A DNA stretch of 64,000 nt from an uncultured Nitrososphaeraceae archaeon (GTDB lineage Archaea; Thermoproteota; Nitrososphaeria; Nitrososphaerales; Nitrososphaeraceae): contig CAVXZB010000084.1 of the NCBI GenBank assembly GCA_963765895.1, positions 192,001-256,000 on the forward strand, in the 5' to 3' direction. Made by a program: the position numbers and the translations under genes. Under the pieces are notes generated by a model. That model had not been told where the DNA came from. It ran no database searches and saw nothing but the letters and a program-made list of their open reading frames with translations. Below, piece after piece: positions 1-64,000 of this stretch; the stretch's first letter is position 1; each line of letters starts with the position of its first letter.

Positions 1-504
1 AAGGCATGCCGATCGAAATTAGAAGAAAGACCAATTGGGGATCCCAATCCCAATGATCACATTGCTGGTTTTGTGACGTGATCGCAAGACTATTCGGGTA
101 CATTGGCGCAATCGCTGGCGCACAGATAGGGAAGTACATATGCCGCGTCCTGTTTGTAGACAGGAAGTGACTTATGTAAACGAAACGTCCCCCGATAAGG
201 GGGATATACTCTTTCTGATGAATAAATGTTTCTGTTTAATTTTTATCATAAATGTGGTGGGTTATGTAGCCGGTTGTTTGATTCATCATTACGGCTTTTC
301 AGGCATCCATAGGACATATAGTTGGTATTTTCTTTCCAGACCCCTCTGGAATGGGGATGACATTTTATGGGTAAATATATATCCGAAGCAATGAGAGTTG
401 TGAGTGCCATTTAATTCTTTCAGCCGAATTAGAGCAGTTATCTAAATCAGTCGATTGTGCAGCACAACTCCTTAAATAGTTCCGCATTAAAGAGGAAGCA
501 TATA

Positions 505-753
505 CTAATGATTTAGCGACTTTATTTGCCTTATTACCTCCCTTCCATGTAATTTCACCGACTCATCATTGGAATGGTTCAGAATCTCCGTGATAGGGTT
601 TATTCCATCCCTCCCAAATGCTGCTATAGTATCGATAATTGTTTTTACTACCACTTCTTCATTATGATCAATAGCATTCTTTGTTAGTCTAGACAAATGA
701 TCATTATTAGGAGATGTTTGTCTTATACTCTTTTTACTCTTTTTACTCTTCAT
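505..753 (-). CDS. small hypothetical protein, HEAT-repeat-like helical fold
   Basis: 82 aa; the pattern 'KTIIDTIAAFGRDGINPITEIL...ESVKLHGREVIRQI' resembles a HEAT-like helix pair. Confidence 0.55.
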   Translation of the reverse strand: MKSKKSKKSIRQTSPNNDHLSRLTKNAIDHNEEVVVKTIIDTIAAFGRDGINPITEILNHSNDESVKLHGREVIRQIKSLNH

Positions 754-1131
754 ATAATATTTTCATACACTGTCCGACTAAAAACTCCCAATGGTTCCTT
801 ATTGAAGTTACTGCTGTAGTTCGGAATTGGTTACCACTAATTATAGAATATTTCTGAAGGAAATTAAGGTGTGTCACTTTGTGGTAACTCATTTTGTGCC
901 ATAAACCAACATCATGCACTAGCAGGGGTGCGTCTCAGTCCATGAATCCTGATCATAACTTAACTTAACCAAGGATTTGATCGATTAGTATTTGCTGGGA
1001 CTACACTATCTTGTTGTGCTTCTCGATTAATAGGCGTCAGGCTAAACTGCATTATCTCAAAAATACTCTGAAGTCCTAAATCAAGAGAAGCAGATCCTTT
1101 AATAATTGCAATCCCCCTTTAGACAAAGCAC

Positions 1132-2016
1132 TTGAGGAAACAGAAGAACAATAAGAGATCTTTGAGAGAACGAATCGAGGATAAAAAAAATATTCTTGTT
1201 CTTCCGGGGGTTTATGATGCATTAACTGCAAAGATAGCAGAAAGTGTTGGATTTGATGCAATGTTTCAGACCGGCTACGGTTCTGCTGCTTCACTGCTTG
1301 GAATGCCCGACTATGGTTTTTTGAATGCTGGCGAAACTATTGATAACGCTACTAGAATCATTCGATCTGTGAATTCGCCAGTAATAGTCGATATTGACAC
1401 TGGCTATGGTAACCCACTGACTGTCTGGAAACTTGTTCGCGATTTGGAATCTATTGGCGCAGCAGGTGTCTTTATAGAAGATCAGCTCTGGCCTAAAAGA
1501 TGTGGTCATATGGAAGGTAAGGATGTCATAGAAATGGAAGAATATATTTCAAAATTGAGGGCGGCACTAGAAGCGAGAAAAAGTAAAGACTTTATCATTG
1601 TCGCAAGGACAGATTCAAGAGCCCCACTCGGCCTAGATGAATCTATAAGACGTGGAAAGGCATATCGAGAGATGGGCGCAGATGTTATTTTTATCGAAGC
1701 TCCCAGATCAATTGCAGAGTTAAGAAGAATCGCAGGTGAAATTGACGCGCCCTTGGTTGCAAACATGATCGAAGATGGAGTAACACCGAATCTGAATGCA
1801 AAGCGACTTCTTGACCTTGGATATAGGATTGCAGTTTTCCCGTTGTCAGGGTTATATGCAGCTACTTATGCAGTTGACGAAGTATTTACGGAATTAAGGA
1901 AAAATGGCTCGACTACAAGACTCAAAAAAATTATGACAACATTTGATAATTTCAATAGATTAGTTAATTTACAAATGTATCAGGCTCTTGAGAAAAAATA
2001 CAAGACAGTTCGCTAA
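1132..2016 (+). CDS. prpB: isocitrate lyase/PEP mutase family protein (methylisocitrate lyase-like)
   Basis: Motifs PGVYDALTA, DIDTGYGN, IEDQLWPKRCGH, IVARTD, IFIEAP; TTTAATAA about 27 nt upstream of the TTG start. Confidence 0.85.
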   Translation: MRKQKNNKRSLRERIEDKKNILVLPGVYDALTAKIAESVGFDAMFQTGYGSAASLLGMPDYGFLNAGETIDNATRIIRSVNSPVIVDIDTGYGNPLTVWKLVRDLESIGAAGVFIEDQLWPKRCGHMEGKDVIEMEEYISKLRAALEARKSKDFIIVARTDSRAPLGLDESIRRGKAYREMGADVIFIEAPRSIAELRRIAGEIDAPLVANMIEDGVTPNLNAKRLLDLGYRIAVFPLSGLYAATYAVDEVFTELRKNGSTTRLKKIMTTFDNFNRLVNLQMYQALEKKYKTVR

Positions 2017-2139
2017 GAATTCTGCTAGTAGGAATTCATTTAAGACGCTTTGTGTTTTGGCAAGATATCTAGCTGTCTCAAACGGAGGCAATGTCAATAG
2101 GTTCAATATCGATCAAATCGATCCTATATAGATCACGCC

Positions 2140-3021
2140 ATGAAAATAGCGCATATAAATAATATATCAGGCATAGGCTCTGACCTCTCCCAGGCACAAA
2201 TCTTACAAGGACATTTATCAGATGTTTATGTATTCAATCCAAAGATCTATAACCAGTTCGGAGGCACTATGATTAACTACAGGTCTCCCTTTTCAAGATG
2301 GAAAGTGTTCAGAAAGTTGAAAGAATATGATATCTGGCATTATCATTATCCATACGGTTCCTTAAAAGCAGGCTTGGAAAAACGAAATCAAGGAAAAATA
2401 TACCTCAAGCATTATCACGGAGATGATCTCAGAGGAAAGTCTGATGACGATTTTTGCCTAGTCTCTACGCCAGACCTCTTACAGTACGCTCAGACTGGTA
2501 AATGGCTTCCTAGTCCAGTTTGCATCGACAAGTTGCTAACAGTAACAGAAAATAGAGACGGCGGTAGACTCAGGGTAGCACATTATCCTTATTATAAAAT
2601 GTATGGACATCTGGACATTTATTCTGAAATCCTAGATTCATTACAGAAGGCTGGCAAATGTGACATAGTTAGAATCTTGGACGTTTCGCATAGAGAGACT
2701 TTAAGGTTAATTTCTACCTGCGATATAGTACTTGGAAAGATTATTCCAAATATTGGCTGGTTTGGGAGATTCGAACTTGAAGGAATGGCTCTTGGAAAAC
2801 CGGTCATTGCTTATATATCTGATGAATTATACGATAAATACAAGCCTCCTGTCTTTATAACGACTAACCAAAATTTTAGACAGGATCTCGAAGCATTATT
2901 GGAAGACACAAGTGTTCAAGATAAACTAGCAGAAGAAGGAATACAATATGTAAAAGAATATCACTCCACCAAAAAGATAGTAGAGACTCTGCAGAATATA
3001 TATAGACAATTAGGTTCTTAA
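2140..3021 (+). CDS. glycosyltransferase (GT4-like, GT-B fold)
   Basis: MKIAHI start, HYHY and HYHGDDLR, C-terminal FGRFELEGMALGKPVI. Confidence 0.85.
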   Translation: MKIAHINNISGIGSDLSQAQILQGHLSDVYVFNPKIYNQFGGTMINYRSPFSRWKVFRKLKEYDIWHYHYPYGSLKAGLEKRNQGKIYLKHYHGDDLRGKSDDDFCLVSTPDLLQYAQTGKWLPSPVCIDKLLTVTENRDGGRLRVAHYPYYKMYGHLDIYSEILDSLQKAGKCDIVRILDVSHRETLRLISTCDIVLGKIIPNIGWFGRFELEGMALGKPVIAYISDELYDKYKPPVFITTNQNFRQDLEALLEDTSVQDKLAEEGIQYVKEYHSTKKIVETLQNIYRQLGS

Positions 3022-3151
3022 AATAACTTGGTTCCTTTGTGAATAAACAGCATCTAACAAGGCGATAGAACCTTATTACAATCGGGAGTGAATTTCGTAC
3101 TTCAGAAGGGCTTACGATATATTTTTTAAAAGCCAGACGTACGACTTAACG

Positions 3152-4366
3152 TTGATAAATCTATGCAATTTGCTGACGTTGAGGTATGACCCTTTTTATC
3201 CAAAGGATTCGACCAAAATAGCTGACGTTACCACAGACCAGATTTTAGCTCAAAGAAAAGGTACAGAACCCATTCCAACTTCATTAGAGATAGAAAAAGC
3301 CCTTCGTAATGTAATAAAATATTCAGTCGAGACCAACAAAGCTGACCATGTCGCTGTTGCATTAAGTACAGGTGTAGATTCGAATCTTATATTCTCATTA
3401 ATACGGGACGAATTCCCGGCGATTGACATCAATTGTTATTGTGTAGGTTTCTACGATGATCATGAGCTCTTGATTGCTAAGCAGATTTCAGAGAGTAAAG
3501 GAGGATCGTTCAATCGTATCGTTGTAGAAAACCCGTTGAGAGATCTGATTGAAATGATAAGCATAGTCAAAGAACCGAGATGGAATATATATCAATATTA
3601 TTTTATTAAAGAGGCAAAATCCACTTCTGATATCCTATTCACTGGAGACGGCGGTGACGAATTATTTGCTGGATACACTTTCAGATATAGAAAGTTCCTT
3701 TCTTTGATAACGTCAAAAGCTACTCCATTAGAACGGATTCAGGTTTATCTGCAATGTCATGAACGTGATTGGGTAGCCGATCAAGAAAAAATGTTCGAAA
3801 AAAACATGAAATTTAGTTGGTTATCAATTTACGAAATATTCGAAAAATATTTCAACAACACTTTAGAACCGCTGGACCAGCTATTATGTGCAGATTATAA
3901 TGGTAAGTTATTGCATGATTTCGTCCCAACTAATGAGAAGTTTTTTAGGTATTTCAATATTAAGGGCAAGGCACCTCTTATGGATGATGAAATTGTGAAG
4001 CTTTCCATCAAGATTCCTCCAGAATTGAAATATGATTATAGAAATAATGTTGGAAAGATCCCGTTACGATCTATTCTAACACGCAACTCTAGCCAAAAGT
4101 TCATCGAAAACGAAAAAATCGGATACGGAATGGACCTGAATGCATTATGGTCAAAAGAGGGGATGGAGATCATAACGTGTAACTTGGAACGAGGGCGAAT
4201 ATTTGAGGAAAAAATAATAGATCAAACTTGGTACCATAGTGCGTTATCGAAGATTAATGAAACCGGAGATCCAAGGTATATTAGCAAATTGCTTCAATTA
4301 CTGAGCCTAGAAATCTGGTATAAATTATTTGTTACTCGAGAATTAAAAGGCACTGAGCGGTTATGA
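3152..4366 (+). CDS. asparagine synthase C-terminal-domain protein (ATP-dependent amidoligase) without a glutaminase domain
   Basis: PP-loop ALSTGVDS, FTGDGGDELFAGY, APLMD, GKIPLR, KIGYG; only about 60 aa precede the PP-loop. Confidence 0.85.
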   Translation: MINLCNLLTLRYDPFYPKDSTKIADVTTDQILAQRKGTEPIPTSLEIEKALRNVIKYSVETNKADHVAVALSTGVDSNLIFSLIRDEFPAIDINCYCVGFYDDHELLIAKQISESKGGSFNRIVVENPLRDLIEMISIVKEPRWNIYQYYFIKEAKSTSDILFTGDGGDELFAGYTFRYRKFLSLITSKATPLERIQVYLQCHERDWVADQEKMFEKNMKFSWLSIYEIFEKYFNNTLEPLDQLLCADYNGKLLHDFVPTNEKFFRYFNIKGKAPLMDDEIVKLSIKIPPELKYDYRNNVGKIPLRSILTRNSSQKFIENEKIGYGMDLNALWSKEGMEIITCNLERGRIFEEKIIDQTWYHSALSKINETGDPRYISKLLQLLSLEIWYKLFVTRELKGTERL

Positions 4367-4411
4367 TAGATCCAATATATGATCTTTAATCGCGTAGATA
4401 TCTGACAAACA

Positions 4412-5971
4412 TTGCACTCCCTTATTCAACCGATTTCAAGGATTGTGACGGATAAATATTATGCAGCCTTACTGGTCTTTTCTGCTGGCTTCCTACTGAG
4501 ACTTGTTCCGGAGATGATCGCATATCCCTACCCAATTGGTTATGATGTAATTAACTACTACATCCCGGTGTTATCCAATTTCGATATCCATTGGCATTCC
4601 ACTTCACACGAATTTCCGATGTATGTTTACTTGTTGCATTTGATTGGTAGTGCAGTAGCATCATCGCCATACATTACGGTATTAGCCTCAGCCATATTCA
4701 TGTTTGGAATGCTGTCTGTCTCAATATTCGCGATAGGAATAAGAATCCTAAACATAAGTGTAACAGAAAGCGTATTTCTTTCTATTTTTGTTATTCTACA
4801 AATGTCCGTCCTCCGTACTACGTGGGATCTGCACAAAGATGTCTTTTCTATTTCGTTAATGTTCTTCGTCTTTTCATTGATTGCTGTCAACAAATCAAGT
4901 AATAGTTTAAATCAATTACTAAAGTCAATAGTATCAATCATCCTATCCTCGGTTATCGCAGTATCGGACAGGATGGTCGGTGGATTGTTCTCACTTTCTT
5001 TATTCATATACGCAATCAAATCCAAGGACAAAATCGCTGCATTAAGTTCTATCGCCGCGTTATTTGTATTTGTAATAGCCTTGTTCATGGGCTCTACTAT
5101 ATGGAATGATCTTAGCAAATTTAGTTTTATTGAACATCAGGTAGTCACGGTTCGACACACTGGAATATCCTCTACATCTTACAATCCATTTAATCTATTA
5201 ATTTCTTTTATTGCAGTAAACGGTCTCTTGGTGCCGGCAGCTCTATTGGGTTTGCGACATGAAAAGAATGCTAAGATCCTGAAAATTGCACTCCTGATCA
5301 CCATTTTTGGGTCGTTTTCATGGATATTATTTCCAAATGATGAATCATTAGTTGCTAACAGATGGATCATATTGACCGGGATTTTTCTTTCGATTTTCGC
5401 CGGCAACGGATTCATTATTCTTAGTAAAAGAATTGGTGTTCGGAAATCGAAAACCGCTTATCCTATCCTTTTAATCACAATAGCAATATTTGGTATTATT
5501 GGAATAAGTTATGTCGCCTCACCATATCGTAGCCCATTTATACTATATGAAATTGTGCGTGGCTATATTGGATCATTTGAACCGGTGAGTATGCAGTTTA
5601 ATTCTCTAGACATAAAGGAGAACCCTATGCTATTATCAGCAATAGAGTGGATCAACAAAAATACCACACCAAATGCAATTATAATCGGAGCAAACCACTT
5701 AAGGGGCTGGATGGAATTGGAACTTGAACAAGATAGGACCTTCCATTTTTTCAAGAGCAAGGAGGGCATATTGAATTTTTTGCGAAATACGAAATCCCAA
5801 AATAGTTATTTATTTTCGATTAACGGAGAAAATCCCGTTCTGTCGGGCATAAAAGTTAAAAATGTCTATAAATCTGAACTAATAACGATATCAAGAGTAT
5901 ATTCCCCCGCAATGCAGGCGGGTCAAATTATTAACATAATTCATACCAATGGAATGCGTAACACATTTTAA
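4412..5971 (+). CDS. polytopic membrane protein, probable GT-C-type glycosyltransferase
   Basis: More than 10 hydrophobic segments; YPYPIGYDVINYY in the first loop; soluble C-terminal domain 'AIEWINKNTTPNAIII'; lies in a GT cluster. Confidence 0.65.
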   Translation: MHSLIQPISRIVTDKYYAALLVFSAGFLLRLVPEMIAYPYPIGYDVINYYIPVLSNFDIHWHSTSHEFPMYVYLLHLIGSAVASSPYITVLASAIFMFGMLSVSIFAIGIRILNISVTESVFLSIFVILQMSVLRTTWDLHKDVFSISLMFFVFSLIAVNKSSNSLNQLLKSIVSIILSSVIAVSDRMVGGLFSLSLFIYAIKSKDKIAALSSIAALFVFVIALFMGSTIWNDLSKFSFIEHQVVTVRHTGISSTSYNPFNLLISFIAVNGLLVPAALLGLRHEKNAKILKIALLITIFGSFSWILFPNDESLVANRWIILTGIFLSIFAGNGFIILSKRIGVRKSKTAYPILLITIAIFGIIGISYVASPYRSPFILYEIVRGYIGSFEPVSMQFNSLDIKENPMLLSAIEWINKNTTPNAIIIGANHLRGWMELELEQDRTFHFFKSKEGILNFLRNTKSQNSYLFSINGENPVLSGIKVKNVYKSELITISRVYSPAMQAGQIINIIHTNGMRNTF

Positions 5972-5998
5972 CAGTAAAAAGCATCATACACCATAGGG

Positions 5999-6520
5999 AT
6001 GCTTACAAGAGACTTCATACGAAAGGCTACTGGAAATTGGGTAAGAAGAAGATGGCTCGATTTTCGAAATGGCCATAGTATCTATTTAATTTTTATAATG
6101 ACTTTTGCTAACTTTATTACAATACAGTACAAGTTACTTATCGACAAGGCGCCGGTATTTAGTTCAGCATTTCACAGTATATGGGGATTCGCTCTTCTTT
6201 TTGTGGCAGTCTATGTTCCCTTGGGCATAATTATTGGATATTGGCATCGAAAAAGCCAGTGGAGAGTGGAACAGGATGCCCTTTTTAAGGAAAATGAAAT
6301 TGGAGCCACAATGTGGTTGTTTGTAATCGACTTGATTGATGGAAGGGTATCTGAGGAAGAGAAGTTGCAAATGAGAGAAATGCTCACTAAAATTACTCGA
6401 CGTAGCATAAGAGCCGCCGCACTTAGACCATCATCATCGACCATAAATGCATCACCTGAGAACGGGAAAACTCAAAAAACAAATCCCGTCGATGCAAAGG
6501 TAAATACTGAGAATATGTAA
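5999..6520 (+). CDS. small membrane protein (2 TM), hypothetical
   Basis: WVRRRWLDFRNGHSIYLIF then two TM helices; low-complexity tail. Confidence 0.7.
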   Translation: MLTRDFIRKATGNWVRRRWLDFRNGHSIYLIFIMTFANFITIQYKLLIDKAPVFSSAFHSIWGFALLFVAVYVPLGIIIGYWHRKSQWRVEQDALFKENEIGATMWLFVIDLIDGRVSEEEKLQMREMLTKITRRSIRAAALRPSSSTINASPENGKTQKTNPVDAKVNTENM

Positions 6521-6542
6521 TGTAGCACTTAGCCTGGAATAT

Positions 6543-7460
6543 ATGCTGCGTATTCTTCATGTATTTGATCAAGCAGGTGTGGCATTTATTCTTGCAAAGT
6601 TCCAGCAACTACAAGGGCATGAGTCAAAGGTACTAACCACTAAAACCTCAGATAAATATGGGATAAAGGACTTTTATAGAGATCAGATGTTATATGCAAA
6701 ATCTGAAAAAGAGTTTCATGAGGATTGCTTGATGTATGCTAAAACTGCAGATATAATCCACATCCATAGCAGAATTGATGCATTATTATTCCTACGCAAG
6801 AAGCTTGGTAATTCAAAGAGGATTATCTTACACTACCATGGGACTGACATAAGAGGACTGAAGAAAATCAAACTGCCGCATCGATCTAGTATATCTGACC
6901 TGGCGATAAAGTCGATTCACAACTACAGGAAGATACGTGACAAGCTGTTGTTAAGACATAGATTTCATGAGAAGGCTCAAAATATGTCCAATGCAGTTAT
7001 AGTTGCAACGCCTGATCTCTTGTCACACGTGAAAGGTGCAGTATTTATTCCCAACCCAGTAGACACCGAGCATTTTACCCCAAATAATTCCAAGGATGGC
7101 CGGGATTTAGATAGAGTTGCTTTAACTATGGACACAGAAGCTACAGATTATAATTTGACCATGCAATATTGTAGAAATAACAATATTCGCCTAAATATTG
7201 ACGTTCATGACAGAGCGAAACAGCCGATTATGTATCGGGATATGCCCGCATTCCTACAGAGGTATGCGGTATACGTAGATATAAGATACGTTAATGGTGT
7301 GTTATTGCCTAATCTGAGTAAGACAGCGTTGGAAGCCCTCGGGTGCGGCCTTAGAGTATTGAATTACAAATTACAATACCACGACAATCTGCCATTTGAA
7401 CACCAGCCGTTAAACGTTGTATCTCAAGTACAATCATTATATGGAACAGTATACCATTAA
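6543..7460 (+). CDS. glycosyltransferase (GT4-like)
   Basis: MLRILHV, DIIHIH, HYHGTDIRG, IPNPVD, SKTALEALGCG; paralogous to 2140..3021. Confidence 0.8.
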   Translation: MLRILHVFDQAGVAFILAKFQQLQGHESKVLTTKTSDKYGIKDFYRDQMLYAKSEKEFHEDCLMYAKTADIIHIHSRIDALLFLRKKLGNSKRIILHYHGTDIRGLKKIKLPHRSSISDLAIKSIHNYRKIRDKLLLRHRFHEKAQNMSNAVIVATPDLLSHVKGAVFIPNPVDTEHFTPNNSKDGRDLDRVALTMDTEATDYNLTMQYCRNNNIRLNIDVHDRAKQPIMYRDMPAFLQRYAVYVDIRYVNGVLLPNLSKTALEALGCGLRVLNYKLQYHDNLPFEHQPLNVVSQVQSLYGTVYH

Positions 7461-7646
7461 TCTTGACTAGTTGGAGTTACTTAGGCGAGATCAGATACTC
7501 ATAGTTGAAGTATCAATACTTCTTGAGGACAGAAAGTTGCTTGGAAGTCATTTCCTTCAGCTATGACTTTCATTAACTAGCGATAAATGCTATCCATAGC
7601 GTTAACATATGAATTAAAAGAATGAGAATGCTATGAAATATAAGAT

Positions 7647-8790
7647 TTGAAAATATTACACCTGTCTCATGAAGGTCTACCAGATTGGCGGGTCGAAAAA
7701 TCAGCAATTACGGCTACGAGGCATGGTCATCAGGTCATTTTCTGTGGTAAAGGATCAAATTATAAAACGACACTTTTCCAAAAAATCTATCAAATCAATT
7801 GGAATGCAAAAGCAAGGTTCGGAGTTCCCCTATACTGGAAATCGGTAAAGCGACAACTAGCTAAAGTCTTAGATGAGACAAGACCAGATATTGTTCATGC
7901 ACACAATATTTTTTCAGCGAGAATGATTTCGGAATTTAAACTCCCATTTGTCTACGACGATCATGAATTCTGGTCCGCATCTTCAAGACTACTTAATGAA
8001 ATGAAGCCGAAGTCAGACGTTGTTACGAAATCCAAGACGTTGGGTCGCAATTTCCTCGAACTGGCTACTGGTACTCGAAAAAAAATCGTGAATCGCTATG
8101 CCATAAAATTATGGGCCAGATGGGAAAAAGAAATCGTTTGTTCAGCGCCAACTATCACAGTTTCTGATGCTAGTTCTAACGAGATGCGAAAATTAGGCTC
8201 GAGCAAACTGTTTGTTGTGCCGAACTTTCCTCTGTCGTCTGAAACAAGTAATATTGAAGGTCCACGATATCATCAATTTTTATCATCGGTGTATGCAGGC
8301 GAGCGATGGTCTCAATATCGATAGATATCCTCATCGAAATATGACCGGCTTTACCGACGTTTTTGAAACCAATGGAATAGGAACCCTTACAGTATTAGGA
8401 TGGAAAAATAATTCAACGGATAGAGTAAAGTACAAAGGATACTTATCGAGACAAGAGATGTTTAATGAAATGTCCAATCATTCGATAGGTCTACTCCCAT
8501 GGAGGAAACATTGGGCTCACTTCTTTACTAATCCCAATAAACCATATGAATATGCTCATGCAGGGCTGTTTGTCATGTGTTCTTCCTCTGTTCAGCCTGT
8601 CATTAGAACACTTCAAGATCATTGCTCTGTATTCGACGACTATGATGAGATGGTTTCTCAACTATTATATTTCAAGAATCACTTGGATTTGCTCTATAAG
8701 AAAAGACGAGAGTCATATAGATTTGCTAAAGCTAATATAATCTGGGAGAAGCATGAAAATAATATACTCCAAGCATACCAACTTTCTTAG
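7647..8790 (+). CDS. glycosyltransferase (GT4-like), split by a +1 frameshift at about 8301 (probably artefactual)
   Basis: RPDIVHAHN and VYDDHE in the first ORF, PNKPYEYAHAGL in the second; deleting G8301 gives VYAGSDGLNIDRYP. Confidence 0.8.
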
Positions 8791-9065
8791 CGCTTGTTTC
8801 GTGGCTCATTAAATCCAGAATTACACAAATTATAGTTTGAAATTAGATCATATCTCCATAGAATTGAAATAAATCATTCCAGCACCAACTATTGATTTCG
8901 ATTTTGAAGATGTCTATAATATAGACTTGTCAAATTGGACATCTATTAAGCAGCCTTGAATTAACTCAATTCGAATTTGAATCCCAGGAGAGGTGTATAC
9001 CATCGATTTATCGAGATAGAAGAAAGAACTTTAAAATTGATGTTATTCGCTGGTTCTATAACTAA

Positions 9066-9921
9066 TTGGGCAGTTATTTCGCAATTGTTACTTCGAGGAA
9101 TTCAGAAAATGGGATCAAGTCGGCACTCCTCTCGCTAAAGAATCAAGCATTGGGCCCCGAATACGTCATAGTAATCGATGATGGCTCTAAAGATAGTACA
9201 CCGGAAATTCTTAAGGAATTGCAACAAAGCTGGAGTGAGCTATTCATAATAACAAACCCCGATATGGGTTATAATATCAGTAGGGTAGTGAAAAACTGGA
9301 ACGCGGCGTTAGAACTCGTGAAAAATAGAAATATGGTAAGAACAGATTATCATCTTATTGCCACAGATGATACCGAGTACGCTCCGGATTATGCTTTTAG
9401 GCTGATTTCTTATTTAGATTCTAATCCCGAGGTCGCCATAGCATCGGGCAACTATACAAATCATAAACCAGAAATGCCACATGGCGCCGGTAGATATGTA
9501 CGAAATACTGTATTTGAAAAGACAAGGTGGAAAGGAAGTCTATCCTGAGCAAATGGGCTACGAGTCAGCTATTTTGTACGAAGTGGAATTTCTTGGTTAC
9601 AAATATTCTGTAATCGAAGAGGCGAGATTTCGACATCTCAGGCCTCTAGGTTTAAATCATCGCTTTTACGAGTTCGGCGCTACTATGCATACGCTTGGAT
9701 ATCATCCGGTGTATGCATTAGGAAGATTTGCGAAGTATTTTTTAACCGGCACGGTCACAGGGCGACTTGGATCATTATACATGATCTATTATTACCTGAC
9801 ATATAGGGCAGAAATCCGAGGTTATAACCGTCTTTATGATACCCAACTCAGACAGTATGTAAGAAAGAAACAGAGCGATAGAATAAAAAGAATACTCAAT
9901 ATGAGAATACTCAAGAAGTAA
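9066..9921 (+). CDS. family 2 glycosyltransferase, split by a +1 frameshift at about 9537
   Basis: VIVIDDGSKDST and ATDDT; deleting one A at 9536/9537 gives WKGVYPEQMGYES. Confidence 0.8.
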
Positions 9922-10003
9922 CTAAGATCGTGACTATACCATGGCAGGGTGATAAATTATTTAGTATAGGTTGGAAGGTCACTAGATTTTTATATCTTAT
10001 ATT

Positions 10004-10819
10004 TTGCTCTGTTCAGCTAATATGTGTGAACTCAATCCTAAAGATTACTGGGAAAATAGATTAAAGGAAAATTTTGGATTGCACGGCACCGGCTTCCAGG
10101 GTCTCGGAAAGCGGTACAATGAATATATGTACAAGGTTAGGAGACGAGTCTTCATTCATAGAATGAGCAAATTAGATATAGACTTTGCAAATGTAAATGT
10201 GTTAGATATCGGTTCAGGTACTGGGTTTTATGTAGGCCTGTGGAAGGATCTCGGCACGATTAGTATAACTGGTACTGACATAACAACTGTAGCAGTTGAT
10301 AATTTGAGATCAATGTATCCCTCCGACGAATTCTTCCAAGTAGACATTGGCGATGAAGCGGCCTATAAGAAACTTGGTAAAAAATTTGACATTATTTCAG
10401 CTTTCGATGTATTATTTCATATCGTAGATGATACTCGATATGAGAACGCCATAAGGAATATATTCTCTTTATTGAAGCCTGGTGGATTCTTTATTTTTTC
10501 CGATAATTTTTTACATCATGATTCTATAAGGTCAGCTCGACAAGTTAGCAGATCACTGAATGTTATTCAAAAAGTGTTACGCGAAAATCATTTTGAGGTA
10601 ATACTACGCCGTCCCATGTTTGTATTAATGAACGCGCCGGTTGATACGAATCGATCTGTTTTGAGGGCTATCTGGCATACCATTACCTCAGCAGTCCAAT
10701 ATAGTGAAAGTATGGCGTTCATTGTGTGTACTATACTATACCCGATTGAACTGTTGTTAATATCGATTATCAAGGAGAGCCCTTCCACAGAGATGATGAT
10801 TTGTCGATCTGCAATTTAA
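10004..10819 (+). CDS. class I SAM-dependent methyltransferase
   Basis: VLDIGSGTG, FDIISAFDVLFHI, LLKPGG; the true start may be ATG 10022. Confidence 0.9.
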   Translation: MLCSANMCELNPKDYWENRLKENFGLHGTGFQGLGKRYNEYMYKVRRRVFIHRMSKLDIDFANVNVLDIGSGTGFYVGLWKDLGTISITGTDITTVAVDNLRSMYPSDEFFQVDIGDEAAYKKLGKKFDIISAFDVLFHIVDDTRYENAIRNIFSLLKPGGFFIFSDNFLHHDSIRSARQVSRSLNVIQKVLRENHFEVILRRPMFVLMNAPVDTNRSVLRAIWHTITSAVQYSESMAFIVCTILYPIELLLISIIKESPSTEMMICRSAI

Positions 10820-11176
10820 GGACGTCAAATTGAGATAGATTTTTATTAATATTGGTAATAATAATACTGCATAGGTCTCAATGTAAAGTGAATCATTCTA
10901 AAGAGGGACATTAAGAGATCTAAATATTATGCGGATCATATACACTGGCTGATAAAGGATTAGCGATCAACTGGGTTGTCATTTGCTAGTGACTGGTTCG
11001 ACTTTCCAGAGAGATATCGTTGGCTAAGGATCTGATGTCTTCCTTACTGTATTTGACTACGCTTGAGAATACGCTGATTTATTGTTGGTTGTTGAGAAAA
11101 AAGTTGGCAAGTGCGGTCAAACTGAGAGTTGGGGGCACAAACTGGTCGTTTAATATTTAGCATTACCCTATTGGAG

Positions 11177-11872
11177 TTACTTCCATTCCCAGCCCTTTAT
11201 TGTACTGATACCATTCGGATTACCTTGATCTTTAAACATCATCACTGTGTTGCTCAAAGAGGAAAGGTCTCCTGTGGCGTTTGAGTTAAAGATAGCTGCG
11301 CCTGTTCCCTGCATTACCTGATTTCCAGTTACTTGCGAAGGCTGAGTAGATGGGTTATAGTGAGCAATCTCTCTAAAATTAAACGTTGCATTCCCAGCTT
11401 TTCCAGCAGTGGTTTTGATAAGGCCGCCGCCAACGATATCAGCAATTCCCTTCGATAAAGGTATAATAATTGCCCTGCCTTCAGGCTGAACAAAGTTTGT
11501 ACCATTTACTGTACCTTTACCTATGAATATTACTCCAATTGCATGTAGTCCAGTGTTCAGGACCAGAGGTTGTTGTCTAATGGTTTTCACATATTCTATA
11601 TAGAACGGATTTCCCAAAACGATGGCTTTTTTCGTTGTTGTCGTTTGGACATCATTAGAAGAAGTGGGTGTAATTTTCAATGCTTCTTTTTGAAGAGCAG
11701 ACTCCATAGTATTCGACATTGTGTTATTCGTGCTAGTCGCGTTGTTCGCATTAGTTATATTCGAGGACGCTGCATATAATTCAGTAATAAAGCTGGACTG
11801 GAAAGACAACAATCCTACCGCAAATATATTTGCTATCAAAAAAACTATGACAGCCGCTTTTTTTGATTCCAT
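11177..11872 (-). CDS. secreted or membrane-anchored hypothetical protein
   Basis: N-terminal hydrophobic signal, N/T/S-rich linker with N-X-S/T sequons, beta-rich C-terminus ending GWEWK. Confidence 0.75.
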   Translation of the reverse strand: MESKKAAVIVFLIANIFAVGLLSFQSSFITELYAASSNITNANNATSTNNTMSNTMESALQKEALKITPTSSNDVQTTTTKKAIVLGNPFYIEYVKTIRQQPLVLNTGLHAIGVIFIGKGTVNGTNFVQPEGRAIIIPLSKGIADIVGGGLIKTTAGKAGNATFNFREIAHYNPSTQPSQVTGNQVMQGTGAAIFNSNATGDLSSLSNTVMMFKDQGNPNGISTIKGWEWK

Positions 11873-12146
11873 GTTGACTTACTTTACTTGACATCCTTTA
11901 CTTAAGGATTGCCGAGATTGGGGAATAGATTGCACCTGATAATAAGGCTAAATAGTTCTCAATCTATACTACAAGTACTAAATTCATAGCCTACCTAAAA
12001 AACTACTCAATTTGTAACTCATTTTAGGTAATCATTACAGAGATTAAAAATAATTCGTTGTTTCTGAGGATTTTGATCGCTAAATATGTCAGATTATTTA
12101 TACTACAATGCTTTCAGTGAACAGGGGGTCAACCTCGTTCGATGCA

Positions 12147-12673
12147 CTAATCAATTAGGTGATAATTCATGTGTGTGCCAATATTTACATTATGTCTCTC
12201 AGTAAAATTAGCTGTTGTTTCCAATACATATAATGAATCTGCCTCGGGTGAGTATGTTGGACATGCAATATCAATTAAGCACGGCGACAAATTACGCTCT
12301 ATGTGTACTACATTACCCCCCTTATCAAGCCAGATGATATCTATCGGAAACTTCATACCATGCATCCAAAAAGGTTCTTTAGATGGCTTTGTGAAAATGA
12401 ACAGCATTCCCCTGTTCTCATTTAGATGATCTTTAATATCCAGTCCTTTTTGAAATTCATCGTTTGTAGTCGGAACGTCTGCAAGTAGGTTAAAGCCATT
12501 CACAGTTATATTTGCTAACCTGTAGGGTGAGCTTTTGTCTGCAACACTGCCTAGATTCTTAGCTAGAATTAAGAATTCATCATTGGCCCCTCTCAGAAGC
12601 AGACCACGATATAACAAAATATACTAATGCCTATTATGGTAAATAAGAAGAGGGCGATATATTTACGCTTCAA
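12147..12673 (-). CDS. DUF192 family protein with N-terminal membrane anchor (1-nt deletion near 12617)
   Basis: RGMLFIF, FWMHGMKFPIDIIWLD, YVLET; upstream TTG 12673 reads MKRKYIALFLFTIIGISIF and joins if one T is added to the run at about 12616-12619. Confidence 0.8.
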
Positions 12674-12899
12674 ATGACATTTCTAATATACCATAAACCT
12701 ATCAATGAATTAAAAAGATTTCTAGTTGAGTATTTATAAGGCCATTTCTAAAATTGGACATAGATAACACGTCTCCAAAGATTCTCTTCAATAATAATAT
12801 TTCATAGAAACTTTAGTACTGTATATCGATCTTGGCTATAATAGACTGGTAGAAGCTATAAATTCTTATCCTAAGCCAATATTCGTCGTATTTGAGCGA

Positions 12900-13436
12900 T
12901 TGAATTTAGAATACGTAATTAGTAGTCCAAAACCAAAGGAAGCTAATATATCATTAAATGGCACACAAATTGCAAAAATAAGTAAGGAGGGTAACCTAAC
13001 ATTCAAACTTGTCGATGAGAGAGATGGTCACGAATGGATCTTTAGTAGCAAGGTTCACGGCGAGTTTCGGCCCTTCTCTCTATCCATATCAGAGATAAAG
13101 AATGGAAACGTTGAGACTGAAGTTCTGACTATTCGAGAACATCTCTTTAGACATAACGGTAAATTTTATATGCTAACAAATCATCCGGAATGGAAATCTT
13201 GGAATGATTATGTGAGCAGTCCGAGATACATCTCAAGATTAGATAATTTCCCGTTTAGGGATCTAGTAGAAATCGATCATCATACTAGACAAAGAATTAA
13301 GAGATTTAGAGGAATAGCCGTAGGCGAGGCTTCAGGTTTCGGCACGGATGGCCATCGCATAAAACTAAGCAATGAACTGGAGGAAATTGGACTGTTGATT
13401 GCCGTCGCATCCTTTGTCTTGTACTCAATAGGCTAG
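12900..13436 (+). CDS. hypothetical protein
   Basis: 178-aa ORF, beta-rich with a hydrophobic C-terminal helix; family not recognised. Confidence 0.65.
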   Translation: MNLEYVISSPKPKEANISLNGTQIAKISKEGNLTFKLVDERDGHEWIFSSKVHGEFRPFSLSISEIKNGNVETEVLTIREHLFRHNGKFYMLTNHPEWKSWNDYVSSPRYISRLDNFPFRDLVEIDHHTRQRIKRFRGIAVGEASGFGTDGHRIKLSNELEEIGLLIAVASFVLYSIG

Positions 13437-13537
13437 GATTGACTCGAAACCTATCAATTCTTAGGAATGTATGCCTCAGTGTTGCTAAACCAGCCTATAA
13501 TAAAAGTAAATATGTAGAGAACATAACATGATTTTTG

Positions 13538-15008
13538 ATGGAAGTAGAACCTAATCGCATTGGTCAGTTTCCATTTCGAATGTCAGATCCTGAAAAGAGA
13601 AAAGAGGATTTTTCCGAAGTACAACAACCCTACACCAAAGAGGAAGTTATGAAAGAGACTGAAAGATGTTTGTTGTGTGGAACGCCTGTTGTATAGATGC
13701 ATGCCCCGTTTTAATGGATGTTAGGGGTATGAATGAAGCCGTAGCCCGGGGCGACTTCAAGAAAGCACACGAACGTATAAAGGAAACTAATTCACTTTTG
13801 GGCGTAACAGCTAGATGCTGCCCTCAGCTACAGGGCCTGTGTGAGGATGCATGTGTATTGCGTTGGAGCGGCCAGTCTATTGGGATTGGATTAATTCAAA
13901 GATACATTGCAGATTGGGAACAAAAGCAACAGAATAAGGAAAAACCATCAATGTTGACAGATACCAACAAAACAATAGCAATAATTGGAGCTGGACCTGC
14001 GGGGATAGCGGCAGTGAGCTTTTGAAAAGATACGGACATCATGTACTAATCTACGAGGAACTAAAGACACCTGGCGGGACAGCTTGGTACCGCATACCTG
14101 ATTATCATCTCCCAAAGGATGTATTACTTTATGAGATTGAAAGGATAAAGGATATGGATATTGAAATAAAAACTAGTATAAAGATTGGGAGGGATATTTC
14201 GCGGTCCCAATTGAAAGAAGAAAATAATGCTATCCTAATTACTACTGGTTCTAAAGATACCAATAAACTCGATACTCCAGGTATTGAATTGAAAGGAGTA
14301 ATTGACGGCTACCAGTTTTTAGAAGATGTATTCAGAGACGGAATTGATAACTATCTAAGAAAGACACCTCAAAAATATCATCTGGGAATCGATGTTATAG
14401 TAGTTGGTGGTGGGGACACGGTGCTAGATTGTGCAAGAACAGCGCTTAGATTAACTCAAGGCAATATTATGATAGCATACAGATGGACTGAATATGATAT
14501 GCCGGCTGATCCCATAATGCTTCAGGAAGCTAAGGAGGAAGGGATAGAATTTGTATTTCTTGCTGAACCAAAGGCATACCAGGGCCACGATGGAAGCGTC
14601 ACTTCAATAATTATGAACAGGATGCTACTCGGAGCACCCGATCATAGCGGTCGCAGAAGTCCGGAACCAATTTCGAATCAGGAATTTAAAATGGAATGTT
14701 CTAGTGTACTGCTAGCAGTAGGACGGGAACAGGATTCCTTCATACAAACAAAGGCTGGAATTAAAACCAGTAAACATAAATCAATTGCAGTTGATAATCA
14801 ATATAAAACTTCAATGAAAGGAGTCTTTGCCGCCGGTGACGTGACCACTGGAGAAACGCTTGTGGTGAAGGCAATGTCATCGGGTAGAGAAGCTGATCAG
14901 AGAATACATGAATACTTAATGAATTTAGAAGAAAATCATACTTCCTTCTACGAAAGATATTACAAGGAAAACTTTTATGATAGGATGCTAGAAGGCGGTA
15001 AGGCTTGA
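13538..15008 (+). pseudogene. glutamate synthase beta-chain/SudA-like NADPH-dependent Fe-S flavoprotein, disrupted
   Basis: ATG 13538 reads MEVEPNRIGQFPFR...ERCLLCGTPV; shifts at about 13690 and 14015; CIDACP, RCCPQ..LCEDAC, GAGPAG, GGGDT, FAAGD. Confidence 0.75.
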
Positions 15009-15169
15009 CCTCTACCAGAATAAAAGTAAATAGGCTTGAATTCACCAGATTACAACTCTGGCAGCTATGGAGCAAATTCCACAATTGTATGATATTGCGA
15101 GTGGGTCCGAAGAATGGTTAAGTAATCCAACAGCATTATAGATGAAGTATAATTGGAGATTATTGTCTA

Positions 15170-15406
15170 ATGACTGATGACGTTAGATCTGAGGATGTTA
15201 TAACAAGATGGCAGAAGAAAATTGAAATGATAGGTATTGATATAAGGGGCCTAGAACAAGATATTCAGACTGGGCGGATAAGATTAAAAACTAAGTTCAT
15301 AAATCAACATTTCATTAACGAGTTGGATAAAATTGGTCTCCTTCTGATAGGTATAACAGGAACCTTCACGGGAAAGCTTCTGATAAATCTAGAGCCTAAA
15401 GTTTGA
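15170..15406 (+). CDS. small hypothetical protein
   Basis: 78-aa ORF with ATG and protein-like composition; AT-rich box upstream. Confidence 0.55.
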   Translation: MTDDVRSEDVITRWQKKIEMIGIDIRGLEQDIQTGRIRLKTKFINQHFINELDKIGLLLIGITGTFTGKLLINLEPKV

Positions 15407-15602
15407 AATTTAAAACGAATTTATTAGAAGGATATGACAGGAGCGATAATCTATTAGTCGTGTATTCCAATGCCAGTCATGTTTACTATAATAAGCCATT
15501 CCTTTTTTTGACGTGTATGATACATAATTTTAAAATTTCACCATAGTCTAAGTCCATCTGCTTTATCATAGATTTCATCAACACACGAATTAATTTGACT
15601 GA

Positions 15603-16631
15603 TTAGAGGGCATTAACCAATCTTCTCATTTTGCCAAAGTTTATTTCGAATCCAAAACGTTTCTCCTCCTTTTTCATATTCATATACATACTCATTATCA
15701 AATTCAAATGTCTAACCATGTTTAGTTTATTTTCCATTTTTAACCTTACAATTCTGTAGACATCATCGTAATACGCGAATTTTTTTAATACTTTTTTCCT
15801 ATACTCGTCAATATTAGGCATGGTGCTCTCTTCCAAAGTTTCAAGAAATAAATCGCAGCACAATAAAGACGGTATTATCCCTTCCCCCAGCATTGGGAAT
15901 ACACATCCGATTGATTCCCCTACGCCAACTACATTGCCAGAGGTGAATGGCTCCATTCTTTTGGGTGGGGCTAATCGTATGGGTCTACCTATTTTTCTAA
16001 TAATTTTTGATTTTGGATATCTTCTGAAAAAATCTCGTATACCATAATATTTTCTATCAATATCACCAGCTCCGATGTATGCTTTTTCCTTATCAAGCGG
16101 GAAATACCAAAAGTAGCCCCTTGCCCCCTTGTAACCTATGACATAAAATTCTTCTAGTGCCTGAGTATTTTCGACAAGATATTCGTAGGCAGGTATGATA
16201 AAATCCTCATTGGATTTTGGTAACATAGTACCATGAAAACCCGTACAATCAATCACGAGATCATATTTGAAAGAAGGAAAAGTGTTGGCCAGGCACGGTG
16301 TTCCATATTCAATTTTAATTCCTGCCAGCATATCCTGTTCCCATCTACGTTTGTCGTACGTCACAAGTCCTCTCAAATCAAGGGTCTCTGTAATATTATT
16401 CGGAAGATCCATTTTCAGGACTTTACCTATGTGAAGCACGTAGTTATCAAAATTTAAACCCGCCTTAGCTGAAAACCTGGAAAGCATATGATATGAGGCT
16501 CCCCATGCGCATACCGGCCAATGATTCTCCTTTTTGCTTGCTTCAAATATATTCACATCGTGACCGCTCCTATTAAGCAGGCAGCCCAGATAGCTACCAG
16601 CCACCCCTGCGCCGGCAATGGCTATCTTCAT
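15603..16631 (-). CDS. geranylgeranyl reductase family FAD-dependent oxidoreductase
   Basis: MKIAIAGAGVAG Rossmann start at 16631, CAWG, GYFWYFP, VGESIGCVFPMLGEGI. Confidence 0.85.
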   Translation of the reverse strand: MKIAIAGAGVAGSYLGCLLNRSGHDVNIFEASKKENHWPVCAWGASYHMLSRFSAKAGLNFDNYVLHIGKVLKMDLPNNITETLDLRGLVTYDKRRWEQDMLAGIKIEYGTPCLANTFPSFKYDLVIDCTGFHGTMLPKSNEDFIIPAYEYLVENTQALEEFYVIGYKGARGYFWYFPLDKEKAYIGAGDIDRKYYGIRDFFRRYPKSKIIRKIGRPIRLAPPKRMEPFTSGNVVGVGESIGCVFPMLGEGIIPSLLCCDLFLETLEESTMPNIDEYRKKVLKKFAYYDDVYRIVRLKMENKLNMVRHLNLIMSMYMNMKKEEKRFGFEINFGKMRRLVNAL

Positions 16632-17021
16632 TATATTCTCATTGTTTAGAAAGAATAACTTATAATTCTTATCAAGTTTGATATGCATTAAATTAATGTG
16701 AACAAATTCTCAACACTATTTTGAACAGTATTCTCCTCATTAGTAAATTCTAGTTCTTATCGTAGTAAACAAGTATCAACAACTGATTTAATCCAGATTT
16801 TTTACAAATGTAACCGCTGTGAAAATCTCGAAGCAAGTTATTTTTGAATGGGCTGATAGTAGTATTTTTCTATTGGTTAGTCACAGTAGAATGATTACTT
16901 CTACCATTACTTATTTTCAATCAATAAGCCAATTACATACTTATGTTGAATAGGCACGAATCTGGAATTTAGTACAAATAATAGTTTCACATAAATACCT
17001 TATTTTCTAGCCATTTTCTGA

Positions 17022-17828
17022 ATGAAACGAACTATAATGACGTACACCATAGCAACAATAGTGTCATTGGCGGCAATAGGAGGACTAATATTTCAACCAT
17101 CATCACAAATGGCACAAGCGCAGACAATACCACCAGCAGCAGGGCCGGTTGTAACTAATCCTACTTGCGGGGATCGTGTCACCGGAGTTGTGACTCTAAC
17201 TTCAAATCTTGTGTGCGCTGGGGACGGCATAATCGTAGGTGCTGATAATACAGTAATAAACATGAATGGATATTCGATTAAGAACTCTGCAAGCGGAACA
17301 TCTAACAATAAAGTGGGAATCATGGTACCAATGTATGATAACGTTGTGATCAATGGTCCAGGAACGATAAGTAACTTCCAAGCTGGGATATTAGCAACAG
17401 GAGCTAGTCACTTGAGCGTATCAACAGGCGTAATATTATTGAATAACGAAATAGGCGTATTTATGACAGGTGCAGATCACGCACAATTGGCGATGGACTT
17501 GTTCCTATCAAATAACATAGGATTTGCTACTCATTCCGTAAGCGACCTTGCCTTAAAGAGCAATACCTTCTCTAATAATAGACTAGCAGGTATAACCTTG
17601 GTTAACACACATGGTGCTACATTAGATACAAATAATGTTCAAGGAAGCGACAATGGCATATTCACAGACTCACAGAGCGAAGGCAATCATATAGTAACAA
17701 ACTCAATGAAACAAAATAAAATAGATATCAACAATGCAAATGGATTACCGTCAAATATTAACTCAAACCAATTCGTCGGAAATAACTGTGATACTAGCAA
17801 CCCATCTGGTATATGCATTGCAAAGTAA
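17022..17828 (+). CDS. secreted right-handed parallel beta-helix (NosD/pectin-lyase-like) protein
   Basis: Signal peptide, 'TLTSNLVCAGDGIIVGADNTVINMNGYSI', repeated N-x-GI units. Confidence 0.8.
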   Translation: MKRTIMTYTIATIVSLAAIGGLIFQPSSQMAQAQTIPPAAGPVVTNPTCGDRVTGVVTLTSNLVCAGDGIIVGADNTVINMNGYSIKNSASGTSNNKVGIMVPMYDNVVINGPGTISNFQAGILATGASHLSVSTGVILLNNEIGVFMTGADHAQLAMDLFLSNNIGFATHSVSDLALKSNTFSNNRLAGITLVNTHGATLDTNNVQGSDNGIFTDSQSEGNHIVTNSMKQNKIDINNANGLPSNINSNQFVGNNCDTSNPSGICIAK

Positions 17829-18192
17829 ACAGTAATAACGAGTACGAACGCAACCCATCTTCTTTTTATTCTTATTCTAATTATTATCTTTACAAATTAT
17901 ATCTCTAGGGCTCTGTTATATTACCGCAAGCTGGCTATAACATCAATCAATGTTACGGCTGCGTAGATTTTAGTACATATCACCAATAAGACATAGAAAA
18001 CTGATAGATAAGATATTTAACATTGGTTTTAGATTACCACATCAAGATGTATGTAATCAAGCCAAGTCACTATGAGCTTTATGCCTACTGCGTATCTCCT
18101 TATTTCTAGTGACATTGCACTACATTTGTAACTGTACTTTTGCCTAGAATAGAAGATAGAAATAAATAAATTTAATACCAATCCTCTTTCAC

Positions 18193-18707
18193 ATGATGAA
18201 TAATAAACAACAGGTGAGTTATCGATTATTCTCCACACTAGCCGTTCTAAGTATTCTAATCGGATCAGTGGTTATACTAAATCATAACACACTTTTTCAA
18301 AGGGTTTTTGCACAACAGACAAATAATTCCACCGTTCGCCAAACTCCAGGTAAGTCACCTGAGGATTTGGTAAATTCTCTCATGTCTCCAAAATCTCTTA
18401 TGGAATCAGTTATTAACCAAACTCGTAATACTAACGCGACAAATTTTGCCGCGAAGCAAATTCTTTCTAAAGTAAATGTGACTAATAGTACAGCCGCTGG
18501 TATGAATGGGACGAATAGTACAGCCCGCTGGTATGAATGGGACGAATAGGTACAGCCGCTGGTATGAATGGGACGAATAGTACAGCCGCTGGTATGAATG
18601 GGACGAATAGTACAGCCGCTGGTATGAATTCTGTCATACAGAAATTACAGAATACTAATGCGACAAATTTTGCCACTCATGCCATTATCGACGCAATTAA
18701 GAGATAG
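18193..18707 (+). CDS. secreted protein with NSTAAGMNGT tandem repeats (two +1 insertions in the repeats)
   Basis: Signal peptide ending VFAQ; removing the extra C (about 18525) and G (about 18550) reads through to ...MNSVIQKLQNTNATNFATHAIIDAIKR* at 18707. Confidence 0.7.
18484..18629 (+). repeat. 30-bp coding tandem repeat, about 4.8 copies
   Basis: Unit AATAGTACAGCCGCTGGTATGAATGGGACG at 18484, 18514 (+C), 18545 (+G), 18576 and partial at 18606. Confidence 0.95.
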
Positions 18708-18908
18708 ATAGCGAGTACATCATCTGTAATGTATAGATGACTTACCGCCGTGGTAAAATTGGTAAATTGTAACCAATATCTTACCTTATCTTGTCTAATC
18801 TCGGTATCCTAGTGGCAAAAAATGTATGCTGTAGTTAGAATTTTACATCTTATAAGAGCTTTGCATTAAGTGTATTGAACGAACATCTTAGATATTCAAA
18901 TTTAAACA

Positions 18909-19073
18909 TCAAGCGCTTTCTAAGTGTGCATCTTTAATCCTGAGTCTGGCATACTTGTCGTCCGGAGAATATCTTGCGGGATGAGCGGAAAAAGTGGGTG
19001 ATTTACACTTTGGGCATTCGTACTTCATTGTATATGCCCCACACGATTGACACCTTCTCAGAAGAAGTCTCAT
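18909..19073 (-). CDS. nop10: H/ACA RNP protein Nop10 (not in the ORF track)
   Basis: MRLLLRRCQSCGAYTMKYECPKCKSPTFSAHPARYSPDDKYARLRIKDAHLESA*; Zn ribbon plus HPARYSPDDKY; directly downstream of aIF2alpha. Confidence 0.93.
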   Translation of the reverse strand: MRLLLRRCQSCGAYTMKYECPKCKSPTFSAHPARYSPDDKYARLRIKDAHLESA

Positions 19074-19081
19074 TCTTTGAA

Positions 19082-19891
19082 CTATCCAGAAGAGTGTGTC
19101 TTTTTAGATTCAAGGCGGATGAAGTTAAATGTTCCATGGTGTTTAATTATCGATGAACGGACTTTATCTACCACATTATTCATTATTTTTTCTGCCATCT
19201 TGAAATTCTCTGTGGTAATCACAATCCTGTAACGTGGGGCGGCTATGTATGAAATGGCGACCTGCGAATTGTTTTTATTACTTTCTACGGATGATAGTAC
19301 AGATTTAACAACCTCTATTCCATCAGGTTTTTTAATTGAAATCTCAAAAATTCCTCGTATTTCGACGTGTGGAATCTGAATCTTCTTGCTTTCCTCTTCA
19401 ATCGCCTTAACAATTTCAGCTGAGAGATCTAGATTCTGAATTGGCTCCACTCCTTTTCTGGCTGCGGCCTCGAAAAGGTCGTATACATAATCATATTTTT
19501 GCAATATCTTTTCTTCGAGTTCCTTCATCTGCGTATCTGTAAGGTTCGCTTTGGACTTAATAATCTCCATAAATGCCGAAGCTTTTTCACTCTTCTTCAC
19601 TTCGATGACTTTGGATTTTCTTTCTTCTCCAGAGACCTGTTTTAGTGAAAGGTCAACCTCAGCTCTAGCTTTATCTACCCTAATTACCTTTAGGACTAGT
19701 TTTTGTTTAGGTTTTACATATCGCTCAATATTTCGAATCCAACCTGTCGCGATTTCCGAAATGTGAAGAAAACCCGTCATTCCTTTATATTCATCTAAAC
19801 CAACATAAGCGCCATGTCCAGTAACTTGTTTAACAGATACAATGACAATGTCTCCTTCATCAGGAAGTTGTCGTAACTCGGCAGTAACCAT
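19082..19891 (-). CDS. eif2a: translation initiation factor aIF-2 subunit alpha
   Basis: S1 domain LPDEGDIV...GAYVGLDEY...GFLHISEIATGWIRNI, VDLSLK, AAPRYRI. Confidence 0.95.
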   Translation of the reverse strand: MVTAELRQLPDEGDIVIVSVKQVTGHGAYVGLDEYKGMTGFLHISEIATGWIRNIERYVKPKQKLVLKVIRVDKARAEVDLSLKQVSGEERKSKVIEVKKSEKASAFMEIIKSKANLTDTQMKELEEKILQKYDYVYDLFEAAARKGVEPIQNLDLSAEIVKAIEEESKKIQIPHVEIRGIFEISIKKPDGIEVVKSVLSSVESNKNNSQVAISYIAAPRYRIVITTENFKMAEKIMNNVVDKVRSSIIKHHGTFNFIRLESKKTHSSG

Positions 19892-20121
19892 TTATAGGGG
19901 TAAACCGAACAAGTCGCATACTTTAACGTTACCATCCTTACAATTTGCTTACCTTCATTGCCATTCGGATCTTAATTTGCGACACAGTCAAAATATGTAA
20001 TTAGCAATAGGCATGGAATATACTTCTAAGTAGCAATGTCGGCACAGGCACATCCATGAATATAGGAATTTGGACCAAGTTCACTTTTTATACATGTTAA
20101 ATTTATTGGATTTAATCATTA

Positions 20122-20673
20122 ATGCAAACTGATAGCATGTTCAACAAAAGTGGTCTCATAGTCGTGTACACTGGAAACGGTAAGGGTAAAACTACTGCGG
20201 CTCTAGGCATTGCCTTGCGGTCAGTAGGACATGGCCATAAGGTATGGATGATTCAATTCATAAAGGGCGAATGGTATTATGGCGAACTCACTAGCTCAAA
20301 AAGATTGGAACCTGAATTTGAATTAATAGCAGCTGGCAAAGGCTTTGTAGGAATCTTAGATGATGATCACTCAATAGCCGAACATCAAACGGCCGCAAAA
20401 AATGCTGTTGTGTTAGCAAAAAACAAAATCACTTCAGGAGAATACGATGTAATCATCCTAGATGAGATCAACTATGCTGTAAAACTGAGTTTAATACCAA
20501 AAGAAGATGTAATAAATATATTGAAACTGGTTCCTAGGCAGACAACAATTGTACTTACTGGTAACTATGCGCTTCCAGAAATTATAGATATGGCCGATAT
20601 AGTGACTGAAATGAAGGAGATTAAGCATCCTTATCGATCGGGATTGAAAGCGAAGGAAGGTATAGATTATTAG
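20122..20673 (+). CDS. cobO: cob(I)yrinic acid a,c-diamide adenosyltransferase (CobO/BtuR)
   Basis: VYTGNGKGKTTAALG, IQFIKG, ILDEINYA, VLTG, VTEMKEIKHPY..G..A.EGIDY. Confidence 0.93.
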   Translation: MQTDSMFNKSGLIVVYTGNGKGKTTAALGIALRSVGHGHKVWMIQFIKGEWYYGELTSSKRLEPEFELIAAGKGFVGILDDDHSIAEHQTAAKNAVVLAKNKITSGEYDVIILDEINYAVKLSLIPKEDVINILKLVPRQTTIVLTGNYALPEIIDMADIVTEMKEIKHPYRSGLKAKEGIDY

Positions 20674-20960
20674 CACTTGAATAATGCTTCATCCAACAGC
20701 GAAAACCTTAGCCCGCAGAATTGGGCGATGCACTAACCTGTGTCCCTTGTCTCATTCAGAAATAATTAAGTTCCGGCGAAGAGAATAATGAAGACGCAAG
20801 GATATAACACCGTGTTTATTTTTGTCAAGCTATGCATTTTCCCGATTTTCCCTCGATCCCTTAAAAGTCGCGATTTCGGTTCTAGACCACCTAGTATCAT
20901 TAAGATTTACCTTGGCTCAATTTCATATTTAATTCAATACAATTACCAATTGAAAATTAT

Positions 20961-21386
20961 GTGAATCTTCACATATATATACAAGCAAAATTTTTACTAG
21001 TAATTATATTGAATTTTGAAAAATTGTGTCAACAAGTATTCGCTTTACATGATGACATCAGATATGCTGGGATTATTGATGACTTCGGATCGTTGATTGC
21101 AGGTGGTATGCGTAAAGGAATCGATTCGATTACTGCAGAAGATAATGACGAACTATATTTGGTTCAAACTGCCCTCAGAAAGTCGATGAGACATAGATTT
21201 GATAAGTCTATGGGTAGAGCAAGGTTTGCATATGTGGAACGGGAGAAAATTTCCATGTTGACCTTCTATATGGAAAAGTTTACCCTATTATTATCTATCG
21301 AACCTAATGTAGATTCCCACACCGTGATAGATATTACCAAAGATGTGCAAGATTTGATCGTGGCCAATAATCGGGAAGAAGGCTAA
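20961..21386 (+). CDS. thaumarchaeal DUF6659-like (roadblock/longin-like) protein
   Basis: 'CQQVFALHDDIRYAGIID..G.LIAGGMRKG...MG...AYVEREKI' pattern; the start may be TTG near 21009. Confidence 0.7.
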   Translation: MNLHIYIQAKFLLVIILNFEKLCQQVFALHDDIRYAGIIDDFGSLIAGGMRKGIDSITAEDNDELYLVQTALRKSMRHRFDKSMGRARFAYVEREKISMLTFYMEKFTLLLSIEPNVDSHTVIDITKDVQDLIVANNREEG

Positions 21387-21582
21387 ATTGTTGTACGTGA
21401 GGTTTCAATTGGTGCCGGCGCCCAATGAAGTCTTCTTACATTATATTTCAACTTGATTATGGCCCTATAATTAGATTTTCCTTATTTGTTTTATTACATG
21501 AAAAAGCAGGTAAATTAGTTGAATGAAAGGTAGAAACGTATTTATTTAAAAATCAACTTTTCATACCAGTTGTGGATTTGTT

Positions 21583-22020
21583 ATGGTAATTAACACTGAA
21601 CTGCTTAACGCTCGAAAAAAAATCTCTGCTTCTAGGCCTAAATTTGTTAGGCAGGAAAGCTGGAGGTATGATAGATTATCAGAGAGTTGGCGAAGGCCTA
21701 AAGGGAAAGATAACAAGATGAGACGTCAGGTCTCTGGAGTTCCCCCTCTTGTAAAGGTAGGCTATCGAGGGCCCAAGATAAGCCGTGGATTACATCCATC
21801 TGGATACACGGACAATCTCGTGTTTAACGGGAAGGATTTAATGAAATTAGATCCAAAGAATGATGCAGCAAGGATTGGACATGCTGTGGGGAAACGTAAA
21901 AGAATTGAGATAATCACAAAGGCATCGGAACTGGGGATTAAGGTATTAAACGCTGGAAAATTGTCACAAAAAGAGAAAAATGAAACAAATAACACTATCG
22001 AAACTAGGGGTAAAAGATGA
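21583..22020 (+). CDS. rpl32e: 50S ribosomal protein L32e
   Basis: RPKFVRQESWRY, WRRPKGKDNKMR, GYRGP, RGLHPSG. Confidence 0.97.
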   Translation: MVINTELLNARKKISASRPKFVRQESWRYDRLSESWRRPKGKDNKMRRQVSGVPPLVKVGYRGPKISRGLHPSGYTDNLVFNGKDLMKLDPKNDAARIGHAVGKRKRIEIITKASELGIKVLNAGKLSQKEKNETNNTIETRGKR

Positions 22021-22026
22021 GAACTC

Positions 22027-22473
22027 ATGGTAATTAACATAAGAAAGAAGAGAGAGCTAGCAGCGAGAATACTTGGCGTAGGGATCAATAGGGTCAAGTT
22101 CGAACCGGACAAACTTGACGATGTGGCTGATTCAATCACTAGAGAAAATATAAGGAGCCTGATCAAGAAAGGAGTAATTTGGACAGGTAAACCTGCTGGT
22201 ACATCAAGGTCTAGAGCTAAGGCCAAACACATAATTCGAAGAAAGCATGGAACGGGGCCCGGTTCCAAGAAAGGGAAGAGGTCTACAAGAGTAGGAAAGA
22301 AGAAGGTCTACATACAAAAGGTAAGATCAATGCGATATCATTTAAAGGTACTAAAAGATAGAAGCGATATAAATAGAGAAACGTTCTGGATGCTTTACAA
22401 GAAGGTAAACGGTGGCCAAGTGAGATCACTGGCGCATCTTAGGGATCTGGTGAAGGAAACTAAGCTTCATTAG
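22027..22473 (+). CDS. rpl19e: 50S ribosomal protein L19e
   Basis: KRELAARILGVGINRV, ITRENIRSLIKKG, GPGSKKG, LYKKVNGG. Confidence 0.97.
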   Translation: MVINIRKKRELAARILGVGINRVKFEPDKLDDVADSITRENIRSLIKKGVIWTGKPAGTSRSRAKAKHIIRRKHGTGPGSKKGKRSTRVGKKKVYIQKVRSMRYHLKVLKDRSDINRETFWMLYKKVNGGQVRSLAHLRDLVKETKLH

Positions 22474-22826
22474 TCGGCAATACCAAATACGATGGTCCTT
22501 AGAAGAGACAAAGATCATTTAATTAGCAATTCTGTCTTGAAGTAGAGCAGATAGCTACCAATTCCCATATATTTTCATGGTACAGTCGATAGATCGAATT
22601 TTGATTCAATATTTTGTAAATATCATTGTTCAAACACTCAGTTTCATTTAATTTAATTCATGATTAAACAAATAACTTCCTGAGAAGAGAAATATAATTT
22701 AGTACTGCTCCCTTCATTTGAGCAAGTGTACTCGCACAATTCCCACATAGAATCACTCAATTATGATTATAGAAAAAACAATCGCATACACTATAAAGAG
22801 GATTTTGATAGGAGCCTATAGTGTAA

Positions 22827-23165
22827 ATGGGTATTGATATTTCTCCACTGGCTACCACTGCAACATCAATAGGATTCGGCGGAATTACTGGTTTTTTGAT
22901 AGGTTATGCCATCAAGAAGGTTATGAAAATTATGTTAGTAATACTAGGTTTATTGTTCGTTGCGGTCATTTCCTTGGAATATCAAAAGCTAATAAGTGTA
23001 AACTGGAATAAAATCCAAACAGGTCTATCGGGCGCATTAGGGAATGTTACCAATGGTCAGATACCTGGGACTCACGAAAATATTGCATCGACAATGTCTA
23101 GCATTGGTATTCCACTAACAGGCAGCCTTACTGCAGGCTTTGTGCTAGGTTTTATGAGAGGATAA
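22827..23165 (+). CDS. FUN14 family membrane protein
   Basis: IGFGGITGFLIGYAIKK, ISVNWNK, GFVLGF. Confidence 0.85.
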   Translation: MGIDISPLATTATSIGFGGITGFLIGYAIKKVMKIMLVILGLLFVAVISLEYQKLISVNWNKIQTGLSGALGNVTNGQIPGTHENIASTMSSIGIPLTGSLTAGFVLGFMRG

Positions 23166-23688
23166 AATGAATAGCTGATGGTTGAAATTGACATGGCCTG
23201 CTTATTATTACACACACGAACCTTTTTAATAACTATAGCAACGGCTTGGATCTACAATAGAAGGAAGGTAAGGTTACGGCTCTTATCATGTTATTTCTGT
23301 TTAAATTATCACATAGTACTTCAGTAATATGTAGAATCATACTGCCCTCGTGATTACTCACTGCTTGTCTCATTGCCTTATTGCCGCCAGGGTCGATATC
23401 ATATTTAGATCTCTTGTATTCACTAGATAGAGTGGCATGCCACTTGATAGAGTTTCCAAACGTATGTCTCTTATTTCTTGTTCTTTATTTTGATCATTCA
23501 TCGTAGGTTAGTTCATCGATTCGTGTTGGATGATGAATAGTATTTCTGCCAAGCACCTCAACGTCGTCGGGCAGTTTTATTGGATTCTTCATTTGAGATC
23601 ATATTTCTTTTTTAACCTTGGAGTAGATCCCACTTTTGGGACCCAAAAGCGGAATTTGTATATGCATATAAAATAATGGCAATTCTCA

Positions 23689-24159
23689 TTAACAAGTAAT
23701 GAAAAAGCAAATACCACCGCTATACTGACGTTGATGATCTCGACGACATTTCTGATTAGTTCATTTTACTATGGTAGTCAGACTGGGTTTCGGGGACACT
23801 TAGCCTCAGCTACTAACAATACGGTTGTTAATGGTGCTACAAATACAATTCAATTGTCTGCGAAGGAGGTAAAAGATGGAGTTTAAAATTGGATAAGCGG
23901 GAGTAATGGAGCATCCAATCCTACGATAAAGGCGTTCGTAAATAACAAGAACGTTATAGAGATTCATAACCCTACTGACACTAAACATGAATTAATTATA
24001 GACACTGGAGCTGACGTACTGCCATCGAGTGATGATATTGCTCCTAATAGGTCAGGTCAACTAACTTTTAGTCCAGGCGTTACTGGCACGTTCACATATC
24101 ACTGCGCGTACCATCCATTTACAATGAAAGGAACCATCCAAATAGATATGGTCAAATAA
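23689..24159 (+). pseudogene. type-1 blue-copper cupredoxin with an in-frame TAA at 23884-23886 (not in the ORF track)
   Basis: Hydrophobic leader, then QLSAKEVKDGV*NWISG...NPT...HNPTDTKHEL...GTFTYHCAYHPFTMKGTI; H...C-x2-H-x3-M ligand set; start uncertain. Confidence 0.8.
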
Positions 24160-24436
24160 TTTAATTAATTATTATTTTGATCTATCACAAAGACTTCGTA
24201 TCTACATACTGTTAAGATATCCCGGGAAGGAATCTATCAAAAAAATAGAAATACGATAAAAACTATTAACTACAAAAATGCAATTCACTCATTAGACGAC
24301 AATTGCCAATGACTTATTCCTCATGATTAAGCAGTTCTGTGATAACTAACTTTACCTTGCTCTAGAAGGAATTAGGAAAAGTTCTGAGTCATACGTCTTA
24401 TGACTCCTATTTTTATTTTCATTTCAATTATTTTAA

Positions 24437-25300
24437 TCATGGCGGACCAAAATATTGTCTACGCATTACATCATATTCCTCAAATTTGCACGTGCTGCAA
24501 AGGACATTACTTATTTGATCGGGAACCGTTTTACCGATTTAGACCTTGAATCCAACAATACACCTGGTAATGGCTTCTTACAAACGTTGCATTTCAACTT
24601 AACAATGCCCTCTACCAAAGAGTCGATTGAACTGAGCATTAAAGATTCTAACCTAGATTGCGATTCATGCTCAATTCTTAATTTTATCAGCTCATAAACA
24701 TCATTATTAGACAAGTAAACCTCATTATAATATTTTTTAACAAGAAGAATCAATTTTTCAGCAGGTTTTGAATAAGCCTCACAATCAGCTATGATGGTTT
24801 TCAGGAGCGCATAATTGTCTCGATCGATTAATCTCGTGAACCTCTGATATTCAAATTCTACAACGTCTGGATGATATCCCTGGTCAGCAATTACGTCAGA
24901 CGGTCTTTTACCTGCGTTAAATCCACTATATAATGTCTTCAGCTCTTCGGGCACCATTTCTGGAATATCTAGATATTTATTTGATTCACTATTTTGAAAA
25001 ATGACGATCTGTCATTGGTGTTCAAGGTTGGCTATTTGATATTGGAATATTCCCTGATTTTGCTCTCCATAAAAGGTTAGTTGAAAAATTGTTGATGTTT
25101 CATCCTTCGTTTTTGAGAGTTCTGTAGTGCTTCTATTTACAATAAGGCTTCCTACTGTTTTCGACTTAAGCCTACTAGTTTCTTTCCAAACATAGTCTTT
25201 AGTAGTGTGAACTATTGAAGTAATCTGACCAGTGGTGAATTTGCCATCAGATACAAGTTCCCAGACTCGCTCCTTTTTGTTCTTTGGATTAGGTGGTAGA
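24437..25300 (-). pseudogene. decayed DNA-binding-like gene: N-terminal HTH-like segment and C-terminal Zn ribbon
   Basis: ORFs 25012..25389 and 24511..24957 share a frame and are separated only by TGA 25012-25014; adding one A near 24540 extends CNVC... to ...VLCSTCKFEEYDVMRRQYFGPP* (24437). Confidence 0.55.
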
Positions 25301-25316
25301 TTAGTCGGCTTTATCT

Positions 25317-25452
25317 GGTAAGGGTAGGTAAGGTAAGTAATAGTAATAATTAACCTTTTTGAGCGATAATATGATATAACTGGAGCCAAAGGTCTACGTT
25401 ACCTACTTACCTACCTGCTACGCCAATTCTCCTTATCTACTGCCTTACCTAC
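25317..25452. repeat. cluster of TTACCTAC/GTAGGTAA direct and inverted repeats
   Basis: TTACCTAC at 25399, 25407 and 25445; GTAGGTAAGG 25324-25333 is the exact reverse complement of CCTTACCTAC 25443-25452. Confidence 0.7.
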
Positions 25453-25819
25453 ACGCATTAATGCGGTATGATTACTGTCATGAACCTGTTTTAGATTACA
25501 CACTTAGAATTTCATTTTTAGACCATGCCTCCCGTGACACTGGCCATAAGTCAAAAATCTCCGACGAGGATAGGTTATTACCTAGTTAACAAAATGAAGG
25601 CCGAATTTGACTCGGATGGCAATTTCAACGGGAAATTCGAGCTTGAGACAGGCTGGAGCACGGCCAAGTCAGAGCCACTGGGTAGACACGTATGAACGTA
25701 GCTATTTCCACCATCGTTTTATTACTATAAGTAGGCTGGTTCTTATTGATATTGTAGCTTATATAGATGCAATAAATATGGTAGCCATGGCCTCGAACCA
25801 ACGGTATCTGAATGTTCTC

Positions 25820-26260
25820 TTACTTAGCCTCATTAGCTGTTGCGTTCACAATTGAATGCGCTATTCGTGAGAACGTAACCGTCTCTACAAAGTTAAAGTC
25901 CTTAACTCCATTTTGTTTAACGTTCTCGGAGGGATTACTAAGGAACTTCACGGTTTTTCCGAGCAAGGAATTAGTGTCATCATAGTACGACGCAGTTAAC
26001 TTTACATCTTGGACATTTTTAGTGGAATTGTTTCTTACTTTACCTGCAACATCTATGGCACCTGTAGGACCCTTATTTATTTTCAAGTTCTCAATCTTTA
26101 GAAAAACTTTCGATGGTTTACCAGTAGCAGCGTTGACTGAATGATCTCCAATATAATTCTGAATTAACAAAAGACTGACAACAACTCCTGTTACAATAAT
26201 TGATAGGAGTGTTACTGTTCGTGCCTTTTTTTGCATATCGACTGATCTTTGATAAACCAA
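25820..26260 (-). CDS. FxLYD-domain membrane-anchored protein
   Basis: N-terminal TM; 'VAGKVRNNSTKNVQDVKLTASYYDDTNSLLG' matches the FxLYD-like Ig fold. Confidence 0.75.
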   Translation of the reverse strand: MVYQRSVDMQKKARTVTLLSIIVTGVVVSLLLIQNYIGDHSVNAATGKPSKVFLKIENLKINKGPTGAIDVAGKVRNNSTKNVQDVKLTASYYDDTNSLLGKTVKFLSNPSENVKQNGVKDFNFVETVTFSRIAHSIVNATANEAK

Positions 26261-26658
26261 ATTAATTCTTGCATACTAACACAGTACTACTATATATCCT
26301 ATGATATCGCACATTTAATAACAGAGATTTTAAACAATCATTTTAATAATTGTTAGAAATTTTTGTTGAACATTTTTTGTACATTATTTATAAAATAACA
26401 TGAGAATTACATAGCCCATCCATGGGCTTTCATACTAAGAATGTCTTACTGGTTAAATTTTACCGTAAATTTCGTCTCTCGCTGAGGAAGGATCGCTTCA
26501 CAAAATGGCTTGGTCTTGTCAAAAGTTTACGAATTTTATAGTCATTGGTCCCTACTCAGTACTACTTACCTCTGTGTCAACGAATTTATTCACTAATGAC
26601 TTTGATTGATCAGTTAAAGCCGGACTGTATCCTTATAATATAGAAGAGACATAATAGA

Positions 26659-27309
26659 ATGTATATGAGTAGTTCTGACGATAGTGGGGTAGAGCCATTT
26701 GATTGGTATAACAGGTTCTTCGGCAAGGGGAGGAGAGGATTTGGTTTTAGTGACTTTTTCAAAGGTTTTGATGAAATGAGAAGGGAAATGGAAAGCGAAT
26801 TTGAACACAGATTTAGAGATATAGAGACGAAGGCACCTAAGGATTTGGTAAGAGAATATGAAACTTCAGAAGGGGGTAAAGTAAGAGAATATGGCCCATT
26901 CGTATACGGTTATTCAATGACAATTGGGCCTGATGGAAAGCCGAAAGTAAGAGAGTTCGGAAATGTCAAATCGCCGCTATCTCCAACTGGTAGAAAAAGC
27001 ATTTTTACCGGATCAATGATCTCATCTGAGAGAGAACCGCTCGCAGATATAACGTCAACAAATAGTGAAATAAAGGTCATAGTTGAAATGCCTGGCGTAA
27101 ACAAGGAAAACATTAAAGTAAACGCGTACGACAATTCTGTAGAGATCATCACTACTGGTACCGATCGAAAATATCATGAAGTCATTGAGATACCCCCAGA
27201 AGCTGACATTGAAACCGCCAAGTCAGTGTATAAGAATGGTATACTCGAAATAACATTTAAGAAAAAGGAACAGTCAAAGCCTAGAGGAAAGCAGATAAAC
27301 ATCGAATAG
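26659..27309 (+). CDS. hsp20: archaeal small heat-shock protein Hsp20
   Basis: GPFVYGYSMTIGPDGKPKVREFGN, EMPGVNKENI, YKNGILEI, C-terminal I-x-I. Confidence 0.95.
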   Translation: MYMSSSDDSGVEPFDWYNRFFGKGRRGFGFSDFFKGFDEMRREMESEFEHRFRDIETKAPKDLVREYETSEGGKVREYGPFVYGYSMTIGPDGKPKVREFGNVKSPLSPTGRKSIFTGSMISSEREPLADITSTNSEIKVIVEMPGVNKENIKVNAYDNSVEIITTGTDRKYHEVIEIPPEADIETAKSVYKNGILEITFKKKEQSKPRGKQINIE

Positions 27310-28245
27310 AACACTGAGAAAATAGCATCATCTGCGGCAGCTGAAAGAAGTAGACTTGTAGGTATCTCTTTCTAATGCTATTTTATTCTCTTCAGTCAAA
27401 TTATTAGCGCCTTGATTTTCTTAGAATCCGGATTAGGGAATACTAACAACTTATGCTATCTTATGTCGGATAAACTGAATCTAATGTTAAAAAGCGGTTC
27501 GTTCCCCGTTACGACCCCCGCTACCAAAAGCCAGCATCCGCTGAGCTATTGAGCGAGCAATTGCTTCGATTAATACTACTGTATAACGCAAATTATGGAG
27601 ACCAAATCAGTACCAGGAACACAAATAGACTTCAATGATTGTGAAATTCCTATTCTTGACATTAAATAAGCCGATACTAACCTTGGATGTATGTTTTTCG
27701 CATGTATAAACACATGATCTTAAGGTATTTTGTGATCCAAATGACAGAATATTTAAAAACTGGCACCTTTTGCACAGATTGACAAAAGGTTTGCAAATAT
27801 ACAACGAATGAGTATCAATCCACCATTTTTGTTATTGATGATAGTTATTTGCAAGATATTTGCAGCAAATTCTCATTAGTTCGGCTTTTACACCTTTAGA
27901 TCCTAACTTGTACCATACGTAAATATTTGCAATCTCGGATATCTTTAATACAGATAATAATCTGAAAGTGCAATAGTCCAGTTTGATTAACCGACAACAT
28001 ATCGTTCTGCAATGAAACAAAAAAACAAGACAAGTCAACCTAATACCAATAGGCTTATTTGATGGGTAAATATCAATCGACTATATATGGACCACTTTAA
28101 ACTAATAAAATATGAGACTTTGAATTATCTACCTAGCGTATCTTATTACTATTTGACAGAGAGGTGCGTGCTACTTACGAATAAAACTTGTTAACAGTTT
28201 GGCTTTTCGACATTATTGAACATTCCACTGCATTTTATTGAATGC

Positions 28246-28548
28246 TCACGTTTCAGGTTCCTTTATACTAGATTTGCCAGCATCGTCAAGATCCAACTCA
28301 AAAACGGACTGATGCAACTGTCTGTTATCCATACTGACTGCTGGCTGAATATAACAAAAAATAGATTTGAATCCATATTGTGTCAAAATTTGAGTTATAT
28401 AGCCACTAAGCAAAAAGTGATGCTTAATAACCATGATAAACCGCGAACTCTTACAGTTCACCTCAACATCATATCCCCTTCTGGTAACGCTTTTTATAAG
28501 AGCAGCAATACCTCGACGAGTCTTTCCATCAGTATTACTCGCTGCCAT
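28246..28548 (-). CDS. hypothetical protein
   Basis: ATG 28548 (MAASNTDGK...) 12 nt after the upstream gene's stop, preceded by GGAG. Confidence 0.5.
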   Translation of the reverse strand: MAASNTDGKTRRGIAALIKSVTRRGYDVEVNCKSSRFIMVIKHHFLLSGYITQILTQYGFKSIFCYIQPAVSMDNRQLHQSVFELDLDDAGKSSIKEPET

Positions 28549-28559
28549 ATTGACTCCTT

Positions 28560-30675
28560 TTATTTGGAGTAGATATGAGTCTCCAGCTCGTTTGCCGACA
28601 AAATCGGGAGAGAGCATGTAGAATCTCTACATACTATGGCATACTCTGGTCGGCTCTTGGAAATACCATTCAAATCTCTTCCGGAAAAGAACGAATATTT
28701 TTGGAGTTCATCTAGCTGTGTTTTATCATTTATTAATGCTGAAATTTGGCTGGGGATAAAATGTTTATTTAGCCAACTCATCAACTGAAGAGGTCGTACA
28801 CTACTATCTTTTTCTTGCATGATCAATATTTCTGTACATTTCTTTATCAAAAGATAAATTGCAATTAGCATGTGGCCAAATCCGAATGGATTTTCAGCTG
28901 CTGCATGAGCTGCAGACTTCATAATTGATTCTGCTTTTTGCATATATTCATCTTTATTTGTCAAGTAACACAGCCTAATCAGGTTAGATGCAGCTATCGA
29001 ACTACCACTTGGAGTAGCCAAGTCATAAAATGTCTTTGTCCTAACAATCAATTTTTCATGGTCGTCTGAAGTAAAGAAGAGGTTATTTTCTTTATTGTCC
29101 CAAAAATGCTTAAGCATAAAATCTGTGTACAGAATTGCTTTTTCAAGGTATCGTGGTTGCGTATCGACTTCAAATACATCAAGTAATGCGTTTGAATAAA
29201 AAGCATAATCATCCAAATAACCATTTAGTTTAGACTTTCCATCTTTGTGCATTCTCTTTAGCCTGCCATCATTGCTACTCAGGTTTTTTTCAATAAATTC
29301 TATTGCATTTTTCGCAACTCTGAGATACTTAAGATCACCGGTAACTCGATATCCCTTTGCAAACGCCGATATCATTAACCCGTTCCACGATGTTAGGATT
29401 TTTTCATCCTTTCCAGGCTCCATGCGTTTTCTTCTGAAATTAAATAATTTTAATGATGCATCTTCGATTATATGTTCTATATCCTCTTGGGTTTTATCAT
29501 ATTTTTCGGCAAGTCCTTTTATTGTTCCTTTGATATACAGTATATTTTTTCCATCAAAGTTACCATTGTTAGTAACTCCATAATAATCACAAAGGATTTC
29601 TGAATTAGTATGGTCTTCCAGTAAATCAAATATTTCCTGTTTAGTCCAGACATAGTACTTACCTTCTTCACCCTCAGAGTCAGCATCTTGAGCGGAATAA
29701 AACCCGCCATCAGGAGAAGTCATCTCTCTGGTGACATAATCAAGGGTTTTTTTAACTATTTGCAAATAATGTTCCTCGTTAGTGATTTGGAACAATTCAA
29801 CATACAATTGGATGATAAGTGCATTATCATAAAGCATTTTTTCGAAATGTGGAACTAGCCATCTTTGGTCCGTAGAATACCTAGCAAACCCGCCTCCAAG
29901 ATGATCATGAATTCCTCCAGCTGCCATTTTTTCGGCTGAAAATATTACGAAGTCCTTAAATCTATTTATCCCTGAAATATCGTGATAGCGCAACAAAAAC
30001 ATGAGGTTGGAAATATTAGGGAATTTAGGTGCTTGGCCAAAACCACCGAAAACATTGTCAGCCATGCGAAGTAAGCCAATTGCTGCCTTCGTCTAGGATA
30101 GAACGCTCCAATTTTGCTCTGTCTATCGAAGAAGGTATGTCAGCTGCTGTATGCATCAATGCCTGCATAAACTCTGAGGAGGCGGAGTTTATCTCCTGTC
30201 TTTTCGTCACATATGCTTCTTTCAGTTGGTTTAATATTAGACCAAAGCCAGGCATACCGTTTCTACTCTGATTCGGGAAGTAGGTGCCAATGTAGAAGGG
30301 CCTTTGGTCTGGCGTAAGGAAAACTGATAGTGGCCATCCTCCTGTTCCATTTGCAAGTTGACAGACCTTTTGATATATGTCGTCTAGATCGGGTCTTTCT
30401 TCTCGATCTACCTTTATATTAACAAAATTATCGTTCATGAAGCTCGCAATCTCCGTATTTTCAAATGACTCGTGTGCCATTACATGACACCAGTGGCATG
30501 CACTATAGCCTATGCTAAGAAATATTGGTTTATCCTCAATTTCTGCTTTTTGAAGAGCCTCATTTCCCCAGGGGTACCAATCAACAGGATTATGTGCATG
30601 TTGTAATAAATAAGGGCTGCTTTCATTTATGAGCCTATTTGTCCATTGCTGGGTCTTATTGCTGAGTTTATCCAT
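28560..30675 (-). CDS. thioredoxin-domain protein of the YyaL/SPATA20 family (+1 frameshift at about 30087)
   Basis: [62 protein letters not shown]; deleting one base gives [13 protein letters not shown]. Confidence 0.92.
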
Positions 30676-31419
30676 CTGAATCGATCTTATTAGTAATCTT
30701 ATTTATAACTACGGAATCACTAACCATGCAAAGTATCAACATGTAAGTTCAAGGATTATGGATAATCCAAGCTGATTAGAATTATCAGTAAGAGACTTGG
30801 TAATTGTAGAGTCCAATTCTTGTAGTCGGTGATTAATAATTGATGGTCTCTAATTGTTATTCTTTTTGACGCTTTAGATAAATAGTGATATGTAAGATTA
30901 TTTGTTGAATTCGCTGCTATCGCATGTTTTAGCTAGATTTAGTACTAGCATAGCAAATGGTAAAAATGACGCGCTTTTCACTCCTCCCTATTTAGAATAA
31001 CTCAATTCCAGTTCGGCGTGAATAAAAATTGACATAATATGGAAGCAATAGGTACAGGATACAAAGTGCTTGCCAACTAACCCTAATTATCAATAGGATT
31101 CAAATTATGCGCACGTTCTAGCATCAATAATAGTAAGCTCAAGCTCAGAACAGATAAACTGATATCATTAAGATACTATACCTGGTGAGTCCATTGATAT
31201 GGCCGTAATGCAACAGCACTATATATTCCCGTATTACAGACTATATAATTTGTATGAGTATGGACCTGAAGTCTGTTGATCTCGTCTTATCAACTTGCTG
31301 TTTAGATACACTGAAAATATTTATACGTAGACAGGATATCTGGGCTTGTTAAAAACTATTATGAGGATTATTTACATAGAAAATGAGAAATTTCATACTA
31401 GACCAATAATTTTGATTGA

Positions 31420-31951
31420 ATGGTGATAGAATCTGGGCAATATCCGAAGAAGCAGGGGATACAGCTTTGAACACACACTTGTTCAGAGATTAGACAGAGG
31501 GGAATGGCATGCAAGACGTTTAGGAGGCTCTAGTACTGGCCTCCCGGATATCATCGCTGTTAATAATAGAGAAGCCATTTTGCTTTCGATTGAGGCAAAA
31601 GCGGGTACAAGCGACATCTTATACGTACCGCAGGATCAAATACAACGATGCGTGTATATCCGTGATATGTTCAAGCATTATTCTAAAAGACATGTTATAT
31701 TTGCCTTCAAGTTTATGAGGAAAAAGCGAGTCAGGAAGAAAAATTGCACAGTATATGAACACCGAAAGTTAATTGAATACTATAAAATAGGCGACATCTT
31801 TGGAAATGTGAAGAAGATACCTGTCCTTAAATGTAATTATGATGGGAATACGTTTGTTCTGCATGATGATAAATGTGAAAGGCTTAGTCTTCCGAACTAT
31901 GTCATGCCTTTTCATAGGATAGTCAACGTTATTGGCAAAGATAAATTCTAG
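31420..31951 (+). CDS. Holliday-junction-resolvase-like PD-(D/E)XK nuclease
   Basis: The frame is open upstream of the ORF-track start: GNIRRSRGYSFEHTLVQRL...RRLGGSSTGLPDIIAV...LSIEAK; start is CTG 31433 or ATG 31420 with a +1 error. Confidence 0.8.
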
Positions 31952-32622
31952 GTAACTTGGCATAGGTGTTAGGAATTATCCCTAGGAGAAAGCTTTACCA
32001 TTCAGACATAAGAGGAACTCCTCAAGGATAATATCCATCATCATTCGATTTAAGATGACGTTAGTGTTGATTGACCTTAGCAAATTAGTAGGATTCTTCT
32101 GAAGACTATTCTAGGACCTATCTAATACATAGATTAATTAGTGATTGCTAATCGAAAATAAAACACCTTTACATGAATGGCAAGAGAGAAGAAGTGTGTT
32201 CGGTTTGTTATAAATTTCTCAATACCATATACGATCACAAGAAAATGAAGAATATAAAGCAAATTGGCTCAGCAGGAGATTCAGGAAACGAGGGCTACAA
32301 ATGTAAGAGCATTTATCATAAAAAATTAACCGACAGATCCAGTTCCTCAGTCTAGAATCAGGCCTAGATGAACCTCTGTCTGAAATACAGTAGCCTCAAT
32401 ATTTTGTGTACGAATGCATCTAGCTAGATGGAAATAAAGAATAGTTTTCTTTACTCCCAGTCATCAATATACCCAGATAACGGCCATATTATTTTCATAC
32501 GTCCCTAATTGTACGCACTTTAGGGCATATCTCCACTAAATTATGGATAATAACGCGATCAAGTTCATGCTCCTTGAAAAATGAGTTCCTTCTTAATCTA
32601 ATATCTAGATTATTGTGATAGT

Positions 32623-33159
32623 TCATACCGAACTCTTATTCTTTTCTTTTCCTTTTTTCATAAGAACAAACAATATAACAAGAATGACCGCAATTAGGAT
32701 ATAATTGACAGGTGGACTGATAGCCCTTGTGACCAAACCCAATTGTGGAATTACGTAGACGACTTTTCCAATATAGTTACCGTGCAATATAGGATAATCG
32801 ATACCAGGTATTGAATCTGGATTGGCATCACCTTTTGTTACAACTACCCTATTACCTAGTGAATCTATTCCTATTGCTCTTATCCTATGTACTATCGTTT
32901 CCGGTTCTTGGCCTTTTTCAGGTACAGGTTCCTTAAAAACAATAATATCACCTATTTTTAGAGTATCATACTGAATATTATGATTAATAACTACAAAATC
33001 ACCAACCTTTAACTTGGGTACCATACTCTCACTTGCCACTACATAGAACGGATTGATTACTCCAAACGCAATCTGAATGCCCACCCAAATAATTACGACA
33101 GCAATCACGATAACGGCAACATATTTAATCTCATTGGGAATTTTGGTGAGGCCTTGCAA
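32623..33159 (-). CDS. signal peptidase I (archaeal S26B/Sec11-type)
   Basis: VASESMVPKL, GDIIVF, IVHR, TKGDANP..D, YIGKV. Confidence 0.92.
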   Translation of the reverse strand: MQGLTKIPNEIKYVAVIVIAVVIIWVGIQIAFGVINPFYVVASESMVPKLKVGDFVVINHNIQYDTLKIGDIIVFKEPVPEKGQEPETIVHRIRAIGIDSLGNRVVVTKGDANPDSIPGIDYPILHGNYIGKVVYVIPQLGLVTRAISPPVNYILIAVILVILFVLMKKGKEKNKSSV

Positions 33160-33518
33160 TTTTTAGAACTAAGATTAAATTGCTTGGAATATAAGTGTAA
33201 GAGTATGAGTGCGAGATAGGTTTATATAGAATTTGGGCTCTTTGCCGGACCTACAATGGAACTAGGAATCTCGACTTCGAGTCTTTTCATATAGATTACT
33301 AGCTCATTTGATTCTTGAACGGTCAGCATCGATGACAGATAGAGTACCTAATTATTGAACCGAGTGTAGAGTTGGCGTCGGGCAAGACATTGATAGTATA
33401 TTTATGAATATGGTTAGCAAAAGCCAACGACATCGGAAGCGACTTTAATATGCACAGATGTAATGAATAGCCTAATAGTTAATTAGATTTTTATATTAAG
33501 TCTTACCTACTTTACTAA

Positions 33519-33665
33519 ATGTCCAATAAATCACGCTTACCACACACTATAGACGAAATGTTTGAAGAATCAAAAAACAGGCTAGGTTTAGAACGCGAAT
33601 CCATGATCCAGAATATCAAGGATGATTTGACGACTGCAAAGAATAAGACACTATCTAGAGCATGA
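33519..33665 (+). CDS. putative 48-aa helical small protein (not in the ORF track)
   Basis: MSNKSRLPHTIDEMFEESKNRLGLERESMIQNIKDDLTTAKNKTLSRA*; TTATATTAAG about 20-28 nt upstream. Confidence 0.4.
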   Translation: MSNKSRLPHTIDEMFEESKNRLGLERESMIQNIKDDLTTAKNKTLSRA

Positions 33666-33837
33666 CATGACTGGTCAAAGGCTGCCAACGTTTGAACGGC
33701 CTATGTAGATGACTTAAATGACAATTCGATTCGGCTGCGTATTCGAAATTATTTGATTGCTATATCTTACATCATCTTGGAGATTTCAAATACAGCGATT
33801 TTTAAAACGATTATAAGTGCTTTAAATATCCCCTGGA

Positions 33838-34536
33838 TTGACAATGCTAAACGATAGTAATGAAGTTCCGATCACTTCAGATCAGATGTATAAGATCGAG
33901 GAAAAGGGGCATGATTTACTAGGAATGCAAAGGGTGTACATGATGGAAAACGCAGGACATGGAATCGCAGATATCGTTGCAACAAAATTCAAAAATGATC
34001 TATCAGGAACAAAAATCGTAGCAATCTGTGGTACTGGCAATAACGGTGGCGACTGTTTTGTCGCGATAAGACACTTAGCGGCGTATATTGATTCGCGGTA
34101 TACGATAGTTTTGTTAGGGTATTCTTCGAAATTACGTAGCGAGGAAGCCAGAATAAATTGGAACATTATTAAAAAAATGAATTCTGTAGAGGTGATTGAA
34201 ACAGACAAATTTACTGAGATGCTCAAAGAGATAATTACCAATGCAGATATCATTTTAGACGGTATTTTCGGAACAGGAATCAAGGGTGAGATAAGAGATC
34301 CTCATGCTTCTGCTATCGATCTCATTAATTCATCCAAAGCCTATAAGGTTGCGGCAGACATCCCCTCTGGATTAGACCCTACAACTGGCAAAGTTTACAA
34401 GAGATGCATACAAGCTAATATAACGATCACATTTCACAGAATCAAAACTGGTCTCCTCAATAACGAGAAGTACACAGGCGAAGTCCATCTTGAACATATA
34501 GGTATCCCTAAAGAGGCGGAAATTGGAATTGTCTGA
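33838..34536 (+). CDS. nnrE: NAD(P)H-hydrate epimerase (YjeF N-terminal domain)
   Basis: MMENAG, CGTGNNGGD, DGIFGTG, DIPSG, TITFH..K.G. Confidence 0.92.
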   Translation: MTMLNDSNEVPITSDQMYKIEEKGHDLLGMQRVYMMENAGHGIADIVATKFKNDLSGTKIVAICGTGNNGGDCFVAIRHLAAYIDSRYTIVLLGYSSKLRSEEARINWNIIKKMNSVEVIETDKFTEMLKEIITNADIILDGIFGTGIKGEIRDPHASAIDLINSSKAYKVAADIPSGLDPTTGKVYKRCIQANITITFHRIKTGLLNNEKYTGEVHLEHIGIPKEAEIGIV

Positions 34537-35182
34537 GACTAAGTATAGAGATGATTCAAAGATCAGGGTAATACAAATACCTGTAGGAACAATGGCAAAT
34601 TTTACGTACATAATAGCTGATCTAGAAACACTGAAGGCATGCATCATTGATCCATCCTGGAACCTTGAAAAATTATTGGAAATATTGAAAAAGAATGGAT
34701 GGGATTTGGAACACATTATAAATACACATACTCATTTTGATCATATTCTGGGTAACGAACAGCTAGCTGCTGTTACTGGTGCTAAAATTATTCAACACGA
34801 ATACTCAAATCAGCCAAGTGATAAATTCGTGAAAGATGGAGACATTGTTTATTTGGGAAATATTCATTTAAAAATATTGTATACCCCAGGGCATTCAAAT
34901 GATAGCATTTGTGTCCTGGTTGAAGACAAATTCATTTTCACAGGGGACACTATTTTTGTAGGCAACTGTGGAAGAGTAGATCTGCCAGGTGGTGATTCTA
35001 GGAAATTGTATAACAGTTTATTTAATGTAATTTCGAAGCTAGACGGTTCATTGATAGTGTACCCTGGCCACGATTATGGAAAGTCACCTACTTCTACAAT
35101 AAAAGAACAAAAGGAAACGAGCCCGATTTTAGTCCCAAGAACGGAAGCTGATTTTGTAAAGTTCATGTCGGGCGATGATTAA
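34523..35182 (+). CDS. MBL-fold metallo-hydrolase (glyoxalase II/ETHE1-like)
   Basis: NTHTHFDH, TPGH, FTGDT, GRVDLPGG, YPGHDY. Confidence 0.9.
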   Translation: MELSETKYRDDSKIRVIQIPVGTMANFTYIIADLETLKACIIDPSWNLEKLLEILKKNGWDLEHIINTHTHFDHILGNEQLAAVTGAKIIQHEYSNQPSDKFVKDGDIVYLGNIHLKILYTPGHSNDSICVLVEDKFIFTGDTIFVGNCGRVDLPGGDSRKLYNSLFNVISKLDGSLIVYPGHDYGKSPTSTIKEQKETSPILVPRTEADFVKFMSGDD

Positions 35183-35218
35183 GGCCTGCACGAACAAAGG
35201 TATTCAGATATATTATGT

Positions 35219-36319
35219 TTGAATCGTCGACATTCTTCGTCTATCGAAAGGTTTCATTGTACTAAGCCCATATTTGTTTGTGTCATATCTTACACTGAAA
35301 CTAGTACAATCCCAGGCATTACTATAGCGGGAGCCAGTCCAGATTTAATGAAATATACCTCCCCAGCCGATTCTGAATTCCTATATTATGGCTATTGTAG
35401 ATGTTTAGAGGAGATTCCAATAACCCCTGATGGAAAACCAACACCAGCAATAATAACTCGAAGCGTCATAGGAGCAACCGACATACCATTTTTTGTAGTT
35501 GATGCTGGGTCGATGATTAAACCTTTTGTTCCGTATATATCATTTAATCAGGAATATGGCAAGAATATTGCATTTGGATCGGCTGTAGATCCTAATAACG
35601 TCAAGAAAGCATTTGAATATGGAAGTTTACTTGGGACTCAAATATCAAAGGTATCAGATTTGGTAGTCTTGGGAGAAAGTATCCCGGGTGGCACTACTAC
35701 CGCATTAGGTGTTCTGAGCGCATTAGGCGCTGGCGCTGAATTTAGAGTCAGTAGTAGCATGCCCAATAATCCTCACATCTTGAAGAATAGGGTGATATCT
35801 CAAGGTCTGACTAGTGCAGGTATCAAGAGAGGAGACTTAAAATCTAATCCTTTTAAGGCTATATCGATATTAGGTGATCCAATGCTGCCTTCTATTTCTG
35901 GGATCGCGGCAGGGGTTCTTGGTAGCGGAGGCAAAGTTATGCTCGCCGGCGGGACCCAGATGACTGCAGTAATTGCAATCCTGAAGTCGCTGGATCAGCC
36001 ACTCGACAATATATGCATTGGTACTACCGTTTATGTAGCAAGAGATCAAACTTCCGACCTCGTTGGTCTTACAGAATCATTATCCGAGAATGCTGTGCCG
36101 GTATATGCTTCCAATTTACATATGGAAGAGTCTAGCATAGATGGATTACAGGCCTTCTCGAAAGGCTATGTTAAGGATGGGGTAGGAGCAGGAGGTATGT
36201 CAATTGCAGCCATACTAAAATTGTCAGGACGTATCAATGGCGAGAACCTTTTGTATTATATTGAAAGGGAGTATAATAGGTTAGTTTCTAGCCGACGCGA
36301 TACGCAGGCTAGCTTATAA
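35219..36319 (+). CDS. cobT: archaeal nicotinate-mononucleotide-dependent phosphoribosyltransferase CobT
   Basis: IPGITIAG, PTPAIITR, GESIPGGTTTAL, SSSM, LAGGTQM, GYVKDGVGAGG. Confidence 0.9.
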   Translation: MNRRHSSSIERFHCTKPIFVCVISYTETSTIPGITIAGASPDLMKYTSPADSEFLYYGYCRCLEEIPITPDGKPTPAIITRSVIGATDIPFFVVDAGSMIKPFVPYISFNQEYGKNIAFGSAVDPNNVKKAFEYGSLLGTQISKVSDLVVLGESIPGGTTTALGVLSALGAGAEFRVSSSMPNNPHILKNRVISQGLTSAGIKRGDLKSNPFKAISILGDPMLPSISGIAAGVLGSGGKVMLAGGTQMTAVIAILKSLDQPLDNICIGTTVYVARDQTSDLVGLTESLSENAVPVYASNLHMEESSIDGLQAFSKGYVKDGVGAGGMSIAAILKLSGRINGENLLYYIEREYNRLVSSRRDTQASL

Positions 36320-36475
36320 AGAATTCGGATTTTTATGAATCTGAGGTGGGCCAATCAGGTAAGATTGCCCATAATCTTTCTGAATTGCGTTTGAAATAAT
36401 ATATATCAATAATGTATTAACACTACCACATGTATTCAGATATGTTAGATTCAATGTATACTTTGGAATATGAGT

Positions 36476-36763
36476 TTAGTCGCTCATTTCAGCAAATACG
36501 GTAGCCTTTGAGATTTCATGTAAGCGCATTGCCAATGTCCTTTCAAATACTTTTTTATTAATGACTCCCTTCTCATGGAGCATGTCCACCAATGTGGCTA
36601 TTCTAGCACTAACCTCTTCCAACTCGGTGAGCTCCTTCGATGTATTTTCGCCAGATCTCATCGAATGCCCATTATTATCGATAGTGTCTTTTTCAGGCAC
36701 AGTATACCATTGATAAACGAATGTATATGCTTTTGCTCGAAATCCTATATCTAGAATACCCAT
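36476..36763 (-). CDS. hypothetical protein
   Basis: Helical C-terminus 'IATLVDMLHEKGVINKKVFE'; the true start may be internal. Confidence 0.55.
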   Translation of the reverse strand: MGILDIGFRAKAYTFVYQWYTVPEKDTIDNNGHSMRSGENTSKELTELEEVSARIATLVDMLHEKGVINKKVFERTLAMRLHEISKATVFAEMSD

Positions 36764-37102
36764 GTAATATCACTATGTATTCTAGATTACCGACAGTAGT
36801 CTCCAGAACGTTGATAATATGATAGGCAAATATGATTGGTGCGTATCGAAGCCTTCTGATCAAGCAATACAATTGACTTTCATCGTTGATCATCATAACA
36901 ATGGAAATCCTTAATGTTTGTAAGGATCTACTTGCATAGTCTATCCCTTACAGCAAATTTATCGCTTATTGTATCGGTCATTGAGAGCATATTATAATAA
37001 AATACGACATGCTTTTATTTCAAAAAGTTAATAATTATTTTCGAATGAATCTGTACTCTAAATACGGTCCGCTCTATCTTAGCCTTTAGATTAAGGTTCA
37101 TT

Positions 37103-38867
37103 GTGTTCATCTTAATTCTGATAATAATTTTGGCAAGTTCATCTAACTTGATTAACCTCAACTCAGCTTCGAGCATCAAGACCGAACATGAACGACAAGC
37201 AGGTGATACCCTAACATTCCTTAGAACGTATGGAAAAATAGTTGTTCCTATAAGCACGTCCGTTGATCGACACAAAGTGCACCCACAGAATAATGGCACC
37301 AATTATCAGTCAAAGACGTCTAATAATTCAGATACCGGGTTTGAGGCGAGAAATAGGAATAATTGGATAACGGTTAATCATGATATCCATAGCACCAGAT
37401 TTAGCAACCAGACAACAATTAACAAGGAGAACGTAGCACAATTGAAAGTTAAATGGACGTTACTTAATGACGTTGCAATACAAGATCCGCCTATAATCAT
37501 TGGTAGCAATGGATTCGTACAGGATGATTCAGGTGCAATCATAGCGTTTGATACCAGTACTGGGAACGTTCTTTGGAGGTCTGAAATAGGAAGTGGTCCA
37601 ACGATGGGTTTGACCTCTAGCAATGGCGTAATATATGCAGCAACTGGATATCATAGCACCGTGGTAGCAATTAAGCCAAACGATGGTAAAATTATCTGGC
37701 AGTCTGAGGTCTTGGGTGATCCTAAAACTGGTTACAATATTCCTACTTGCCCAATCGTATGGAAGGGTTATGTAATAGTAGGCTCAGCCGGCGGTGGTGA
37801 TGTCTCTACCGGGGTGGGAACTGTAAGAGGAAATATTACTGCTCTTAACAGTACTAATGGTAAGACAATATGGAATCTGAATACTACTTCAGGCCAATGG
37901 GTCAATCCAGATACTGCTCCTAAATATAATTCTGGAGCAAACGATTGGTCCGGTGGTTCTCTTGACCCTGAAACTGGTATAATATATATGCCACTAGGTA
38001 GTCCATCTCCAAACTTTAATGCCACAACAAGACAAGCTGGCGACTTCTTCTCAAACCACATGATAGCCATAAACATCACCAATGGAGAATTAATTTGGGC
38101 CACACCGTTCGTTGCTCGCGGAACTGTTTTGAATGTAACTGTCCCAGATACGCATGACTGGGATACATCCTGGGGAAGCAGTATAAGCAAAATCGCCTAT
38201 GATAATGGAACGCAAGAGAAAATAGTAATTGGCCACGATAAAATGGGGAATATCGTTGCTATGGATGCATCTACTGGTAAAGTGCGATGGTGGAAGACTT
38301 TAGGAAGACACTCCAATACTGATGCAATTCCAATGCCTAATGGCACCGGCGAGGTTTGGTCTTATGGAATTTTTAACTATCATGCTGTAGACAACAATAA
38401 TACACTCTATATAGCTCGCTACGAACAGAGGTTTGAATTATTTTACTGATGGTGGAGTTTCAGGACATAGAGTATCTCCTCCACACACTATAGAACTAGG
38501 GTTACGCAATGGTACGATAGCTGCAGTGGATTTAAGAACTGGAAAACTCAAATGGCAATTATCGACAGAATTCCCTCCAAGAGTGTCGCCCTTGGTTACA
38601 AAAGATGTACTATTTGCTGGCTACATCCACTTTACAGAGAAAATCAAAGCGAACGGTCATGTTTCAACAACAACAAAGTCCGGTGTTATATTAGCCTTAA
38701 ATAAGGAAAATGGTCAAAAGATATGGAAACAAAATATTAATGCAGAAATAGGTCAGGTTGGCCCATCGATAGCGAGCGGAACACTTTTCGTACCGACCGA
38801 AAAGATCCGAGTAGATTCAAGAGATGGCCCTCAACACGGAGGATCTATAATTGCGTTTGGACTTTAA
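37103..38867 (+). CDS. secreted PQQ-binding-like beta-propeller protein (+1 frameshift at about 38417)
   Basis: Repeated A-x-D/N-x-x-x-G-x-x-x-W docking motifs, INKENVAQLKVKW, HDWD; deleting C38417 gives YIAATNRGLNYF. Confidence 0.85.
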
Positions 38868-39226
38868 AAACAGAATTAGCTGGAAGTGAAGATGTAGAAT
38901 AAAGATAGCAAGTATCTTAGATATATCACATGGAAAAATAACATTCCATCCCTATTGTGGGATTGATAGAGCTATCGATGATGCTCTAGAGTAAGTGAAT
39001 TAGTATTGTTACTGTACTCGAGAATATATTTGCATCACTCAGATATAAAATAGTATTAGCATCCTATCAAGCATTATTTTGGACAGGTGTGTTGTAAGTC
39101 AAAAATTAAAGATATCGTGTTCACAACTCCATATATTATCAAAAATTTTTGTAATATATGTCCCAGTGCGATTATAAATATTTAATTTTCATACTATGGC
39201 AAAGTTGTTTAGTCTTAAAAGTAAGA

Positions 39227-39325
39227 CGCCGGGAGAGGGATTCGAACCCTCGAGACCTTCACAAATCACAAGCTAACAAGGTACAATTTCCAGGCTTGCG
39301 CCCTCCCAGGCTAGGCGACCCCGGC
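39227..39325 (-). tRNA. tRNA-Ser(GGA) with a 13-nt canonical 37/38 intron (39275-39287)
   Basis: GCCGGGG acceptor stem, CAAGC-CT-GGA-A[ATTGTACCTTGTT]A-GCTTG anticodon arm, long variable arm, GAGGG-TTCGAAT-CCCTC, discriminator G. Confidence 0.92.
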
Positions 39326-39425
39326 ATATGTATATTCCGTAACAAATTCGATATATTAACTATTAAACAATTTTACAACTGCCTCCTCCTTCTAATACAA
39401 CACTTGATATAACAAATTCAAAATT

Positions 39426-39605
39426 TCAAATACTTTCACTGATTCGATTATCCAAACTTAGAATCATTTCACCCGAAATCAGATCATATTTTTTTATATC
39501 AAAATGTCCAGTCTCGACCTGATGATCCTCCCAATCAGAGTGGAAAATAAACCTTTGCCGACATTCTACGCATATACATAGTATTTTTAGGTCTTCAGGA
39601 TGCAT
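39426..39605 (-). CDS. small C2H2-type zinc-finger protein (not in the ORF track)
   Basis: MHPEDLKILCICVECRQRFIFHSDWEDHQVETGHFDIKKYDLISGEMILSLDNRISESI*; C-x2-C-x3-F-x8-H-x5-H. Confidence 0.7.
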   Translation of the reverse strand: MHPEDLKILCICVECRQRFIFHSDWEDHQVETGHFDIKKYDLISGEMILSLDNRISESI

Positions 39606-41054
39606 GATCGTTAATATGGTATAACCAGAACTATCAAATATATAGAATAGGGAAGTAGTTAATATTCGTTTTATTCGGATTTTTTTTACGAAGTATTCGA
39701 TGTAACCTTGAAGAGGTATTTTGGTAACATCTTCGTTCTCTAATACATTATATACTCAGATTGTTATTTTATCACTTGTCTACAATTCCAAAGCTGCTCT
39801 ACATTGTAATATATTAATGTGATAGCATAACTCTACCATCTCAAACTACTGCAAATGATTATTATTGATTTCTAATTTATACTTTGATCCTTTGGACTAG
39901 TATAACTGGAAATAACTATATAATTCACTAAGATGGTTCAGGCAAATTTAGGTGTATCATTTTAGTTAATGGTTCATTGCAAGAAATCATATCTTATCAT
40001 ATATCTCACTTGTCATTGGTTTTCTTATTAAAACAGGGCCTGATTATCTATTGAGCCAATACAATTCGTTTCTTGAGTATCGATCCTGATTGTGGCTAAC
40101 CCCGTACTGAGTATTAATCTTCATAACTATAAATCCAACAAAGCTGACAAAAAATGAAATACACCTAGATAAGTTGGTATTTGATCAATAATGAATAATG
40201 TCCTCTGCAATTGTACTTCCATATAAAAATGTGATTTGACCATGGATTATCCTAATTGGCATATTACTAGATACGATTAGAACCTAGGATTCTATCCAAT
40301 AGATAATGATACCTTATATTACTCTTCTTAAAGATCCAAGAATAATACTTCTATTCAGTATAGAGAGAAATGAGAAACACTATTAGTTTTTTATATCTAA
40401 AGCGAACAGAATAGGAAAGGATTGGATATTGAAATAATTAATAAGTAATAGAACTGTAGTGTCTGGTGGTCAGTAAATAAATCAGAGGTCTAAACATAAG
40501 AATAGCAATACCCGATCCGGAACAATAAATATGCTGTACCAGTCTTTGTAACAAAAAAATTCTCGCCTCAGGAATTGAAGTAGATAAATTAGAGGAGGAT
40601 CATATTTTTTAAAATAATCGTTTTTAAATCATCTGGCCTTTAGGCTATCTAATGTTGTGCATGTAGATGAGCTCACTATATGTCTAAGTGTTTATCACGA
40701 CCAAAAAATTATTCGTACTTTTGTAATATTGTAACAATTAAGGAAATTTAATTGAGAAGAACATGAGCCTATGAATTACATCACTATTACGCTAGATAAC
40801 TGGCTTCTAGTTGGGTGAGGATCATTGAGGATTCATATTATATTCGATCTCGCAAATAAAAATCAGTGGGCTCCCAGCCCTATTACTAAACCTCGTCAGA
40901 ACCTGCAAATCGTAAGGTCATTTCTACTGCAATAAAAACTCGATGTATAGAGAGTTAACCGGTGGTAAAAGGGTCACTATCTATAAGTAGAATTTTGGTA
41001 TCCAAAGATCAGGCTCATTAGTGAGCATTAGATTTTTCTCGAGTATTTTTGATA

Positions 41055-42125
41055 TTAATATGATTGATTAGTTACACTCGCACTCGCACTATTAGTCACA
41101 TTGGTATCAGAGATACTAACATTTGAACGCCAAGCTTTAGGATATGTACCTGGTTTCATAATAATTCTTTTCATGTGAAATGCTATTCCCTTTATACTTT
41201 CTTTAATATCCTCGATTGACATCGCAGCTTCTGCTAGTCCCACTATTTCCCCCTTTATGGTATAAATGCCAACAAGTTCATGGATCTTGAGATTTTTCGT
41301 AATTGCCAAAATACCGGGTACTGCAAGTTGAGCGCCATGACATAAGGCATCGACGGCTGTATCTCTGATTACAACTGCGGGTATTGGTTCTAAACATTGT
41401 TCGACTGGTCTTATAATTTTTTTAAGTTTAGTCTCATCTTTTTTTTCCCTGTAAATCTGGATCGCATCAGAAAGATCATGTAGTCTTGTAAAATTATCAT
41501 TATTTTCGCAAAAGTTGCTAACCCTAGTTCTACGAAGCTCAATCATGGTGGCTCCTGGGCTCAGAATTTCGCCAATATCATAAATGATCTTTCGAATATA
41601 TGTACCTGCCTGACAAACAGTCCTGATTAGTAAAAGACGGTCGAACTGTTCAACAACTTCCAATTCATATATCGTTCTAATGCGAGTGGCTCTTCTAACT
41701 GATGATCTCTGAGGTGGTCTTTGATAAATATCACCAACAAACTCTTTTACAATATCGTTCAATTTATCATTAGAAATGTGTGCATGCAATCGCGCTAAAG
41801 CATAATATTCCTTTGGACCCAAAAGTAACACCGATAGCGCCTTTGTTCCTTCTCCAAGTCCGATTGGCAAAAGTCCGGTAGCACCAGGATCTAATGTGCC
41901 GCTATGCCCTGCCTTTTCAATCCTAAGCAACTTCTTTATCCAAGCAATAACCTCATGGCTGGTAGGACCTGGAGGTTTATCTAGTAGAATTACTCCATAT
42001 TGAAATAATTCATTTAGTGGCCGCTTATCAGGATAATGGCCGTATTTTTCACTAGTTATGTCATCATCGACCCTCTCCAAATCCTGTAACTGTATGAATG
42101 GAAATTTGTTATCTCTCAAGGCCAT
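41055..42125 (-). CDS. cbf5: RNA-guided pseudouridine synthase Cbf5
   Basis: LDKPPGPTSHEV, GHSGTLDP, QRPP.RSSV, GTYIRK, ELRRTR, PUA domain. Confidence 0.96.
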   Translation of the reverse strand: MALRDNKFPFIQLQDLERVDDDITSEKYGHYPDKRPLNELFQYGVILLDKPPGPTSHEVIAWIKKLLRIEKAGHSGTLDPGATGLLPIGLGEGTKALSVLLLGPKEYYALARLHAHISNDKLNDIVKEFVGDIYQRPPQRSSVRRATRIRTIYELEVVEQFDRLLLIRTVCQAGTYIRKIIYDIGEILSPGATMIELRRTRVSNFCENNDNFTRLHDLSDAIQIYREKKDETKLKKIIRPVEQCLEPIPAVVIRDTAVDALCHGAQLAVPGILAITKNLKIHELVGIYTIKGEIVGLAEAAMSIEDIKESIKGIAFHMKRIIMKPGTYPKAWRSNVSISDTNVTNSASASVTNQSY

Positions 42126-42424
42126 TAATGCTAGACTCGCCTACTGATATATCAATGTAGATTTTTTAGCCCCCCAAGAGCGTATACTTAACCTTGCTTC
42201 GTAAGCTAGGGTAATCGAACCTACAAGAATTACTATATTATTTTCGTGCACTCTTACGATGAAATGATTTTGGGGTACGTCATTCATGATCGTAAATACC
42301 AATTATTAGAATGTAATTAATCGGTAGATCGATTACAGTCGACACTTTATTTGATATTCCACACTTCCGAGGTTTCTTATCTCAAGTAAATAATTTCTCA
42401 TTTAAAACTGTGTCTTTAAAAAAA

Positions 42425-43723
42425 TTATGGGAGTAATGGGGGTAACTTGAGATCTGGAAATCCTGGAATTTTCGGTAGCTGTGGCATGGGACCTAAGCCG
42501 AATGGTAATTGTGGGCGAGATGTAGAGTCCTGAGAAATTGCGGTAGCTTGAGGTGTGGGTCGCTTTTGCAATGGAATTGAGAGATCCATAGTCGCACCAT
42601 TTCTCGCTATCGTTAACTTTACGTTATCACCTATCTTCTTGTGTTGTTCAATATAATTAATTATATCGTCGATTTGTCTTACAGAATGATTATCGATTGC
42701 CGTTATGATATCTCCAACATTTGTGATAACTCCATTGTCGTCTAAAACAGTAGCTTTCAAGCCGGCCTTCGCGAGCTGGCCCACCATCTTGTACTGAAAT
42801 TACAACCACTCCTTTAAAATTGGGCGATAAACCCATATTTCTCATCAAACTAGTTGGAATCTTGGTACCGGCTAGTCCTAGCCACGGATGTACATATGTA
42901 CCAGTCTTGATTAGTGAAGGCAATTCACGAATAATACTTTCTGACGGAATGGCAAAACCTACACCAGAATAAGCGCCTGTACCTAGAGAATATTGCGGTG
43001 TTCATCCCAATTACATTACCACTCATATCAAGTAACGGTCCTCCAGAATTTCCTGGGTTAATTGCAGCGTCGGTTTGAATAGTATTTGGTATTGCATAAC
43101 CGTTCTGACTATCAGCAGGTAATAGCCTACCAATCTGACTAACTATACCTGTCGTCATACTTGCGCTTAGACCAAATGGATTCCCTATAGCTATGAGTTG
43201 CTGTCCAACCTGTACGTTCGAAGAATTCACTATTGGTAATGGTAATAGTTTTTCATCTGAGAAATTATCGGTTATTTGTAAAACTGCAAGGTCACCGAAT
43301 GGATCTCTTCCGATAACTTTAGCAGAGTACGTATTTCCATCGACGAAAGTAATATCAGCCTTAGTTGCACCATCTACTACATGATTATTGGTTAACACAT
43401 GTCCTTGTTTGTCAAGTATAAACCCGGAACCTAGCGCAGAATTTCTTCCCGTGGAGGGAACACCATTTATTATTATAAGCTGATTCGGATCGCTCCTGGT
43501 AGTCGTGATTTGTACTACCGAATTCTCGACCCTTTTAAAAATATCTACAAGGGTTGACTGAGGTTGTTGTTGTGTGGTTTTCTCTATTTGGCCGACTCTT
43601 CTGATTTTCGTTTACTTGTGTTTGTGCTAGCACTTTATTATAATGCGATATCATTACAACCGATATAGTTCCCGATATTACTACAATAGCAAGAACTAGG
43701 ATCCGTTGCATAGTTTGCTTCAT
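42425..43723 (-). CDS. HtrA/DegP-type serine protease with PDZ domain (three +1 frameshifts)
   Basis: Signal/TM; GSGFI..TNNHVV (His), GDLAV (Asp), IQTDAAINPGNSGGPL (Ser), HPWLGL and GDIITAID (PDZ); shifts at about 43560-43600, 42983 and 42773. Confidence 0.9.
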
Positions 43724-43939
43724 ATTTATTGTAATGCCATCCGAATATTTATATCTTGACATTTATATCAATAAGAGTGTAGAAAAATGTCAATATTGGA
43801 AGTAATTGTCATATTCGATATTGCATAGCTAAATGACAACTTGATGTCGGACATATTAATATCAATCAGTATCGTACGTGAAGATCTGGAAATGGAGATT
43901 GAATAATTAACAGCAGATTAAGAAAAAATTACAAGTCTT

Positions 43940-43978
43940 GATGCTGCAAATTTAAGTTAAATTAATATTTGCAGCATC
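43940..43978. promoter_or_regulatory. perfect 12-bp inverted repeat (hairpin or operator)
   Basis: GATGCTGCAAAT-N15-ATTTGCAGCATC; function unknown. Confidence 0.45.
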
Positions 43979-44279
43979 CATATTGCAGGCTAAAAATTAA
44001 TTTTTTCTTACACTTAGATTTGTTTAGCCATTATGGCAAAAATTATTCTTTTGATCACTAGTCTACCGAAGAAATTTATATTAGACACTTGATGCTCTGT
44101 TGTTCACTTTGTAAAAGATCTTTTTTTACACTCTCGAATTTGAGTAGAAATTGAGATGACATAAAATTAGTCATTGCCAATACATAATTACGGAACAAAC
44201 ATTAAGGTTTCTCAGGTTCCTGTCCAAAAATTATTCTAAAGTGATTGTAGTGACAAATAATATGATAAGGGAGTTGTTC

Positions 44280-44723
44280 CTAACGATAGGATTTCTGCTT
44301 TCTGCGCCTTGCTCCAGGACCACCAAATTTCTTCGATTCGGTCTGTCTGGGATCGCCGGCCAAGAAGTGTCTGTCATAGTTAATTATTTTTTTGCGAATT
44401 TCCTCTCTTACGCTCTTTGATAGAGGATGTTCTTTGGGATCCTTACCTCCCTTCGCTTCACCAGCAATTGCCCGAGATATTGCAACTGCGCTTGCAAATG
44501 CCTGACCCATAAAACCTCCACCCTGAACCTTTACATTGATGTCAAACCTGTTCCTTAATTCACCTATTATATTCAGTGGTGTTAGTACTACTTCCCTTGC
44601 CACTTCTGGTTCTACCAGCTCTGCGGGAATATTGTTGATTCTTACTCGGCCGCTACCCTTAGAAATGGTAGCTGTAGCACGACAAGATTTTCTTTGTCCC
44701 GGATAAAGATCTGTTTTATGCAT
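44280..44723 (-). CDS. rps9: 30S ribosomal protein S9
   Basis: GQRKSCRA, GGGFMGQA, ESKKFGGPGARRRKQKSYR; ATG 44723 overlaps the rpl13 stop. Confidence 0.97.
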   Translation of the reverse strand: MHKTDLYPGQRKSCRATATISKGSGRVRINNIPAELVEPEVAREVVLTPLNIIGELRNRFDINVKVQGGGFMGQAFASAVAISRAIAGEAKGGKDPKEHPLSKSVREEIRKKIINYDRHFLAGDPRQTESKKFGGPGARRRKQKSYR

Positions 44724-45196
44724 TAGATTATCATCCCTTTCCATCCGATTTGCCTTGCTATCTCACCCATGGTAACATAATATGATGGAGACTTTGTAAT
44801 TTTACAGTCTTCAAAGGTTTCAAAATCAGCTTTTTTCAATTTCTCTGGAATGCCATTATAAACCCGTAATTTTTTTAATGCTACTTTGCCATTTGACTTA
44901 CGTTTAGGTAACATCCCTCTAACCATTCTCGTCAATATTGTATCCGGTCTTCTAGGATGAAATGGGCCATGAATTGGATTCGTTGCGGAGGCTACTTCAA
45001 GATTTTTCTTGTATGCATCTATTGTAGCATACTTGTTCCCAGATAACATGGCTTTTTCAGCGTTTACAATAGAAACCATTTTGCCTTGTTGTAATATTTT
45101 TGACACGCGAGAACAAATTCTACCTGCAATGCAGTTTGCAGCGTCTATGGTTACTAAATGGCCCTTGTCAGTAAGCTCTGCCTGTCTTTCAGCCAA
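44723..45196 (-). CDS. rpl13: 50S ribosomal protein L13
   Basis: IDA...GR..S, VNAEKA..SG, GPFHPRRPD, RMVRGMLP. Confidence 0.97.
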   Translation of the reverse strand: MAERQAELTDKGHLVTIDAANCIAGRICSRVSKILQQGKMVSIVNAEKAMLSGNKYATIDAYKKNLEVASATNPIHGPFHPRRPDTILTRMVRGMLPKRKSNGKVALKKLRVYNGIPEKLKKADFETFEDCKITKSPSYYVTMGEIARQIGWKGMII

Positions 45197-45539
45197 TTAT
45201 TCTGACCCCCTTGCCCTCGGGATAGGATTGGGTAAGATCTGCGACAGTTACGATCTTTCCCCCACAATCATACAGTTTTTTAGCAGCTTTTAGAGACATT
45301 GAAAAAGCACATACAGTGAGTTTATGATTAATCTTGCCTGACCCAAGAATTTTACCCGGAACAATAATAGTTTCCCCTTCTTTAGTAACGCTTGCCAGTT
45401 TGCTAATATTAACTTCACTTGCGCGTGATCTCGAATTCGCAAGCTTATTCTCGAGATGCTTCCAAATTGGGGCCCTCTTGGATTTGAAAGCCTTCCGAAG
45501 AACCCATGTAGTCTCACTCGACATACTTTTAGTAATCAT
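45189..45539 (-). CDS. rpl18e: 50S ribosomal protein L18e
   Basis: APIWK, EVNISKL, IVPGKILGSG, AFSMS..A..K. Confidence 0.95.
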   Translation of the reverse strand: MITKSMSSETTWVLRKAFKSKRAPIWKHLENKLANSRSRASEVNISKLASVTKEGETIIVPGKILGSGKINHKLTVCAFSMSLKAAKKLYDCGGKIVTVADLTQSYPEGKGVRIIG

Positions 45540-45582
45540 AAGCGATCAGTCGTCAATCGTATTTAATCATAAATAAATGTAT

Positions 45583-46239
45583 TCAAATTCTCCTAGATAT
45601 TTCTAAGGATCTGATAACTTCATCAAAGTTTCTTATTTTTGAATCTAATCTCTCTATTGCAGCCGTAATTGTCTCTTGGGCCGTTAGCGCCCCATTCGTC
45701 TCGACCGTCAAAATAGACTCATTTTCATCTTTCCCATCTATCACAACTGACGCTGATGTAGGCTGCCACTTTGCATGATCCTTTCCAAAGCCCAATCTAG
45801 CATAAGCTTCGAACTTTATCTTTTGGGCAGGTGCAAGAACTATAATTGGAATTGCCGTACTTATCGGCTTTACTACCTCATCTTCAGACACCAGGTCACC
45901 AGACGTGACCACTTTAGTCTTATCATTAGCTTCTGAGTCCATAGAGAGTAACACCCTGCACTTAGAGCAACCCAAAGTACTATTGCAATCACAATCGTGA
46001 GGTAACACGAATCTATGTAAGTCAGTTCGTAATGGAATAAGGCCCAACCTGTGGGCTACAGCTTCATCATGCATCACTGACGAGTTTTCTAGAATTACGA
46101 CGTCATCAATGGCCAAGGTAGGAACTTCGTTTATAGATAACCTTCTTATCGCATTTACATACTGTCTCGGTGCGTTAATGAATCTTATGACAACCTTATC
46201 ACTAACGTTTTCAAGTATTTCAATAGATGCTGAAGTCAA
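45583..46239 (-). CDS. rpoD: DNA-directed RNA polymerase subunit D (Rpo3)
   Basis: NAIRR...EVPTLAIDDV..ENSSV..DE..AHRLGLIPL, Cys cluster, GKDHAKWQP. Confidence 0.96.
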   Translation of the reverse strand: MTSASIEILENVSDKVVIRFINAPRQYVNAIRRLSINEVPTLAIDDVVILENSSVMHDEAVAHRLGLIPLRTDLHRFVLPHDCDCNSTLGCSKCRVLLSMDSEANDKTKVVTSGDLVSEDEVVKPISTAIPIIVLAPAQKIKFEAYARLGFGKDHAKWQPTSASVVIDGKDENESILTVETNGALTAQETITAAIERLDSKIRNFDEVIRSLEISRRI

Positions 46240-46623
46240 GCCTTAATAAATCCATTCAGTACGTATTAAAAATCTACCGAAAGTTATACACCGAAGCTGT
46301 TAACATATAAAAATTATAGTCAATTTACATTATTATTTAAATGATATCCAAGCTACGTTTGACAATCTGTGATATAATTCTCCGATGGGATGAAGTTGTT
46401 TATCCATAAATTAAAGTTATTTTTTCATCTTATATTACTAGTTAATATTTTACACTGTTTTCTGTCTATAAGGAAACCATATTTAGTTTACATGGATAGA
46501 TAATATTGTAAAATACATATTTTATGATTAACGTCTAATAGAATAAAAGAAATCATATTTCTAAAATATATTATGTTATGTTATAATATTTTTTATATTT
46601 CCTCCTACGTGGAAAGCCTTATA

Positions 46624-48148
46624 ATGTATGTGAAAACGATGGGAACAGCTGTTTTATTTGTAGGTATTTTCGTTGGCCTGATCGCATTATTGATAACTAG
46701 TACAGTTAGCAATGTACTGGCTCAGCCCGCATATCCGCGTACTGAGAACTACACAAAATCTAGTCCTGCAGTACCATACAGTTGCTTCAAGCATGTGGGT
46801 GTAAGCGCCGAGACACCTAATGGAGACAAAACAAAGCCATTGTTGGTAGATAAGGATGGAAACCTGACACCATGTGATATAAATGAAGGAGATAACGCCT
46901 GGATGTTGGCAGCTTCTGCACTTGTGCTGATAATGACTCCAGGCGGACTCGCAATATTCTATTCTGGTCTTTCTAGACAGAAAAATGCTGTAAATACACT
47001 TCATATGGTATTCATAGCAACTGGCGTAATAGCGATACAGTGGGTTTTATGGGGATATAGTTTAGCTTTTGGACCTGACGCAATGGGCAATGGTTTCATA
47101 GGAAATTTTGCTTGGGTCGGCTTACAAAATGTTTTGCATGATGTTCCATCAGACGTTTACGGAGGCCTAGCAGGACCAACCATACCTCACCAAACGTACA
47201 TGATATTCCAAATGATGTTCGCTATTATCACTCCTGCTCTTATTGTCGCGGCACTCGCAGAAAGAATGAAATGGAGCGCATTTTTGGTCTTTATAGTGCT
47301 CTGGGCCACATTTGTCTACGATTTTGCGGCTCATTGGACATGGTCACTGGGATCTGGCGGAACACATGTCGGATGGACGGGAGCGCTACCATCGTTGGAC
47401 TTTGCAGGAGGAACAGTAATCCATGTGACTTCTGGTTGGTCTGGACTGGTTATTGCGCTCATGCTCGGGAGGAGGTTGGGATATGGCAAGATTCCAATGG
47501 AGCCTCACAATCTAACACTCATCGGTACTCGGAGCTGCTCTACTATGGTTTGGATGGTTTGGCTTTAACGCAGGTTCCGCAGCTTGGGCAGGAACAAATG
47601 CTACGAGTGCATTTGTTGCCACGCAAATTGCAACTGGCATGGCCGCTGTGACATGGATGTTAATTTCGTGGGCCCATACAGGTAGAGCGTCGACTGTTGG
47701 TGCAGCATCTGGTGCTGTGGCAGGCTTGGTAGCAATCACTCCCGCATCTGGATATGTTGGACCTATGGCATCAATCATCATTGGAATAATTGCTTCCATT
47801 GTTTGCTATGCAGCAGTCATGTTTAAGAACAAACGCAAATGGGATGATGCCCTCGATACCTGGGGGGTTCATGGAATGGGCGGTCTTGTTGGGGCACTAC
47901 TAACTGGAATCTTTGCCCAAAAGATGTATACTCCGATCGCTAATGGACTCGCATTTGGAAATCCACAGCAATTATTGAATAACGCAATCGGCGCATTTGC
48001 AGCGCTTGCTTGGTGTATGGGAATCACTGCCGTTATAATAAAGGTCATGGACGTTGTGTGGCCAGGGGGAATCAGGGTTACTCCAAAGGAAGAAGAGATA
48101 GGGTTGGACTTGACCCAACATGGAGAAAGAGCATACGTTACAGAGTAA
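46624..48148 (+). CDS. amt: ammonium transporter Amt (+1 frameshift at about 47524)
   Basis: AWMLAASALVLIMTPG, FQMMFAIITPAL, DFAGGTVIH, AGLVAITPASG, DDALDTWGVHG, EEEIGLD..QHGE; deleting one G restores LIVLGAALLWFGWFGFN. Confidence 0.95.
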
Positions 48149-48248
48149 CTTTCCCATTATTTTATTAACAAATAGGCCGGTTGCTTGAATATCTCGCGGA
48201 GAGACAACCAAGTATATATTTTTATTTTAGAGTAGATTTTACTAATTA

Positions 48249-48941
48249 GTGCCAGAGAGTAAGTTTAGTGTAGTTCGACTGATTTTTGGAAATAATAAAT
48301 TTGAAATATTGGTGAAGCCTGATCCCGCTCTAGAGTATAAACTCGGCAAAATACACGATCTCTCAAAGGTCCTTGTTTCCGATGAAATTTATACCGACGC
48401 AAACAAAGGATCAAGGGCGAGTAGCGACAAGCTATCAAAATATTTCAGGACTTCCGATCCAATGGAGGTAGCAAAACAAATTCTTCTTCGTGGCGAGCAT
48501 AGTCTTACAACTGAACAACGTAGAAGGATGATAGAAGAAAAGAAAAAGCAGATTGTTCATTATATTAACAGAAATTTTGTTGACCCAAGAACACATTTGC
48601 CACATCCACCCCTTCGAATTGCTAGCGCAATGGATGAAGTAAGAACTGTAATCGACCCATACAAGAAGGCTGAAGACCAAGCAAAAGTTGTAATAGATGC
48701 TGTCAGAAAGATTTTGCCCCTTAAATCAGAAAACGTCATCCTGACGATTACTGTACCGTCTTCATGCGCAGCCCAGTCTTATAGCGCACTGAAAAATGCT
48801 GGTAGTCTTAAGGAAGAGCAGTGGCTTGCCGATGGTTCGCTAAAATTATTAATAGAAACCAATGCCGGAATGAAGGGGGATTTATTGGACAGAATTGGAT
48901 CTATAACAAGAGGTACCGCTTCGATAACTGAGCAATTATAA
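48249..48941 (+). CDS. ribosome assembly factor SBDS
   Basis: KFEILVKPD, IYTDANKG, LTTEQRR, DPRTHLPHPP.RI. Confidence 0.95.
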   Translation: MPESKFSVVRLIFGNNKFEILVKPDPALEYKLGKIHDLSKVLVSDEIYTDANKGSRASSDKLSKYFRTSDPMEVAKQILLRGEHSLTTEQRRRMIEEKKKQIVHYINRNFVDPRTHLPHPPLRIASAMDEVRTVIDPYKKAEDQAKVVIDAVRKILPLKSENVILTITVPSSCAAQSYSALKNAGSLKEEQWLADGSLKLLIETNAGMKGDLLDRIGSITRGTASITEQL

Positions 48942-49053
48942 CAAAATTCAATCGTACAATTAACATATAAGTCCCCTCCTATAGACCAAATGCAGAGAAT
49001 GAAAACATTCATTTCATATGAACTTAGTGAAGAGTGGGTGACCTGTTAGGATC

Positions 49054-49830
49054 ATGCAGGAAATCAAACGAAAATATGTAGTTCCTGGTGATAAAATTAT
49101 AGAGGGTAACTTTAGACCTTTAATGAATGTGATTAAAACAGGCAATGCGATTATTGCAACGAGGATAGGAATTGCAGAGGCTGGTAGAGATGGGATCAAG
49201 GTTATACCGTTATCTGGCGTTTACATTCCGAGAGTAAACGATATCGTGATAGGAAAGATTACAGATCATTCATCCTTATCCTGGGAGGTAGACATAAATT
49301 CATGTTTTTCTGCTCATCTTCCTGCCCAAGATGTTTTCGGGAGGGATTTTTCTCCTGCGAGGGATGATATGAACAGGCAATTAGCAACAGGAGATCTAAT
49401 TACTGCACGGATTATCGCATTTGATCGAACAAGAGATCCAATGCTTACTGTTCAAGATAAAGATTTAGGAAAAATTGCTCGAGGTGAATTGCTAAAAATA
49501 TCTGCAACACGAGTTCCACGTCTTATAGGTAAGCGAGGATCAATGATTCAGACGATTGAACAAGCTACGCAAACTAGAATTATGATTGGTCAAAACGGAA
49601 TCATTGTCGTCATGGGTAAGCATTTAGATGGGACGCAATTAGCCATTAGGGCTATCAAAATGGTTGAGGAAGAAGCACATATGTCAAATTTAACACAGAG
49701 AATCAAGATTTTGCTCAATGTGTCGGATGGTTCTCAGGTCGACGTCCATGCAAATCAACCACAGGAGAATCAGAAGGAATCTACCTTAAAAGTTGATGAA
49801 TCCGAACCCGAGTCGGAGATAGGACAATGA
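49054..49830 (+). CDS. rrp4: exosome RNA-binding subunit Rrp4
   Basis: [16 protein letters not shown] (S1), [12 protein letters not shown] (KH), GQNG. Confidence 0.95.
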
Positions 49831-50570
49831 CCCAAACAAGAAATTTAATTGATGCCAGGGGGTTACGAACTGATGGCCGAACTCCAGATGAATTGCGCGA
49901 GATTAAAATACAGATAGGAGTAGTGAAAAATGCAGATGGTTCTGCATTTATAGAATTTGGTAATAACAAGATTATAGTTGCGGTGTATGGTCCACGAGAA
50001 GTACATCCCAAACACATGGCGTTGCCTGATCGATGTGTGCTGAGGTGTAGATACCACATGTCCCCATTCTCGACTGACACGCGTAAAAATCCTGCCCCAT
50101 CTAGGAGAGAGGTCGAAATCTCAAAAGTCATGAGAGAATCACTCGAACCGGCCTTAATGTTAGAAGATTATCCCAGAGCAGCAATAGACGTTTTCGTTGA
50201 AGTATTGCAAGCGGATGGTGGATCAAGATGTGCAGGAATCACTGCTGCTTCTGTAGCTCTTGCAGATGCTGGAATAAATATGAGAGATATTGTAACGGCT
50301 TGTGCAGCAGGTAAAGTTGACGAAAGGATTGTCCTGGATATAAACGACACCGAAGACAAGGAAGGCGGAGCTGACATGCCAGTAGCGTACATGCCTCATT
50401 TGAACCAAATTACCCTATTACAACTAGATGGTATATTAAGCAGTGATCAGTTTAAAGAATGCTTAGATAAAGCGTTGAATGGCTGTAAGTTGATCTATGA
50501 AATTCAAAGATCAGCATTGATGAAGAAGTATTTCGGAAGCGAATCTGAGGAGATAAGAGACGAACAATGA
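49827..50570 (+). CDS. rrp41: exosome exonuclease Rrp41
   Basis: RTDGR..DELR, ADGSA, VYGPRE, YHMSPFS, QADGGSR. Confidence 0.96.
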
Positions 50571-51394
50571 GTTCTTCCAAGCGATCTACGCTAATTGTAG
50601 AACATCTGCGAAAACAACAGATGTGGGACGCCATTTCGAAGGGTAAGAGACTTGATGGCAGGAATTTAGATGAATTAAGAACGCTAAACATTGAACTGGG
50701 TATTATAAAGAAAGCAAATGGATCTGCAAGAGTAAGTCTGGGCAATTCTGAAGTAGTGGCTGGAGTAAAGGTTGAAACTGGTGAGCCTTTCGAAGGATTA
50801 GAAAATAAGGGTGCATTGATTGTCTCCGCAGAAGTACTCCCTACTGCTTCTCCATTTATCGAGCCTGGTCCACCTGACGAAGAAACTGTAGAATTAGCAA
50901 GGGTAGTTGATAGAGGAGTTAGAGAATCTGAAATGATCGACCTAGACAAATTGGCCCTAATTCCGGGAGAAATTGTCTATACAATATTCGTTGATTGCAG
51001 CATAACTAACGCGGACGGGAATTTATTTGATTGCACGTCCTATGCGGTGGTTTCAGCCTTAATGAGTTGCAAACTTCCCGTCTTCGAAATTCAGGACAAC
51101 AAGGTAATCGATACCGGTGCAATAAAATCTACGCCCATTACAACAATACCAGTATCTATAACTGCGGCTAGAATAGGAGATTCAATAATTTTGGATCCAA
51201 CTGCAGAGGAAGAAGCTTGTATGAATGCGAGGATAACTATTACTACTAATTCAGATAATAACTTTACGGCCGTTCAGAAGGGCGCTACCGGAACCTTTAC
51301 TAGCGAACAAATTAAGAATCTTTTGGATACTGCTAGGGTAAAGGGAGAAGAAGTAAGAAGTAAAATAAAGGAGACGACAAGAATTGGTGAGTAG
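50567..51394 (+). CDS. rrp42: exosome subunit Rrp42
   Basis: [43 protein letters not shown]. Confidence 0.96.
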
Positions 51395-51608
51395 AAGGAA
51401 GCATAGATCCAGTTCGCTTAAGGGTCTAGGGATCAAGTTTGGTGCGACCGTTCGTAAAAGATATGGCATGGCGTACAAGACATTAAAGGAAAAAAGACGG
51501 TGTCCATCTTGTGGCTCTCTACAATTACATAGAATTGCTTTAGGGATTTGGCATTGTCCAAAATGCAACTATAAAATTGCATCAGGAGCATATGATGTCA
51601 ATTTATAG
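51384..51608 (+). CDS. rpl37ae: 50S ribosomal protein L37ae
   Basis: KFGATVRKR, CPSC, GIWHCPKC, SGAY. Confidence 0.93.
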   Translation: MVSRRKHRSSSLKGLGIKFGATVRKRYGMAYKTLKEKRRCPSCGSLQLHRIALGIWHCPKCNYKIASGAYDVNL

Positions 51609-51858
51609 AAATTTCAAAACTGAAATGACCTTTTCTTTCGATCCTGTTTGTCCTAAATCAGATGACATTGCCAAATCTCTCTGTTTGTCGTTGAAATCAG
51701 ACACTCGATCCGAATCAACGAATACTGAGAGTAAATTTGCGGTAAGAGATTCAAAATTACTTATTCAAATATCGACAACAAATATCGCTGATTTAAGAGC
51801 ATGTGTTAATACTAATCTTAGGCTAACAAATATGGCATATTTATCAATTTTGGATTGA
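51577..51858 (+). CDS. pcc1: KEOPS subunit Pcc1-like protein
   Basis: Conserved position between L37ae and prefoldin; 'LLIQIST..IADLRACVNTNLRL'; start may be ATG about 51594. Confidence 0.7.
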   Translation: MHQEHMMSIYRNFKTEMTFSFDPVCPKSDDIAKSLCLSLKSDTRSESTNTESKFAVRDSKLLIQISTTNIADLRACVNTNLRLTNMAYLSILD

Positions 51859-52246
51859 TAAGAGGAATCGATGTACAAAGTTAAAAAATTCTCGGTACTG
51901 TCTAATTATACTAATAGCGGACCACTTAATCACGAGTATATTTTTGAGTGTATCAAGTGAAATGCTTTACACACGTTAGCTGACAAGTATAACTGGATTT
52001 GACTAGGAAGACTGCTAGGATTGTCAAATATCTTGAGGGTATTGAACCAAGAATGGCGTCTATATTGTTCTCTAGCGCAGTAATCATAACACGATGGTTC
52101 CAAACAACTAACAGATCCATACCTATTTCCCTCAAAATGTTTTTATTAATTGACAAGATTGTCCAATGTATAGATTTTGTATTGCGTAACCCACTTAGTC
52201 GTAAATACACATTTGGTATTTATAATACCATTCACATCATAGTACC

Positions 52247-52645
52247 ATGAGTGAACAAGAACTTCCACCATGGTTAAGAGAACAGGTATCTCGCTTACAA
52301 CAACTTCAACAAAATCTACAATCTATAATGATGCAAAAGCAGCAGGTCGAAATAGAGGCCATGGAAACTGGTAGGGCGATAGATGAGTTAAAAAAAATAG
52401 GTCCAGACGACACTATCTATAAAAATGCCGGACCTCTACTCATTAAAGCAAACAAGGATGAAGTATCAAGAGAACTCGAAGAAAAGAAAGAATTATCAAA
52501 TACCAGATTGATGGTGTTAACAAAGCAAGAAACACGGGTCAAAGATAATCTGAAAGAAGTCGAGGCAAAGATAAACCAAATGATTGCCGGAGCTCAAGGA
52601 ACAATTGGCAGCTCTGTATCTAATTCGAAAAATCAAAACGAATAA
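52247..52645 (+). CDS. pfdB: prefoldin subunit beta
   Basis: ELPPWL, LQQLQQNLQ..MMQKQQ, IYKNAGPLLIK, coiled coils. Confidence 0.95.
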   Translation: MSEQELPPWLREQVSRLQQLQQNLQSIMMQKQQVEIEAMETGRAIDELKKIGPDDTIYKNAGPLLIKANKDEVSRELEEKKELSNTRLMVLTKQETRVKDNLKEVEAKINQMIAGAQGTIGSSVSNSKNQNE

Positions 52646-52748
52646 ATGCCCACCCCTTAACGTGGACTACTCTAAATACGTATTCTAAGGTAATATTCAA
52701 CTTAGAGTCAGTTAGTTATTGGTACAGCTGCTTAACTAATGAATAATA

Positions 52749-53483
52749 ATGTCTGTTAGGATTGTTATCGATGAGAGGGAACGAAACAGCCAAATACCCA
52801 AGTTACTCTTGGATGCAGGAGTTAGGGTCAATTTTGCGCAATTGAAAGTTGGGGACTACATAACTTCAGCCGCGACCGCAATTGAAAGAAAGACCATCAA
52901 CGACCTGATCTGTTCTATATATGATGGAAGATTATTTTTGCAATGTAGTGACTTAAACCAGTTTTATTCCAAACCTGTGCTCCTTATCGAGGGCAACATA
53001 TTGGATCTTGCAGATATTCCAGTTGGAATTACAAATGACAAGCAATTGAAAACCCTCGTTGAAAGACTGCCTCTAGCCTACGAAACACTCTCGAAAATAG
53101 TATTAAATTTTAGAATTCCAATAATACCTACACCATCTGCGGAGTACACAGCCCAATTGCTAATTCTTATGGCAAAAATTGCAAGAGATAAGGAAGACGA
53201 CAATGGTCCATTATTAAGGAAAATAAGGAAGGGAAAACCAGCATATTATCAACAGCTTTCGATTTTATCTTCGATACCAGGCATAGGAGACAAGCTGGCG
53301 ATTAGAATGCTTCAAAAATTCAAAACACCAGACAGAGCATTGAATGCAAGTATTGCAGAGCTCGCGATGGTTTCCGGCTTTGGAACAACACGTGCAGTTA
53401 AAGTAAGAGAAATCCTTGACCGGATGGTTGTTGACGATTTAGATTTTGCGGTGCAGACTACCCTCAGTGACAACGGAAGTTAA
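52749..53483 (+). CDS. xpf: short XPF/ERCC4 structure-specific nuclease
   Basis: IVIDERE, VGDY, IERKT..DL..SI.DGRL..Q, tandem HhH (IPGIG, VSGFG). Confidence 0.92.
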   Translation: MSVRIVIDERERNSQIPKLLLDAGVRVNFAQLKVGDYITSAATAIERKTINDLICSIYDGRLFLQCSDLNQFYSKPVLLIEGNILDLADIPVGITNDKQLKTLVERLPLAYETLSKIVLNFRIPIIPTPSAEYTAQLLILMAKIARDKEDDNGPLLRKIRKGKPAYYQQLSILSSIPGIGDKLAIRMLQKFKTPDRALNASIAELAMVSGFGTTRAVKVREILDRMVVDDLDFAVQTTLSDNGS

Positions 53484-53579
53484 AGCCTTTATTGCCAGAA
53501 TTCGTGAATATAGTTACTTCAAGTCTACCGTTCTACCAAGCCCGATCTCCTTTTTTGCATACATTTTGATAACTTCAAT

Positions 53580-55727
53580 CTAAAGAGATACAGACTGGGC
53601 TTGGAATATCGATGGAGAGTTACAAAAGGGACAATTCGCACTATTCAATGCAGTGGACTTCTTGCCACATGTATTACATATCTTAATCTTTAGCTTGGGA
53701 CGCATGTAATTAAGATTAGAAGCGATTTCTAGCGTCTTTTTTGTGTCTGAAATAGAAGTACTGTTGCTAAAATCGATATCGACAGATAATCCTCCATTAA
53801 GTAGTCTATCTATCGCATTAAATTCCTCTATAGCCCTAATCGTGTCCTCACCGTGCAAAATTTTGGCGCCATCTAGTAACATACCCTGAGAATATATATC
53901 ATACTCCTTCTTTGGTGCAAGTATAAGACTTCGACCATACTTGTCGGAGTCGAGAGTGGCAAATCTAGAAGTACCATGATCGTGTATCATAGCAACTCCT
54001 ATTGTTTCTTCACCTAATTGTTTTCCTTGATCCATTGCCACATCGACTGAAGTCTTAATTACTTTGTGCAATATTTCTGGCCCGTTATTAGTAGCATCGT
54101 GTCCCAGGATATCGTAAACTGCCTCTCTAGCTCCAGCCAGGTTAATTATTATGTTAGCAACCCCTACTTCCATGTATTTGGCGCTACTTGCAACTATTGG
54201 TAGCGTTCCCTTCAGTATCAGATCGGTAATAATTTTCTTTCTAATTGATAACGCCATTAATGCTGGCTTAATTAACATCGCAAGCCGGGCACGAAAATAT
54301 GTTTCATCCTTGTTTGATTGGTAGGCAATTCTGGGAAGATTAATTGAAAGGGATTGCAATGTTATAACTGTGTTCGAAACCTTGTCACCAATGGATTTTC
54401 TAACTCCATTATTAGATCTTGTACCATCTTTAGAAATTGATATGACTCCCCCAAGTCTTATATTAGACGCAACCCTTTCTGAATGAATTCCAAATTTATG
54501 ACTGTTGGGATTGTATATTAATTCGAGGCCAATTCTGGGTATAGGCGTGCATTCAACATACTTTGAATAGCCAACTAGCAAGTCATCAATAAACTTGTCC
54601 TCCAATTCTTCTATAGGTAATATTATCGTCGTGAGAGGTAATCCAGAAATAGAGTAAGATGGGGATGATGAAGCATTCATTAACATTTTAGAAAATAATG
54701 ATGCAACGTTTCCCAGATTATCGGATAATTCTAGCATCTTGTGAGGTACCCCTTCCAATACGATTTCTGTGGAGGCCTCTCTGTTCAAAAGTGAAATCAA
54801 AATCGAAAGTGTGGAAACAAGGTCGTCAGATCTACGTAGGTTCTCGAATCTTGATACGTTCAGGTATTTCCCTTTAAAATTTAAACCGTTTGCACACAGG
54901 TCGTTAACATTGAGAAATATACTATCTGGCATTAGTCCCCAGGTACCGCAATGTGATATGTTTAATTCTCCTGCTAAATGCATATCAGCTAGATCCTTTG
55001 GAAGCACATTATTCAGAAGATGTTCAGAGAATAAGGAATGTGACACCTTAGAAAAAATACTGTCCATTCCATTTTTGAGTTTGTCGACACTAGCTAGCAT
55101 ATCCACTATATCGGAAGTTGGCAAACCTACCCTCGCCAACTTGTTTCGATAATCTTCATATCCATGCTCCACGAGTACGGAGTTCACAGTTTCTCTGATT
55201 AATGACGAGGTGAGATATGCAGTTTGAAATTTATAGATTTTATTTTCAACCTCTTCTGTAATTTTATGGGCTTGTTCGAGGGGCATATTAGCTTCTCTTA
55301 CCAGGGATTGTACTATTTTGTGTGCGTTGAATTCCTCAATCGAATGTCGAGAGGTCCGGACGTACATTTTACCACTCTCAACTATAGATCGTTCTTCGAT
55401 CTGTCGAGCAAGACTCAATACTAGTTTGCCTAAATTAGTAATAGTGTACCTGCGTTCAGACTTATTGAGAGCAACTAAGGATTGTCTTAGGAGCTTTCTC
55501 AAGTGATACGCAAATTTGCCGGACTCCTTTTTGGATTTAAATCCGGCAAGCGATTTTAACTCAGAATACGTAAGCGGTCCTTTAGAATTTAAAATTCTGA
55601 GGATATCAATCCGGTTAGGACTCGCCATAACCGAGAATATCATTCTAACCCTTTTAGTGGCTGATTCTAATACTCCTCCTCGTCTAGATTCAGTTTGAAA
55701 TGAAAATTCATGGCTCAACTGTTCCAT
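53580..55727 (-). CDS. ArsR-type HTH + ATP-cone + class III RNR (NrdD)-like domain fusion, apparently non-catalytic
   Basis: SPNRIDILRIL..GPLTYSELK...FAYHLRKL (wHTH); VRTS...EEFNAHKIVQSL.RE...IRETVN..L (ATP cone); LADMHLAGEL, SINLPRIA; terminal CNTC/CPFC. Confidence 0.85.
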   Translation of the reverse strand: MEQLSHEFSFQTESRRGGVLESATKRVRMIFSVMASPNRIDILRILNSKGPLTYSELKSLAGFKSKKESGKFAYHLRKLLRQSLVALNKSERRYTITNLGKLVLSLARQIEERSIVESGKMYVRTSRHSIEEFNAHKIVQSLVREANMPLEQAHKITEEVENKIYKFQTAYLTSSLIRETVNSVLVEHGYEDYRNKLARVGLPTSDIVDMLASVDKLKNGMDSIFSKVSHSLFSEHLLNNVLPKDLADMHLAGELNISHCGTWGLMPDSIFLNVNDLCANGLNFKGKYLNVSRFENLRRSDDLVSTLSILISLLNREASTEIVLEGVPHKMLELSDNLGNVASLFSKMLMNASSSPSYSISGLPLTTIILPIEELEDKFIDDLLVGYSKYVECTPIPRIGLELIYNPNSHKFGIHSERVASNIRLGGVISISKDGTRSNNGVRKSIGDKVSNTVITLQSLSINLPRIAYQSNKDETYFRARLAMLIKPALMALSIRKKIITDLILKGTLPIVASSAKYMEVGVANIIINLAGAREAVYDILGHDATNNGPEILHKVIKTSVDVAMDQGKQLGEETIGVAMIHDHGTSRFATLDSDKYGRSLILAPKKEYDIYSQGMLLDGAKILHGEDTIRAIEEFNAIDRLLNGGLSVDIDFSNSTSISDTKKTLEIASNLNYMRPKLKIKICNTCGKKSTALNSANCPFCNSPSIFQAQSVSL

Positions 55728-55846
55728 TGCACCGTTATTCTGAATAAATGATTAAAACTCCTTTGTAAATATCTTTTCACTAATGATGTAGTAAATAGTA
55801 AATAGTTAATAATAGATGACAAGTGTTTTGGCAGGTTGTCTAGAAT

Positions 55847-56467
55847 TTAACTCTCTACGAGAACTCTGCCTCCATCGAAAACCTGCTCATTCCTATCTGT
55901 GGATTTTGATCGGACATGGGGGATAGTTTGTGGCACGTCTGGTAGCCTCGCTTTTGCCTCGTCTTCCAAGAGATTTTCTACTTCGTCCAGTATCGAGAGT
56001 GCATCCACATCGACCTTCGTAGGAATGATATTTGAATCCACTTTGACTTTGGAATCAAGTAACACTTCCGACGTTACTGAAGCCATTTCGTTGAAGACTC
56101 CCTTTGCGGTAGGAACGACGTTCCAGATCTCATTCTGTATGTCTTTGATCGTTTCGATGGTTGGATTGATAGTTTCTAAAATTTTTGCAAATTCGTTAAT
56201 CGTACTAAAACGTAAGACGATGACTTCTAATGCTAAACACATATTCTGAGAAATACGATTGACATGATGAATATTTGATAGCTCGTTTGCCATGACTCTT
56301 GCATGGGCGTTATTGCCTTTCTTGAGGTTGCAAGCTATTTTATATCGGAAATCCTTATCAATAAGAGCAATTCTTTTATTAAGCATCTTCAGTTTTGTGA
56401 GCTGATTGCTGACTACAATCGTGGCATCCGTAAGATTACTCTTTATATGCTGTCGATGCTGTTCCAT
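55847..56467 (-). CDS. ESCRT-III/CdvB-like (Snf7) paralogue
   Basis: 'ARVMANELSNI', 'LALEVIVLRFSTINEF...TINP', 'DALSILDEVE...LPDVP' follow the CdvB helical pattern. Confidence 0.75.
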   Translation of the reverse strand: MEQHRQHIKSNLTDATIVVSNQLTKLKMLNKRIALIDKDFRYKIACNLKKGNNAHARVMANELSNIHHVNRISQNMCLALEVIVLRFSTINEFAKILETINPTIETIKDIQNEIWNVVPTAKGVFNEMASVTSEVLLDSKVKVDSNIIPTKVDVDALSILDEVENLLEDEAKARLPDVPQTIPHVRSKSTDRNEQVFDGGRVLVES

Positions 56468-56931
56468 TGGTATTAGTCCTCCACCGAAAAAAAAGATTAA
56501 GAGCTAGTGTTAAGTCGAATGTACAAGCAGCTGTGATAAAGCTAAGCTACTAATATAATGGTTGAAAGAAAAAATTAGGACTTATTCAAGATCATCTATT
56601 GCAGTTATGTCGTTGGTGCATAAGCATATTCCCATAGTAATTTGGTCGATTGACATTCATCTTATAGCCATGCTAGATTTTTTGTTGGGGGCAACGATTT
56701 GATTAATGATCAGACAATGCCACCGTTATCAAGATCTATATATTAATAATAAGCACAGTTACAACGGAATTGGATGCTACAAATGGAATTGAGGTGAATA
56801 ACTAGTCATAAAATCTGACGATTGATACCTCAGAACATTACCTTATGTGAATAACCACTTCCTGCACGATTGTTCTCTTGTGATTTTAAATGCTCTATTC
56901 AAGTACTTTGTGCGATGTCACAAATCTGCAT

Positions 56932-57342
56932 CTATAAGATCAACCGACTAAAGGCTGGAAGAAGATAGAAATTTAGTGAATAATCTCCTATCTGATAGAC
57001 TCCGTTTGCCAAATCTGTGCTACCTGTTTCTATCTCCTTAAACATAACCGTAAAGGATGGTTGTAGTGTAGCAATGACTGCTGATGCACCAACAAATTCC
57101 GCGACTTCTGTAAGCCGTCTTATTTCATAACCCTTTATCCTTGGTATAAGATTACTAGATTTTATCTGAATCAGCCATTTGATCGGATCACGGATTGCAA
57201 CGATGTCAGCTGGCCCTCTGCTGCCTTTGGATATGTTCAATTTCCAGCCTTTTGCTTTAAGAAAAACGGCTACTATAAATTCTGCCTCTCTACCAAACCG
57301 ATAGCTGCAAAATTTTTCGAAGCTCTTTTCTCCTCTGATCAT
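56932..57342 (-). CDS. Hjc-like PD-(D/E)XK endonuclease
   Basis: GREAE..VA.FL..KGW, SKGSRGPADIVA, LIQIKSS. Confidence 0.75.
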   Translation of the reverse strand: MIRGEKSFEKFCSYRFGREAEFIVAVFLKAKGWKLNISKGSRGPADIVAIRDPIKWLIQIKSSNLIPRIKGYEIRRLTEVAEFVGASAVIATLQPSFTVMFKEIETGSTDLANGVYQIGDYSLNFYLLPAFSRLIL

Positions 57343-57618
57343 TAGATGTATACACTAATTCCATACAGATACCCGTATTTGTCCATCAAGTTTGCGTATT
57401 CTATTATTTTATTGCTTTTCTTTGTATTCCCTTACCTATATCATTAGACTCGATCTAAAGGGCCTAATCTGTGACATTTTAATGAAATTTAGTAAAATAG
57501 GATGATATCTTTCTTTTCCTCTCTTCCATCTCTTAACATACCTAGCCTAAGTCTCGTTCACGCAATCTGGTTATTAATACAAATTAGCCAAGAATACGTA
57601 TAAAGATGAAATTTCGAT

Positions 57619-58401
57619 ATGCTGCTGTCCGCCAAATTAAGCCAAGTAATATCTGATGTGGTAAATGCCTCAATGAGGGACAGAGGTCCCATCGCTGTAG
57701 CCTTTTCAGGAGGGATAGATAGCTCATTACTCGCTACTGTATGTAAAAAAAATGGAGTATCTGTGACCCTGTTGACAATCGGCTTTCCGCAGTCACATGA
57801 TGTTTGCTTCTCCCAGCAAATTGCTTCGAAACTCAACCTAGATCATAGGATCAATCTGCTAGAAGAAAATGACTTTTATGAAAATCTAGGGAAAGTGATA
57901 AAAAAAGTGGATTGCGAAAATATCTCGCATATAGAAAACTGTATTGCTTTTTTTTATATTGCTAAATTTGCTCAAGAAATGGGCTTCAAAACCGTATTGT
58001 CTGCGAACGGATGCGACGAGCTTTTTTGTGGCTACGACATTTATAGAGCAACGTTTGACAAAGGTAGAACCCGATTAATGCAATTAATGGAAGAAAAGAT
58101 CTTAAACGAGTTTAGGCTAATCCATGAAATAGACATAACGGTAAACGATTTTGGAGTTAAGATCAGTCAGCCTTTTCTGTCTAATAAGATCATAGCGTTT
58201 TCTCGAGACATTCCTATTGAAGAAAAAATACGTGGGTCTGATGACTATCTCAGGAAACGAATATTAAGAAAGGTAGCACGGCTACTGAATGTTCCAAAAG
58301 AATCTACCATCAAGCCGAAGAAAGCGATGCAATATGGAACGAAAATACATAAGAAAGTCAGAAAATATCTTGATATTATGGTTACGGAACAATATCCTTA
58401 A
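57619..58401 (+). CDS. asparagine synthase C-terminal-domain protein
   Basis: AFSGGIDSSLL, SANGCDELFCGY, QPFL, RKRILR, KPKKAMQYG; no glutaminase domain. Confidence 0.88.
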   Translation: MLLSAKLSQVISDVVNASMRDRGPIAVAFSGGIDSSLLATVCKKNGVSVTLLTIGFPQSHDVCFSQQIASKLNLDHRINLLEENDFYENLGKVIKKVDCENISHIENCIAFFYIAKFAQEMGFKTVLSANGCDELFCGYDIYRATFDKGRTRLMQLMEEKILNEFRLIHEIDITVNDFGVKISQPFLSNKIIAFSRDIPIEEKIRGSDDYLRKRILRKVARLLNVPKESTIKPKKAMQYGTKIHKKVRKYLDIMVTEQYP

Positions 58402-59246
58402 ATTGCTATTCTGTTTCTAGCTTAGATATCAATGATTGTCTTGTATGGGGGTTGCTAGGAAATCCTCCTTAAAGCTAAATAGGATCAGCCAGGAATTCAA
58501 AGAAGCATCATCTACAAATTGCAGTTTTTAGTACTTCTAACACGATTCAGTAAAATCTCATTCAGAAATAGACTCCTAACGATTATCATTTCTTAATATT
58601 AGTAGTTACTTAGAACATAATCAGAGTTACCTAGATTATTCTAAGGTATTACTGGACAATATTATAACTAAACTAAAGGTGTATCCAAACCGCTTCAATT
58701 ACGAATATATCGCATTCTCAATTCGTAATTGACAAAATTTGTGCGCTAGCCAGACTCAATATATGTCGAATAAGGGCGTTATGATACAGAAAGGCCACCA
58801 TTACTGATCTGGGCAAACAATAGGTAGTAGAATTATTTGTCCATAACCAAGTCTAGTCATTCGTAGTTGAATAATATCCAGTTTTTACTTAACTGCTCTA
58901 ATCAATCTTAGAGAGATATTTCAATCAGGACATCTGATCTTAAAAAAACAGATGATTAAACAAGATGAAAATGACATTCTAATTCTGTGTTTGTGGAAGT
59001 GAAATAAGTCATCCCTAAATTTGAGTTGAAGCATTTGATTTAGAATCAAATAATATAATGTAAAAAAATGTCAGTTGCTAAATATATCCTGAAAAAGAAC
59101 AGGACCGGATGCGATCTCCAAAATAGGTTTGCCACCGGCAAAGCATCAGCTTGACGAACAATCCATTATGTATTGCTTCTCTTAGTATATTTGTAACAAC
59201 TGCTAGGCAAGATTATATATGATCGATCTAAATACGATAATCACTT

Positions 59247-59341
59247 GCCGTCGTAGCTCAGCCCGGGAGAGCACTCGACCTTAGATTATAGGGGTGAAGC
59301 TGAAGACCGAGCTGTCGTGAGCTCAAATCTCACCGACGGCA
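59247..59341 (+). tRNA. tRNA-Phe(GAA) with a 21-nt non-canonical intron at 30/31 (59278-59298)
   Basis: GCCGTCG/CGACGGC-A acceptor; CTCG[ACCTTAGATTATAGGGGTGAA]G-CTGAAGA-CCGAG; BHB central helix CACT/GGTG; T arm GTGAG-CTCAAAT-CTCAC. Confidence 0.92.
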
Positions 59342-59677
59342 TGTTAATTGAGTCATATTCAAACGATACGGTAAAAAATGAGGTACTCATAAACAATATT
59401 GAATGAAAGTTGACATAGTAAGACGGCTCTTCTGTAAACACCCGGACAGCTTTTCCTTCAGGACGTACAATGACTTTGATTTTAATGAATATAGTAAATG
59501 TTCTCATTGTGGAAAAGTATTGAGGTTTTTGAGCGGATTTGAAGAGGATATTAGGGGATAAAAATTGAGGAAAAGTATAAGATTTTATATAATAGAACAT
59601 GAATATGGGAAAGTTGTGTTTCTACCAAAGACTTAAATTACTTATATGACAGGGCTAGATATGACGAGCCCGGACAT

Positions 59678-61147
59678 CTAAACATCAGCATACATTGAAA
59701 ATTCGTGCGGATGTGGTCTAATTGCCACTTCATTATGATCTTTAATTTCATTCTCAATTAGCATATCGATTGCATCATCGCCGAAGACAGGTTTCAGAAA
59801 TAATCTATCATTTTCTAATTCTTCATAGGCATCTCTTAGACTTGCAGGAAGTTGTTTGATCCCGAACTCCCTTCTCTTTTTTGCCGTCATTTTAAAGATA
59901 TCTTCGTCAACGGGGGAACCTATTGGAGTTTTTTTCCGAATACCATCTAGTCCTGCAGCAACAATTGCAGAGAACGCCAAGTAGGGATTGCACGATGGGT
60001 CTGGAGCTCTGAATTCAATTCGTTTCATTTTTGAAAATTTCTGACCCTTGTAATGGGCAGGGATCCTGATTATCGCAGATCTATTACCAGTACTCCATGC
60101 TATATACACTGGTGCTTCGTACCCGGGGACAAGTCTTCTATAGGAATTTGTAGTCGGGGCCACTATAGCTGCAAGAGCATAAGCATGATCCAGTATCCCC
60201 CCTCCGAAATAACGCGCTACTTCAGATAATTCAGCATATTCATCATCAGAGTCAAAGAAGAGATTTGTTCCATTGTTCCACAGGCTTACATTAACATGCA
60301 TCCCCGACCCATTGTCAAGCGCAATTGGTTTTGGCATCATAGTAGCTATCATATTATGTTTCTTAGCTATATTTTTGACTATGTACCTTGTAGACTCTGG
60401 ACTGCATCGGCTGCGTTAGTGAGTGTATCGTATCTAATATCGATTTCGCATTGTCCAGCTGTTGCAACTTCGTGATGATGGGCATCACAAATTATTCCGA
60501 AATTGTTACTTAAAATGTCAACACACTCATTACGATAATCCATCAAAGTATCTCCTGGAGCACTAGGGAGATATCCTTCCTTTAGCCTTAATGCATAACC
60601 TACGCCTTCAGTAGACCATGGCGCTTCTCTAGAAGTTATGTTATAGCTCTGACTATGATATGGAGTCATAGTGTTCACCTCTAGTTTATCAAAGACAAAA
60701 AATTCGACCTCTGGTCCCCAGTATGAAGAATTATAGCCCTGATCTCTTACGTACCTTCTCTGCTTTCATAGCAATTGATCTCGGATCCCGACTGAATGCG
60801 AGCCTCTCGGATCCGCCAACTAGGATATCGCAGATTAATCTTGCTGTATAATCTTTTTCGATCCATGGAATCACGGCATATGTTGATGCATCAGGTTTAA
60901 TGATCAAGTCTGATTCATGAATCTCGGTAAATCCGCGAATAGATGAGCCATCAAGTTTCGGAAGTCCAAATTCAAAATCTTCTTTTTGAAACATATTAGA
61001 TGCCATGGTAGTATGGTGGAATCTACCAGTAAGTCCAGTAAACTGCAAGTCCAAAAACTTGATTCGATCATCTTTAAGCCTCTGCATCACATCAGCAGAT
61101 GTAAAATTTGATCGTTCTATCTTACCGTTATTGACTCTATATGGCAA
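59678..61147 (-). CDS. glnA: glutamine synthetase type I (insertions at about 60755 and 60387/60394)
   Basis: LDGSSIRGF..IHESD, GPEVEF, HHHEVATAGQCEI, MPKP..DNGSGMH, NSYRRLVPGYEAP, NRSA.IRIP, RIEFRAPD. Confidence 0.95.
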
Positions 61148-61433
61148 CCGCGATATCTTATGATAGGGAATCTGTACTTATAATTAAGCTTTCGATAAAT
61201 AATAATGACCGTTTGATTTGGAATCTATAATGTGGAAAGTGTCATATTATACCTAACCATACCTTTTTGTACTTTATGCAGGATTGCAATCGAGAAATAT
61301 CCCATTCTTGATTGTTACGATCAATATTGGTGTTACTGTTACTGTCAAATGAGTACGATGATGAATTTGAGCTGAAATGACAGGCAGTAGGTCTAACATG
61401 ATAATGCAACTTCGACTGACAGCTAACCAAAAT

Positions 61434-61643
61434 TTAAGAATAGTCATTAAAAATGCTACTTAAATATGAGACTAATTCGTCTCTGAGTTTAATTACTCCT
61501 ACTCGCTTCTCCCCATCGAGATCAGTAAGTAACAAGGTGTCCAAGCCTTCTATAATATATTTTATGTTTGAAAGTGTTAGTAGCTTATTTTCAGGATAAT
61601 CTGCTTGTTTCTCGTCGCTCATTGCTATAGGATTGTTACACAT
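61434..61643 (-). CDS. small hypothetical protein
   Basis: 69-aa helical ORF; TTATATAA-type box near the start (real start may be ATG about 61622). Confidence 0.45.
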   Translation of the reverse strand: MCNNPIAMSDEKQADYPENKLLTLSNIKYIIEGLDTLLLTDLDGEKRVGVIKLRDELVSYLSSIFNDYS

Positions 61644-61915
61644 ATTATATAAGATAAATATCTCTCATAAGATGGATTTCCGATTTTGAAAACCCTGGAC
61701 ATAAGCATTAAGTATTATTATTATCTTAAAGTTTGAATATATAATTGGGAAATATCAGTCGTAACTTGCTTTGTATAAATACTCCTCAACTGCAAAGAGG
61801 CCATGTCATGTTAGATAACAATGTCTGATAAATTTCTAACCTGGTAGCCAATGTTATTAAGGGTTCATTCCATTTATTGACATTGTGAAGTTTGTTATCG
61901 ATATGATAATAATTC

Positions 61916-63463
61916 TCATTGAGGTTCTATGGTTGAAGGAGGTTTAGATGATACGGCGTATGTAACCCAGGTAACTCCATCTATTTCATTTGTTATTCTA
62001 TTACTAATATCACGGATTAAATCGTAGGACAATCTGGTCCAATTTGCAGTCATTGCATCGGTTGAGTCAACAACCCTGATTATTACGATATGACCATACA
62101 TACGCTCATCCCCCAGCACTCCTACTGCCATATCATCACCCACGGCAGCGTATGCTTGCCAGACCTTATCATATAATCCGGCATACATAAGCTCGTCTTC
62201 AATTATTTTACTAGCATGTTTTGCAATCTTCACCTTCTCGAGGGTAACCTCCCCGATTATTCTGACAGCTAGCCCTGGTCCAGGAAAGGGATGTCGGTTT
62301 AGCAAAATTGCTGGAACATCTAGTAATTTCGCGACTCTTCTTACCTCGTCTTTATAAAGGTTACTTAGTGGTTCTATTATCTTGAAGTTAAGGTCTTTTG
62401 GTAGGCCTCCGACATTGTGATGAGTTTTTATTACAGAGGCTGGCCCCTTAGAAACTCCGCTCTCAATTCTGTCAGGATACAAAGTTCCTTGAGCTAGCCA
62501 TTGGAATGGCCCGTCTCTTAGTGCAACCTGGAGAAATGAGTTCGCGAATTCGCTGCCGATAATCTTGCGTTTCTGTTCTGGGTCGGATATGCCTTTAAGC
62601 TTTCCCAAAAATACTTCTTCGGCATCTACGCAGATTATATCTATTCCAAAATGGTCTTTGAACAGCTTGGGAACTTGATTTTGCTCGTCTTCCCTTAATA
62701 GACCATGATTGACAAATACACATCTAAGATTACTGCCTATCGCTTTATGTAGTAGTATTGCGACAGTAGTAGAATCGATTCCACCGCTTACTGCACACAA
62801 TACCCTTTCATTCCTAACCCTGAATCGGATATCACGAATAGTCTTCTCTACAAAACCTTCCATACTCCATTCTGCTCTAGCGTTACTAATTCTATGTGAA
62901 AAGTTCCTGAGTATTTCTATTCCCTTCTCAGTATGAACGACCTCCGGATGAAATTGGATACCATAGATTTTTTTCCCTTTATTTACAACTGCAGCAGATG
63001 GCGAATTCTGGGTATGCGCAAGTGTTCTAAAACCATCCGGGAGCACTTCGGCAGCATCAGCGTGACTCATCCAACATCTGATCTTATTTCCCACTCTGTC
63101 GAAAAGATCACAAGCGTCATCGACAATCAATTCAGCACTTCCGTACTCTCGATAATCTGAACGCTTGACTTTTCCCCCAAATCTGTCTATTATTAATTGA
63201 TGACCGTAACATATCCCGAGAATCGGAACTCCTATTTCAAAGATCTGTTTATCAGGCATTGGAGAATTTGGTGCATATATGCTTGCCGGACCACCTGAAA
63301 AAATTATGCCCTTTGGATTAATTTCATGAATTGCTTTCACAGGAGTATTGTAGGGGAACAACTCGCAATATACATTCGTCTCACGAATGCGTCTGCATAT
63401 AAGATGACTATACTGCGACCCAAAATCCAATACTACAATTTTATCTATATTATTATCAACCAC
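61916..63463 (-). CDS. guaA: GMP synthase (glutamine-hydrolysing), fused form
   Basis: LDFGSQY, GICYG, MSH.D, QFHPEV, SGGIDS, AQGTLYPD, IKTHHNVGG, RHPFPGPGL, KPPSTIE. Confidence 0.97.
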   Translation of the reverse strand: MVDNNIDKIVVLDFGSQYSHLICRRIRETNVYCELFPYNTPVKAIHEINPKGIIFSGGPASIYAPNSPMPDKQIFEIGVPILGICYGHQLIIDRFGGKVKRSDYREYGSAELIVDDACDLFDRVGNKIRCWMSHADAAEVLPDGFRTLAHTQNSPSAAVVNKGKKIYGIQFHPEVVHTEKGIEILRNFSHRISNARAEWSMEGFVEKTIRDIRFRVRNERVLCAVSGGIDSTTVAILLHKAIGSNLRCVFVNHGLLREDEQNQVPKLFKDHFGIDIICVDAEEVFLGKLKGISDPEQKRKIIGSEFANSFLQVALRDGPFQWLAQGTLYPDRIESGVSKGPASVIKTHHNVGGLPKDLNFKIIEPLSNLYKDEVRRVAKLLDVPAILLNRHPFPGPGLAVRIIGEVTLEKVKIAKHASKIIEDELMYAGLYDKVWQAYAAVGDDMAVGVLGDERMYGHIVIIRVVDSTDAMTANWTRLSYDLIRDISNRITNEIDGVTWVTYAVSSKPPSTIEPQ

Positions 63464-64000
63464 TTTTTTCTATCATCCTAGTAAAAACCCAGCTTGATGT
63501 GTTAAAAATTTCGTTCAACCGCTCTTTCTCTCGATAATTACTGATTTTAATTCTTTTTATTATACCATCATCATCTTCTTCGACCTGGTAGTGCAGTAAA
63601 TCAGAGTCTTTGATTCGTCCTTGGTTTACCGCTTCTTCATCCTTCATCTTCATCCCCTCCAAGATTCTATTCAAAAAGAACGATTTAAACGGGGGAGTAT
63701 TCACGTTTAGGATAATTCCCTTCGTGGGAACAATTTCCACTGAGCCTGGATATATTTCTGCATTTGCTAAGAGCAGACTGTCTTTAAAGCGAATAAGTGG
63801 CTTGATCATTTTTGATTCCGTATTCTGTTCGTTCATTTGCTCACGGAGTTCTGGTGAATTGCTGCTAATTTTAATACCATCGTTTGCACCTCCGCTCTTA
63901 ACTGATAGCGTCGTTTTCGGTGGTACAAGGTCTACATTGCCTGCCGAGGGGGATAATGTAATCGAAGAGTCAAGATTAGAAGCAGGTTTGAAGCTTCCTT
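63456..64000 (-). CDS. conserved hypothetical protein upstream of guaA (5' end beyond the window)
   Basis: The frame is open from the window edge (GSFKPASNLDSS...) through 63836 to a stop overlapping the guaA start; TPPFKSFFLNRI, NYRE.ERL.EI. Confidence 0.75.
   Translation of the reverse strand, partial: GSFKPASNLDSSITLSPSAGNVDLVPPKTTLSVKSGGANDGIKISSNSPELREQMNEQNTESKMIKPLIRFKDSLLLANAEIYPGSVEIVPTKGIILNVNTPPFKSFFLNRILEGMKMKDEEAVNQGRIKDSDLLHYQVEEDDDGIIKRIKISNYREKERLNEIFNTSSWVFTRMIEKSG

Follow-up and report, generated by a model that had tools for sequence, protein, structure and literature searches.

Gene-splitting single-base insertions at GTAC and GCNGC in a soil Nitrososphaeraceae genome: consensus errors that may reflect cytosine-N4 methylation

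In a stretch of 64,000 nucleotides from an uncultured soil archaeon of the Nitrososphaeraceae (the window), glutamine synthetase, an ammonium transporter and several other genes are broken by single extra bases that recur at a few short words, which raises the question of whether these genes are split in the organism or in its assembly, and of what draws the extra bases to these words. The window belongs to a metagenome-assembled genome (G000) with long contigs (up to 576 kb) and a completeness of 88%, whose assembly we infer to be most likely nanopore-based. A sequence-only reading had proposed that the frameshifts cluster at GTAC, GCNGC and perhaps GANTC or AGCT, and that they are an indirect readout of DNA modification.

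Extra bases in the window

The sites were aligned to the syntenic loci of two relatives, G004 (95-97% identity, ~96%) and G003 (87-91%, ~89%), and repeat copies were compared with each other. An extra base was confirmed in this manner at 13 of the 14 sites originally listed, and at the 12 aligned sites it is absent from both relatives. The features concerned are as follows.

8301: GCAGC appears as GCGAGC through an added G that both relatives lack; a glycosyltransferase gene is cut into ORFs 7647-8324 and 8212-8790 (Pfam halves Glyco_transf_4 and Glyco_trans_1_2)
9539: AGCT appears as AGTCT (AAG-CTAT becoming AAGTCTAT) through an added T that both relatives lack; a family-2 glycosyltransferase gene is cut into 9066-9548 and 9481-9921
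13666-14025 and 14022-15008: pyridine-nucleotide disulphide oxidoreductase gene (Pfam), split by two single missing bases
18475..18629: plus strand, 30-bp tandem repeat, 5.1 copies
18525: repeat copy with extra C, GCCGC read as GCCCGC, absent in G004 and G003
18550: repeat copy with extra G before GTAC (AGGTAC), unaligned to the relatives and based on repeat self-comparison
30087: GCTGC appears as GCTGCC through an added C that G004 lacks; a minus-strand DUF255/thioredoxin-domain gene (Pfam) is cut into 28560-30065 and 30058-30675
31406: missing A in an A-run, without link to a motif
37051: intergenic extra base immediately 5' of GTAC (window ATCTGTAC, G004 AT-TGTAC, G003 ATC-GTAC)
38417: one added base gives GCTCGC in place of GCTGC (G004) or GCCGC (G003); a PQQ beta-propeller dehydrogenase gene (Pfam) is cut into 37103-38449 and 38433-38867
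42773..43596: minus strand, HtrA-like protease gene (Trypsin_2 and PDZ) with three extra bases, pieces within 42425-43762
42773: in the protease gene, GCAGC read as GCGAGC
42982: in the protease gene, GTAC read as GTACC
43596: in the protease gene, GCCG.C read as GCCGAC (relative GGCCGG-TC, window GGCCGACTC)
47525: GTAC appears as GGTAC through an added G; the ammonium transporter gene amt (Pfam) is cut into 46573-47568 and 47639-48148
59678-60352, 60379-60678 and 60731-61147: minus strand, glutamine synthetase gene glnA in three pieces (Pfam Gln-synt_N and Gln-synt_C)
60387 and 60755: in glnA, GTAC read as GTACC, absent in G004 and G003
60394: in glnA, AGCT read as AGACT (TAG-CTC becoming TAGACTC), absent in G004 and G003

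The three identical GCTCGC/GCGAGC errors noticed at the outset are those at 8301, 38417 and 42773. Within the tandem repeat, two copies measure 31 bp and the remaining ones read AGTAC...GCCGC. At the 30087 locus G004 carries a single open frame of 2139 nt, and at 13689..14014 one of 1491 nt; the two missing bases at the latter locus, 13689 (without a motif) and 14014 (inside GCAGCT), were absent from the original list. Two of the listed sites read differently after alignment: there is no indel at 31430, the nearest one being the missing A at 31406, and the extra base placed in GAGTC at about 9537 lies in AGCT at 9539, the nearest GANTC being at 9562.

An independent check was provided by short-read-type contigs, assembled in four soil metagenome studies and representing four runs; of the words sampled from window positions 38001-48000, no run contained a fraction above 0.59. 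Among the matches listed, the extra base is missing at five sites: at 43595, 60387, 60394 and 60754 in contigs of all four runs each, and at 42982 in two of the four (X1 and X7), the remaining two being without cover there. Some X4 contigs equal the window apart from the left-out bases. Two further sites, 42773 and 47525, lie outside the matches listed, and the gap counts of contigs spanning them agree with a left-out base; at 47525 these are X2 record 10 and X7 record 27, with one gap each. Since both the relatives and the short-read-type contigs are without the extra bases, the frameshifts are consensus errors and the split genes are not pseudogenes, in line with the initial view that glnA and amt were unlikely to be such; neither these nor the other split genes should be interpreted as pseudogenes.

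Indels and motifs across the genome

The frame comparison was extended to a genome-wide sample comprising 153 kb of coding interior of G000, scored against G004. Frames open in G004 are broken in G000 by 54 single-base indels, 46 of them insertions, as opposed to 8 in the reverse direction; a comparison of G004 with G003, over 18.7 kb of frame interior, gives 0 frame-breaking indels. Thirty-three of the 54 events are no more than 5 nt away from GTAC, GCNGC or AGCT, against an expectation of 5.6% of coding positions (binomial p ~1e-27). Homopolymers of 7-8 bases also carry errors among these events. By extrapolation from 54 events per 153 kb, false frameshifts in the public genome are probably of the order of a thousand, and they affect both its gene counts and its completeness value.

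When k-mers around 231 non-homopolymer insertions were ranked without bias, GTAC was observed 23 times against 2.85 expected, and GCAGC 23 times against 1.93. Indels were found at 28 of 769 GTAC sites and 109 of 12208 sites of its one-off variants, the corresponding counts for GCNGC being 43/671 and 69/7459; all one-off variants remain at baseline. In the coding interior, where the other 4-mers set a baseline of 120/164299 windows, indels occur at 11/431 GTAC, 25/304 GCWGC and 5/151 GCSGC sites. Errors thus concentrate at the exact words GTAC and GCNGC, and these two members of the motif set first proposed are borne out when indel contexts are tabulated against motif frequency. AGCT holds up weakly, being at baseline over all aligned DNA (10/1006) and slightly raised in the coding interior (3/564), and GANTC drops out, with an indel at 0 of 609 coding sites. 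The m6A word GATC is not error-prone either (2/776).

The sister species G005 carries the same error signature: the motifs or GCTCGC/GCGAGC are present in 17 of its 35 frameshift junction windows, as compared to a mean of 4.4 for random coding windows; none of 2000 randomisations came up to 17. Elsewhere in the order, samples of two genomes gave 0 (G017, 146 kb) and 2 (G015, 200 kb) frameshift junctions; these are accurate assemblies, and hence uninformative on the cause of the errors. An error-prone long-read genome from a lineage without the candidate enzymes described below, which would serve as a negative control, was not found.

Methylation as the likely cause

The best explanation, to which we assign a probability of roughly 0.8, is that methylated GTAC and GCNGC sites provoked long-read base-calling errors, which in turn generated false gene splits; as part of this explanation glnA, amt and the other split genes are very probably intact in the organism. 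Orphan methyltransferases, their genes lying outside the window in other parts of the genome, would methylate cytosine at N4 in GTAC and GCNGC (most likely) and in AGCT (probably), and adenine in GATC. Native DNA read on a signal-based long-read platform, most likely nanopore, would then present the modified words as unfamiliar signal, to which the base caller would tend to respond by adding one base in recurrent forms: GTAC as GTACC or GGTAC, GCWGC as GCGAGC, GCTCGC or GCWGCC, and GCNG-C as GCNGAC. Being systematic, such errors would persist through consensus and polishing, at ~3% of sites for GTAC and 3-8% for GCNGC, and a gene would appear split wherever an error-carrying site falls inside it.

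Precedent exists for both halves of this proposal. According to the part of PMC10609329 available, the Nitrososphaerales have persistent orphan m4C methyltransferases for GTAC (group HG10, 8/8 complete genomes) and AGCT (HG19, 8/8), and a Dam-like group (HG3) for GATC, with Dam GATC present in 27 of 29 Nitrososphaerota. Modification-induced nanopore errors have been described in cultured bacteria, mainly as C-to-T and G-to-A substitutions (PMC11610603, Genome Res 2024, available portion). The G000 errors resemble the latter in lying at methyltransferase target words, in recurring in the same form, in surviving consensus and polishing and in vanishing in orthogonal data; they differ in being single-base insertions, in an archaeal metagenome-assembled genome, and in probably involving m4C words. 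That the published errors are mainly substitutions speaks against the proposal to some extent, as does AGCT, which is reported as m4C-methylated order-wide and yet is barely error-prone in G000, indicating that m4C alone is not predictive of errors.

The latter observation would be expected if GTACT and GCNGC were simply mishandled by base caller or polisher regardless of modification. Such a pure sequence-context artefact would also accommodate the recurrence of the same forms in the G005 assembly, which a platform-wide artefact predicts equally well, and the flank dependence of GTAC errors, which are found at 12 of 164 NGTACT sites and few in other contexts and which point to a sequence-context component. 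However, it leaves unaccounted for that exact palindromic words alone are affected and that one of the two is a known m4C target of the order, and the nanopore-error literature, in the portions available, describes no general artefact of this kind; we regard it as unlikely. Insertions, as distinct from the substitutions described for 5mC and 6mA, could also hint at a phosphorothioate or hypermodified base, the more unusual modification that the sequence-only reading had allowed for by naming dnd genes. This is improbable: DndC gave no match in the 88%-complete G000, m4C at GTAC is on record for the order, and four SPPY-type methyltransferases are enough to explain the motifs.

Slightly less probable still is the merging of strain mixtures by the assembler, with both alleles side by side in the consensus, as 38417 (TC) and 37051 (CT), which hold the G004 base next to the G003 base, would suggest; at most sites, however, both relatives share the base and the window is merely one longer, and exact-motif specificity is left unexplained. 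Real frameshifts, whether in pseudogenes or programmed, can practically be dismissed, as they have nothing beyond the assembled sequence itself in their favor, affect the essential genes glnA and amt, and are missing from four independent runs and two relatives.

Methylation remains the likely cause of the errors, whose spectrum is indicative of the methylome of an uncultured relative of ammonia-oxidisers; in it, GTAC is consistent with the persistent m4C mark already known from the order, and GCNGC would be an additional one. Setting a long-read genome against a closely related short-read one recovers candidate methylation motifs without raw signal, and the indel-error spectra of uncorrected long-read genomes could read out such motifs across public metagenome-assembled genomes.

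Candidate methyltransferases

Methyltransferases encoded outside the window, which the modification hypothesis had called for, do have candidates in G000. PF01555 has eight matches at six places, in addition to one Dam-family gene, and TSPPY is present in four genes (C19, C88, C43 and C69) that resemble N4-cytosine methyltransferases; in PDB searches of C88 and C19, enzymes of this class were the best or second-best matches. In the 88%-complete genome there was no match for C5 methyltransferases (PF00145) or PF02384, and a CcrM equivalog was not found, the gene on C24 reaching 67.6 bits against the CcrM model, for which the cut-off is 830 bits. A specificity for each methyltransferase was sought through NCBIfam, PDB and source names, with generic matches as the outcome, so the pairing of enzymes with motifs offered here is provisional. 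The words are not depleted in the genome (observed/expected 0.9-1.2) and so offer no sign that a cognate restriction enzyme is active.

These candidates share with the orphan m4C methyltransferases of the Nitrososphaerales, as far as PMC10609329 is available, the order, the combination of PF01555 and SPPY, the accompanying Dam-family gene and, for the C19- and C88-types, the spread across the family. Of 12 genomes searched within the family, 10 have the C19-type at ≥72% identity, and its neighbors in G000 are the shikimate-pathway genes aroD and DHQS-II, with no recognisable nuclease; the C88-type is likewise found in 10 of the 12, and its flanking ORFs, which might include a nuclease, are without Pfam match. 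A proposed orthology between C69, whose frame is broken, and the G004 gene C175 was rejected, as the two are just 72% identical over 225 nt.

GCNGC would set G000 apart from this orphan set, being missing from the motifs reported in the available part of PMC10609329; two archaeal restriction-modification surveys, in the portions available, hold no report of GCNGC methylation for this lineage, for which the modification may be new. Elsewhere in the archaea, the related word GCWGC is a target of M.ApeKI-type m5C methylation and forms part of the haloarchaeal m4C motif HGCWGCK (PMC11033074, in part), and this core word is common to the G000 errors. In contrast to the M.ApeKI type, no C5 methyltransferase domain was found in G000, which makes an m4C enzyme more likely for GCNGC, and sites with both W and S centers are affected. 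We tentatively suggest, at somewhat less than even odds, that GCNGC is a previously unreported, genus-level N4-cytosine mark of this soil Nitrososphaeraceae genus, with the C43-type as candidate enzyme. This type was detected in 6/6 genomes of the genus; elsewhere in the family, searches detected it in one genus and gave no match in five more. Its gene forms an intact frame of 371 aa in G004, and in G000 it is itself broken solely by single-base differences.

Extra bases in the window

G000, the soil Nitrososphaeraceae genome that contains the window at C84:192001-256000 (4.91 Mb in 88 contigs, the largest of 576 kb; G+C about 37%; completeness 88%), was compared with two relatives, G004, of the same genus (approximately 96% DNA identity), and G003 (approximately 89%). 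The gene content of the window is archaeal (eIF2-alpha, exosome subunits, Cbf5, SBDS, Rpb3, amt and glnA), all runs containing window DNA are soil metagenomes, and one G000 methyltransferase has 'Nitrososphaeraceae archaeon' entries as its nearest public relatives. Alignment of the window with the syntenic loci of G004 and G003 reveals one surplus base at 12 of the 14 places where the sequence-only reading had placed frameshifts, which it suggested to cluster at GTAC, GCNGC and GANTC/AGCT.

Extra bases in the window relative to G004 and G003 (position: word and form with extra base)
8301: GCAGC to GCGAGC
42773: GCAGC to GCGAGC
38417: GCNGC word to GCTCGC
30087: GCTGC to GCTGCC
18525: GCCGC to GCCCGC
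42982: GTAC to GTACC
60387: GTAC to GTACC
60755: GTAC to GTACC
47525: GTAC to GGTAC
9539: AGCT to AGTCT
60394: AGCT to AGACT
43596: GGCCGG-TC versus GGCCGACTC

The proposed site at 18550 lies inside a 30-bp tandem repeat, two 31-bp copies of which bear exactly these error forms, and 31430 proved to be indel-free, the nearest indel being an A missing from an A-run at 31406. In all, 19 window events were listed: 13 single frame-breaking events within frames whose G004 counterparts are long and open, and six others, namely two compensating pairs and two events in short frames. GTAC, GCNGC or AGCT is found at 13 of 15 events (the 13 frame-breaking ones plus two in the repeat). Events at 13689 and 14014 had escaped the sequence-only reading.

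The repeat array itself (18475-18629, 5.1 copies, within an ORF) is probably collapsed or shorter in the G004 and G003 assemblies, since the anchor word of its unit occurs once in the loci compared. Paired indels relative to G004 at 17559-17566 (2+2 bases) and 25290-25302 (5+1 bases) restore the frame, and look like real divergence rather than errors. Error density along the contig is uneven: the approximately 10 kb of 47526-57617 (end of amt, SBDS, exosome genes, ERCC4, an NrdD-like gene) carry no isolated single-base indel relative to G004, despite the presence of the motifs.

Window positions 41001-61000 were also compared with short-read-type contigs from four metagenome runs of four studies (X1, X2, X4 and X7). 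One base is omitted in contigs of all four runs at 43595/43596, 60387, 60394 and 60754/60755, and at 42982 in three contigs of X1 and one of X7, X2 and X4 being without cover; 42773 and 47525 are not among the differences listed, but spanning contigs have a number of gaps that agrees with an omitted base there. Some X4 contigs are identical to the window apart from the omitted bases. Because the run contigs omit these bases, the window frameshifts are consensus errors of the G000 assembly, as the doubt initially cast on true pseudogenes had anticipated. An intergenic extra base at 59631 (CAAAGACTT versus CAAA-ACTT), located at none of the motifs, is likewise omitted in all four runs, and thus represents a further consensus error of a different kind.

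Error contexts across the genome and in a sister species

A sample of 80 G004 contigs (562 kb), of which 357 kb aligned to G000 with a mean identity of 95.1%, yielded 562 isolated single-base indels, most of them in places lacking a long frame in either genome; these may be real intergenic differences. Indels were considered frame-breaking if the G004 frame was open for 150 nt or more in each direction; there were 54 in G000 (G004 open) versus eight in the reverse direction. GTAC, GCWGC, GCSGC or AGCT is no more than 5 nt away in 33 of the former and in none of the eight latter, the corresponding rate for coding positions being 5.6% (p ~1e-27). Nine of the former fall in homopolymers of at least three, and 12 neither near a motif nor in a homopolymer. 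A control comparison of G004 with G003 gave no frame-breaking single-base indel in 18.7 kb of frame interior.

Unbiased k-mer ranking of 231 non-homopolymer insertions placed GTAC at the top (23 observed versus 2.85 expected) and, among 5-mers, GCAGC (23 versus 1.93). The word specificity of the errors is exact: 28/769 GTAC sites carry an indel versus 109/12208 for its twelve one-off variants, and 43/671 GCNGC sites versus 69/7459 for the variants of that word. The clustering first noticed at these two words holds in the genome-wide sample. GTAC errors are found chiefly at GTACT/AGTAC (NGTACT, 12/164). The third proposed class did not fare as well, AGCT being weak and GANTC free of indels at coding sites.

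Coding-interior sites with an indel / sites, G004-aligned sample plus window
GTAC: 11/431
GCWGC: 25/304
GCSGC: 5/151
AGCT alone: 3/564
GATC: 2/776
TGCA: 0/753
CTAG: 0/434
GANTC: 0/609

GANTC was consequently rejected as an error word, the word at 9537, where it had been proposed, being in fact AGCT.

For the sister species G005 (approximately 78% DNA identity; 100 contigs), open frames of G000 served as protein queries and revealed, over 337 kb (loci L222-L241), 89 candidate frameshift junctions, 35 of high confidence. Enriched 5-mers in junction windows were CTCGC/GCGAG (6 vs 0.56), GCAGC (9 vs 1.2) and GGTAC (6 vs 0.94). The motifs or GCTCGC/GCGAGC occur in 17 of the 35 junction windows, versus a random-window mean of 4.4, and 0/2000 randomisations reached 17. 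The same error forms at 89 candidate junctions indicate that the G005 assembly is likewise affected.

Candidate methyltransferases and the cause of the errors

The search for methyltransferases beyond the window, as initially suggested, identified eight PF01555 matches at six places in G000 and one Dam-family gene, 28 kb outside the window; no C5 methyltransferase, PF02384 or DndC match was found in this 88% complete genome, which speaks against a dnd system. Four PF01555 genes, here named after their contigs (C19, C88, C43 and C69), contain TSPPY, a motif typical of N4-cytosine methyltransferases. C19 and C88 are intact, and N4-cytosine methyltransferases are their best or second-best PDB matches. 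C43 is split by single extra bases at G000:C43:16827 and 17260, outside the window, one being an A directly 5' of AGCT, and its G004 counterpart is an intact 371-aa frame; C69 has two frame changes. The C19 type, flanked in G000 by aroD and DHQS-II, was detected in 10 of the 12 genomes of the family that were searched (72-99% identity) and matches at least 120 metagenome proteins, with 74-78% identity in most of the matches listed, some bearing the source names Nitrososphaera, Nitrosopolaris or Nitrososphaeraceae. The C88 type also occurs in 10 of the 12, and the C43 type in 6/6 genus genomes and, among those searched, in only one other genus.

The sections of an archaeal R-M survey (PMC10609329) that cover these lineages report that Nitrososphaerales persistently carry orphan m4C methyltransferases, 8/8 with one for GTAC and 8/8 with one for AGCT; they also describe Dam-like GATC m6A in 27/29 Nitrososphaerota and a mean of 4.1 m4C genes per Nitrososphaeria genome. 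Modification-induced nanopore errors survive in assemblies, according to the relevant parts of PMC11610603, where they are mostly substitutions. Methylation is probably the best explanation for the frameshift artefacts (probability of roughly 0.8), given the exact-word pattern, the agreement of GTAC with an m4C mark already known from the order, the set of enzymes and the immunity of GATC. Weak points of the methylation reading are the flank dependence of the errors and AGCT, which is reported to be methylated, yet is hardly error-prone in G000. GCNGC modification is possibly the single new element, GCNGC/GCWGC m4C for a Nitrososphaeraceae lineage being absent from the portions of PMC10609329 and PMC11033074 concerned and from the results of a literature search; the genus-restricted C43-type enzyme could perhaps be the modifier.

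With regard to the C88 type, the G004 copy (L262, G004:C113; aligned to G000:C88:67005) has one base missing inside the gene, the G000 copy being intact, and stops likewise interrupt the G003 and G005 homologues; decay of this paralogue may be under way in some members of the genus.
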